Shown here piece after piece: positions 1-64,000 of a stretch of DNA of 64,000 nucleotides (the first letter of the stretch is position 1; every line of letters starts with the position of its first letter). The stretch covers positions 9,920,001 to 9,984,000 of the forward strand of contig NC_047083.1 of assembly GCF_902459465.1 (NCBI RefSeq), read 5' to 3'. Made by a program: the position numbers and the translations under genes. The notes beneath the pieces were generated by a model. The model saw only the letters and a list, made by a program, of their open reading frames with translations. It searched no databases and had not been told where the DNA came from. The stretch comes from Asterias rubens. Its lineage: Eukaryota.

Positions 1-789
1 GCAAGAATACAAAATGTCATCAGCCAACAAAAATTAATCAACAGTTTCTTCAGTTTGGCCAAACAAAAATATAATCATGTTTACTATTACATTCATTTTA
101 TGTAACAGATGGGCAATATTTCTTTTAAAAATGTGGCCAAACCAAAATTAAGTTATATTACCCACTATGGAAATTGGCAGGTAAATAGTTAGAGCCAAAC
201 AAAAATATGGGATTGTTTTCAAAGTTATGTCATCATCAGCTAAACAAATTAATCAACAGTTTCTTGGGGTAAAAATATACACTTTAAAGGTAGAGGTGAT
301 GGTTACACAACTAACCCTAATCCTAACCCTATCCCTAGGAATAGGGTTTGGGATAGGGTTTAAATTTTGTAGGATTCTTACTATACTACCATTGCCACCA
401 ACTTTACCAGCCATACAAAATAGTAGACTTTCAGATGGATGCAAAATACAACTTTTTTTAAGGTCATTACAATACAAGTATGAGTTCACCATTCAAATTG
501 GTATTTTTGGATGGGATGAATTGTTTGGGTCTAAAATTCACACAAAAGTTAACACAAAAGTACTGCCTTAACAAACATTGGACACATTTGGTATATTATT
601 CAGAGCAGTATTCTCACTTTGTGTATCCCAACATTTTGCATAAAGTATCAATCTGAGAAAGGCATTAGGCCTGAATTATTTCTCAATTTCAAATATTTTA
701 CTAAGAAATTCCCTCTTTCTCAAAACCTATGTTAGGCCTACTTTAGGGGGAGTTGTTTCTCACAATCAACAAAACACGAACAAAACCAT

Positions 790-2240
790 AACCCCCCCCC
801 CCCCCCAAAAAAAGATATCCCCCCCCCCTCAAAGAAAAAGTCACCAAAAAGGCCCATAATTTTTTTTTATGAAAACAAGAGTAAAGCCTGCCCCTCTCAA
901 ACAAAATTTAAATACAATTAGCCCCCCTAAATAAAAGGGGGGGGTCTGCCCCCTAAACAAAAAGTTTAAAAAATAAAAAAAGGAAAAAAAATCGCTCACC
1001 CCAAAATAAAAGCACAAAAAAAACCATAACCCCCCCCCCCAAAAAAAAACATTGGCCCCCTCAAAAAAAGTCCCCCCCCCAAAAAAAAAGGATGAATAAA
1101 AAAAAGGGAAGACAATCGTCCATCACAAAAATAAAAACAAAAACAAAACATTACCCCCACCCCCCCCCCCCCCCCCAAAAAAAAAACATCTGCCCGCCTC
1201 GAAGAAAAAGTCCCCCAAACGCCCATTAACATCTTTTAATAAAAAAAGGCTGCCCCCGAAACAAAACCCACAAATTGAAAAAGAAAAACCTGCCCCTATA
1301 AAAAAAAGTCCACCCCCCCCTAAAAAAATGTTTTAAAAAGTTGAACAAAGTCTGTCCCAAAAATAAAAACACAGAAAAAAAACATCCGCCCCCCCCCACC
1401 CCCTCAAAGAAAAAGTCTTCCAAAAAACGCCCTTAACATTTTTTAATGTTAAAAGGGTGCCATCCCCTCTGCCCCCTAAAAAATAGAGGTCTGCCCCCTA
1501 AAAAAAATGAAAAAAGGAGAAAAAGTCCGTCCCCAAAATAAAAACACAGAAAAAACAAAGCACAAAAAAGACATCCGCCCCCCCTCACCCTCAAAGTAAA
1601 AGTCCCCCCAAAACACCCTAAATAACTTTTAATAAAAAAAATGATGCCCCCTCAAACAAAACCCCTAAAAAAAATTAAAATACAACCTGCCCCCCTTGAA
1701 AAAAAAGGGTCAGCCCCCTAAAAAAAATGTAAGAAAAAAAAGGAAAATAGGTCCACCCCAAAAAACCATCCGCCCCACTCAAAGAAATATTCCCGCAAAG
1801 CTCTCAATTTTGTTTCAATGAAAAACAGGCTGCCCCCCTCACAAACAAATTTAAATATCATCTGCCGCCCCCCCCCCCAAAAGGACAAAGGTCCGCGATC
1901 TTTAAAAGTCCAGCCCCAAAGATAAAAACACAAAAAAGCCACAAAACCCCCCAAAGACAAAACATAAAAAAAAAAAACATCCGCCCCCTCAAAGAATAAG
2001 TCCCCCCCAGAATCGACAAAAAGGCTGCCCCCTCAAACAAAACTCGCAAACAAATTTAAAATACAATCTGCCCCTCAAGAAAAAATGTAAAAACAAAGGA
2101 AAACAAATCTGCCCCAAAAACATACCCCCCCCCCCCCTCCCTCCAAATAAAAAGTCCACCCAAAACGCCCCCAATTGTTTTTTTTTTTTAAGGCTGCGCC
2201 CCTCAAACAATTCCCCCCCCCCCAAAAAAAATAAAAAATA
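790..2240. repeat. Degenerate A/C-rich tandem repeat (about 8 units of roughly 140-230 bp) with long homopolymers
   Basis: Recurring ctcaaagaaaaagtcccc-like motif at about 829, 1060, 1200, 1404, 1590, 1779, 1989 and 2140; very noisy. Confidence 0.75.
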
Positions 2241-2395
2241 CAAATACAAATACAAATATTATAAATTCCTAGTTACGGGCCTGTGAGTATTGACTAAAAT
2301 GTGTCCAGTGCCATTAACAAGCAAGTTCTAGTGCTCTGATAAATAGTTTTTTTTATGCAGCCATCTAGTGTCCTGAAAGTCTCCATTGGACCTAC

Positions 2396-2558
2396 CTTTA
2401 CTTTGACGCGATTGACAAGAGGTGCAGCTCCCATCAAGCTTACAAATCTATTCCACGTCAGCTGTTGGCCAAAACAGAGGTTCCTGTGTCGAAGATTGCT
2501 TGGCAACCTCAATCGAAGAACTTTCCTAGTGGAGATTTTCTCTGTTCAGCAGTAGACC
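2396..2558 (-). other. Exon-like segment (163 nt), possibly containing a start codon (MGAAPLVNRVKVK, ATG at 2434, phase 0)
   Basis: Polypyrimidine acceptor ttttcttaccatttcag| and donor AAG|gtaggt. Confidence 0.4.
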
Positions 2559-3549
2559 CTGAAATGGTAAGAAAAATACAAACTTTGACTCCACATTGGG
2601 GTAAGGGTTGCAAATTATCAGCATTTATAATTATCAGTTAAATTTACAATAACAAATTCTGATATGAACCTCAAGGGGAAATAAGCTAATTAGGGGCCAT
2701 TTGAAATAGTCAATGTTGAAAAACAGATGTTTTAATAATTGGTGCGCAATAAAAATAAAGTCGGGATTTCAAAACACTTAAAAAGTTTGTAAGTGGGCGA
2801 CAGGTACCCTATAATTAGCCAAACAAACATATGTTCTGTTTTTTTGTTACCAGACCTACTCAAAATTACACTGTGAACTTCGCAAGACTTAATTTTTATT
2901 TGACCTTTTTAAATATGTAATCCCATAATAATATCATTTCAATAAATGGGATGGTCACCGTGCACCCAATGACCAACCAAGTTTGCATGTGTAAGCTCAC
3001 AGTCACATGTGGGCTTAGGCAGTGTGTACTTGGTTTGGTATGCCCGCTATACTGTTTACTCAGTACTTTGCCAAGTTCTGTGTAACAGTCACAGAATAAC
3101 CCTCCAGCAGGGTTCAACCCCATGACGATTAAAAATTGTACAAGATTATTTTATATGTCATCAAATGTAAACATCTCACAGTGCAAGATATTAGTTGTTT
3201 ATGACTTTACAACTAAATTAGGATATGCAATAACCTCTAGCCAACCTTTTACTCTATACATTGTACCTATGGTGGGGTAAAAATCTGAGCCAATTACTAA
3301 ACACACATTTAAAGTGTCTACTGCACATGACAGACTTTTCTAGATGTGCGCATAATTAATTAAATCCCGCCCATTCTGGCTGTCCAAATAAACATCCACG
3401 ATGCACATGAGGGTGACTACCTTGTTCCCAACAGTACCTGATGATCAGACTCTTGTATGTGGACTAAACATTGTGGGGATGAGCATATATTGCATGAGGG
3501 CCTTTGTGTTATTCCACTTCCAGGCCTATAACAAAGTTCTCAAGCTTAC

Positions 3550-3702
3550 CAGGTCCATCTTTCACAAGTTTAGGTTTGGTGAGTCCATTGTACTCTGTCA
3601 GTCTTAGTCTCTCTGAAGCATTACAAATCAGATAAACTCTGGATGGATCTGTGCGTAGATGCTCTCCTTTATCTTGTTGAAGGCCTTAAGTTGCAAGTTC
3701 TC
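3550..3702 (-). other. Exon-like segment (153 nt) of the unidentified left-hand gene; stops in all three frames
   Basis: Acceptor ...tgtgtttaaag| and donor CTG|gtaagc; higher GC than its flanks. Confidence 0.35.
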
Positions 3703-4049
3703 CTTTAAACACAAATAATAAATACATTTGATCAAATCATAAATTACGGTGCTAACAGTGGAGGCAACTTGGTTCATTAAATATCAGGGTTTGTGACTCA
3801 CAAAGTTTTTATAGGGAAATAAAGTCTAAAAACTGGTCAACATCAGAAATGTTTCAAAAAAAAGAAAATATGTAGAAATTTTTAGAGCAAGGGATATTAA
3901 AAGAGAAAATGTATGACTTATTTGCGAACAGGGCTATGAACTTTGATTATAAATACAAATGAGGCTCGATCAAAAAGGCATATTTTGTATTCAGTAAACA
4001 AATAGTAAAAAAACAATTTAAAAAGGTATTTGGATGGAAATTGAAATGC

Positions 4050-4720
4050 AAAGCAAGAAATAAGGGAAGAAGAACTTTTATTAGTATACAACAAAAATAT
4101 TCACAAAATGGGATTATTTTAAAATACAAGGTTTAAGCATGATATAAGGGAAGAAACTGTTGTTATTATTACACAACAAAAATATGCACAAAATGGAGTT
4201 ATTTTAAAATACAAGGTTTAAGCAAGAAATAAGGGAAGAAACTGTTGTTATTATTATACCACAAAAATATTCACAAAATGGAGTTTTTTTAAAATACAAG
4301 ATTTAAGCAAGATATAAGGGAAGAAACTGTTGTTATTATTATACAACAAAAATATGCACAAAATGGAGTTATTTTAAAATACAAGATTTAAGCAAGATAT
4401 AAGGGAAGAAACTGTTGTTATTATTATACAACAAAAATATGCACAAAATGGAGTTTTTTTTAAATACAATATTTAAGCAAGATATAAGGGAAGAAACTGT
4501 TGTTATTATTATACAACAAAAATATGCACAAAATGGAGTTATTTTAAAATAGAAGATTTAGGCAAGAAATAAGGGAAGAAAACTGTTGTTATTATTATAC
4601 AATTAAATAATCACAAAATGAAATTATTTTCGAAATAAGGGAAGAAACTGTTGTTATTATTATACAACAAAAATATTCACAAAATGAAATTATTTTAAAT
4701 ACAAGATTTAAGCAAGAAAT
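4050..4720. repeat. 85-bp minisatellite, about 7.5 copies
   Basis: The aagggaagaaactgttgttattatt anchor recurs at 4146, 4231, 4316, 4401, 4486 and 4571. Confidence 0.9.
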
Positions 4721-5577
4721 GATGTAGGTACACCTTTAAATAAATTATAACTAAACAGAAATTATTCAAAACAAATACAAGAAGCAAGAAATATTTGTAT
4801 TATTATTGGTCTATTAAAATTGCAAATAATGGCTTGACAAAAAGCCAAATTTGGGATAAACGTTTTTTAGTAAAAACATTTCAATTAAAGGATGGAATTG
4901 AAAGAGAAAGGTTACAAAATCTACAATCAATGTAGGAACACCGATAACTACCAAAATATATGAAAAGGTGAAATCATTAAAAGTACAAGATAAGAAGCAA
5001 GAAATAAGGACAGGAAAAAGGGGATAAACCAGAGAGAAGTTGTTATTATTTATTATTCATTATTTGTCTATCTTAGAATTGCAATTATGGCTTGACCATA
5101 AAGCAGATTTGAGGATACATTGTAATGTAATAAAAATGCATGGCAAAAGTGATTTCAATATTGTCAGGTCAAATGTTGACACAATTCGCCAAGTGTGTGG
5201 TGGGGGAGGGAGGGGGGGGGGGCAACATCTCTGGGGTACAGAATCAAAACTTAACAGGTATTGAAAAACACGAGATACATGTACATGTAATGTGACTCAT
5301 CATTGTAAGCAAGAAATCAGGACAATCTCTTGCTTGGGTACAAAATCAGTCCCACACCGGCATAGGTCCTACCGGCACCACATGACAGTGCCAGTTATGA
5401 CTCGTTAGAATAAGGGCATTGTGGAAATATTATGGGGAAATCTAACCACAACAAAGTAGAAGAACATCAATCATTCCTATTCAATCAGAATGTTATGCAA
5501 TCGACAGACGGCCGGGCAAGAGACATGACTCTTGCTTGGCGTCGTTCATTCAACTTTCAAGATTCAACAAAACTTAC

Positions 5578-5760
5578 TCAAAATGCCGGGTGGTCTGCCT
5601 GAAATTTACACCCATTCCCCGGCTGGCTGTTCTCTGTGATTTGATGTGAATTCCCGTGGTGACACTCGCATTCGCAGACGACAGACAGCAAACAGAATAT
5701 TGATTTAAAAAGAACTGTTTCCATCACAACAATAAAAGCTTTTTTTTCGTTGCAGAAGTC
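5578..5760 (-). other. Putative first (non-coding) exon of an unidentified gene; duplicated at 36679 and 52966
   Basis: Strong donor GA|gtaagt at 5578 in locally CpG-enriched sequence. The upstream boundary is unknown. Confidence 0.4.
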
Positions 5761-7659
5761 AAAACAACAACCAGCAGTCTTAGTCCCCAATCGTTTTCCA
5801 TTAGTGCCTGTTTCTTCATACTAATATCTACGTAATAAAAATACTTTAGGTACCATACTAATTCTGTAACTTCTCAAAAGAGGGCGCTGCTTACATTTTG
5901 TCGCAATTTTTTGTCGACCCGCTTCAGAAATAATTACGCCCCCCCCCCCCAAAAAAAAAAGAAGTTTAAGAATTTAAATACAAGAACTACATGTATTCAT
6001 TATTGAGTTAAAACGGCAAAAATCTATGAATTTATCGTCAACAGATGAGTTATCATTTTCCTGGTCCCAATGCTTCCTCCGATACTAAAAAATAATGGAA
6101 ACAAGATAAAAAGCCTTAAAAAAGGGGCGTGATTCACGGGGCCACCGTCGTTTATATAAAACCACCCCCTCTATGTTTATCGTTCCTTAAATTATTTTCC
6201 CCTTTTTGGGGGAGGGGGAAAGGCACTGGAAATTTTGTGGGAGGCGCCCCTCCCCTTCCCTGCCGGCTACGCGCCGCTGCCTGCTTGGGTGACTCCTATA
6301 CAAGAGATAGGACTAGGTGGTGATCGCAAATTTCGCTAACCCTAGTTTCGAAATGTGTGACCCGCTCCCTGCGCCCAATTTCATGAAACATGCTAAGCAA
6401 AATTCTGCCTGACAAAAAAAAATACACAATATTTTGCTAAGCAAAATAAAAAAAGTTAATTGAGTGGTCACAACAATGTCAGTGGGCTGGTAGCCCGTTT
6501 CTGTAATGGCAATGTTTTGTCTATGCTTATGTGAGTTTTTGTGCTTACAGGTTTTATAAAATCCTTAGCCTTGGTGTCAGTGTCAACATGACCTAGGGGG
6601 CGGGGGGGGGGGGAGGGGGGACACACTGGTTGATGAGTTAGTCTAACTACTTTCAGACCCAGAAATTTCAACGTTCAAGGTTTTTGAAAAGGGGGGGGGG
6701 GGAGGGAGCACCAAAAATCAGGGTGGCTGCTTCCCTTTTAAGCATAAACTACAACCTGAAATCTTGAAAAAAAAAGGGAAAAAAAAACATGTTTAGCAGA
6801 ATAATAAGTTTTTTTAGCCCCGTTTGCTATGCTCTTTTTACTAATGAATTTTAACAAATCTTCGGACAGGATTTGCCAAATGTTTTGAAATATTGATAAT
6901 TTTTGGACATTTGAAACTAATTTTGCTCGTTGAATATTTTTGTGTGAAGTTTTCCCCTCAACAAAATAAACTCTAGTAAAGAAAATCAAAGGAATTGACT
7001 CAAAAAAATTAATTATTCACTACTGACCATGGAACAAATTATCTACATTTTAAAAACCTTTATTTTATTACAGACATTAAAATAATATTTAATTAACACA
7101 ATTTAAAGGTAAATATTAAACTTGGCTTGCTGTCATAAATGAACAATCTGTGTTTTTCCTCAAATTTAATGTTAAAAATAACAACAAATTATACACATGA
7201 GCCTTTTATACACATACTTGTCATGTGTGCATTTATACCATAAATATTCTTTTGATTGGTAAACAGTTTGTAACAGCGAAGTCTATTTTCTTTTTCAAAA
7301 ACTGCCATATTCTTGAGTCGGCCATTTTAAGTCTTACTCCCTGACTGACAGGGTTTTGGATACACACAATGCTCATGAGAGTAACCAGACTGTTTTTGTC
7401 TACTGAGGAATATCTAATAGATGTAATTGAATTGTCAAACAGGCTTAAAGGAACATTACAGAATTGTTTTTTGATAACAAAACAGTTGCTGGCAGTGTAA
7501 GAACTTTTTGTAATCCACCATATACATAAACTGACAAGGGTTTAGAAGTTTGAGATCGATCAACCATCTGGATCAGAAGAATGATATTGTGCGCTTTCTG
7601 CATGGGGCTAGAAATAATTTCAGAGGGAAATATTTCACTGGGGAGGGGGCGTGGTTCCA

Positions 7660-7927
7660 GGTCAGGATATCACAAAGAGTTAAGACTAGTCTTATTTAGG
7701 ACTAGCCTCAAGTTTTTAATATCTCCTAGGACTACTCCTAAATTAGGACTAGTCTTAACTCTTTGTGAAATCAACCATAGGGGCCGATTTCACAAAGATC
7801 TAAGATTGATCTTAACTGCAAATCAATCATAGGTGCTTAGTAATGTGTGATGTCACAATACAAATCACCATGGTGATACTGACAACACATCTTACGATGA
7901 ATCTTAGTGATTTGTGAAATCAGGCCC
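7660..7927. mobile_element. Two adjacent palindromic MITEs (about 7660-7776 and 7781-7927) just downstream of the NOSIP stop; copies at about 38727-38993 and 56041-56308
   Basis: IR pairs atcacaaagagttaagactagtc/gactagtcttaactctttgtgaaat and gggccgatttcacaaa/tttgtgaaatcaggccc. Confidence 0.75.
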
Positions 7928-7963
7928 TGGAGCCGTAGACGTGATTTGTGGCAATCTTAACAA

Positions 7964-10900
7964 TCACGACGCCATCATGACTGGTCTGGCTTTCTTGGCT
8001 TCAAGCGAAGACTCTGCAGCACTCGCAAATCCAGTTCCTCCCTGAGCAGTAGAAATAAAAAAAATTAACATTACTAAATACAGACTTTTAGACACTTGTC
8101 ATTGTAAGGATGTAGGCTTGGGTATCATCCACTAGGAGCCTGGCTGGTAGAGCAGAATACACTAGGAGAGGGCTACTGCCACCAGGGGCAAGTTGCCACC
8201 TACTCCTAGGGCTGAAACAGGGTAATCCCCTTCACAGTCTGTAAGGATGAAGGCTTGGGTATCATCCACTAAGAGCCTGACTGGTAGAGCAGAATACACT
8301 AGGAAAGGGCTACTGCCACCAGGGGCAAGTTGCCACCTACTCCTGGGGCTGAAACAGGGTTACCCCCTTCACAGTCCGTAAGGATAGGCATGGGTACCAT
8401 CCACTAGGAGCCTGGCTGGTAGAGCAGAATACACTACCTCCCTAACTTTTTACAAAGCATTTAAGCATAAGTGCCTTACTCATCAAGGGCACAAGTGTCA
8501 TGGTCAGGATCCAACAAGCACTCTGCTTAAGGTCCCGTGGGCTGAGACATGCCACACACAAAATGAAAAGAAAAAGAAAAAAAGAAAGATATATTTTTAA
8601 GTAAGCCATAATTTTTTTGTTTTTTTCTTTCTACGCAAGTTGCCAGACACACAAGGCCTGAAGGCCTCTTCAAGGTGTGGGCTACAATTGTTTTTTCCCA
8701 GAGGCTGTTGCCACCTACTCCTAGGGCTGAAACAGGGTTACCCCTTTCACAGTCCATACGGATGTAGGCTTGGGTATCATCAGTCCGAAGCCTGGCCGGT
8801 AGAGCAGAAAGCACTACCTCCCTGTGTGACCAAGGATCGCCCCCAAGTTTATGATTCAACCTGGGAAGCGGTAGCCAGGGGCTCACCTGAAGATAGTCTC
8901 CGCTATTCGTATAAAACTAACCCTTCTGATTTTGATGATGTCATTCTCCTTCAGTGTGTCTCCTGTGAAGGGGTCTGTCATGTCCTTCTTTATGATTTTC
9001 TTGATACAGTCCATTGTGACGACCTTCCCACTTAAAAAAAACAATAGAAAAGTACATACTTAAAGTAGGATTATAAATTTTGCGTGGTGGAAGTACAACT
9101 GAGAGAGGTTTGCAGTAACACCATGTGAAAATCTCTTTTGAGTAGTGTTGATTCTGAGAATAACTGGTTGTTAAGGACTCCCACCTTTGTGTACCAACGA
9201 GCCCATCCCATCCACCAGTTAATACTTTACAAGGCAGTAAATATTGAAGTGTGAAAGTATGCTGGAAGTGTCGTGGCCGAGCAATTAAAAGAATACGGAA
9301 TTCAAACTCTGGTGTTTCTGATCAGCAGAGTGTGGGTTGGAATCCCCAGCCGTGACACTTAAGCAAGACATTTAACCATTGCTTCGTCCTTCGGATGGGA
9401 CGTGAAGCCGTTGGTCCCATGTGTTGTGTAACGCATGTAAAAGAACCCAGTGCACTTATCAAAAAGAAAAGGGGCTCGCCCCGGTGTTCCTGGCTGAGGC
9501 TGCGGCTGAGGCTTGTAAACCCTTATATATTAACAGTTTAGATGTTAGTTTTGCATCAGGTCAAAAGAATATAATTTTTGTTACCCTTAAACCGACGTGC
9601 TTTATAAGCACTATATCCTGTGTTCTGTGAAAATATTCAACTGGCTTAAATGTTATATTTGTATACAGTCACATAAGTCTACCTTGGTCGCAGCACAGCA
9701 CAAGGCGTCTTGTTTGATAAGATGTCATGCGTGACGGCACATTTGTACCGGATCTGCTTGGCCACCAGAGGGCGCTTGTCCTTGACATCATCAGCTCGTA
9801 CGAAGTTCACCTGGATAAGGTTCTTTATCCTCAGAGGCTTCTTGCTCATGGGGCAGTAAACTGCTTTGCTCTGTAGATTTAAAAGTGCGATAATAATAAG
9901 TTTATACAAAGTGCTATTTTTAGGTAGATCAAGGTGCTGTGACAAAAAGAAAATAACGCAATAAAAGCGTAATTTTTGTTAACAATAGACCCCTTGCAAT
10001 ACGCGCAGCGTACTCACATGTGCTTATCCTAAGTGTCATTTTGGGTGTCAAAAAACTTATACAAACATGCAAAACAGAGAGTTGACACCCAAAATTACGC
10101 GCATTGTTCGGAGGCGCGTTCTATATTGTGTAAGACAACAATTATTTTGTGACTTGTTTTACTCATTTCTCAAAAACTACAGCACCTCAGTAATTAATAT
10201 TTGAAGGGAAACTTGTACTATCTGTATCTTCAAACAGTGTAAGTAAAATGTAAACCTGTGGACATTTTTAAAAAGTACCCAAATTCTTTTAAGGAATGTT
10301 ACAGAATTGGTAAGAAACAAAAATCATGAAGGTCACAGATTTACATAATTTTGCTAGCAAAACCAAATCTGTAATGTTCCTTTCAGACTTAAAAAGAAAA
10401 TGCTTACAGGTTTTTGAACTAAAGTCGCTTTGGCTTGAGGTGTTAAAGATGGAATCCAGAAACTTGGAAGTTCAGATTTCTTGTCGCCGTTTTCAGAGAC
10501 AGCTGCTGCTGCTGCTGCTGCTGCAGTGCCGCTGCTGCTGCTGGTGCTTGGGGTCTCGGAATGATCAAGTTTGGCCCTTTTGGTGGGTGGGGCCTCAGAG
10601 AAGGGGTTGAGGGGCTTACTGGTGATACTACGCTCTGGAAAAAGAAAAAAAAAGTTTTTAGGGATGAACGGCGAAAGAAAAAAAACTGCATTAAAAATAA
10701 AATATATAATGGACGGAAAAGGCAGGTAACGTTTTTTGTTCATTTTGTATATGGAGATTTGAGAATGATTAATTAAAAAGAAAATGGCTAGAGCGGGATT
10801 TGACGTCAAGCAGTTGGTCCCATGTGTTGTGTAACGCATGTAAACAAACCCAGTGCACTTATCAAAAAGAGAAGGGGTTGCCCCGGTGTTCCTGGCTGTG

Positions 10901-12767
10901 GCTGCTGTATGCGCCGTAGCACCTTGTAAACCCTTATAAGGTGCTAAATAATTGGGTCTCAAAATTCATCTTTCTGCAAGTTTGTATATACTCAGTGCAT
11001 CGAGTACCTTGTTTGGTAGATACGTAACCTAAAGACTTCGATATTATTATTATTAAATTCAAAGAAAATCACTTCTTTCTCAAAAAACTAGGTTACTTCA
11101 GAGGGAGCTGTTTCTCACAATGTTTTATACTATCAACAGCTCAACAAGAAAGGTTTTGTGCTAATAATTACTTTGAGTATTTACCAATAGTGTCCACTGC
11201 CTTTAAGAGGCGTCCCTTTAAAGTAAAGTTCTAAGAATTCCATCTCCGTACCTTTCTCAATGAAAGCCTTGACCTTGTCTTCCTTCACTGTCTTCTTCAC
11301 TTGGCTCACCTCTTCCTTAAAAAAAATTTCAAAACAAATTTATCAAATGAATAATATCAATTATAAACAGCCTTTATAAAAGTTTCTGACAAAAATGCCA
11401 TTCAAGGGCGCAAGTTCGCAAATTTAGACAAAGTCCAGAAAACTCAAAACAAACCATCGTTAAATTTATAAGGCACCAATACAGTAAGGTGTGGGCTACA
11501 ATTATTTTTTCCCAGATGCGTTTGCCACCTACTCCTAGGGCTGAAACAGGGTTACCCCTTTTACAGTCCATACGAATGTAGGCTTGGGTATCATCGGTCC
11601 GAAGCCTATAGCCATTAGAGCAGAAAGCACTACCTCCCCAATTTTACGTAGCAAGTGTCACGACCGAGACTCGAACCCACACTCTGCTGGTCAAACACCA
11701 ATGGAGAAGATGATTCCATAGAAACGTAGAAATCACATCACTAACGCCTAATACTGATTATAATAATAATATTTACATACGCACGTATCCGCCCTGCTGG
11801 GTGTTCAAGGCACAGTGAACCCCCTCCCCCCTCCCCGAAAAAAATAAAATAAAAATACAAACCTGTTGGAGGCGACACTGACGATGGTATTCCTTCATCT
11901 GTTTCTCATAGTCTTGTTTCTGCTTCAAGACATACTCAATAATTGCCTCCTTGTCATACAGATACCCCTCCTCACTGGAAAAGATAAGATTTGGGGTTGA
12001 GAGTGTGATGGCCGAGTGTTTAAGAATCAAATTCAAGTTCTGGTTGACATAGACACTGGGCACTAACGGTAATTGTCAAAGACCAGTCTTCTTACTTGGT
12101 GTATCTCAACATGCATAAAATAAAAAACCTGTGAAATTTTGTGCTTTCAGATGCTTGATTTCGTGACCTCCAATTCTAAATCCGAGGTCTCGAAATCAAA
12201 TTCGTGGAAAATTACTTCTTTCTCGAAAACTATGTCACTTCAGAGGGAGCCGTTTCTCACAATGTTTTCTACTATCAACCTCTCCCTATTACTCGTTACC
12301 AAGTAAGGTGTTATGCTTATAATAGTGTCCACTGCCTTTAAGTCATCGGGGTGTCGGTTCGAATCCCAGTCATGACACTTGTGTCCTCGGGCAAGATACT
12401 TTCCCAATAATTGCTTCTCTTCATCCAGGGGTATAAACGAGTCAACCCTTGGGACAGTAGGCCCTGCATGTACATCCCGCAGCGCAAATACAGGCGCATC
12501 TCCTGATTGCCATTTTGTGGGTCAAAAGGCAGAAATGGTCGACGCACATTGTTCGCAGACACCATCCTTTTCTGCGCGTTTTTTTGACACACAAAATGGC
12601 GGAGAGGAGGTGTGCGTGTATGTGTGCTGAGCGTTGTGAATAGGGTATATACAGAACATACGTTATGACTGGGTTGGCGCAGGGCTGTAGGGTCAAGCAA
12701 CAACAATCAAAGTCACCCACGGAGTCCTTCCCAAGCCGGGTCTTGTTAGTTCCATAGCCGGATTGAG
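7964..12767 (-). CDS. NOSIP: NOSIP (nitric oxide synthase-interacting protein) copy 1; coding exons 2-8, first coding exon not found in window
   Basis: Exons 12767-12662, 11974-11863, 11315-11252, 10634-10408, 9870-9683, 9030-8922 and 8041-7964 are all GT-AG with compatible phases. They translate to AQSGYGTNKTRLGKDSVGDFDCCCLTLQPCANPVITEEGYLYDKEAIIEY...SKPLNPF...LPSFWIPSLTP...CPMSKKPLR...YKCAVTHDILSNKTPCAVLRPSGKVVTMDC...GGTGF...ARPVMMAS*, which matches NOSIP hallmark motifs. Confidence 0.95.
8103..8440. repeat. 137-bp SINE-derived minisatellite, about 2.5 units (NOSIP copy 1 last intron)
   Basis: Unit anchors at 8131, 8268 and 8403. Confidence 0.9.
9265..9500 (+). mobile_element. tRNA-derived SINE with Deu/Nin-like central domain (copies at about 40590-40830 and 59270-59450; body fragments at about 10800-10930, 42010-42150 and 60660-60800)
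   Basis: A-box-like gtcgtggccgagc and B-box-like ggttggaatccc, then gacgtgaagccgttggtccc...gtaaaagaaccc...gggg...ccccggtgttcctggc, which resembles the Deu-domain as I recall it. Confidence 0.7.
11484..11700 (-). mobile_element. tRNA-derived SINE (partial head plus body); source family of the 137-bp VNTR (also at about 8636-8822, 42720-42970 and 61468-61712)
   Basis: Reverse B box gagactcgaacccacactctgctg is joined to the gccacctactcctagggctgaaacagggttacccc body, which is also the VNTR unit. Confidence 0.7.
12343..12530 (+). mobile_element. 5'-truncated tRNA SINE (B box plus CORE-like segment); copies at about 43620 and 62355
   Basis: ggttcgaatccc followed by gacacttgtgtcctcgggcaagatacttt...tgcttctcttcatccaggggtataaa. 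Confidence 0.55.
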
Positions 12768-15646
12768 CTGCAAGGGTAACGAACAAAGAATTTCATAAGG
12801 GCGTCACAATTTATTTAGTCTCTTGTAATCTGGTTAATACATTATAGAACCTTTATAAAAAACTTATTGATTGAGGAACATCATTTAAAGGGATTGAGAT
12901 GTATCACTAAAAGGGAGACGATTCTTTAAAAAATTGATCAATAAAAAATAAAAAAATTTAAAAATATCACAATTCAAAATATTTAAATTCTTGTTTTATA
13001 TGGAACCTTGAAGTATTTATAAATGCACTTTTGTATTTTATTTAGCATGTTTAGTCAGATTATTAAAAACCATGACTTGTCTCAAATCAGTTTGTGATGA
13101 AATCACAGCAATTAAAATAAAAATGTACACCAAAGTTCTTCCTTGCCCAATTGGTGCTAAGCACAAGTTCGTTTCATGCTAGAGTCCCATAGCAAATTGT
13201 GCTAAGCAAAATCTCACATTAATTATAGAACCTAGAAGTGTAACCAACTTATTGATTAAGAATTATCATTTAAAGACTAATGTCATGTTCAAACCATATA
13301 GCAAGCCTATCAATATATGGAATTGTGAACTCTTGAAAGTGATTTGGGGTTGGAAAAAAAACCTGTCTAGGGTGAGACTCAAACCAAAGACCTCCATATT
13401 AATTGTATTGTATTGAATTGTAATGTTTTATTCCAAACTGGAACACACCCCGTAACCCTGGGGGGGGGGGGGGTAACAATTTATATAAAAGCAAAATACA
13501 GTTAATGAATAAAACAAATAATCACACAGCATATAGCATTCATCTAAACAAGTCTACATGAGCAATAATCAACTGCAATGTCAATCTTGATTTATTGACA
13601 ATGTCTAAAGTTGAGAGTACAATAAGAGACAGATATAGCATTCATCTAAACAAGTCTGCATGAGCAATAATCAACTGCAATGTCCATCTTGGTTAATATA
13701 AAGATCAAACTTACTCCAAAAACTACAATTCAACTACTTTACATAGTTAGTCTGTGCAAACAATGATTTGAAATCATGGACAAAATAATTTCTGTTGCAA
13801 GAGTCTCCAGAATCACTCCCAAACAACAACAAATGTACACAAAGGAAAGTTTGGAAATATAAAAAAACAGAGAAGTACCATCAAATAAATTTCCATAAAA
13901 CTACAATTCAACTACTTTACAGTCTAGTCAGTCTGTGCAAACAATGATTTGAAATCATGAACAAAGTGATTTCTGTTGTAGTGGTTTCCTGAAACCGCCC
14001 CAAACAACAACAAAAAGTACAAAAAGGAGAAATGGTCAATTAGCATGAAATCAAATAGCCACTTTCGACTGTGTTTTAAGAAACTTTTATGAATGCACAC
14101 ATATATCGGGCCATCTGGGTCACAAGAAAATAGTGAAAAACATGAATGAAACAAAATATAAATGAGCAAAACGCTCACTGAGCAATAAACTCCAAACAGG
14201 AAATTAGTTTTATTTATTTCTCATCAAATGCGACATTTCAGACATAAATATTTCAAGGGATGTTTTCTGCCATTACCATCATTAGATCGTGTAATTTTAT
14301 GTAAATCTGTAATCTGAGCAATTCTGTAATGTTCCTAAACGCCCTGGACACAATTGGTAATTACTCAAAATAATTGTTAGCATAAAAACTTACTTTTTAA
14401 TGAGCAATAGTATGAGACATGGTGAGAAACGGCTCCCTCTGAAGTAGGTAGTTTATGAGAAAGAAGTAATTTCTCACTGAAACATTTGAATTGAAATCAA
14501 GACCTCGGCTAAGGTCTCGAAATCAAGCATCTGAAAGCACACAACTTGTGCGGCAAGCTTTTTTCTTTCTTCCATTACTCTCTCGCAACTTCGACGACCA
14601 ATTGGGTTGCAATTTTACAGGTTTGCTATTTTATGTTTAGATACACAAGTGAGAAGACTGGTCTTTGACAAAAACCAAGTGTCTCCAGTACCTTTAAATG
14701 TGATGATAACAATAAAATAAACAATTCACATTATTTTAGCTCTTATGGCATTTTCATAATTGCTTACAACTTTCCAATTACAAATGGAATCTTACTTACA
14801 AAGCAAGTTATGGCAAAATATACAATAGTTAGCTTTATTACATTTTAATGAGTAATGATTTTCAAAGCAACTCTTTGCATGCAATGTTAAACTTCATAGA
14901 ATGCTTCTCTTATCAAAAGGAAAAGGTTGCACTACTTAATGAACAACCCCATAATGTAATAATCAACCCTTTGCATGCTTCTATTTCTTGCAAATACTAT
15001 TTACTGCCCGATGGAATGTTTTTACAAAACCACTTAAAGCCAGTGGACACTATTGGTAATTGTCAAAGACTAGCCTTCACAGTTGGTGTATCTCAACATA
15101 TGCATAAAATAACAAACCTGTGAAAATTTGAGCTCAATCGGACATCGAAGTTGCGAGATAATAATGAAAGAAAAAACACCCTCGTCACACGGAAGTTCTG
15201 TGCCTTTAGATGGTTTTATTTGAGACCTCAAGTTCTAAACTTGAGGTCTTGAAATCAAATTCATGGAAAATTATTTCTTTCTCGAAAACTATGGCATATC
15301 AGAGGGAGCTGTTTCTCACAATGTTTTATACCATCAACCTCTCCCCATTACTTGTCACTGCTTTTAAAATAGACAAGCCAGTACTCAAGATATTTTTTCT
15401 CAAAACAACATTTTACTGCAAAATGCAAAACAAATAAAAAACTACAGAGTTGATTAGCAACCAAGTATTACAGAATCGATCCACTCAATGTCATAATATT
15501 GAGAATTGAAATTGAGTGATTATAAGCACTTTTTTTAGTGAAAAATCAGTTTGCATAATTTTGTGATTTAATTTGATTGACATATTGTGATGGTCAGTTT
15601 AATCCATGAGACAGTATTTGACCAGTATCATCATAATTAGATAACA

Positions 15647-18258
15647 TTACACCTTGTTATAAATCTTCACTGATTTGTTGTCAGCCACTGCAAGCTGCTG
15701 ACCATCTGATGTCAATGACATTCCACATGGGTTGTACAGACCCTGAGCAATACAGCTGATAAATCTCCCCTGAGTGTCATACTGATGAATATGACCAGTG
15801 TTGCAATCCTCATTGCACACTGCAATGTAGATAGTTGAGCTGTCACAGCATACACCTCTGCAGTATTCAACTTGTTGACTATCAATCTTTGGATTGATGC
15901 TGAATAATAAAGTACCAGTGAGTTCAACAATGTCTACTTGTTCCCCATCACCACTGACTACAACTCTGTCCTTGCTGTCAATGGCCAAGTAGCAAGGTCT
16001 AGTCTGAACTGAAACAGTGTCAATGAGTGAACCATCACTGGATCTGTGTTTAGTTATGACTGACCTCACTATATCCCCCACAATGATTGATGTATCCTTC
16101 ATGATTGCTACACTGCAGAGGTTCACTGATGTCTTGCCCACTTCACTATGAGGCACTGTGTGGAATTCAAACATCTGGTTGCCATTCCTATTGTACATCT
16201 TGACAGAGTTGGTCCCAATCTACAATCACTAACTGATTCTGGAATGCAGCAACAGCCCAAGGCTCTGGAAAACAAAAGAACAAATGGATAGGACCCAATA
16301 TAATGAATGATGATTCATTTGTAAACCACAATGTACTTTACATTATTTTGATTTTTGTACATACAAAGATTTTTTTGTTAAATGTTTCCTGTGTTGTAAA
16401 AGCTCTTTGAAAGTTGCTTCCAATTCAACTGTATACAATCTGACAGTATAACAATGACAACAATTTCTACTGATTGAAATTGTACTGAATTCACTCTTTT
16501 TAACTTTTTACCTTTTTTCCAAGATTTTACCTAAATTGCATTTCTTATTGATATTTATTTTAATCATTTTGTATAAACTTCCTTTGTTGGTGTTGGATAG
16601 AGGAATGTCAATTATTGAGAATGACAGCAGTAGAGTGGATTTAGTGATCATGCAGCGGATGAATGTAGTCCTAGTCTACAAGGTACAGTGAAATAGCAAG
16701 AACCATTCAATTTCATGACATACAGTTTGACTACCATCCATGGAAACCTTGTATTGATCACAACCAATGCTGTGATGTTTAAACATTTTAATGGTTGACT
16801 TGAGTGGAGAACTGCAAACAATGTTTGGTTAATATTCTCAGATTTGTTTGTGGTATTGGATTGGAATAAATCCTTAATTTAATGGAATACTCTTTGACTG
16901 TCAACCTAAAAACTAATCATTCAAGAGTACGTTTTGCGAAGTTTTATCTGAGATTTACAACAATATACCTCTGGTGAAAAGATTTGTAAGGAACTTACGG
17001 CTTGATGTGAAAGATTTCTTCTGGAGTCCCTTAGTGTTGTAGATTACCACTCTGTTATTCCCGTAGTCTGCCACTACCATCTCATCCCCAGGTACAGAGG
17101 CATCAATGTCCAAAGCCCCATCGATTCCTTCATCATACTCCAAACCAAGCTCCCACTTCGTACTCAGGTTACCCAGGGAGATGTCACAAACCCCTGCAGT
17201 GAATCTCAGATGGTCAAGGGTCAAATCTATCTTAGGTTGATTTTGATCTCCAAGTAATTTCAAGTCCTTACTGATTGTTGGATAGCTTGCAAGGAAGTCA
17301 GGCACTGATGAATTCTTGCTGATGTCTTTGGCAGTCTGCAGTGAATGATTTATTTGCTGTGAGTTTAGACGCACTGTTTGCTCAAATCCTCCAATTTCTT
17401 GTTCCGATCTTTAAGGATAGTTTTTATTTCATCCATGATGCGACTCTCTTGAGCTGTTACCTCAGCCCTGATCTCATCCGCTCTGTTCTTCACCTCTGCC
17501 ATGGTTCTCTTAGCTGCGATGTTTAGGTTGTCTTTCATTGTTGAGGCAGTTGCTTGAGATTGATCAAGCTTCTTCAGGGTTTCTTCAAGGGGAGTAAAGA
17601 GTTGAGCCAATGACTGTTTGTATGTGGATGAGGCTTGGTTGCAGTCAATATACTCATGTTGTGGTTTACAGTGATCGATGACAGTACAAGCTTGGCAAAT
17701 CATCATATTACATGTTTTGCAATAAAACCACATCACTTCACCTTCATGAGTTTGGCATTCTGGATGGCGTTTTGGTTTTGTCTTTTTCATTGCAATCTTT
17801 CCATCACTAATATCTTTCAAAGTCGCTACTATATGGCTTGCTGATGCTGGAATTTGATTGTGTATTTCATTGCAGTTTGCACAGATGATCATGAGGCAGT
17901 CACAACAGAAATACGTTGCTTCATTTTTCTCCTTGCATAATTTACAGACCAACTTGCTGTTTGCAGATAAGCTGACCTGCTCCAGTTGACCTGCAAGACC
18001 AGTTAAAATGAAGTTACTCTTGAAATCTTCAACACCCGTCTCAGGAAGTTGTGTCTCCTTTCGACACAAAGGACAAATAAGCATCTTTGCATCTTTGTAG
18101 TTGGTAGTCTGATATTCAAGTAAACAGTGTTTACAGAAGCTGTGAAGACAGTCTAGTAGTTTGGGTTCCCTGTACTCCTCGTGACAAATACTGCACTCCA
18201 GATAATCCTTTCGGATTTTCTCCAGAGCTGAACCTTGTGATGGTTTAGAAAATGCCAT
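15647..18258 (-). pseudogene. TRIM-NHL copy A, disrupted by two frameshifts (would give a 297-aa RBCC-only product)
   Basis: ATG at 18258 follows acceptor ttcag|ATCACAATG. Exon 1 runs to 16999 (C|gtaagt) and exon 2 is 16264-15647. There is a 1-nt loss at about 17385 (GATTTGAG vs GATTTTGAG in copy C), giving a stop at 17365, and a second frameshift near 16215 (GTAGATTGGGACC vs GTAGGATATGGGACC in B). Confidence 0.85.
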
Positions 18259-18379
18259 TGTGATCTGAATAAAAAAAAACACAATTACATGTAACAAACT
18301 AATTAATCAAATATTATAAACCGCAAGGGAATCTGACTAGGTAAATTTTAAATGATATGGGGTTAAACTAAGAAAATAC

Positions 18380-18546
18380 GACTAGAGTCAGACTCGAACC
18401 AGCGATCTCCGGAGTAACGTGTCGGCGCTCTACCTACTGAGCTATCTAGCCAACATAGAGTGACAAACAACACATGGCTTATAGCTCAGTTGGTAGAGCG
18501 CCAGCACATATTATCTGGAGGCAGTTGGTTCAAGTCCTACTCTAGT
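18380..18546. mobile_element. Back-to-back pair of tRNA-derived (SINE-type) heads upstream of the TRIM A coding exon
   Basis: Minus-strand head 18380-18451 and plus-strand head 18476-18546, each with an A box (TAGCTCAGTNGGTAGAGC) and a B box (GGTTCRAGTC); 24-nt spacer. Confidence 0.8.
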
Positions 18547-19178
18547 AAATATTTCTTTGTTCATTCTCAAATAAAAAGACTTAACATTCAGTTTGCACAA
18601 ACAGCTGATTGCTATTCTTCATCAAATTAAACCATGCATCATACATTAGATGGGAATGTAATGAAGCATTAACATTCTAAGTAAGACTGAAGATTTCTTT
18701 GATGTAGCATTTTGCAATCAGCTTTTAAGCAACCATAAGCAAACATTTAGTCAGCTAACAACAATAATTTAATACTAATTGGATTTGGAACTCTTTGGTT
18801 CAGCACTGAATATTGGGGATGCCAAATATAATAATATGAACTATGGAAATCAAGTCTTTCTGATTAAATGGTTGAGAACACTAAGGTGCAAGTATTTTAC
18901 AATATTTTGTTACAAATAAGCGGATCTGCTGCACTTTTCTTGAAAATAGCTATTTTTGTCTAGCAGTTTAAGCATAAAAATAATTTATGTCTCACTGAGA
19001 TTATTTTAGTGACTTTGTTTTACTATAAGTATAATTTCTTAAAAACTACACATCCTCAGCAAGCATAAAATTATGTACTGCACAAATTAAGTGGTATTGG
19101 TATACAATCTTAGGCCCGTTTTAAATAAGCTGGCAAAGTATTTTAGCAAAAATGAATCAGATTGTGATCTGTACTCAC

Positions 19179-19310
19179 CTAAGCACTTAGTACTGTTCAA
19201 AAAGATGTCCAAGATACGTGTCAGAATTTTCACTGAGTTAACAGCAGTCTCTTATTTCCTGGTAGAACTCAAAACTCTGTCGCAACAAATACAGTCACAA
19301 AAACACCTAC
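19179..19310 (-). other. Putative non-coding 5'UTR exon of TRIM A (upstream boundary approximate)
   Basis: Consensus donor AG|gtgagt at 19179/19178, conserved upstream of all four TRIM copies. The coding exon has an acceptor 6 nt before its ATG, so an upstream exon is required. Confidence 0.55.
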
Positions 19311-20349
19311 ATAGCAAGTTTGTACTATGTACTGTGAAGGGTGTGTCCAAAGTTGCTGGATCAATGTAAAACATACAACGTACGTACTGCAATACTGTAT
19401 GTTGACAATGAACTTCAGTGTCAAAGGTCATGGAGCTAGGGATACTGCACGTCTATTTGTTGTGGGGGGGGGGGCTGTTTAACAATGAACTTGGCAGTGT
19501 ACATGGTGTAAACAACTCCATGAGTGTACAACAACACATAGTGAACGTACAATGTACTGTATAGTAGTAGCCTACAGTGTGTTGACAATAAACTTCAGTG
19601 TCAAAGGTCATGGAGCTAGGGATACTGCACGTCTGTTTGTTGTCGGGGGGGGGGGGGGGGGGGGGGGGCTGTTTTAACAATGAACTTGGCAGTGTACATG
19701 GTGTAAACAACTCCATGAGTGTACAACACATAGAGTGATGAAGTTGTAAAGAGCGATATAGAAATAAGGTTATTATTACTAATCATAGAGCTGCTAAGCA
19801 CAAAAAATTGCTTAGCATGACATTTCTCGGTAAAAACAGGATTACCAACCAAATTTTCATTTGTTGCATATTGCTTGATACTGGTATTCAGCTGTTGTTT
19901 GCTATATCCTGAAAATCACGTGGAAATTTGGTTGGTAATCCTGTTTTTATCAAGGAAAAAAATTTCATGCTAAGCAAATTTTGTGCTTACAGGCTTTATG
20001 AAATTGAGCCCTGTATGCTACGGGAAATGAAACAGTACACAGGTGCACTTTTGTATTTTATTTCAAGTCAGATTATAAAAAAACATGACTTGTCTCAAAT
20101 CATTTTGTGATGAAATCACAGCAACTAAAATAAAAATGTACACCAGAGTTCTTCTTTGCCCAATTGGTGCTAAGCACAAGTTCATTTTATGCTTAGAGTC
20201 CCATAGCAAATTGTGCTGAGCAGAATTTCACATTAATTATAGAATCTAGAAGTATGTAACTAACTTATTGACTCAGAATAATCATTAAAAGAATACTGTC
20301 ATGATCAAACATTCTAAATGTATGGAATTATGAACTTTAAAAAATGATT

Positions 20350-20500
20350 TGGGGTTGAAAAAAGGAAAATTGTCTAGAGTGGGACTCAAACCAACGACCT
20401 CCAGATTTATGCCGGCGCTCTACCGACTGAGTGAGCTAGTCCTATACGTTGGCGGTCTTCCTATTTTATCAGTTTCTTTGTTCAGGGGTACCAGTCATTC
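20350..20500 (-). mobile_element. tRNA-like SINE head fragment (also at about 27870-28010; more degraded at about 13350, 44625 and 63320)
   Basis: gtgggactcaaaccaacgacctccag...ggcgctctaccgactgag reads as reverse B and A boxes. Confidence 0.6.
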
Positions 20501-22227
20501 CAGCTTTTATAAATGGCCACAAGATTTATACACAATGCACACAGACCAAGTTTGTACAATTGGAAAATACCTCTTGGATCAGAGCAGTTTTTACAAGACA
20601 AGGAAATTGAATAAGGAAGAGAGATGTGGAATAAATCTTCACATGACAGAAATAACAATAGAGTAGGAATCATCTCCAGATTTATTGACAATGTCTAAAG
20701 TTGGGAGTACAATAAGAGACAGATATAGCATTCATCCAAACAAGTCTACATAAGCAATAATCAACTGCAATGTCCATCTTGATTTATTGACAATGTCTAA
20801 AGTTGGGAGTACAATAAAAGACAGATATAGCATTCATCTAAACAAGTCTGCATGAGCAATAATCAACTGCAACGTCCATCTTGGTTAATATACAGATCAA
20901 ACTTACTCCAAAACTACAATTCAACTACTTTACATAGTTAGTCTGTGCAAACAATGATTTGAAATCATGGACAAAATAATTTCTGTTGCAAGAGTCTCCA
21001 AAATCACTCCCAAACAACAACAAATGTACACAAAGGAAAGTTTGGAAATATAAAAAAACAGAGAAGTACCATCAAATAAATTTCCATAAAACTACAATTC
21101 ACCTACTTTACAGTCTAGTCAGTCTGTGCAAACAATGATTTGAAATCATGAACAAAGTGATTTCTGTTGTAGTGGTCTACTGAAACCGCCCCAAACAACA
21201 ACAAAAAGTACAAAAAGGAGAAATGGTCAATTAGGATGAAATCAAATAGCCACTTTCGACTGTGTTTTAAATAACTTTTATGAGTGCACACAGATATCGG
21301 GCCATCTGGGTCACAAGAAAATAGTGAAAAACATGAATGATGCAAAATATAAATGAGCAAAACGCTCACTGAGCAATAAGCTCCAAACAGGAAATTAGTT
21401 TTATTTATTTCTCATCAAATGCGACATTTCAGACATAAATATTTCAAGGGATGTTTTCTGCCATCACCATCATTAGATCGTGTAATTTTATGTAAATCTG
21501 TAATCTGAGCAATTCTGTAATGTTCCTAAACGCCCTGGACACGATTGGTAATTACTCAAAATAATTGTTAGCATAAAAACTTACTTTTTAATGAGCAATA
21601 GTATGAGACATGGTGAGAAACGGCTCCCTCTGAAGTAGGTAGTTTATGAGAAAGAAGTAATTTCTCACTAAAACATTTGAATTGAAATCAAGACCTCGGC
21701 TAAGGTCTTGAAATCAAGCATCTGAAAGCACACAACTTGTGAAGCAAGTGTTTTTTTTTCTTCCATTACTCTCTCGCAACTTCGACGACCAATTGGGTTG
21801 CAATTTTACAGGTTTGCTATTTTATGTTTAGATACACAAGTGAGAAGACTGGTCTTTGACAAAAACCAAGTGTGTCCAGTACCTTTAAATGTGATGATAA
21901 CAATAAAATAAACAATTCACATTATTTTAGCTCTTATGGCATTTTCATAATTGCTTACAACTTTCCAATTACAAACGGAATCTTACTTACAAAGCAAGTT
22001 ATGGCAAAATATACAATAGTTAGCTTTATTACATTTTGATGAGTAATGATTTTCAAAGCAACTCGTTGCATGCAATGTTAAACTTCATAGAATGCTTCTC
22101 TTATCAAAAGGAAAAGGTTGCACTACTTAATGAACAACCCCATAATGTAATAATCAACCCTTTGCATGCTTCTATTTCTTGCAAATACTAGTTCCTGCCC
22201 GATGGAATGTTTTTACAAAACCACTTA

Positions 22228-22608
22228 AAGCCAGTGGACACTATTGGTAATTGTCAAAGACTAGCCTTCACAGTTGGTGTATCTCAACATATGCATAAAA
22301 TAACAAACATGTGAAAATTTGAGCTCAATCGGACATCAAACTTGTGAGATAATAATGAAAGAAAAAACACCCTTGTCACATGGACGTTCTGTGCCTTTAG
22401 ATGGTTTTATTTGAGACCTCAAGTTCTAAACTTAAGGTCTTGAAATCAAATTCATGGAAAATTAGATCTTTCTCGAAAACTATGGCATATCAGAGGGAGC
22501 TGTTTCTCACAATGTTTCATACCATCAACCTCTCCCCATTACTCGTCGTCAAGAAAGGTTTTATGCTAATAATTATTTTGAGTAATTAACGATAGTGTTC
22601 ACTGCTTT
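22228..22608. mobile_element. Same TTAA family in the TRIM 3' flank (copies at about 15037-15362 with deletion and 46668-47047; opposite-orientation copies at about 14337-14692, 21530-21885 and 45970-46325; intronic copies at about 12051-12338, 43325-43612 and 62065-62350)
   Basis: ttaa|agccagtggacactattggtaatt ... gatagtgttcactgctt|ttaa termini and a shared internal sequence; no transposase ORF. Confidence 0.8.
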
Positions 22609-22890
22609 TAAAATAGACAAGCCTGTCCTCAAGATATTTTTTCTCAAAACAACATTTTACTGCAAAATGCAAAACAAATAAAAAATTACAGAGTTGATTT
22701 GGAACCAAGTATTACAGAGTCGATCCACTCAATGTCATAATATTGAGAATTGAAATTGAGTGGTTATTAGCACTTTTTTTAGTGAAAAATCAGTTTGCAT
22801 AATTTTGTGATTTAATTTGATTGACATATTGTGATGGTCAGTTTAATCCATGAGACAGTATTTGACCAGTATCATCTTTATTAGATGACA

Positions 22891-25523
22891 TTACACCTTG
22901 TTATAAATCTTCACTGATTCCTTGTCTGCCACTGCAAGCTGCTGACCATCTGATGTCAATGAGATTCCACATGGGTGGTACGGACCCTGAGCAATACAGC
23001 TGATAAATCTACCCTGAGTGTCATACTGATGAATATGACCAGTGTTGCAACGCCTATTGCGCACTGCAATGTAGATAGCTGAGCTGTCACAGCATACACC
23101 TTTGCAGTATTCAACATGTTGACTATCAATCTTTGGATTGATGCTGAATAATAAAGTACCAGTGACTTCTACAATGTCTACTTGTTTCCCCCCACCACTG
23201 ACTACAACTCTGTCCTTGCTGTCAATGGCCAAGTAGCAAGGTCTAGTCTGAACTGAAACAGTGTCAAGGAGTGAACCATCACTGGATCTGTGTTTAGTTA
23301 TAACAGACCTCTCTATATCCCCCACAATGATTGATGTATCCTTCATGATTGCTACACTGTGGAGGTCTACTGATGACTTGCCCACTTCACTATGAGGCAC
23401 TGTGTGGAATTCAAACATCTGGTTGCCATTCCTATTGTACATCTTGACAGAGTTGGTCCCATATCCTACAATCACTAACTGATTCTTGAGTGCAGCAACA
23501 GCCTGAGGGCCTGGAAAACAAAGAACAAATGGATAGGACCCAATATAATGAATGATGATTCATTTGTAAACCACAATGTACTTTACATTATTTTGATTTT
23601 TGTACAAATACAAAGTTTTTTTTTGTTAAATGTTTCCTGTGTTGTAAAAACTCTTTGAAAGTTGCTTCCAATTCAACTGTATACAATCTGACAGTATAAC
23701 AATAACAACAATTTCTACTGATTGAAATTGTACTGAATTCATTGTTTTTAACTTTTTACCTTTTTTCCCCAGATTTTACCTAAATTGTATTTCTTATTGA
23801 TATTTATTTTAATCATTTTGTATAAACTTCCTTTGTTGGTGTTGGATAGAGGAATGTCAATTATTGAGAATGACAGCAGTAGAGTGGATTTAGTGATCAT
23901 GCAGTGGATGAATGTAGTCCTAGTCTACAAGGTACAGTAAAATAGCAAGAACCATTCAATTTCATGACATACAGTTTGACTACCATCCATGGAAACCTTG
24001 TATTGATCACAACCAATGCTGTGATGTTTAAACATTTTAATGGTTGATTTGAGTTGAGAACTGCAAACAATGTTTGGTAAATATTCTCAAATTTGTTTGT
24101 GGTATTGGATTGGAATAAATCCTTATTTTAATGGAATATTAAACTTTGACTGTCAACCTGAAAACTAATCATTCAAGAGTACTTTTTGCAAAGTTTTATC
24201 TGAGATTTACAACAATATACCTCCGACTAAAAGATTTGTAAGGAACTTACTGCTTGATAGTGGGAAAGTTTTCTTCTGTTGTCCCTTACTGTCGTAGATT
24301 ACCACTCTGTTTTTCCAGTTGTCTGCCACTGCCATCTCATCCCCAGGTACAGAGGCATCAATGTCATAAGCCCCATTGATTCCTTCACCATACTCCAAAC
24401 TAAGCTCCCACTTTGGCTCCTTCATACTCAGGTTACCCAGGGAGATGTCACAAACTCCTGGGGTGAATCCCAGATCGTCCAGGGTCAAATCTATCTTAGG
24501 TTGATTTTGATCTCCAAGTAATTTCAAGTCCTTACTGATTCTTGGATAGCTTGCAAGGAAGTCAGGCACTGATGAATTCTTGCTGATGTCTTTGGCAGTT
24601 TGCAGTGAATGATTTATTTGCTGTGAGTTTAGACGCACTGTTTGCTCAAATTCCTCCAATTTCTTGTTCCGATCTTTAAGGATAGTTTTTATTTCATCCA
24701 TGATGCGACTCTCTTGAGCTGTTACCTCAGCCCTGATCTCATCCGCTCTGTTCTTCACCTCTGCCATGGTTCTCTTAGCTGCAATGTTGAGGTTGTCTTT
24801 CATTGTTGAGGCAGTTGCTTGAGATTGATCAAGCTTCTTCATGGTTTCTTCAAGGGGAGTAAAGAGTTGAGCCAAAGACTGTTTGTATGTGGATGAGGCT
24901 TGGTTGCAGTCAATATACTCATGTTGTGGTTTACAGTGATCTATGACAGTACAAGCTTGGCAAATCATCATACTACATGTTTTGCAATAAAACCACATCA
25001 CTTCACCTTCATGAGTTTGGCATTCTGGATGGCGTTTTGGTTTTGTCTTTTTCATTGCAATCTTTCCATCACTAATATCTTTCAAAGTCGCTACTATATG
25101 GCTTGCCGATGCTGGAATTTGATTGTGTATTTCATTGCAGTTTGCACAGATGATCATGAGGCAGTCACAACAGAAATACGTTGCTTCATTTTTCTCCTTG
25201 CATAATTTACAGACCAACTTGCTGTTTGCAGATAAGCTGACCTGCTCCAGTTGACCTGCAAGACCAGTTAAAATGAAGTTACTCTTGAAATCTTCAACAC
25301 CCGTCTCAGGAAGTTGTGTCTCCTTTCGACACAAAGGACAAATAAGCATCTTTGCATCTTTGTAGTTGGTAGTGTGATATTCAAGTAAACAGTGTTTACA
25401 GAAGCTGTGAAGACAGTCTAGTAGTTTGGGTTCCGTGTACTCCTCGTGACAAATACTGCACTCCAGATAATCCTTTCTGATTTTCTCTAGAGCTGAACCT
25501 TGTGATGGTTTAGAATATGCCAT
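22891..25523 (-). CDS. TRIM-NHL E3 ubiquitin ligase copy B (RING-Bbox1-Bbox2-coiled coil-NHL), intact, about 630 aa
   Basis: Exon 25523-24251 (1273 nt, phase 1, A|gtaagt) joins exon 23510-22891 (620 nt). C3HC4 RING CSIC...CLHSFCKHC...CPLC, two B-boxes, a helical region, and NHL repeats (e.g. PCYLAIDSKDRVVVS, HPCGISLTSDGQQLAVAD). Confidence 0.93.
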
Positions 25524-25638
25524 TTTGATCTGAATAAAAAAAAACACAATTAACAAACTAATTAATCAAATATTAAAAACTGCAAGGGAATCCGACTAAG
25601 TAAATTTTAAAAGATATGGGGTTGAACTAAGAAAATTG

Positions 25639-25805
25639 GACTAAAGTGGGACTTGAACCAGCGACCGCCGGAGTAGCGTGCCGATGCTCTACCAACTGAG
25701 CTATCTAGCCAACATAGAGTGACAAACAACACATGGCTTATAGCTCAGTTGGTAGAGCGCCAGCACATATTATCTGGAGGCAGTTGGTTCAAGTCCCACT
25801 CTAGT
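25639..25805. mobile_element. Back-to-back tRNA-like pair (TRIM B)
   Basis: Heads at 25639-25710 (-) and 25735-25805 (+). Confidence 0.8.
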
Positions 25806-26182
25806 AAATTTGTCTTGGTTCAACCTCAAATAAAAAAATAGCTGATGCTATTCTACATCAAATTGAACCATGTATCGTACATTAAAGGGAAGGTATACTA
25901 ATGGTAATTGTCAAAGACCAGTGTTGTACGAATTTGTGTGCTTTCAGATAGGAATAAAAGATATTCTAGCTAGAAGCCTTTAATTATTTAAGTGAGAAAT
26001 TACCTCTATTTCAAAAACTACGTTACTTCAGAGGGAGTCATTTCCCAAAATGTTTTATACTATCAACAGCTCAACAAGAAAGGTTTTGTGCTAATAATTA
26101 CTTTGAGTAATTTACCAATAGTGTCCACTGCCTTTAAGAGGCGACCCTTTAAAGTAAAGTTCTAAGAATTCCACCTCCGTAC

Positions 26183-26246
26183 CTTTCTCAATGAAAGCCT
26201 TGACCTTGTCTTCCTTCACCGTCTGCTTCACTTGGCTCACCTCTTC
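26183..26246 (-). pseudogene. NOSIP: Orphan NOSIP exon 4 (EEVSQVKQTVKEDKVKAFIEK) inside the TRIM B 5'UTR intron
   Basis: 64-nt near-identical copy of 11252-11315 with intact ag and gt, flanked by NOSIP intron sequence (about 26020-26295). Confidence 0.9.
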
Positions 26247-26711
26247 CTAAAAAAAAATTTCAAAACAAATTAATCAAATGAATAATATAAATAATTTTTA
26301 GTCAATTACAAATAATTTATTACCAATGGGAGGGACTCTTTGATTCAGCACTGAATATTGGGGATGCCAAATGTTATAATATGAACTAGCGAAATCAAGT
26401 CTTTCTGATTAAATGGTTGAGAACACTACGGTGCAAGTATTTTACAATATTTTGTTACAAATAAGCGGATCTGCTGCACTTTCCTTGCAAATCTTAGTTA
26501 TTTTTGTCTAGCAGTTTTAGCATAAAAATAAGTTTGATTTTTGTGACTTTTTTTTCCTATAATTTCTCAAAAACTACAACACCTCAGCGAGCATAAAATG
26601 ATGTACTGCACAAATTAAGTGGTATTGGTAATATATAAAATCTTAGGCCTGTTTTAAATAAGCTGGCAAAGTATTTTAGCAAAAATGAATCAGATTGTGA
26701 TCTGTACTCAC

Positions 26712-26850
26712 CTAAGCACCAAGTACTGTTGGAAAAGATGTCCAAGATACGTCTGCAATCCTGTCAGGATGTTCACTGAGTTTACAACAGTCTCTTATTT
26801 CCTGGTAGAATGCAGGATTCAGTCGCAACAAATACAGTCACAAAAACACC
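26712..26850 (-). other. Putative 5'UTR exon of TRIM B
   Basis: Donor AG|gtgagt at 26712; paralogous to 19179-19310. Confidence 0.55.
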
Positions 26851-28199
26851 TACGTAGCAAGTTTGTACTATGTACTGTGCAGGGTGTGTCCACAGTTGCT
26901 GGATCAATGTAAAACGTACAACGTACTGCAATACTGTATGTTGACAATGAACTTCAGTGTCAAAGGTCATGGAGCTAGCGATAATGCACGTCTGTTTGAT
27001 GTCTGGGCTGTTTTAACAATGAACTTGGCAGTGTACATGGTGTAAACAACTCCATGAGTGTACAACAACACATAGTGAACGTACAACGTACTGTAGTAGG
27101 CTACAGTGTGTTGACAATAAACTTTAGTGTCAAAGGTCATGGAGCTAGCGATACTACACGTCTGTTTGATGTCTGGGCTGTTTTAACAATGAACTTGGCA
27201 GTGTACATGGTGTAAACAACTCCATGAGTGTACAACAATACATAGAGAGATGAAGTTGTAAAGAGTGATAAAGAAATAAGGTTATTATTACTATTCATAG
27301 AGCTGCTAAGCACAAAAAATTGCTTAGCATGACATTTCTTGGTAAAAACAGGATTACCAACCAAATTTTCATTTGTTGCGTATTGCTTGATACTTATGTT
27401 CAGCTGTTGTTTGCTAAATCCTGAAAATCACGTGAAAATTTGGTTGGTAATCCTGTTTTTAACGAGGAACAAATTTCATGCTAAGCAAAATTTGGTGCTT
27501 ACAGGCTTACAGGCTTACATGAAATTGAGCCCTGTATGCTACGGGAAATGAAACAGTACACAGGTGCACTTTCGTATTCTATTTCAAGTCAGATTATAAA
27601 ACCATGACTTGTCTCAAATCATTTTGTGATGAAATCACAGCAACTAAAATAAAAATGTACAACCGAGTTATTCTTTGCCCAATTGGTGCTAAGCACAAGT
27701 TCATTTTATGCTAGAGTCCCATAGCAAATTGTGCTGAGCAGAATTTCACGTTAATTATAGAATCTAGAAGTATATAACCAACTTATTGACTCAGAATAAT
27801 CATTTAAAGAATACTGTCATGATCAAACATTGTGAATGTATGGAATTATGAACTTTAAAAAATGATTTGGGGTTGAAAAAAGGAAAATTGTCTAGAGTGG
27901 GACTCAAACCAACCACCTCCAGATTTATGCCGGTGCTCTACCGACTGATGGAGCTAGTCTATGTTGGCGGTCTTCCAATTTTATCAGTTTCTTTGTTCAG
28001 GGGTACCAAGTCATTCCAGCTTTTATAAATGGCCACAAGATTTATACAAAATGCACACATATCAAGTTTGTACAATTGGAAAATACCTCTTGATCAGAGC
28101 AGTTTTTACAAGACAAGGAAATTGAATAAGGAAGAGAGATGTGGAATAAATCTTCACATGACAAGAAATAACAATAGAGTAGGAATCATCTCCAGATTT

Positions 28200-28720
28200 A
28201 TTGACAATGTCTAAAGTTGGGAGTACAATAAGAGACAGTTACAGCATTCATCTAAAATAGTCTACATGAGCAATAATCAACTGCAATGTCAATCTTGGTT
28301 ATATATACAATGTCTAAAGTTGAGAGTATAATAAGAAACAGATATAGCATTCATCTAAACAAGTCTACATGAGCAATAATCAACTGCAATATCAATCTAG
28401 ATTTATTGACAATGTCTAAAGTTGGGAGTACAATAAAAGACAGATATAGCATTCATCTAAACAAGTCTGCATGAGCAATAATCAACTGCAATGTCAATCT
28501 TGATTTATTAACAATGTCTAAAGTTGAGAGTACAATAAAAGACAGATATAGCATTCATCTAAACAAGTCTACATGAGCAATAATCAACTGCAATATCAAT
28601 CTAGATTTATTGACAATGTCTAAAGTTGAGAGTACAATAAGAGACAGATATAGCATTCATCTAATTAAGTCTACATGAGCAATTAACTGCAATGTCAATC
28701 TTGGTTATATATACAGATCA
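28200..28720. repeat. 102-bp minisatellite, about 5 units (shorter arrays at about 13520-13700, 20690-20890, 44830-45500 and 63530-63800)
   Basis: The caatgtctaaagtt anchor occurs at 28205, 28308, 28410, 28512 and 28614. Confidence 0.9.
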
Positions 28721-29320
28721 AACTTACTCCAAAAACTACAATTCACCTACATTAAAGTCTGTGCAAATAATGATTTGAAATCATGGACAAAATAATTCTG
28801 TTGCAAGAGTCTCCTGAAACCCTCATAAACAACAACAAAAGTACAAAATTGAAAGTTGGGATTATAAAAACAGAGAAGTACCATTAAATAAACTGACATG
28901 AGCAATAATCAACTAAAATGTCAATCTTGGTTATATAGTCCTACAGATCAAACTTACTCCAAAAACCGCAATTCAACTACTTTACAGTCTAGTCAGTCTG
29001 TGCAAACAAGGATTTCTGTTGAAAGTGTCTCCCAGGTCCCTCCCATACAACAACAAAAAGAACAAAATTGAAAGTTGGGAACATAAAAACAGAGAAGTAC
29101 CATTAAATAAATTTACATGAGCCGGGCTCGATTCAGACACTAGCCCGGCGTGCAATCACTAGTCAAGAGTGCCAAGTCACCACCAAGGGCTAGTGAAAAT
29201 TTGTGCGGGCTGAGTCATAAGTACAGCTGACTAGCCCGACCGGCAATAATCAATTGAAAGGTCAATCTTGGTTGTATACAGATCAAACTTACTCTAAAAA
29301 CTAAAATTCACCTAATTTAA

Positions 29321-29702
29321 AAGAACACGTTGCCTTGGATCGGACGAGTTGGTCTATAAGAAGCGTTTGTAACCGTTTTTTATAAAATACATAATGGTTG
29401 GAAAGATGTTTTAAAAGTAGAATACAATGATCCACACAAGTTTGCCTAGAAATTGCGTGGTTTTCCTTTTACTGCGCGAACTAACACGGTCGGCCATTTA
29501 TGAAGTAAAAAATTTGACTCCCATAAATGGCCGACCGTGTTAGTCGACGAGGTAAAAGGAGCACCGTGCAGTTTAAAGGCATGTTGGTGTGGATCATTGT
29601 ATTCTACTTTTAAAACATCTTTCTACCCATATGCATTTTATAAAAAACAATTACAAACGCTTTTCAAAGACCAACTCGACCGATCCAAGGCAACGTGTTC
29701 CT
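29321..29702. mobile_element. 382-bp foldback MITE with TTAA target-site duplication (Kolobok-like)
   Basis: ttaa|aagaacacgttgccttggatcgg ... ccgatccaaggcaacgtgttcct|ttaa. Inverted symmetry runs through nearly the whole element. Confidence 0.9.
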
Positions 29703-31064
29703 TTAAAGTCTAGCCAGTCTGTGCAAACAATGATTTGAAATCATGAACAAAATGATTTCTGTTGCAAGAGTCTCCCGAATCACTCCCACACAACAACAAA
29801 AAGTACAAAAAGGAACGTTCAGGAGAAATGACCAATTAGGATGAAATCAAATGGCCACTTGTTTGTATTATTAACAGCTTTTATAAATGCAGGCCAGATA
29901 TTACTAGAAATGATTAATCATTAACGCATAATAGCGATGGATATAAATTATGATCTACTACATCTTCCAAATATACATTTGAGAAAGAACAATAACAAGA
30001 TGGCTGCCGAAAAAAACAAAATCACTAGTTATGAAGATAAGACCCAGATTTGAATGACCACATTAGATTTAAATAAAGGAACATTACAGAATTGGTTTTT
30101 GCTAACAAAACAGTTGCTGGCAGTGTAAGCACTTTATGTAATCCACCATACACATAAACTGACTAACCTGTAGAAGTTTGAGATCGATTGGCCATCTGGG
30201 TCACAAGAAAATAGTGAACAACCAATAACACATTCTGCATAACAATGTGACAACGATGCAAAACAAAAAATGAATAAACCTCCAAAAGGGAAATTGGTTT
30301 TATTTATTTCTCATCAAATGACATTTCAGACATAAATACTTCAAGTGATGTGTTTCACTAATCATCATTAGACCGTGTAAGTTTTATGTAAATCTGTGAT
30401 CTTAGACAAGTTTTTTTTCTCTTACCAATTCAGTAATGTTCCTATAAATGTAAAGATAACAATAAAATAAACAATTCACATTCTTTGGATGTTATGGCAG
30501 TTTCATTCATTGTTTACAACTTTTTCCAACAATAAATGGGAATTTATTTACGAAGCAAATATGGCGAATATACAATAGTTAGCTTTATTACATTTTGATG
30601 AGTAATAATTATTTTCAAAGCAACTCGTTGCATGCAATGTTGAACTTCATAGAATGCTTCTCTTATCAAAAGGAAAAGGTTGCAATACAAATGAACAACA
30701 ACATAATATAACAATCAACCCTTTGCATGCTACTATTTCTTGCAAAAACTATTTACTGACCAAAGGAATGTTTTTACAAAACCACTTATAATAGACAAGC
30801 CTGTATCAAGATATTTTTTTCCCAAAACAACATTTTACTGCAAAATGCAAAACAAATCAACAATTACAGTTGATTAGCAACCATGTATTACAAAATTGAT
30901 CCACTCAATGTCATAATATTGAGAATTGAAAATTAATGGTTATAATATAAGAACTTTTTAGTGAACAATTTGCATATTTTGGGGATTTAATTTGATTGAC
31001 ATATTTTAGTGGTCAGTCCAATCCATGAGACAGTATTTGACCAATATCATCATTATAGATAAGA

Positions 31065-33671
31065 TTACACCTTGTTATAAATCTTCACTGATTTGCAATC
31101 TGCCACTGCAAGCTGCTGACCATCTGATGTCAATGAGATTCCATATGGGTTAAACAGACCCTGAGCAATACAGCTGAGAAATCTCCCCTGAGTGTCATAC
31201 TGATGAATATGACCAGTGGTAAACCCATTGCACACTGCAATGTAGATAGCTGAGCTGTCACAGCATACACCTCTGCAGGATTGATAATGTTGACTATTGA
31301 TCTTTGGATTGATGCTGAATAATAAAGTACCAGTGAGTTCAACAATGTCTTCTTGTTTCCCCTCACCACTGACTACAACTCTGTCCTTGTTGTCAATGGC
31401 CAAGTAGCAAGGTATAGTCTTAACTGAAACAGTGTCAATGAGTGAACCATCACTGGATCTGTGTTTAGTTATAACTGACCTCCCCATATCCCCCACAATG
31501 ATTGATGTATCCTTCATGATTGCTACACTGCAGAGGTCTACTGATGTCTTGCCCACTTCACTATGAGGCACTGTGTGGAATTCAAACATCTTGGTGCCAT
31601 TCCTATTGTACATCTTGCCAGAGTCCGTCCTATCTACAATCACTAACTGATTCTGGAATGCAGCAACAGCCCGAGGGACTGGAAAACAAAAGAACAAATG
31701 GATAGGACCCAATATAATGAATGATGATTCATTTGTAAACCACAATGTACTTTACATTATTTTGATTTTTGTACAAATACAAAGATTTTTTTTGGTTAAA
31801 TGTTTCCTGTGTTGTAAAAGCTCTTTGAAAGTTGCTTCCAATTCAACTGTATACAGTCTGACAGTATAACAATGACAACAATTTCTACTGATTGAAATTG
31901 TACTGAATTCACTCTTTTTAACTTTTTACCTTTTTTCCAAGATTTTACCTAAATTGCATTTCTTATTGATATTTATTTTAATCATTTTGTATAAACTTCC
32001 TTTGTTGGTGTTGGATAGAGGAATGTCAATTATTGAGAATGACAGCAGCAGAGTGGATTTAGTGATCATGCAGCGGATGAATGTAGTCCTAGTCTACAAG
32101 GTACAGTAAAATAGCAAGAACCATTCAATTTCATGACATACAGTTTGACTACCTTCCATGGAAACCTTGTATTGATCACAACCAATGCTGTGATGTTAAA
32201 ACATTTTAATGGTTGACTTGAGTTGAGATCTGCAAACAATGTTTGGTAAATATTCTCAGATTTGTTTGTGGTATTGGATTGGAATAAATCCTTATTTTAA
32301 TGGAATACTCTTTGACTGTCAACCTGAAAACTAATTATTCAAGAGTACGTTTTGCGAAGTTTTATCTGAGATTTACAACAATATACCTCTGGTTAAAAGA
32401 TTTGTAAGGAACTTACAGTGTGATATTGGGATAGATTTCTAATCGAGTCTACTTGTGTCGTAGATGCAGTCTGCCACTGCCATCTCATCCCCAGGTACAG
32501 AGGCATCAATGTCATAAGCCCACTTGATTCCTTCATCATACTCCAAACCAAGCTCCCACTTTCGCTCCTTCGTACTCAGGTTACCCAGGGAGATGTCACA
32601 AACTCCTGGGGTGAATCCCAGATCGTCCAGGGTCAAATCTATCTTGGGTTGATTTTGATCTCCAAGTAATTTCAAGTCCTTACTGATTGTTGGATAGCTT
32701 GCAAGGAAGTCAGGCACTGATGAATTCTTGCTGATGTCTTTGGCAGTCTGCAGTGAATGATTTATTTGCTGTGAGTTTAGACGCACTGTTTGCTCAAAAT
32801 CCTCCAATTTCTTGTTCCGATCTTTAAGGATAGTTTTTATTTCATCCATGATGCGACTCTCTTGAGCCGTTACCTCAGCCCTGATCTCATCCGCTCTGTT
32901 CTTCACCTCTGCCATGGTTCTCTTAGCTGCGATGTTGAGGTTGTCTTTCATTGTTGAGGCAGTTGCTTGAGATTGATCAAGCTTCTTCATGGTTTCTTCA
33001 AGGGGAGTAAAGAGTTGAGCCAATGACTGTTTGTATGTGGATGAGGCTTGGTTGCAGTCAATATACTCATGTTGTGGTTTACAGTGATCTATGACAGTGC
33101 AATCTCTACAAATCATCACACCACATGTTGTACAGTAGAACCTCATCACTTCACCTTCATGAGTTTGGCATTCTGGATGACGCTTTGGTTTTGTCTTTTT
33201 CATTGCAATCTTTCCATCACTAATATCTTTCAAAGTCGCTACTGTATGGCTTGCTGATGCTGGAATTTGATTGTGTATTTCATTGCAGTTTGCACAGATG
33301 ATCATGAGGCAGTCACAACAGAAATACGTTGCTTCATTTTTCTCCTTGCATAATTTACAGACCAACTTGCTGTTTGCAGATAAGCTGACCTGCTCCAGTT
33401 GACCTGCAAGACCAGTTAAAATGAAGTTACTCTTGAAATCTTCAACACCCGTCTCAGGAAGTTGTGTCTCCTTTCGACACAAAGGACAAATAAGCATCTT
33501 TGCATCTTTGTAGTTGGTAGTGTGATATTCAAGTAAGCAGTGTTTACAGAAGCTGTGAAGACAGTCTAGTAGTTTGGGTTCTGTGTACTCCTCTTGACAA
33601 ATACTGCACTCCAGATAATCCTTTCGGATTTTCTCCAGAGCTGAACCTTGTGATGGTTTAGAAAATGCCAT
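31065..33671 (-). pseudogene. TRIM-NHL copy C with in-frame premature TAG (410-aa truncated product, or pseudogene)
   Basis: Exon 33671-32417 and exon 31678-31065. TAG at 32439-32441 replaces the AAG of copy B, and an 18-nt in-frame deletion lies just upstream. The frame downstream and all of exon 2 remain open. Confidence 0.8.
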
Positions 33672-33787
33672 TTTGATCTGAATAAAAAAAAAGCACAATT
33701 AACAAACTAATTAATCAAATATTATAAATCGCAAGGGAATCTGACTAGGTAAATTTTAAATCATATGGGGTTGAACTAAGAAAATTG

Positions 33788-33954
33788 GACTAGAGTCAGA
33801 CTCGAACCAGCGATCTCCGGAGTAACGTGTCGGCGCTCTACCTACTGAGCTATCTAGCCAACATAGAGTGACAAACAACACATGGCTTATAGCTCAGTTG
33901 GTAGAGCGCCAGCACATATTATCTGGAGGCAGTTGGTTCAAGTCACACTCTAGT
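33788..33954. mobile_element. Back-to-back tRNA-like pair (TRIM C)
   Basis: Heads at 33788-33859 (-) and 33884-33954 (+). Confidence 0.8.
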
Positions 33955-34592
33955 AAATATTTCTTTGTTCAACCTCAAATAAAAAGACTTAACATTCAGT
34001 CTGCACAAACAGCTGATTGCTATTCTACATCAAAATGAACCATGCATCATACATTAGATGGGAATGTAATGAAGCATTAACATTCTAAGTAAGACTGAAG
34101 ATTTCTTTGATGTAGCATTTTGCAATCAGCATTTAAGCAACCATAAGCATACATTTAGTCAGCTAACAAAAATAATTTAATACTAATTGGATTTGGAACT
34201 CTTTGGTTCAGCACTGAATATTGGGGATGCCAAATATAATAATATGAACTATGGAAATCAAGTCTTTCTGATTAAATGGTTGAGAACACTACGGTGCAAG
34301 TATTTTACAATATTTTGTTACAAATAAGTGGATCTGCTGCACTTTTCTTGAAAATAGCTATTTTTGTCTAGCAGTTTAAGCATAAAAATAATTTATGTCT
34401 CACTGAGATTATTTTTGTGACTTTGTTTTACTATAAGTATAATTTCTCAAAAACTACACATCCTCAGCAAGCATAAAATTTTGTAAAAAAACTGCACAAA
34501 TTAAGTGGTATTGCTATACAATCTTATGCCTGTTTTAAATAAGCTGGCAAAGTATTTTAGCAAAAATGAATCAGATTGTGATCTGAACTCAC

Positions 34593-34730
34593 CTAAGCAC
34601 TTAGTATTGTTCAAAAAGATGTCCAAGATACGTCTGCAATCCTGTCAGAATGTTCACTGAGTTAACAGCAGTCTCTTATTTCCTGGTAGAACGCAGGATT
34701 ATGTCGCAACAAATACAGTCCCAAAAACAC
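34593..34730 (-). other. Putative 5'UTR exon of TRIM C
   Basis: Donor AG|gtgagt at 34593; paralogous segment. Confidence 0.55.
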
Positions 34731-35074
34731 CTACGTAGCAAGTTTGTATTATATTATGTACTTTGCAGGGTGTGTCCACAGTTGCTGGATCAATACATAT
34801 ACATGTACAGTGTACAACTTTGGTACTGCAGTACTGTACATTGTGTATGTTGACACTGAACTTCAGTGTCAAAGGTCATGGAGCTAGCGATACTGCACCT
34901 CTGTGTGTTGTCTGAGCTGTTATCAATGAACTTGGCAGTGTATTGTACATGGTGTACTGTAAACAACTCCATGGGTGCACAATACGATACATACATAGAG
35001 TGATGAAGTTGTAAAGAGCGATACAGAAATAGGTTATTATATATATTACTACCGTCTACAGTATGAAAGGTCTG

Positions 35075-35290
35075 GACCCAATTTCATAGAGCTGCTAAGC
35101 ACAATTAAATTTCTTCTCTGGTAAAAACAGGATTATCAACCAAATTTTCATTTGTTGCATTGCTTGATACTTAGCTGTTTGCTAAATCCTGAAAATCTTG
35201 TGGAAATTTGGTTTGTAATCCTGTTTTTAACAAGGAAGAAATTCCATGCTAAGCAAATGTTTGTGCTTACAGGCTTTATGAAATAGGGCC
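35075..35290. mobile_element. MITE with 3-bp CTG TSD (PIF/Harbinger-like); copy at about 51362-51577, relatives at about 6373-6570, 19785-20011 and 27295-27532
   Basis: ctg|gacccaatttcatagagctgctaagcaca ... tgtgcttacaggctttatgaaatagggcc|ctg. Confidence 0.7.
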
Positions 35291-38200
35291 CTGTATGCTA
35301 CAGGAAATATAACTATACACAGGTGCACTTTAGTATTTTATTTCAAGTCAGATTATTAAAAACCATGACTTGTCTCAAATCATTTTGTGATGAAATCACA
35401 GCAACTAAAATAAAAATGTACACCAGAGTTCTTCTTTCGCGATAAACGGAAATCAAAGTTGGGGACCGAAAACATATGAGGGTCGATAACGTATGATGCT
35501 ACGATACGATGTCAATACGATACTATCGTCGTTAGTTAGACTACTCGTAAATTCTTCAACCTCGATTTAGTTTATTATTAATTCAATTAAATTGTAAGTT
35601 ACAAAAATACACAAAATACCATTCACTCATGAAAAACTCAGGGTCCAAATTTCAGACTTACAAAATGGTCCATGTGATGCCAAAAAGCTTGTAAAACTAA
35701 AAAAAAAGGTTTTTGACAGCACCAAATTTGCGCAAGTCTTTAACTTTGCGTGGAACATCTGGTGCGCAGGCTCACACCTGCGTGCACAATTTCAAGCGAG
35801 CCATCAAGTTTGCGCGCTCAGCGGAGGTTGAAGTTTGCGCGAGATCGAAGTTTGCGCCCTGTGTGTGCTGATTTATTGTGTCGTTTTGACCGTCACCCTA
35901 CGTACACAATCAAATACGAGTAGTACCTGTACCCTCAAAGGGGATATACAGATATTTTCTGCATATACACATGAGCACCATACTACTCGGAAACGAGTTT
36001 GCTAATCAAATTCACGTCTTAAAGGAGATTTTAATTTTTGATTAAAATTCACATTTGAAGAAAGATTACTAATAATTGAGGAATTTTGTCATAGTAAATT
36101 AATTTTTTTAAATTAGTATTATTAATTGGAATAAAAGAGGAAATAAATTGTAACTTTTTGATGTCTGCAGATTTTGGTTTGTGTTTCTCCCGACTGCTGA
36201 GAATGTAGTTTGGGAGAGTCACATGCATGTGTTAATTTCCAAGATGGCGGCCTCCATGATCAAGTTTCAACACAACTCCACATGGCAAAGAAATCCGCAT
36301 GGCAGTGTTGCTCGTTTCTCAGTCTGATCAGTCTTTACCGCTACATTAATATCTAAATAGGACAGAAGTTCAAAAAATTTCTACCAAAATGAGCGCTCTT
36401 GAGGTTTTTGACAGTTTCGAAAATGTGGCGAAAGCGGCTGAAAAAGAAGAAAACAGCTGGTGCAGTTTGGTGAAAACGCGAAGACACAGTGCCAGTTATG
36501 ACTCGTTAGAATAATGGCATTGTGGAAATATTATGGGGAAATCTAACCACAACAAATTAGAAGAACATCAATCATTCCTATTCAATCAGAATGTTATGCA
36601 ATCGACAGACGGCCGGGCAAGAGACATGACTCTTGCTTGGCGTCGTTCATTCAACTTTCAAGATTCAACAAAACTTACTCAAAATGCCGGGTGGTCTGCC
36701 TGAAATTTACACCCATTCTCCGGCTGGCTGTTCTCTGTGATTTGATGTGAATTCCCATGGTGACACTTGCATTCGCAGACGACAGACAGCAAACAGAATA
36801 TTGATTTAAAAAGAAATGTTTCCATCACAACAATAAACGCTTTTTTTCGTTGCAGAAGTCAAAACAACAACTAGCAGTCTTAGTCCCCAATCGTGTTCCA
36901 TTAGTGCTTGTTTCTTCATACTAATATCTACGTAATAAAAATACTTTAGGTACCATACTAATTCTGTAACTTCTCAAAAGAGGGCGCTGCTTACATTTTG
37001 TCGCAATTTTTTGTCGACCCGCGTCAGAAATAATTACGCCCCCCCCCCCAGTTTAAGAATTTAAATACAAGAACTACATGTATTCATTATTGAGTTAAAA
37101 CGGCAAAAATCTATGAATTTATCGTCAACAGATGAGTTATTATTTTCCTGGGTCCAATGCTTCCTCCAATACTCAAAAATAATGGAAACAAGATAAAAAG
37201 CCTTAAAAAAGGGGGCGTGATTCACGGGGCCACCGTCGTTCATATAAAACCACCCCCTCTATGTTTATCGTTCCTTAAATTATTTTCCCCTTTTTGGGGG
37301 AGGGGGAAAGGCACTGGAAATTTTGTGGGAGGCGCCCCTCCCCTTCCCTGCCGGCTACGCGCCGCTGCCTGCTTGGGTGACTCCTATACAAGAGATAGGA
37401 CTAGGTGGTGATCGCAAATTTCGCTAACCCTAGTTTCGAAATGTGTGACCCGCTCCCTGCGCCCAATTTCATGAAACATGCTAAGCAAAATTCTGCCTGA
37501 CAAAAAAAAATACACAATATTTTGCTAAGCAAAATAAAAAAAGTTAATTGAGTGGTCACAACAATGTCAGTGGGCTGGTAGCCCGTTTCTGTAATGGCAA
37601 TTTTTTGTCTATGCTTATGTGAGTTTTTGTGCTTACAGGTTTTTATAAAATCCTTAGCCTTGGTGTCAGTGTCAACATGACCTAGGGGGCTGGGGGGGGG
37701 GGGGAGGGGGGACACACTGGTTGATGAGTTAGTCTAACTACTTTCAGACCCAGAAATCTCAACGTTCAAGGTTTTTGAAAGGGGGGGGGAGGGAGCACCA
37801 AAAGTCAGGATGGCTGCTTCCCTTTTAAGCATAAACTACAACCTGAAATCTTAAAAAAAAAAAAAAACATGTTTAGCAGAATAACAAAAATTGTAACAAA
37901 TCTTTGGACAGGATTTGCCAAATGTTTTGAAATATTGATAATTTTTGGACAACATTTGAAACTAATTTTGCTCGTTGAATATTTGGGAAAATACTGACAA
38001 CAGTTTTGTGTGAAGTTTTCCCCTCAACAAAATAAACTCTAGTAAAGAAAATCAAAGGAATTGACTCAAAAAAATTAATTATTCACTACTGACCATGGAA
38101 CAAATTATCTACATTTTAAAAACCTTTATTTTATTACAGACATTAAAATAATATTTAATTAACACAATTTAAAGGTAAATATTAAACTTGGCTTGCTGTC

Positions 38201-39029
38201 ATAAATGAACAATCTGTGTTTTTCCTCAAATTTAATGTTAAAAATAACAACAAATTATACACATGAGCCTTTTATACACATACTTGTCATGTGTGCATTT
38301 ATACCATAAATATTCTTTTGATTGGTAAACAGTTTGTAACAGCGAAGTCTATTTTCTTTTTCAAAAACTGCCATATTCTTGAGTCGGCCATTTTAAGTCT
38401 TACTCCCTGACTGACAGGGTTTTGGATACACACAATGCTCATGAGAGTAACCAGACTGTTTTTGTCTACTGAGGAATATCTAATAGATGTAATTGAATTG
38501 TCAAACAGGCTTAAAGGAACATTACAGAATTGTTTTTTGATAACAAAACAGTTGCTGGCAGTGTAAGAACTTTTTGTAATCCACCATATACATAAACTGA
38601 CAAGGGTTTAGAAGTTTGAGATCGATCAACCATCTGGATCAGAAGAATGATATTGTGCGCTTTCTGCATGGGGCTAGAAATAATTTCAGAGGGAAATATT
38701 TCACTGGGGAGGGGGCGTGGTTCCAGGTCAGGATATCACAAAGAGTTAAGACTAGTCTTATTTAGGACTAGCCTCAAGTTTTTAATATCTCCTAGGACTA
38801 CTCCTAAATTAGGACTAGTCTTAACTCTTTGTGAAATCAACCATAGGGGCCGATTTCACAAAGATCTAAGATTGATCTTAACTGCAAATCAATCATAGGT
38901 GCTTAGTAATGTGTGATGTCACAATACAAATCACCATGGTGATACTGACAACACATCTTACGATGAATCTTAGTGATTTGTGAAATCGGGCCCTGGAGCC
39001 GTAGACGTGATTTGTGGCAATCTTAACAA

Positions 39030-42000
39030 TCACGACGCCATCATGACTGGTCTGGCTTTCTTGGCTTCAAGCGAAGACTCTGCAGCACTCGCAAATCCAG
39101 TTCCTCCCTGAGCAGTAGAAATAAAAAATTAACATTATTAAATACAGACTTTTAGACACTTGTCATTGTAAGGATGTAGGCATGGGTATACACTAGGAGC
39201 CTGGCTGGTAAAGCAGAATGCACTTGGAGATGGCTACTGCCACCAGGGGCAAGTTGCCACCTACTCCTGGGGCTGAAACAGGGTTACCCCCTTCACAGTC
39301 CGTAAGGATAGGCATGGGTACCATCCACTAGGAGCCTGGCTGGTAGAGCAGAATACACTAGGAGAGGGCTACTGACACCAGGGGCAAGTTGCCACCTACT
39401 CATGGGGCTGAAACAGGGTTACCCCCTTCACAGTCTGTAAGGATAGGCATGGGTACCATCCACTAGGAGCCTGGCTGGTAGAGCAGAATACACTAGGAGA
39501 GGGCTACTGACACCAGGGGCAAGTTGCCACCTACTCATGGGGCTGAAACAGGGTTACCCCCTTCACAGTCTGTAAGGATAGGCATGGGTACCATCCACTA
39601 GGAGCCTGACTGGTAGAGCAGAATGCACTAGGAGAGGGCTACTGCCACCAGGGGCAAGTTGCCACCTACTCCTGGGGCTGTAACAGGGTCCCCTTCACAG
39701 TCTGTAAGGATGAAGGCTTGGGTATCATCCACTAAGAGCCTGACTGGTAGAGCAGAATGCACTACCTCCCTAACTTTTTACAAAGCATTTATGCATAAGT
39801 GCCTTACTCATCAAGGGCACAAGTGCCATGGTCAGGATCCAACAAGCACTCTGCTTGGGGTTCCGTGGGCTAAGACATGCCACACAAAAAAATAATAATA
39901 ATAATAATAATAATATATATATATTTTTAAGTAAGCCATAATTTTTGTTCTTCTTTTCTATGCAAGTCGCCAGACACACAAGGCCTGAAGGCCTCTTCAA
40001 GGTGTGGGCTACAATTGTTTTTCCCAGAGGCTGTTGCCACCTACTCCTAGGGCTGAAACAGGGTTACCCCTTTCATAGTCCACACGGATGTAGGCTTGGG
40101 TATCATCAGTCCGAAGCCTGGCCGGTAGAGCAGAAAGCACTACCTCCCTGTGTGACCCAGAATCGCCCCCAAGTTACAATTCAACCTGGGAAGCGGTAGC
40201 CAGGGGCTCACCTGAAGATAGTCTCCGCTATTCGTATAAAACTAACCCTTCTGATTTTGATAATGTCATTCTCCTTCAGTGCGTCTCCTGTGAAGGGGTC
40301 CGTCATGTCCTTCTTTATGATTTTCTTGATACAGTCCATCGTGACGACCTTCCCACTTAAAAAAAAACAATAGAAAAGTACATACTTAAAGTAGGATTAT
40401 AAATTTTGCGTGGTAGAAGTACAACTGAGAGAGGTTTGCAGTAGCACCATGTGAAAATCTCTTTTGAGTAGTGTTGATTCTGAGAATAACTGGTTGTTAA
40501 GGACTCCCACCTTTGTGTACCAACGAGCCCATCCCATCCACCAGTTAATACTTTACAAGGCAGTAAATATTGAAGTGTGAAAGTACGCTGGAAGTGTCGT
40601 GGCCGAGCAATTAAAAGAGTACGGAATTCAAACTCTGGTGTTTCTGATCAGCAGAGTGTGGGTTGGAATCCCCAGCCGTGACACTTAAGCAAGACATTTA
40701 ACCATTGCTTCGTCCTTCGGATGGGACGTAAAGCCGTTGGTCCCATGTGTTGTGTAACGCATGTAAAAGAACCCAGTGCACTTATCAAAAAGAAAAGGGG
40801 TTCGCCCCGATATTCCTGGCTGAGGCTGCGGCTGAGGCTTGTAAACCCTTATATATTAACAGTTTAGATGTAAGTTTTGCATCAGGTCAAGTAATATAAT
40901 TTTGGTTACCCTTAAACCGACGTGTTTTATATTAAGCACTATATCCTGTGTTCTGTGAAAATATTCAACAGGCTTAAATGTTATATTTGTATACAGTCAC
41001 ATAAATTTACCTTGGTCGCAGCACAGCACAAGGCGTCTTGTTTGATAAGATGTCATGCGTGACAGCACATTTGTACCGGATCTGCTTGGCCACCAGAGGG
41101 CGCTTGTCGTTGACGTCATCAGCTCGTACGAAGTTCACCTGGATAAGATTCTTTATCCTCAGAGGCTTCTTGCTCATGGGGCAGTAAACTGCTTTGCTCT
41201 GTAGATTTAAAAGTGCGATAATAATAAGTTTATACAAAGTGCTATTTTTAGGTAGATCAAGGTGCTGTGACAAAAAGAAAATAACGCAATAAAAGCGTAA
41301 TTTTTGTTAACAATAGACCCCTTGCAATACGCGCAGCGTACTCACATGTGCCTATCCCGAGTGTCATTTTGGGTGTCAAAATCTTATACAAACATGCACA
41401 ACAGAGAGATGACACCCAAAATTACGCGCATTGTTCAGGGGCGCGTTCTATATTTTGTGACTTGTTTTACTCATTTCTCAAAAACTACAGCACCACAGTA
41501 ATTAATATTTGAAGGGAAGCTTACTACTATCTTTATCTTCAGTGTGAGTTTAATGAAAATCTGTGGACATTTTAAAACGGTACCTGAATCCTTTCAGACT
41601 TAAATAGAAAGTGCTTACAGGTTTTTGAACTAAAGTCGCCTTGGCTTGAGGTGTTAATGATGGAATCCAGAAACTTGGAAGTTCTGATTTCTTGTCGCCG
41701 TTTTCAGAGACAGCTGCTGCTGCTGCTGCTGCTGCAGTGCCGCTGCTGCTGCTGGTGCTTGGGGTCTCGGAATGATCAAGTTTGGCCCTTTTGGTGGGTG
41801 GGGCCTCAGAGAAGGGGTTGAGGGGCTTACTGGTGATACTACGCTCTGGAAAAAGAAAGAAAACAAATTCAGGGATGAACGGCGAAAGAAAAAAAAACTG
41901 CATTAAAAATAAATATTTCATAATGGACGGAAAAGGCAGGTAATGTTTTTTGTCCATTTTAAATATGGAGATTTGAGAATGATTAATTAAAAAGAAAATG

Positions 42001-44049
42001 GCTACAGCAGGATTTGACGTCAAGCAGTTGGTCCCATGTGTTGTGTAACGCATGTAAACAAACCCAGTGCACTTATCGAAAAGAGAAGGGGTTGCCCCGG
42101 TGTTCCTGGCTGTGGCTGCTGTATGCGCCGTAGCACCTTGTAAACCCTTATAAGGTGCTAAATTTTGGGTCTCAAAATTCATCTTTCTGCAAGTTTGTAT
42201 ACACTTAGTGCATCGAGTACCTTGTTTGGTAGATACGTAACCTAAAGACTTCGATATTATTATTATTAAATTCAAAGAAAATCACTTCTTTCTCAAAAAA
42301 CTACGTTATGCTAATAATTACTTTGAGTATTTACCAATAGTGTCCACTGCCTTTAAGAGGCGACCCTTTAAAGTAAAGTTCTAAGAATTCCATCTCCGTA
42401 CCTTTCTCAATGAAAGCCTTGACCTTGTCTTCCTTCACTGTCTTCTTCACTTGGCTCACCTCTTCCTAAAAAAAAAAAAAAAAAAATTTATCAAATGAAT
42501 AATATAAATTATAAACAGCCTTTATAAAAGTTTCTGACAAAAATGCCATTCAAGGGTGCAAGTTCGCAAATTTAGACAAAGTCCAGAAAACTCAAAACAA
42601 ACCATCGTTAAATTTATAAGGCACCAGTACAGTAGGCTTAAAACAAAGGTGAGATTGAAGCAAAGTTTTGAAATTGGTTAATAAAGTAGATTGCCTGATT
42701 TTTATTTTATTTTTATGCACGTTGCCTGACACACAAGGCCTGAAGGACACTTCAAGGTGTGGGCTACAATTATTTTGTTTTCCAGAGGCAGTTGCCACCT
42801 ACTCCTAGGGCTGAAACAGGGTTACCCCTTTTACAGTCCATACGGATGTAGGCTTGGGTATCATCGGTCCGAAGCCTATAGACGTTAGAGCAGAAAGCAC
42901 TACCTCCCCAATTTCACGTAGCAAGTGTCATGACCGGGACTCGAACCCACACTCTGCTGGTCAAACACCAATGAAGAAGATGATTCCATAGAAACGTAGA
43001 AATCACATCCCTAACGCCTAATACTGATTATAATAATAATATTTACATACTCACGTATCCGCCCTGCTGGGTGTTCAAGGCACAGTAAACCCCCCCCCCC
43101 CGCCCCCGAAAAAAATAAAATAAAAATACCAACCAGTTGGAGGCGACACTGGCGATGGTATTCCTTCATCTGTTTCTCATAGTCTTGTTTCTGCTTCAAG
43201 ACATACTCAATAATTGCCTCCTTGTCATACAGATACCCCTCCTCACTGGAAAAGATAAGATTTGGGGTTGAGAGTGTTATGGCCGAGTGTTTAAGAACAT
43301 CGAATTCAAGTTCTGGTTGACATAGACACTGGACACTAATGGTAATTGTCAAAGACCAGTCTTCTTACTTGGTGTATCTCAACATGCATAAAATAAAAAA
43401 ATCTGTGAAATTTTGTGCTTTCAGATGCTTGATTTCGTGACCTCAAATTCTAAATCCGAGGTCTTGAAATCAAATTCGTGGAAAATTACTTCTTTCTCAA
43501 AAACTATGTCACTTCAGAGGGAGCTGTTTTCTCACAATGTTTTCTACTATCAACCTCTCCTATTACTCGTTACTAAGTAAGGTGTTATGCTAATAATAGT
43601 GTCCACTGCCTTTAAGTCATCGGGGTGTCGGTTCGAATCCCAGTCATGACACTTGTGTCCTCAGGCAAGATACTTTCCCAATAATTGCTCCTCTTCATCC
43701 AGGGGTATAAACGAGTCAACCCTTGGGACAGTAAGCCCTGAATGTACATCCCGCAGCGTAAATACAGGCGCATCTCCTGATTGCCATTTTGTGGGTCAAA
43801 AATGTACAAAGGAAGGGATTCCCAAAAAGGCAGAAATGGTCGACGCACATTGTTCGCAGACACCATCTTTTTCTGCGCGTTTTTGACACTCAAAATGGCG
43901 GACAGGAGGTGTGCGTTGTGAATAGGGTATATACAGTACATACGTTATGACTGGGTTGGCGCAGGGCTGTAGGGTCAAGCAACAACAATCAAAGTCACCC
44001 ACGGAGTCCTTCCCAAGCCGGGTCTTGTTAGTTCCATAGCCGGATTGAG
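39030..44049 (-). CDS. NOSIP: NOSIP copy 2; coding exons 2-8, no first exon found
   Basis: Exons 44049-43944, 43245-43134, 42465-42402, 41845-41619, 41198-41011, 40355-40247 and 39107-39030 have the same lengths as copy 1 and an open frame. The exon 3 donor is CTG|gttggt (copy 1: CAG|gtttgt). Confidence 0.93.
39166..39770. repeat. 135-137-bp minisatellite, about 4.5 units (NOSIP copy 2 last intron)
   Basis: Anchors at 39192, 39327, 39462, 39597 and 39731. Confidence 0.9.
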
Positions 44050-44981
44050 CTGCAAGGTTAACGAACAAAGAATTTCATAAGGGCGTCACAATTTATTTAG
44101 TCTCTTGTAATCTGGTTAATACATTATAGAACCTTTATAAAAAACTTATTGATTGAGGAGCATCATTTACAGGCATTGAGAAGTATCGCTTAAAGGGAGA
44201 CGATTCTTTAAAAAATTGATCAATAAAAAATAAAAAATAAAAAAATACCACATTTCAAAATATTTAAATTCTTGTTTTATATGGAACCTTGAAGTATTTA
44301 TAAATGCACTTTTGTATTTTATTTAGCATGTTTAGTCAGATTATAAAACCATGACTTGTCTCAAATCAGTTTGTGATGAAATCACAGCAACTAAAATAAA
44401 AATGTACACCAAAGTTCTTCTTTGCCCAATTGGTGCTAAGCACAAGTTCAATTCATGCTAGAGTCCCATAGCAAATTGTGCTAAGCAAAATCTCACATTA
44501 ATTCTAGAACCTAGAAGTGTAACCAACTTATTGATTCAGAATTATCATTTAAAGACTAATGTCATGATCAAACAATGTAGCAAGCATATCAATGTATGGA
44601 ATTGTGAACTCTTAAAAGTGATTTGGTGTTAGAAAAAAAAACTGTCTAGGGTGAGACTCAAACCAAAGACCTCCAGATTAATTGTATTGTATTGTAATGT
44701 TTTATTCCAAACTGGAAGACACCCCGTAGCACTGGGGAGGGTAACAATTTATATAAAAACAAAATACAGTTAATGAATAAGTCATACGGAAAGGAATTTA
44801 ACTTAGAACAAAAACAAATAATCACACAGCATATAGCATTCATCTAAACAAGTCTGCATGAGCAATAATCAACTGCAATGTCCATCTTGATTTATTGACA
44901 ATGTCTAAAGTTGGGAGTATAATAAGAGACAGATATAGCATTCATCTAAACAAGTCTACATGAGCAAAAATCAACTGCAAT

Positions 44982-45274
44982 GCCCCTTATTTTTGACCGC
45001 GCGAGGGCACTACAAATAGTATTTTGATCACTTCCGGGGGTACACGGGATTCGCCCTGCACAAATTAATAGGCGTTATGTCACTTTTGTTGCGCCGTAGT
45101 GTCAATTTGCTTTAGAGGTGGATTATAACGGCTCCTTTAAAAGTCTTATTGTCTGTGATGGATTGGCTGTCTGTGGTTATAATGTGTTCCAATCTTTAAA
45201 AACTGTTTTGTGTATGAATGAATATACCCCCGAAAGTGATTGAGAGCGCCCTCACGCGGTCAAAAATATGGCCC
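44982..45274. mobile_element. 293-bp MITE with 30-bp TIRs and an apparent 2-bp (AT) TSD, inserted in the 102-bp repeat
   Basis: The TIRs gccccttatttttgaccgcgcgagggcact and gggccatatttttgaccgcgtgagggcgct match at 25/30. Subterminal IR atcactt(c/t)cgggggta. The empty site gcaatatcaatc is seen in sister repeat units. Confidence 0.85.
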
Positions 45275-47330
45275 ATATCAATCTAGATTTATTGACAATG
45301 TCTAAAGTTGGGAGTACAATAAGAGACAGATATAGCATTCATCTAAACAAGTCTGCATGAGCAATAATCAACTGCAATATCAATCTAGATTTATTGACAA
45401 TGTCTAAAGTTGGGAGTACAATAAGAGACAGATATAGCATTCATCTAAACAAGTCTGCATGAGCAATAATCAACTGCAATGTCCATCTTGGTTAATATAA
45501 AGATCAAACTTACTCTATAAACTACAATTCAACTACTTTACAGTCTAGTCAGTATGTGCAAACAATGATTTGAAATCATGAACAAAATGATTTCTGTTGT
45601 AGTGGTTTCTTGAAACCGCCCAAAACAACAACAAAAAGTACAAAAAGGAACGTTCAGGAGAAATGGGCAATTAGCATGAAATCAAATAGCCACTTTCAAC
45701 TGTGTTTTAAATAACTTTTATGAATGCACACAGATATTGGGCCATCTGGGTCACAAGAAAATAGTGAAAAACATGAATGATGCAAAATTTAAATGAGCAA
45801 AACGTTCACCGAGCAATAAACTCCAAACAGGAAATTAGTTTTATTTATTTCTCATCAAATGAGACATTTCAGACATAAATATTTCAAGGGATGTTTTCTG
45901 CCATCACCATCATTAGATGGTGTAAGTTTTATGTAAATCTGTAATCTGAGCAATTCTGTAATGTTCCTAAACACCCTGGACACAATTGGTAATTACTCAA
46001 AATAATTGTTAGCATAAAAACTTACTTTTTAATGAGCAATAGTATGAGACATGGTGAGAAACGGCTCCCTCTGAAGTAGGTAGTTTATGAGAAAGAAGTA
46101 ATTTCTCACTAAAACATTTGAATTGAAATCAAGACCTCGGCTAAGGTCTCGAAATCAAAGATCTGAAAGCACTCAACTTGTGAGGCAAGCTTTTTTCTTT
46201 CTTCCATTACTCTCTCGCAACTTCGACGACCAATTGGGTTGCAATTTTACAGGTTTGCTATTTTATGTTTAGATACACAAGTGAGAAGACTGGTCTTTGA
46301 CAAAAACCAAGTGTCTCCAGTACCTTTAAATGTGATGATAACAATAAAATAAACAATTCACATTATTTTAGCTCTTATGGCATTTTCATAATTGCTTACA
46401 ACTTTCCAATAACAAAGGGAATCTGACTTACAAAGCAATTATGGCCAATATACAATAGTTAGCTTTACTACATTTTAATGAGTAATGATTTTAAAAGCAA
46501 CTCTTTGCATGCAATGTTAAACTTCATTGATTGCTTCTCTTATCAAAAGGAAAAGGTTGCACTACTTAATGAACAACCCCATAATGTAACAATCAACCCT
46601 TTGCATGCTTCTATTTCTTGCAAATACTAGTTCCTGCCCTATGGAATGTTTTTACAAAACCACTTAAAGCCAGTGGACACTATTGGTAATTGTCAAAGAC
46701 TAGCCTTCACAGTTGGTGTATCTCAACATATGCATAAAATAACAAACCTGTGAAAATTTGAGCTCAATCGGACATCAAACTTGTGAGATAATAATGAAAG
46801 AAAAAACACCCTTGTCACACGGAAGTTCTGTGCCTTTAGATGGTTTTATTCGAGACCTCAAGTTCTAAACTTAAGGTCTTGAAATCAAATTCATGGAAAA
46901 TTAGATCTTTCTCGAAAACTATGGCATATCAGAGGGAGTTGTTTCTCACAATGTTTTATACCATCAACCTCTCCCCATTACTCGTCATCAAGAAAGGTTT
47001 TATGCTAATAATTATTTTGAGTAATTAACGATAGTGTCCACTGCTTTTAAAATAGACAAGCCTGTACTCAAGATATTTTTTCTCAAAACGACATTTTACT
47101 GCAAAATGCAAAACAAATAAAAAATTACAGAGTTGATTTGCAGCCAAGTATTACAGATTTGATCCACTCAATGTCATAATATTGAGAATAGAAATTGAGT
47201 GGTTATTAGCACTTTTTTTTACTGAAAAATCAGTTTGCATAATTTTGTGATTTAATTTGATTGACATATTGTGATGGTCAGTTTAATCCATGAGACAGTA
47301 TTTGACCAGTATCATCATAATTAGATAACA

Positions 47331-49958
47331 TTACACCTTGTTATAAATCTTCACTGATTTGTAGTCAGCCACTGCAAGCTGCTGACCATCTGATGTCAAT
47401 GAGATTCCCATTGGGTCATACAGACCCTGAGCAATACAGCTGAGAAATCTCCCCTGAGTGTCATACTGATGAATATGACCAGTGCGTACCCCATTGCTCA
47501 CTGCAATGTAGATAGCTGAGCTGTCGCAGCATACACCTTTGCAGTATTCAACTTGTTGACTATCAATCTTTGGATTGATGCTGAATAATGAAGTACCAGT
47601 GACTTCAACTATGTCTACTTGTTTCCCCTCACCACTGACTACAACTCTGTCCTTGCTGTCAATGGCCAAGTGGTAAGGTGGTGTCTGAACTGAAACAGTG
47701 TCAATGAGTGAACCATCACTGGATCTGTGTTTAGTTATAACTGACCTCTCTGCATCCCCCACAATGATTGATGTATCCTTCATGATTGCTACACTGCGGA
47801 GGTTCACTGATGTCTTGCCCACTTCACTATGAGGCACTATGTGTAATTCAAACATCTTGGTGCCATTCCTATTGTACATCTTGACAGAGTTGGTCATATC
47901 TACAATCACTAACTGATTCTGGAATGCAGCAACAGCCCGAGGGTCTGGAAAACAAAAGAACAAATGGATAGGACCCAATATAATGAATGATGATTCATTT
48001 GTAAACCACAATGTACTTTACATTATTTTGATTTTTGTACAAATACAAAGATTTTTTTTGTTAAATGTTTCCTGTGTTGTAAAAACTCTTTGAAAGTTGC
48101 TTCCAATTTAACTGTATACAATCTGACAGTATAACAATAACAACAATTTCTACTGATTGAAATTGTACTGAATTCATTGTTTTTAACTTTTTACCTTTTT
48201 TCCCCAGATTTTACCTAAATTGCATTTCTTATTGATATTTATTTTAATCATTTTGTATAAACTTCCTTTGTTGGTGTTGGATAGAGGAATGTCAATTATT
48301 GAGAATGACAGCAGTAGAGTGGATTTAGTGATCATGCAGTGGATGAATGTAGTCCTAGTCTACAAGGTACAGTAAAATAGCAAGAACCATTCAATTTCAT
48401 GACATACAGTTTGACTACCATCCATGGAAACCTTGTATTGATCACAACCAATGCTGTGATGTTTAAACATTTTAATGGTTGATTTGAGTTGAGAACTGCA
48501 AACAATGTTTGGTAAATATTCTCAAATTTGTTTGTGGTATTGGATTGGAATAAATCCTTATTTTAATGGAATATTAAACTTTGACTGTCAACCTGAAAAC
48601 TAATCATTCAAGAGTACTTTTTGCAAAGTTTTATCTGAGATTTACAACAATATACCTCCGACTAAAAGATTTGTAAGGAACTTACTGCTTGATAGTGGGA
48701 AAGTTTTCTTCTGTTGTCCCTTACTGTCGTAGATTACCACTCTGTTTTTCCAGTTGTCTGCCACTGCCATCTCATCCCCAGGTACAGAGGCATCAATGTC
48801 ACAAGCCCCATTGATTCCTTCACCATACTCCAAACTAAGCTCCCACTTTGGCTCCTTCATACTCAGGTTACCCAGGGAGATGTCACAAACTCCTGGGGTG
48901 AATCCCAGATCGTCCAGGGTCAAATCTATCTTAGGTTGATTTTGATCTCCAAGTAATTTCAAGTCCTTACTGATTCTTGGATAGCTTGCAAGGAAGTCAG
49001 GCACTGATGAATTCTTGCTGATGTCTTTGGCAGTTTGCAGTGAATGATTTATTTGCTGTGAGTTTAGACGCACTGTTTGCTCAAATTCCTCCAATTTCTT
49101 GTTCCGATCTTTAAGGATAGTTTTTATTTCATCCATGATGCGACTCTCTTGAGCTGTTACCTCAGCCCTGATCTCATCCGCTCTGTTCTTCACCTCTGCC
49201 ATGGTTCTCTTAGCTGCGATGTTGAGGTTGTCTTTCATTGTTGAGGCAGTTGCTTGAGATTGATCAAGCTTCTTCATGGTTTCTTCAAGGGGAGTAAAGA
49301 GTTGAGCCAAAGACTGTTTGTATGTGGATGAGGCTTGGTTGCAGTCAATATACTCATGTTGTGGTTTACAGTGATCTATGACAGTACAAGCTTGGCAAAT
49401 CATCATACTACATGTTTTGCAATAAAACCACATCACTTCACCTTCATGAGTTTGGCATTCTGGATGGCGTTTTGGTTTTGTCTTTTTCATTGCAATCTTT
49501 CCATCACTAATATCTTTCAAAGTCGCTACTATATGGCTTGCCGATGCTGGAATTTGATTGTGTATTTCATTGCAGTTTGCACAGATGATCATGAGGCAGT
49601 CACAACAGAAATACGTTGCTTCATTTTTCTCCTTGCATAATTTACAGACCAACTTGCTGTTTGCAGATAAGCTGACCTGCTCCAGTTGACCTGCAAGACC
49701 AGTTAAAATGAAGTTACTCTTGAAATCTTCAACACCCGTCTCAGGAAGTTGTGTCTCCTTTCGACACAAAGGACAAATAAGCATCTTTGCATCTTTGTAG
49801 TTGGTAGTGTGATATTCAAGTAAGCAGTGTTTACAGAAGCTGTGAAGACAGTCTAGTAGTTTGGGTTCCCTGTACTCCTTGTGACAAATACTGCACTCCA
49901 GATAATCCTTTCGGATTTTCTCCAGAGCTGAACCTTGTGATGGTTTAGAAAATGCCAT
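47331..49958 (-). CDS. TRIM-NHL E3 ubiquitin ligase copy D, intact, about 628 aa
   Basis: Exon 49958-48686 (1273 nt, phase 1) joins exon 47944-47331 (614 nt). Domain order is the same as copy B. Confidence 0.93.
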
Positions 49959-50074
49959 TTTGATCTGACTAAAAAAAAAGCACAATTAACAAACTAATTA
50001 ATCAAATATTATAAATCGCAAGGGAATCTGACTAGGTAAATTTTAAATCATATGGGGTTGAACTAAGAAAATTG

Positions 50075-50241
50075 GACTAGAGTCAGACTCGAACCAGCGA
50101 TCTCCGGAGTAACGTGTCGGCGCTCTACCTACTGAGCTATCTAGCCAACATAGAGTGACAAACAACACATGGCTTATAGCTCAGTTGGTAGAGCGCCAGC
50201 ACATATTATCTGGAGGCAGTTGGTTCAAGTCACACTCTAGT
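50075..50241. mobile_element. Back-to-back tRNA-like pair (TRIM D)
   Basis: Heads at 50075-50146 (-) and 50171-50241 (+). Confidence 0.8.
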
Positions 50242-50879
50242 AAATATTTCTTTGTTCAACCTCAAATAAAAAGACTTAACATTCAGTCTGCACAAACAGC
50301 TGATTGCTATTCTACATCAAAATGAACCATGCATCATACATTAGATGGGAATGTAATGAAGCATTAACATTCTAAGTAAGACTGAAGATTTCTTTGATGT
50401 AGCATTTTGCAATCAGCATTTAAGCAACCATAAGCATACATTTAGTCAGCTAACAAAAATAATTTAATACTAATTGGATTTGGAACTCTTTGGTTCAGCA
50501 CTGAATATTGGGGATGCCAAATATAATAATATGAACTATGGAAATCAAGTCTTTCTGATTAAATGGTTGAGAACACTACGGTGCAAGTATTTTACAATAT
50601 TTTGTTACAAATAAGTGGATCTGCTGCACTTTTCTTGAAAATAGCTATTTTTGTCTAGCAGTTTAAGCATAAAAATAATTTATGTCTCACTGAGATTATT
50701 TTTGTGACTTTGTTTTACTATAAGTATAATTTCTCAAAAACTACACATCCTCAGCAAGCATAAAATTTTGTAAAAAAACTGCACAAATTAAGTGGTATTG
50801 TTATACAATCTTAGGCCTGTTTTAAATAAGCTGGCAAAGTATTTTAGCAAAAATGAATCAGATTGTGATCTGAACTCAC

Positions 50880-51020
50880 CTAAGCACTTAGTATAGTTCA
50901 AAAAGATGTCCAAGATACGTCTGCAATCCTGTCAGAATGTTCACTGAGTTAACAGCAGTCTCTTATTTCCTGGTAGAACGCAGGATTATGTCGCAACAAA
51001 TACAGTCACAAAAACACCTA
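50880..51020 (-). other. Putative 5'UTR exon of TRIM D
   Basis: Donor AG|gtgagt at 50880; paralogous segment. Confidence 0.55.
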
Positions 51021-54000
51021 CGTAGCAAGTTTGTATTATATTATGTACTTTGCAGGGTGTGTCCACAGTTGCTGGATCAATACATATACATGTACAGTGT
51101 ACAACTTTGGTACTGCAGTACTGTACATTGTGTATGTTGACACTGAACTTCAGTGTCAAAGGTCATGGAGCTAGCGATACTGCACCTCTGTGTGTTGTCT
51201 GAGCTGTTATCAATGAACTTGGCAGTGTATTGTACATGGTGTACTGTAAACAACTCCATGGGTGCACAATACGATACATACATAGAGTGATGAAGTTGTA
51301 AAGAGCGATACAGAAATAGGTTATTATATATATTACTACCGTCTACAGTATGAAAGGTCTGGACCCAATTTCATAGAGCTGCTAAGCACAATTAAATTTC
51401 TTCTCTGGTAAAAACAGGATTATCAACCAAATTTTCATTTGTTGCATTGCTTGATACTTAGCTGTTTGCTAAATCCTGAAAATCTTGTGGAAATTTGGTT
51501 TGTAATCCTGTTTTTAACAAGGAAGAAATTCCATGCTAAGCAAATGTTTGTGCTTACAGGCTTTATGAAATAGGGCCCTGTATGCTACAGGAAATATAAC
51601 TATACACAGGTGCACTTTAGTATTTTATTTCAAGTCAGATTATTAAAAACCATGACTTGTCTCAAATCATTTTGTGATGAAATCACAGCAACTAAAATAA
51701 AAATGTACACCAGAGTTCTTCTTTCGCGATAAACGGGAATCAAAGTTGGGGACCGAAAACATATGAGGGTCGATAACGTATGATGCTACGATACGATGTC
51801 AATACGATACTATCGTCGTTAGTTAGACTACTCGTAAATTCTTCAACCTCGATTTAGTTTATTATTAATTCAATTAAATTGTAAGTTACAAAAATACACA
51901 AAATACCATTCACTCATGAAAAACTCAGGGTCCAAATTTCAGACTTACAAAATGGTCCATGTGATGCCAAAAAGCTTGTAAAACTAAAAAAAAAGGTTTT
52001 TGACAGCACCAAATTTGCGCAAGGCTTTAACTTTGCGTGGAACATCTGGTGCGCAGGCTCACACCTGCGTGCACAATTTCAAGCGAGCCATCAAGTTTGC
52101 GCGCTCAGCGGAGGTTGAAGTTTGCGCGAGATTGAAGTTTGCGCCCTGTGTGTGCTGATTTATTGTGTCGTTTTGACCGTCACCCTACGTACACAATCAA
52201 ATACGAGTAGTACCTGTACCCTCAAAGGGGGTATACAGATATTTTCTGCATATACACATGAGCATCATACTACTCGGAAACGAGTTTGCTAATCAAATTC
52301 ACGTCTTAAAGGAGATTTTAATTTTTGATTAAAATTCACATTTGAAGAAAGATTACTAATAATTGAGGAATTTTGTCATAGTAAATTAATTTTTTTAAAT
52401 TAGTATTATTAATTGGAATAAAAGAGGAAATAAATTGTAACTTTTTGATGTCTGCAGATTTTGGTTTGTGTTTCTCGCGACTGCTGAGAATGTAGTTTGG
52501 GAGAGTCACATGCATGTGTTAATTTCCAAGATGGCGGCCTCCATGATCAAGTTTCAACACAACTCCACATGGCAAAGAAATCCGCATGGCAGTGTTGCTC
52601 GTTTCTCAGTCTGATCAGTCTTTACCGCTACATTAATATCTAAATAGGACAGAAGTTCAAAAAATTTCTACCAAAATGAGCGCTCTTGAGGTTTTTGACA
52701 GTTTCGAAAATGTGGCGAAAGCGGCTGAAAAAGAAGAAAACAGCTGGTGCAGTTTGGTGAAAACGCGAAGACACAGTGCCAGTTATGACTCGTTAGAATA
52801 ATGGCATTGTGGAAATATTATGGGGAAATCTAACCACAACAAATTAGAAGAACATCAATCATTCCTATTCAATCAGAATGTTATGCAATCGACAGACGGC
52901 CGGGCAAGAGACATGACTCTTGCTTGGCGTCGTTCATTCAACTTTCAAGATTCAACAAAACTTACTCAAAATGCCGGGTGGTCTGCCTGAAATTTACACC
53001 CATTCTCCGGCTGGCTGTTCTCTGTGATTTGATGTGAATTCCCATGGTGACACTCGCATTCGCAGACGACAGACAGCAAACAGAATATTGATTTAAAAAG
53101 AAATGTTTCCATCACAACAATAAACGCTTTTTTTTGTTGCAGAAGTCAAAACAACAACTAGCAGTCTTAGTCCCCAATCGTGTTCCATTAGTGCTTGTTT
53201 CTTCATACTAATATCTACGTAATAAAAATACTTTAGGTACCATACTAATTCTGTAACTTCTCAAAAGAGGGCGCTGCTTACATTTTGTCGCAATTTTTGG
53301 TCGACCCGCGTCAGAAATAATTACGCCCCCCCCCCCCCCCAGTTTAAGAATTTAAATACAAGAACTACATGTATTCATTATTGAGTTAAAACGGCAAAAA
53401 TCTATGAATTTATCGTCAACAGATGAGTTATTATTTTCCTGGTCCCAATGCTTCCTCCAATACTCAAAAAAAATGGAAACAAGATAAAAAGCCTTAAAAA
53501 AGGGGGCGTGATTCACGGGGCCACCGTCGTTCAAAACCACCCCCTCTATGTTTATCGTTCCTTAAATTATTTTCCCCTTTTTGGGGGAGGGGGAAAGGCA
53601 CTGGAAATTTTGTGGGAGGCGCCCCTCCCCTTCCCTGCCGGCTACGCGCCGCTGCCTGCTTGGGTGACTCCTATACAAGAGATAGGACTAGGTGGTGATC
53701 GCAAATTTCGCTAACCCTAGTTTCGAAATGTGTGACCCGCTCCCTGCGCCCAATTTCATGAAACATGCTAAGCAAAATTCTGCCTGACAAAAAAAAAACA
53801 CACAATATTTTGCTAAGCAAAATAAAAAAAGTTAATTGATTGGTCACAACAGTGCAGTGGGCTGGTAGCCGTTTCTGTAATGGCAGATTTTTGTCTATGC
53901 TTATGTGAGTTTTTGTGCTTACAGGTTTTATAAAATCCTTAGCCTTGGTGTCAGTGTCAACATGACCTAGGGGGCTGGGGGGGGGGGGGGGAGTTAGTCT

Positions 54001-55256
54001 AACTACTTTCAGACCCAGAAATCTCAACAATCAAGGTTTTTGAAAGGGGGGGGGGAGGGAGCACCAAAAGTCAGGATGGCTGCTTCCCTTTTAAGCATAA
54101 ACTACAACCTGATCTCTTAAAAAAAAAAAAAAAACATGTTTAGCAGAATAACAAAAATTGTAACAAATCTTTGGACAGGATTTGCCAAATGTTTTGAAAT
54201 ATTGATAATTTTTGGACAACATTTGAAACTAATTTTGCTCGTTGAATATTTGGGAAAATACTGACAACAGTTTTGTGTGAAGTTTTCCCCTCAACAAAAT
54301 AAACTCTAGTAAAGAAAATCAAAGGAATTGACTCAAAAAAATTAATTATTCACTACTGACCATGGAACAAATTATCTACATTTTAAAAACCTTTATTTTA
54401 TTACAGACATTAAAATAATATTTAATTAACACAATTTAAAGGTAAATATTAAACTTGGCTTGCTGTCATAAATGAACAATCTGTGTTTTTCCTCAAATTT
54501 CATGTTAAAAATAACAACAAATTATACACATGAGCCTTTTATACACATACTTGTCATGTGTGCATTTATACCATAAATATTCTTTTGATTGGTAAACAGT
54601 TTGTAACAGCGAAGTCTATTTTCTTTTTCAAAAACTGCCATATTCTTGAGTCGGCCATTTTAAGTCTTACTCCCTGACTGACAGGGTTTTGGATACACAC
54701 AATGCTCATGAGAGTAACCAGACTGTTTTTGTCTACTGAGGAGTATCTAATAGATGTAATTGAATTGTCAAACAGGCTTAAAGGAACATTACAGAATTGG
54801 TTTTTGATAACAAAACAGTTGCTGGCAGTGTAAGAACTTTTTGTAATCCACCATATACATAAACTGACAAGGGTTTAGAAGTTTGAGATCGATCAACCAT
54901 CTGGATCAGAAGAATGATATTGTGCGCTTTCTGCATGGGGCTAGAAATCATTTCAGAGGGAAATATTTCATAGAAAAAAATGGTTCTCAAATAAGTAAAG
55001 CTATCAGACTTAAATTAAACGCATGAACTTCATAATCAGAAAAGCTCTCAGATTAAAATTAACCAATGCCTTTAATCTTTACTAATTCTGTACAATCCTG
55101 AAAACACTTATTGACCACCCGCCCCCCCCCCCCCTAACCACCAAAAAGGAAATGCAAATAAACAGGTTTTATATACTCCATATGTATTGACATCATGGAA
55201 AACGGTGTCCCAGTAAGCATCTTACATCATTATCTTCTTTAAAGGGAAAGTATTAA

Positions 55257-55628
55257 AGGCACTGGACACTGTTGGTAATTAATCAAAATAATTATTAGCA
55301 AAAAACCTTACTTGGTAACGAGTAATGGGGAGAGGTTGATAGTATAAAACATTGTGAGAAACGGCTCCCTCTGAAGTGGAGTAGTTTTCACGAAAGAAGT
55401 AAATTGCCATGAATTTGATTTCAAGACCTCAGATTTAGAATTTTGAGGTCTCGAAATCAAGCATCTGAATGCACACAACTTCAAGGGTGTTTTTTCTTTC
55501 ATTATTATCTCCCAACTTCAATGACCGATTGAGCTCAAATTTTCACAGGTTTGTTATTGTATGCATATGTTGAGATACACCAAGTGAGAAGACTGGTCTT
55601 TGACAATTACCCATAGTGTCCGGTGTCT
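55257..55628. mobile_element. Non-autonomous TTAA-flanked DNA transposon (Kolobok-like), full length
   Basis: ttaa|aggcactggacactgttggtaatt ... aattacccatagtgtccggtgtct|ttaa. Confidence 0.85.
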
Positions 55629-56344
55629 TTAAAGGCAAAGTATACCTTTTGGTTCTTGGAACCCGATAATTGTTTTTATCCTTTTTGAATGTAAATATTA
55701 TGAACAATAAAACTAACCAGTGAAAATTTCATTCTAAAAGGTGGCAGCGTTTTGGAGAAACCGCTGAATATCTGAAGCGATTAAGTCGCCGCAGGGAGAA
55801 TAATCCCTAATAGGCCGTATAGGTCGTAACAAATAACTTCTTTGGTTGATTGAACCATTGGTTAATCACAAGTCAATAACCGAAATAGTTGATGGTTACA
55901 GCTGCCAAAACTCACCCCTACTTCCCCCAGATCTTTTTTTTTTCACCCAAGAAATAAACCAAATAAAAACCACATTATTTATGGAGTGGGGAGGAGGGGA
56001 GTGCGTAGTGGGCGGAGACTGGGGAGGGGGCGTGGTTCCAGGTCAGGATATCACAAAGAGTTAAGACTAGTCTTATTTAGGACTAGCCTTAAGTTTTTAA
56101 TATCTCCTAGGACTACTTCTAAATTAGGACTAGTCATAACTCTTTGTGAAATCAACCATAGGGGCCGATTTCACAAAGATCTAAGATTGATCTTAACTGC
56201 AAATCAATCATAGGTGCTTAGTAATGTGTGATGTCACAATACAAATCACCATGGTGATACTGACAACACATCTTACGATGAATCTTAGTGATTTGTGAAA
56301 TCGGGCCCTGGAGCCGTAGACGTGATTTGTGGCAATCTTAACAA

Positions 56345-59300
56345 TCACGACGCCATCATGACTGGTCTGGCTTTCTTGGCTTCAAGCGAAGACTCTGCAG
56401 CACTCGCAAATCCAGTTCCTCCCTGAGCAGTAGAAATAAAAAATTAACATTATTAAATACAGACTTTTAGACACTTGTCATTGTAAGGATGTAGGCATGG
56501 GTATCATCCACTAGGAGCCTGGCTGGTAGAGCAGAATACATTAGGAGAGGGCTACTGCCACCAGGGGCATGTTGCCACCTACTCCTAGGGCTGAAACAGG
56601 GTAATCCCCTTCACAGTCCGTAAGGATGAAGGCTTGGGTACCATCCACTAAGAGCCTGACTGGTAGAGCAGAATGCACTAGGAAAGGGCTACTGCCACCA
56701 GGGGCATGTTACCACCTACTCCTAGGGCTGAAACAGGGTAATCCCCTTCACAGTCTGTAAGGATGAAGGCTTGGGTATCATCCACTAGGAGCCTGACTGG
56801 TAGAGCAGAATGCACTAGGAAAGGGCTACTGACACCAGGGGCATGTTACCACCTACTCCTAGGGCTGAAACAGGGTAATCCCCTTCACAGTCTGTAAGGA
56901 TGAAGGCTTGGGTATCATCCACTAGGAGCCTGACTGGTAGAGCAGAATGCACTAGGAAAGGGCTACTGACACCAGGGGCATGTTGCCACCTACTCCTGGG
57001 GCTGAAACAGGGTAATCCCCTTCACAGTCTGTAAGGATGAAGGCTTGGGTATCATCCACTAAGAGCCTGACTGGTAGAGCAGAATGCACTAGGAAAGGGC
57101 TGCTGCCACCAGGGGCATGTTACCACCTACTCCTAGGGCTGAAACAGGGTAATCCCCTTCACAGTCTGTAAGGATGAAGGCTTGGGTATCATCCACTAAG
57201 AGCCTGACTGGTAGAGCAGAATGCACTAGGAAAGGGCTACTGCCACCAGGGGCATGTTACCACCTACTCCTAGGGCTGAAACAGGGTAATCCCCTTCACA
57301 GTCTGTAAGGATGAAGGCTTGGGTATCATCCACTAGGAGCCTGACTGGTAGAGCAGAATGCACTAGGAAAGGGCTACTGACACCAGGGGCATGTTACCAC
57401 CTACTCCTAGGGCTGAAACAGGGTAATCCCCTTCACAGTCTGTAAGGATGAAGGCTTGGGTATCATCCACTAGGAGCCTGACTGGTAGAGCAGAATGCAC
57501 TAGGAAAGGGCTACTGACACCAGGGGCATGTTGCCACCTACTCCTGGGGCTGAAACAGGGTAATCCCCTTCACAGTCTGTAAGGATGAAGGCTTGGGTAT
57601 CATCCACTAAGAGCCTGACTGGTAGAGCAGAATGCACTAGGAAAGGGCTGCTGCCACCAGGGGCATGTTACCACCTACTCCTAGGGCTGAAACAGGGTAA
57701 TCCCCTTCACAGTCTGTAAGGATGAAGGCTTGGGTATCATCCACTAAGAGCCTGACTGGTAGAGCAGAATGCACTAGGAAAGGGCTACTGACACCAGGGG
57801 CATGTTACCACCTACTCCTAGGGCTGAAACAGGGTAATCCCCTTCACAGTCTGTAAGGATAGGCTTGGGTATCATCCACTAGGAGCCTGACTGGTAGAGC
57901 AGAATGTACTAGGAAAGGGCTACTGACACCAGGGGCATGTTACCACCTACTCCTAGGGCTGAAACAGGGTAATCCCCTTCACAGTCTGTAAGGATGAAGG
58001 CTTGGGTATCATCCACTAAGAGCCTGACTGGTAGAGCAGAATGCACTAGGAAAGGGCTACTGACACCAGGGGCATGTTACCACCTACTCCTAGGGCTGAA
58101 ACAGGGTAATCCCCTTCACAGTCTGTAAGGATGAAGGCTTGGGTATCATCCACTAGGAGCCTGACTGGTAGAGCAGAATGCACTAGGAAAGGGCTACTGA
58201 CACCAGGGGCATGTTGCCACCTACTCCTGGGGCTGAAACAGGGTAATCCCCTTCACAGTCTGTAAGGATGAAGGCTTGGGTATCATCCACTAAGAGCCTG
58301 ACTGGTAGAGCAGAATGCACTAGGAGAGGGCTACTGCCACCAGGGGCATGTTACCACCTACTCCTAGGGCTGAAACAGGGTAATCCCCTTCACAGTCTGT
58401 AAGGATGAAGGCTTGGGTATCATCCACTAGGAGCCTGGCTGGTAGAGCAGAATACACTACCTCCCTAACTTTTTACAAAGCATTTAAGCATAAGTGCCTT
58501 ACTCATCAAGGGCACAAGTGTCATGGTCAGGATCCAACAAGCACTCTGCTTAAGGTCCCGTGGGCTGAGACATGCCACACACAAAATGAAAAGAAAAAGA
58601 AAAAAAGAAAGATATATTTTTAAGTAAGCCATAATTTTTTTGTTTTGTTTTTCTACGCAAGTTGCCAGACACACAAGGCCTGAAGGCCTCTTCAAGGTGT
58701 GGGCTACGATTGTTTTTTCCCAGAGGCTGTTGCCACCTACTCCTAGGGCTGAAACAGGGTTACCCCTTTTACAGTCCATACGGATGTAGGCTTGGGTATC
58801 ATCAGTCTGAAGCCTGGCCGGTAGAGCAGAAAGCACTACCTCCCTGTGTGACCAAGTTTATGATTCAACCTGGGAAGCAGTAGCCAGGGGATCACCTGAA
58901 GATAGTCTCCGCTATTCATATAAAACTAACCCTTCTGATTTTGATGATGTCATTCTCCTTCAGTGTGTCTCCTGTGAAGGGGTCCGTCATGTCCTTCTTT
59001 ATGATTTTCTTGATACAGTCCATTGTGACGACATTCCCACTTAAAAAAAAACAATAGAAAAATACATACTTAAAGTAGGATTATAAATTTTGCGTGGTGG
59101 AAGTACAACTGAGAGAGGTTTGCAGTAGCACCATGTGAAAATCTCTTTTGAGTAGTGTTGATTCTGAGAATAACTGGTTGTTAAGGAGTCCCACCTTTGT
59201 GCACCAACGAGCCCATCCCATCCACCAGTTAATACTTTACAAGGCAGTAAACATTGAAGTGTGAAAGTATGCTGGAAGTATCGTGGCCGAGCAATTAAAA

Positions 59301-62300
59301 GAGTACCGAATTCAAACTCTGGTGTTTCTGATCAGCAGAGTGTGCGTTGGAATCCCCAGCCGTGACACTTTAGCAAGACATTTAACCTTTGCTTCGTCCT
59401 TCGGATGGGACGTAAAGCCGTTGGTCCCATGTGTTGTGTTCCTGGCTGAGGCTGCGGCTGAGGCTTGTAAACCCTTATATATTAACAGTTTAGATGTTAG
59501 TTTTGCATCAGGTCAAGTAATATAATTTTGGTTACCCTTAAACCGACGTGTTTTATATTAAGCACTATATCCTGTGTTCTGTGAAAATATTCAACAGGCT
59601 TAAATGTTATATTTGTATACAGTCACATAAATCTACCTTGGTCGCAGCACAGCACAAGGCGTCTTGTTTGATAAGATGTCATGCGTGACGGCACATTTGT
59701 ACCGGATCTGCTTGGCCACCAGAGGGCGCTTGTCGTTGACGTCATCAGCTCGTACGAAGTTCACCTGGATAAGGTTCTTTATCCTCAGAGGCTTCTTGCT
59801 CATGGGGCAGTAAACTGCTTTGCTCTGTAGATTTAAAAGTGCGATAATAATAAGTTTATACAAAGTGCTATTTTTAGGTAGATCAAGGTGCTGTGACAAA
59901 AAGAAAATACCGAATTAAAGCGTAATTTTTGTTAACAATAGACCCCTTGCAATACGCGCAGCGTACTCACATGTGCCTATCCCGAGTGTCATTTTGGGTG
60001 TCAAAATCTTATACAAACATGCACAACAGAGAGTTGACGCCCAAAATTACGCGCATTGTTCAGGGGCGCGTTCTATATTGTGTAAGACAAAAATTATTTT
60101 GTGATTTGTTTTACTCATTTCTCCAAAACTACAGCACCTCAGTAATTAATATTTGAAGGGAAGCTTACTACTGTCTTTATCTTCAGTGTGAGTTTAATGT
60201 CAATCTGTGGACATTTTAAAACGGTACCTGAATCCTTTCAGACTTAAATAGAAAGTGCTTACAGGTTTTTGAACTAAAGTCGCCTTGGCTTGAGGTGTTA
60301 ATGATGGAATCCAGAAACTTGGAAGTTCTGATTTCTTGTCGCCGTTTTCAGAGACAGCTGCTGTTGCTGCTGCTGCTGCTGCAGTGCCGCTGCTGCTGCT
60401 GGTGCTTGGGGTCTCGGAATGATCAAGTTTGGCCCTTTTGGTGGGTGGGGCCTCAGAGAAGGGGTTGAGGGGCTTACTGGTGATACTACGCTCTGGAAAA
60501 AGAAAGAAAAAAAATTCAGGGATGAACGGCGAAAGAAAAAAAAACTGCATTAAAAATAAATATTTCATAATGGACGGAAAAGGCAGGTAATGTTTTTTGT
60601 CCATTTTAAATATGGAGATTTGAGAATGATTAATTAAAAAGAAAATGGCTACAGCAGGATTTGACGTCAAGCAGTTGGTCCCATGTGTTGTGTAACGCAT
60701 GTAAACAAACCCAGTGCACTTATCGAAAAGAGAAGGGGTTGCCCCGGTGTTCCTGGCTGTGGCTGCTGTATGCGCCGTAGCACCTTGTAAACCCTTATAA
60801 GGTGCTAAATAATTGGGTCTCAAAATTCATCTTTCTGCAAGTTTGTATACACTCAGTGCATCGAGTACCTTGTTTGGTAGATACGTAACCTAAAGACTTT
60901 GATATTATTATTATTAAATTCAAAGAAAATCAATTCTTTCTCGAAAACTACGTTACTTCTACGGGAGCCGTTTCTCACAATGTTTTATACTATCAACAGC
61001 TCAACAAGAAAGGTTTTGTGCTAATAATTACTTTGAGTATTTACCAAAAGTGTCCACTGCCTTTAAGAGGCGACCCTTTAAAGTAAAGTTCTAAGAATTC
61101 CATCTCCGTACCTTTCTCAATGAAAGCCTTGACCTTGTCTTCCTTCACTGTCTTCTTCACTTGGCTCACCTCTTCCTAAAAAAAAAATTTCAAAACAAAT
61201 TTATCAAATAAATAATATAAATTATAAACAAACAAATTTATCAAATGAATAATAAAAATTATAAACAGCCTTTATAAAAGTTTCTGACAAAAATGCCATT
61301 CAAGGGCGCAAGTTCGCAAATTTAGACAAAGTCCAGAAAACTCAAAACAAACCATCGTTAAATTTATAAGGCACCAGTACAGTAGGCTTTAAAAAAAAGA
61401 GATTGAAGCAAAGTTTTGAAATTGGTTAATACAGTAGATTGCCTGATTTTTATTTTATTTTTATGCACGTTGCCAGACACACAAGGCCTGAAGGCCTCTT
61501 CAAGGTGTGGGCTACAATTATTTTTGTCCAGAGGCTGTTGCCACCTACTCCTAGGGCTGAAACAGGGTTACCCCTTTTACAGTCCATACGGATGTAGGCT
61601 TGGGTATCATCAGTCCGAAGCCTGGCCAGTAAAGCAGAAAGCACTACCTCCCCAATTTTACGTAGCAAGTGTCACGACCGGGACTCGAACCCACACTCTG
61701 CTGGTCAAACACCAATGGAGAAGATGATTCCATAGAAACGTAGAAATCACATCACTAACGCCTAATACTGATTATAATAATAATATTTACATACGCACGT
61801 ATCCGCCCTGCTGGGTGTTCAAGGCACAGTGAACCCCCCCCCCCTCCCCGAAAAAAATAAAATAAAAATACAAACCTGTTGGAGGCGACACTGACGATGG
61901 TATTCCTTCATCTGTTTCTCATAGTCTTGTTTCTGCTTCAAGACATACTCAAAAATTGCCTCCTTGTCATACAGATACCCCTCCTCACTGGAAAAGATAA
62001 GATTTGGGGTTGAGAGTGTGATGGCCGAGTGTTTAAGAATCAAATTCAAGTTCTGGTTGACATAGACACTGGACACTAACGGTAATTGTCAAAGACCAGT
62101 CTTCTTACTTGGTGTATCTCAACATGCATAAAATAAAAAACCTGTGAAATTTTGTGCTTTCAGATGCTTGATTTCGTGACCTCAAATTCTAAATCCGAGG
62201 TCTCGAAATCAAATTCGTGGAAAATTACTTCTTTCTCGAAAACTATGTCACTTCAGAGGGAGCCGTTTCTCACAATGTTTTCTACTATCAACCTCTCCCT

Positions 62301-62778
62301 ATTACTCGTTACCAAGTAAGGTGTTATGCTTATAATAGTGTCCACTGCCTTTAAGTCATCGGGGTGTGGGTTCGAATCCCAGTCATGACCTTGTGTCCTC
62401 GGGCAAGATACTTTCCCAATAATTGCTTCTCTTCATCCAGGGGTATAAACGAGTCAACCCTGGGACAGTAGGCCCTGCATGTACATCCCGCAGCGCAAAT
62501 ACAGGCGCATCTCCTGATTGCCATTTTGTGGGTCAAAAGGCAGAAATGGTCGACGCACATTGTTCGCAGACACTATCCTTTTCTGCGCGTTTTTTTGACA
62601 CACAAAATGGCGGAGAGGAGGTGTGCGTGTATGTGTGCTGAGCGTTGTGAATAGGGTATATACAGAACATACGTTATGACTGGGTTGGCGCAGGGCTGTA
62701 GGGTCAAGCAACAACAATCAAAGTCACCCACGGAGTCCTTCCCAAGCCGGGTCTTGTTAGTTCCATAGCCGGATTGAG
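56345..62778 (-). CDS. NOSIP: NOSIP copy 3; coding exons 2-8, no first exon found in window
   Basis: Exons 62778-62673, 61987-61876, 61175-61112, 60492-60263 (3 nt longer, poly-Ala tract), 59824-59637, 59039-58931 and 56422-56345 give an open frame. The last intron is expanded by a 137-bp VNTR. Confidence 0.93.
56482..58463. repeat. 137-bp minisatellite, about 14.5 units (NOSIP copy 3 last intron)
   Basis: Anchors at 56510, 56647, 56784 ... 58426; one unit is 135 bp. Confidence 0.95.
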
Positions 62779-64000
62779 CTGCAAGGGTAACGAACAAAGA
62801 ATTTCATAAGGGCGTCACAATTTATTTAGTCTCTTGTAATCTGGTTAATACATTATAGAACCTTTATAAAAAACTTATTGATTGAGGAACATCATTTAAA
62901 GGGATTGAGATGTATCACTAAAAGGGAGACGATTCTTTAAAAAATTGATCAAAGAAAATAAAAAAATTAAAAAATATCACAATTCAAAATATTTAAATTC
63001 TTGTTTTATATGGAACCTTGAAGTATTTATAAATGCACTTTTGTATTTTATTTAGCATGTTTAGTCAGATTATTAAAAACCATGACTTGTCTCAAATCAG
63101 TTTGTGATGAAATCACAGCAATTAAAATAAAAATGTACACCAAAGTTCTTCCTTGCCCAATTGGTGCTAAGCACAAGTTCGTTTCATGCTAGAGTCCCAT
63201 AGCAAATTGTGCTAAGCAAAATCTCACATTAATTATAGAACCTAGAAGTGTAACCAACTTATTGATTCAGAATTATCAAAGCCTATCAGTGTATGGAATT
63301 GTGAACTCTTAAAAGTGATTTGGGGTTGGAAAAAAAAATGGTCTAGGGTGAATCTCAAACCAAAGACCTCCAGATTAATTGTATTGTATTGTAATGTTTT
63401 ATTCCAAACTGGAACACACCCCGTAACCCTGGGGAGGGTAACAATTTATATAAAAACAAAATACAGTTAATGAATAAGTCATACGGAAAGGAATTTAACT
63501 TAGAACAAAAACAAATAATCACACAGCATATAGCATTCATCTAAACAAGTCTACATGAGCAATAATAAACTGCAATATCAATCTAGATTTATTAACAATG
63601 TCTAAAGTTGAGAGTATAATAAGAGACAGATATAGCATTCATCTAAACAAGTCTACATGAGCAATAATCAACTGCAATATCAATCTTGATTTATTGACAA
63701 TGTCTAAAGTTGGGAGTACAATAAGAGACAGTTATAGCATTCATCTAAACAAGTCTACATGAGCAATAATCAACTGCAATGTCCATCTTGGTTAATATAA
63801 AGATCAAACTTACTCTATAAACTACAATTCAACTACTTTACAGTCTAGTCAGTCTGTGCAAACAACGATTTGAAATCATGAACAAAATGAGTTCTGTTGT
63901 AGTGGTTTCCTGAAACCGCCCCAAACAACAACAAAAAGTACAAAAAGGAACGTTCAGGAGAAATGGTCAATTAGCATGAAATCAAATAGCCAATTTCGAC

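Follow-up and report, generated by a model that had tools for sequence, protein, structure and literature searches.

Canonical TRIM-NHL proteins, including TRIM2/TRIM3, TRIM71/LIN-41, Brat, Mei-P26 and TRIM32, combine a RING, a B-box, a coiled-coil and a six-bladed NHL domain. These regulators of development are encoded by single-copy genes, evolve slowly and have a basic top face, and it is this face, made of the BC and DA loops, that does the binding. To our knowledge, the NHL propeller is otherwise known from developmental RNA regulators of this slowly evolving kind. The BC and DA loops constitute the NHL top surface by published definition, and this is the RNA-binding face in Brat (PMC4015489); the top face is also the binding face in LIN-41 (PMC5908797).

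A different evolutionary regime characterizes the fish finTRIMs and primate TRIM5alpha, in which surface loops of the C-terminal recognition domain are under strong positive selection (PMC2657112). β-propeller sensors are found in the fungal HET-D/HET-E (HNWD) NLR proteins, where concerted evolution keeps the WD40 scaffold near-identical through homogenization among repeats inside one gene, and where the effector is HET/NACHT. We know of no TRIM ligases documented so far that pair a constant effector with a hypervariable sensor, other than those with the vertebrate B30.2 domain.

The Asterias rubens family described here resembles each of these systems in part. It has the domains of the canonical TRIM-NHL proteins but occurs as dozens of tandem copies with a hypervariable top face, whose BC/DA-loop net charge ranges from -5 to +6 (mean +1.6 over 37 paralogues). 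As in finTRIM/TRIM5alpha, a constant effector is joined to a variable sensor and positive selection is concentrated in surface loops of the recognition domain while the RBCC (RING/B-box/coiled-coil) half is conserved, but the sensor is an NHL β-propeller instead of B30.2 and the host is an echinoderm. Unlike in HET-D/HET-E, homogenization takes place among tandem genes and leaves the propeller exon untouched, with a predicted RING ligase as effector. A full-text literature search returned only the analogues cited here and no paper in which echinoderm TRIM-NHL proteins diversify or an NHL top face is positively selected, which is not proof of absence.

Gene copies in the array

The window, that is, the whole stretch of 64,000 nucleotides analysed (Asterias rubens, LR699113.1), contains four tandem two-exon TRIM-NHL genes, all on the minus strand. 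Copy A (15647-18258), delimited by alignment and landmarks, comprises exon 1 (16999-18258), an intron (16265-16998) and exon 2 with the stop codon (15647-16264). It is a probable pseudogene: one nucleotide is deleted between 17387 and 17386, a gap of 2 nt lies between 16219 and 16218, and the reading frame from the ATG stops at 17365. Copy B (22891-25523) is intact over 630 codons, with exon 1 at 24251-25523, in which Pfam detects the RING and B-box, a GT..AG intron at 23511-24250 and exon 2 at 22891-23510. Copy C (31065-33671; exon 1 32417-33671, exon 2 31065-31678) is another probable pseudogene: exon 1 lacks 18 nt and is interrupted by an in-frame TAG at 32439-32441, within blade 1, and exon 2 remains open. 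Copy D (47331-49958) is intact over 628 codons, with exon 1 at 48686-49958, an intron at 47945-48685 and exon 2 at 47331-47944. The span 15647-47944 extends from the stop codon of copy A to the first base of copy D exon 2. An earlier note on this DNA took the four copies as functional; within the window only B and D are intact, A being frameshifted and C interrupted by a stop codon. Upstream of copy D, a tRNA-like sequence is not called as a tRNA by ARAGORN.

One more A. rubens copy, the fifth, and eight from A. amurensis were added to the comparison set, giving 13 in all. The possibility that B and D are mis-assembled haplotypes was rejected, as the independent A. amurensis assembly contains an eight-copy array of the same unit.

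Domain architecture and predicted fold

The proteins comprise a RING, two B-boxes, a coiled coil and a six-bladed NHL propeller, and this scaffold is common to family members of Asterias, Patiria and Acanthaster. The Pfam models zf-C3HC4, zf-RING_UBOX and zf-RING_2 all score over cut-off, and the RING zinc ligands (C22, C25, C37, H39, C42, C45, C62 and C65) do not vary among 57 asteroid sequences, and neither do the B-box ligands. PF00643 (B-box) matches two stretches with 35-40 bits against a cut-off of 24.1, besides weak B-box1-like matches, and PF01436 (NHL) matches with 32 bits against a cut-off of 20. An NCBIfam search gave nothing useful. The AF2 model contains an unbroken helix from 206 to 337, followed by only about 30 low-confidence residues before the first NHL strand at 369, and then 24 strands that form six blades with pLDDT above 90.

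Foldseek retrieved the NHL domains of TRIM3, TRIM2, Thin, TRIM71 and Brat with E-values of 1e-18 to 1e-13, the best matches being TRIM3 and TRIM2, on which the starfish NHL model superposes at TM 0.80. The RING is also nearest to those of TRIM3 and TRIM2, and phmmer matched the TRIM3 NHL domain at 5.7e-10. Identity to solved NHL domains is only 15-24%. The starfish proteins gave no match to PF00630 (filamin, IG-FLMN) in the Pfam search, unlike the TRIM2/TRIM3/TRIM71 subgroup, and none to SPRY/PRY (B30.2), the C-terminus being the NHL propeller. This is probably a starfish-specific tandem family of predicted cytosolic RING E3 ubiquitin ligases, the putative E3 activity being read from the intact RING motif.

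Variation on the top face of the propeller

The earlier note had listed seven sets of exon 2 motifs that differ among the copies, and all are present, in the order A/B/C/D: NLCS/DLHS/DLCS/NLRS; GDIV/GDIE/GDMG/GDAE; TRPCY/TRPCY/TIPCY/TPPYH; GDGE/GGGK/GEGK/GEGK; CNEDCN/RNRRCN/CNGFT/SNGVR; LYNPCG/PYHPCG/LFNPYG/LYDPMG; and ADNK/ADKE/ADCK/ADYK. The variable sites lie where they had been placed, at the two residues flanking the conserved Pro/Leu ahead of strand A and at one or two residues past the Asp/Gly that closes strand B. Variation among the four copies is, as claimed, concentrated in the NHL (64 of 259 residues) and not in the RBCC (15 of 330; Fisher p = 9e-13). The description of the RBCC as almost invariant holds within the window but not across the 13 copies, where piN is 0.033 with two-state cassettes.

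The top face was assigned by strand topology (DSSP) on the predicted model. In the four copies, 31 of the 68 residues in BC/DA loops are variable, compared with 8 of the 46 in AB/CD loops (p = 0.0015), and positions with at least three states number 12 in top loops, five in strands and none in bottom loops. The bias towards one face expected from the earlier note is complete at the family level: all 24 hypervariable columns map to BC/DA loops or adjoining strand ends, and none falls among the 46 residues of the AB/CD (bottom) loops.

In copy B, entropy, loop assignment and sites with posterior above 0.9 define hypervariable top-face patches in exon 2 over 22918-23466 (minus strand). The BC-loop patches are at 23458-23466, 23311-23316, 23185-23193, 23044-23061 and 22918-22923, and the DA-loop patches at 23359-23367, 23233-23244, 23101-23118 and 22969-22980; the blade-1 patches, at 24366-24377 and 24309-24320, are in exon 1. 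The same patches in copy D (minus strand) span 47358-47900 of exon 2, at 47895-47900, 47796-47804, 47748-47753, 47670-47681, 47622-47630, 47538-47555, 47484-47498, 47409-47420 and 47358-47363, with the blade-1 patches at 48801-48812 and 48744-48755 in exon 1. Trp is over-represented among hypervariable residues (7.4% against 1.2%), as are Arg, Lys, Tyr and Cys, and the hypervariable strings are all different among 37 sequences.

Diversifying selection and possible targets

Hypervariable codons defined without the window copies have an omega of 5-11, with dN of 0.34-0.57 against dS of 0.04-0.07 in the same exon. Loops defined from structure only gave a piN of 0.20 against a piS of 0.067. Comparison of models M1a and M2a on the NHL yielded an LRT of 295, with an omega of 11.1 at 12% of codons, and with intact copies alone the LRT was about 71 for every third of the domain. 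The RBCC control under the codon model was not significant (LRT 5.8), and the effector (RBCC) half has an omega of about 0.3, i.e. purifying selection. These site models are our own implementation, not PAML, with branch lengths fixed up to a scale factor, and they assume a single tree despite pervasive recombination, which was mitigated by per-segment trees and the RBCC control. Diversifying selection on about 25 top-face residues (BC/DA loops) of the NHL propeller is well supported, and the earlier note's proposal of such selection is borne out by both the face bias and a dN/dS above 1.

This pattern is that of a diversified recognition system, possibly an immune one, and the ligand sensing and innate immune role put forward in the earlier note may be inferred from it. 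The family probably combines a conserved, homogenized effector with a diversifying top face that serves as recognition surface for fast-evolving targets. The top face of the propeller would be the ligand-binding surface, each paralogue would recognize its own target, and the target may be marked, or a signal sent, via the common RING/coiled-coil module. As fast-evolving targets, viral proteins or RNAs, or those of other parasites or selfish elements, would be the likeliest candidates. On this view the family would act like TRIM5alpha or the fish finTRIMs with the NHL propeller replacing B30.2, the same evolutionary logic on a different fold. Echinoderms have no antibodies and depend on expanded innate receptor families, and starfish are a group struck by mass-mortality disease. 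If the targets are pathogens, the array would be a candidate repertoire with which starfish restrict or recognize them inside cells, and would also provide a natural library of propeller surfaces with differing specificities on one scaffold.

The targets could instead be endogenous, with paralogues sub- or neo-functionalized on different host mRNAs or engaged in self/non-self recognition (allorecognition), gamete or transposon conflicts. Canonical TRIM-NHL proteins are indeed RNA regulators working through the top face, and the closest β-propeller analogue, the WD40 domain of the fungal HET-D/E proteins, belongs to an allorecognition system. However, an omega of about 11, the uniqueness of each copy and the lack of 1:1 orthologues in exon 2 between the congeners A. 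rubens and A. amurensis point to a continuing arms race and not to settled subfunctions, and the charge of the top loops is not consistently basic. We regard endogenous targets as unlikely.

Gene conversion and the sparing of exon 2

Copies B and D differ by 0.63% in exon 1 and 0.41% in the intron, against about 7.65-7.9% in exon 2. A sliding-window comparison located a homogenized tract at 23588-25387 of copy B (minus strand; about 48023-49822 in D) with five differences over roughly 1800 nt. The tract takes in the larger part of exon 1 and almost the entire intron, and stops about 80 nt short of exon 2. Similar contrasts were observed for Aa2-Aa8 (intron 0.1%, exon 2 8.8%), Aa1-Aa2 (flank 0.0%, exon 2 7.2%) and Aa4-Aa7 (flank 0.3%, exon 2 7.1%). 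Near-identical pairs occur among the 13 copies for exon 1, for the intron and for the 3' flank; exon 2 always differs by at least 4.9%. Exon 1, the intron and the gene as a whole each give a significant PHI test. Exon 2 by itself does not (p = 0.15), but incompatibility between neighbouring sites there is already about 45%, so that the test cannot separate very short conversion tracts from recurrent substitution.

These comparisons show repeated homogenization of the putative effector half among neighbouring copies, through either gene conversion or unequal crossing-over. The sameness of the RBCC stressed in the earlier note does not reflect constraint alone: in the closest pairs the intron matches just as well, a signature of gene conversion, to which the sameness is, on this evidence, partly due. 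The NHL-coding DNA is never homogenized, and therefore every copy has a unique top face. The array is a clear case of gene conversion and diversifying selection on adjoining halves of one gene.

Mosaic history alone might be invoked, with conversion homogenizing exon 1 and the intron and exon 2 retaining older divergence in the absence of positive selection. Recombination is pervasive, and the synonymous divergence between B and D in exon 2 is real (dS about 0.07-0.08, nine pure synonymous differences), so exon 2 is older than the adjoining intron (0.4%). Such a history nevertheless leaves unexplained the excess of dN over dS at hypervariable codons, their exclusive placement on the top face and the sparing of exon 2 in several independent pairs, and the RBCC recombines equally yet lacks such a signal; we consider it very improbable.

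Returning to a diversifying recognition surface, a more speculative and rather unlikely reading is that the asteroid NHL propeller acts as variable sensor in a large repertoire of intracellular immune receptors, a TRIM-NHL equivalent of TRIM5/finTRIM. The array may also be organized for diversity, with conversion homogenizing the effector half but excluded from the sensor exon, and with the open exon 2 of broken copies such as A and C donating cassettes for the exchange of top-face loops patch by patch.

Transcription and integrity of the copies

At least for copies like D, transcription and the predicted splicing are confirmed. In a public run, one contig links 47944 directly with 48686 and skips 741 nt (CT..AC on the plus strand), and exon depth greatly exceeds intron depth in the copy D region. 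That the NHL half is drifting neutrally towards pseudogenization in a birth-and-death array, as the broken copies A and C and an NHL-wide omega of about 1-1.7 might suggest, is hardly credible, since neutral drift cannot yield an omega far above 1 with strand cores and bottom loops conserved, 11 of the 13 A. rubens and A. amurensis copies are intact and the signal persists in them alone, transcripts are spliced, and the same scaffold is retained across three genera.

Contigs from other individuals vary at 47486/47488 and 47937/47939, inside copy D patches; alleles and paralogues are indistinguishable in the public contigs. In copy D, an acceptor at 49966 begins the coding exon and a 5'UTR exon lies farther upstream; transcript contigs at this copy run into unrelated sequence past 49966.

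Organization of the gene array

Four paralogous genes, A to D, were found as pairs of open reading frames on the minus strand of the window, which was located on Asterias rubens LR699113.1. A four-way alignment of their ~3.4 kb units defines the organization they share: a coding exon 1 of ~1.27 kb with an acceptor 8 nt 5' of the ATG, a phase 1 GT..AG intron of ~740 nt and an exon 2 of ~617 nt. Copies B (22891-25523) and D (47331-49958) are intact, with 630 and 628 codons, respectively. Copy A (15647-18258) has lost 1 nt in exon 1 and shows a 2-nt gap near the start of exon 2, so that the frame from its ATG ends at 17365. Copy C (31065-33671) has lost 18 nt and carries an in-frame TAG at 32439-32441. 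Recent segmental duplications make up the entire region, at 93-97% identity whether the DNA is coding or non-coding. Locus L001 overlaps window positions 55614-64000 at 100% identity, which places a fifth, intact tandem copy, E (protein P0003, 626 aa; L001 10001-12614, window-equivalent 65614-68227), just right of the window. At least five copies thus make up the A. rubens array, compared with eight in the orthologous array of A. amurensis.

Partial copies of NOSIP, a U-box-like ligase, are localized on the minus strand at 10354-10962, 41550-42275 and 60200-60823 and accompany the TRIM duplication unit; the annotated gene for NOSIP adjoins copy E, and in A. amurensis TRIM copies lie within the span of NOSIP gene models. 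A pair of tRNA-like sequences in inverted arrangement (SINE/MITE-like) is observed at ~50060-50230 and at the equivalent place 5' of A, B and C, 100-250 nt 5' of each ATG, within what is presumably the 5' intron or the promoter. ARAGORN called no tRNA in this pair. A ~137-nt sequence is repeated in tandem ~14 times at 56482-58459, and a shorter copy of this array is present in the paralogous unit (39167-39764); another array, with a ~85-nt period, lies near the left end (4051-4720).

Domain composition and fold

The exon 1 protein query retrieved dozens of 620-640-residue matches in A. rubens, A. amurensis, Patiria miniata and Acanthaster planci, whose automatic names disagree (TRIM2, 3, 33, 56 and 71-like). 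RING, B-box and NHL domains score above the Pfam cut-off in the family, and the zinc ligands are invariant across 57 sequences. In the AF2 model of P0003, a long coiled coil spans residues 206-337, and the NHL domain, with pLDDT >90, is built of 24 strands. Structurally, the model is closest to the NHL domains of TRIM3 and TRIM2 (TM 0.80), followed by those of Thin, TRIM71 and Brat; the RING is likewise nearest to TRIM3 and TRIM2. The family satisfies the TRIM-NHL definition. Unlike TRIM2, TRIM3 and TRIM71, it has no filamin domain, for which Pfam gave no match in the family's proteins.

Variation on the top face of the propeller

The earlier note had listed seven sets of exon 2 motifs that differ among A to D and had claimed that paralogue variation clusters in propeller loops, with a near-invariant RING/B-box/coiled-coil half (RBCC). 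All seven sets are found in the translations, and the RBCC is indeed much less variable than the NHL half, with 15/330 vs 64/259 variable positions. Within the NHL domain, variation is concentrated in the BC/DA loops (31 of 68 positions, vs 8 of 46 in the AB/CD loops). The antiparallel meander topology puts the BC and DA loops on a single face, which by published definition is the NHL top surface and forms the RNA-binding platform of Brat (PMC4015489). RNA binding by LIN-41 uses the top face too (PMC5908797).

Among 37 Asterias-clade proteins, RBCC identity ranges from 99% down to 70%, and NHL identity levels off at 75-88%, a plateau expected if the scaffold is conserved and a few sites on it are saturated. 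Twenty-four alignment columns have an entropy of at least 2 bits and are termed hypervariable. The 24 DSSP strands of the model were assigned to six blades, with the N-terminal strand as 6D closing the ring. On this topology the proposed face bias holds for every hypervariable column: 18 are in BC or DA loops, six are on the strand residue immediately adjoining such a loop, and the 46 AB/CD-loop residues contain none (Fisher p = 3e-5 with only loops compared and 2e-7 for top vs rest). When hypervariable sites were defined without the window copies, 20 of 26 were found to vary among A to D too (p = 6e-9).

Trp, Arg, Lys, Tyr, Cys, Asn and Gly are abundant at the hypervariable positions, the combination of residues at these positions is unique in 37/37 sequences, and the net charge of the top loops extends from -5 to +6. 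This charge spread and residue mix would fit a wide variety of ligands better than a single conserved mode of RNA binding, without deciding between them.

Diversifying selection

Pairwise Nei-Gojobori omega among A to D is 0.16-0.24 for the RBCC and 0.9-1.6 for exon 2. Codons classed as hypervariable from other sequences have a dN of 0.34-0.57, compared with a dS of 0.04-0.07 over the rest of the NHL codons, with omega of 5-11 (Fisher p 1e-4 to 1e-8). To avoid choosing sites by their variability, codons of 13 copies (A to E and the A. amurensis copies Aa1 to Aa8) were grouped by structure alone; piN in the top loops is 0.20 (bootstrap 0.15-0.26) vs an NHL-wide piS of 0.067, and RBCC omega is 0.33. 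Site classes were fitted using our own Goldman-Yang implementation, whose M0 likelihood is identical to that of IQ-TREE (-3351.10). NHL M0 omega is 1.73, and comparison of M1a with M2a gives an LRT of 294.7 and assigns omega 11.1 to 12.4% of codons. The posterior exceeds 0.9 at 29 sites: 19 top-loop, 7 strand and 3 bottom-loop sites. The RBCC control, with its own tree, gives an LRT of 5.8 (p = 0.056); NHL thirds, each with its own tree and the 11 intact copies only, give ~71 apiece. The prediction of dN/dS above 1 at the variable sites is borne out both pairwise and in M2a, and there is good support for diversifying selection on the top face.

Concerted evolution sparing the propeller

Between B and D, divergence amounts to 0.63% for exon 1, 0.41% for the intron, 7.65% for exon 2 and ~3% for the 3' flank. 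Since nine of the exon 2 differences are purely synonymous, exon 2 of B and D represents a genuinely older lineage. The near-identity 5' of exon 2 is therefore a conversion or crossover tract that ends ~80 nt before exon 2. With the eight A. amurensis copies added, near-identical pairs exist separately for exon 1 (Aa4-Aa6, 1.7% difference), intron (Aa2-Aa8, 0.1%) and flank (Aa1-Aa2, 0.0%; Aa4-Aa7, 0.3%), and their groupings are mutually incompatible. Exon 2 divergence is star-like (4.9-9.7%), with no recognisable A. rubens-A. amurensis orthologous pairs in exon 2 among the copies compared. In identity profiles, tracts reach right to the exon 2 boundary from both sides; the blade-1 portion of exon 1 resists homogenisation as well. 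The PHI test is significant for exon 1, intron and whole gene, and in exon 2 site-pair incompatibility has reached saturation, at 45%.

Across the 13 copies, the RBCC itself is not uniform. At codons ~121-165 and ~176-191 (33100-33150 in copy C), the B-box1/linker segment and a B-box2 segment each occur in two sharply distinct versions (VMWFYCKTC..CQAC vs VMRFYCTTC..CRDC), found in all combinations and with as many as 33 differences per 100 nt, a pattern which suggests that two old RBCC lineages have been shuffled.

Concerted evolution and hypervariable surface codons are common to this family and the fungal HET-D/E WD40 propellers (PMC12222747). An immune role is plausible. A full-text search found no paper on such diversification of an NHL domain or in echinoderms.

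Expression and transcript variants

Contigs of four public runs were aligned to copy D. Depth is in the hundreds over the exons vs 0-100 over the intron, and one contig joins 47944 to 48686, exactly the predicted intron. Past 49966, contigs run on into unrelated sequence, consistent with a spliced-on 5'UTR exon. Contigs break at the hypervariable patches of D, with continuations that differ between runs. Four of six exon 2 contig variants are inside these patches; alleles and paralogues being indistinguishable in these contigs, the variants may represent allelic hypervariability or near-identical paralogues. Contigs from other individuals end at 47632, in the blade-4 BC patch, with run-dependent continuation. 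Single-letter contig variants are observed at 47486/47488 and 47937/47939, and several variants are in hypervariable codons.
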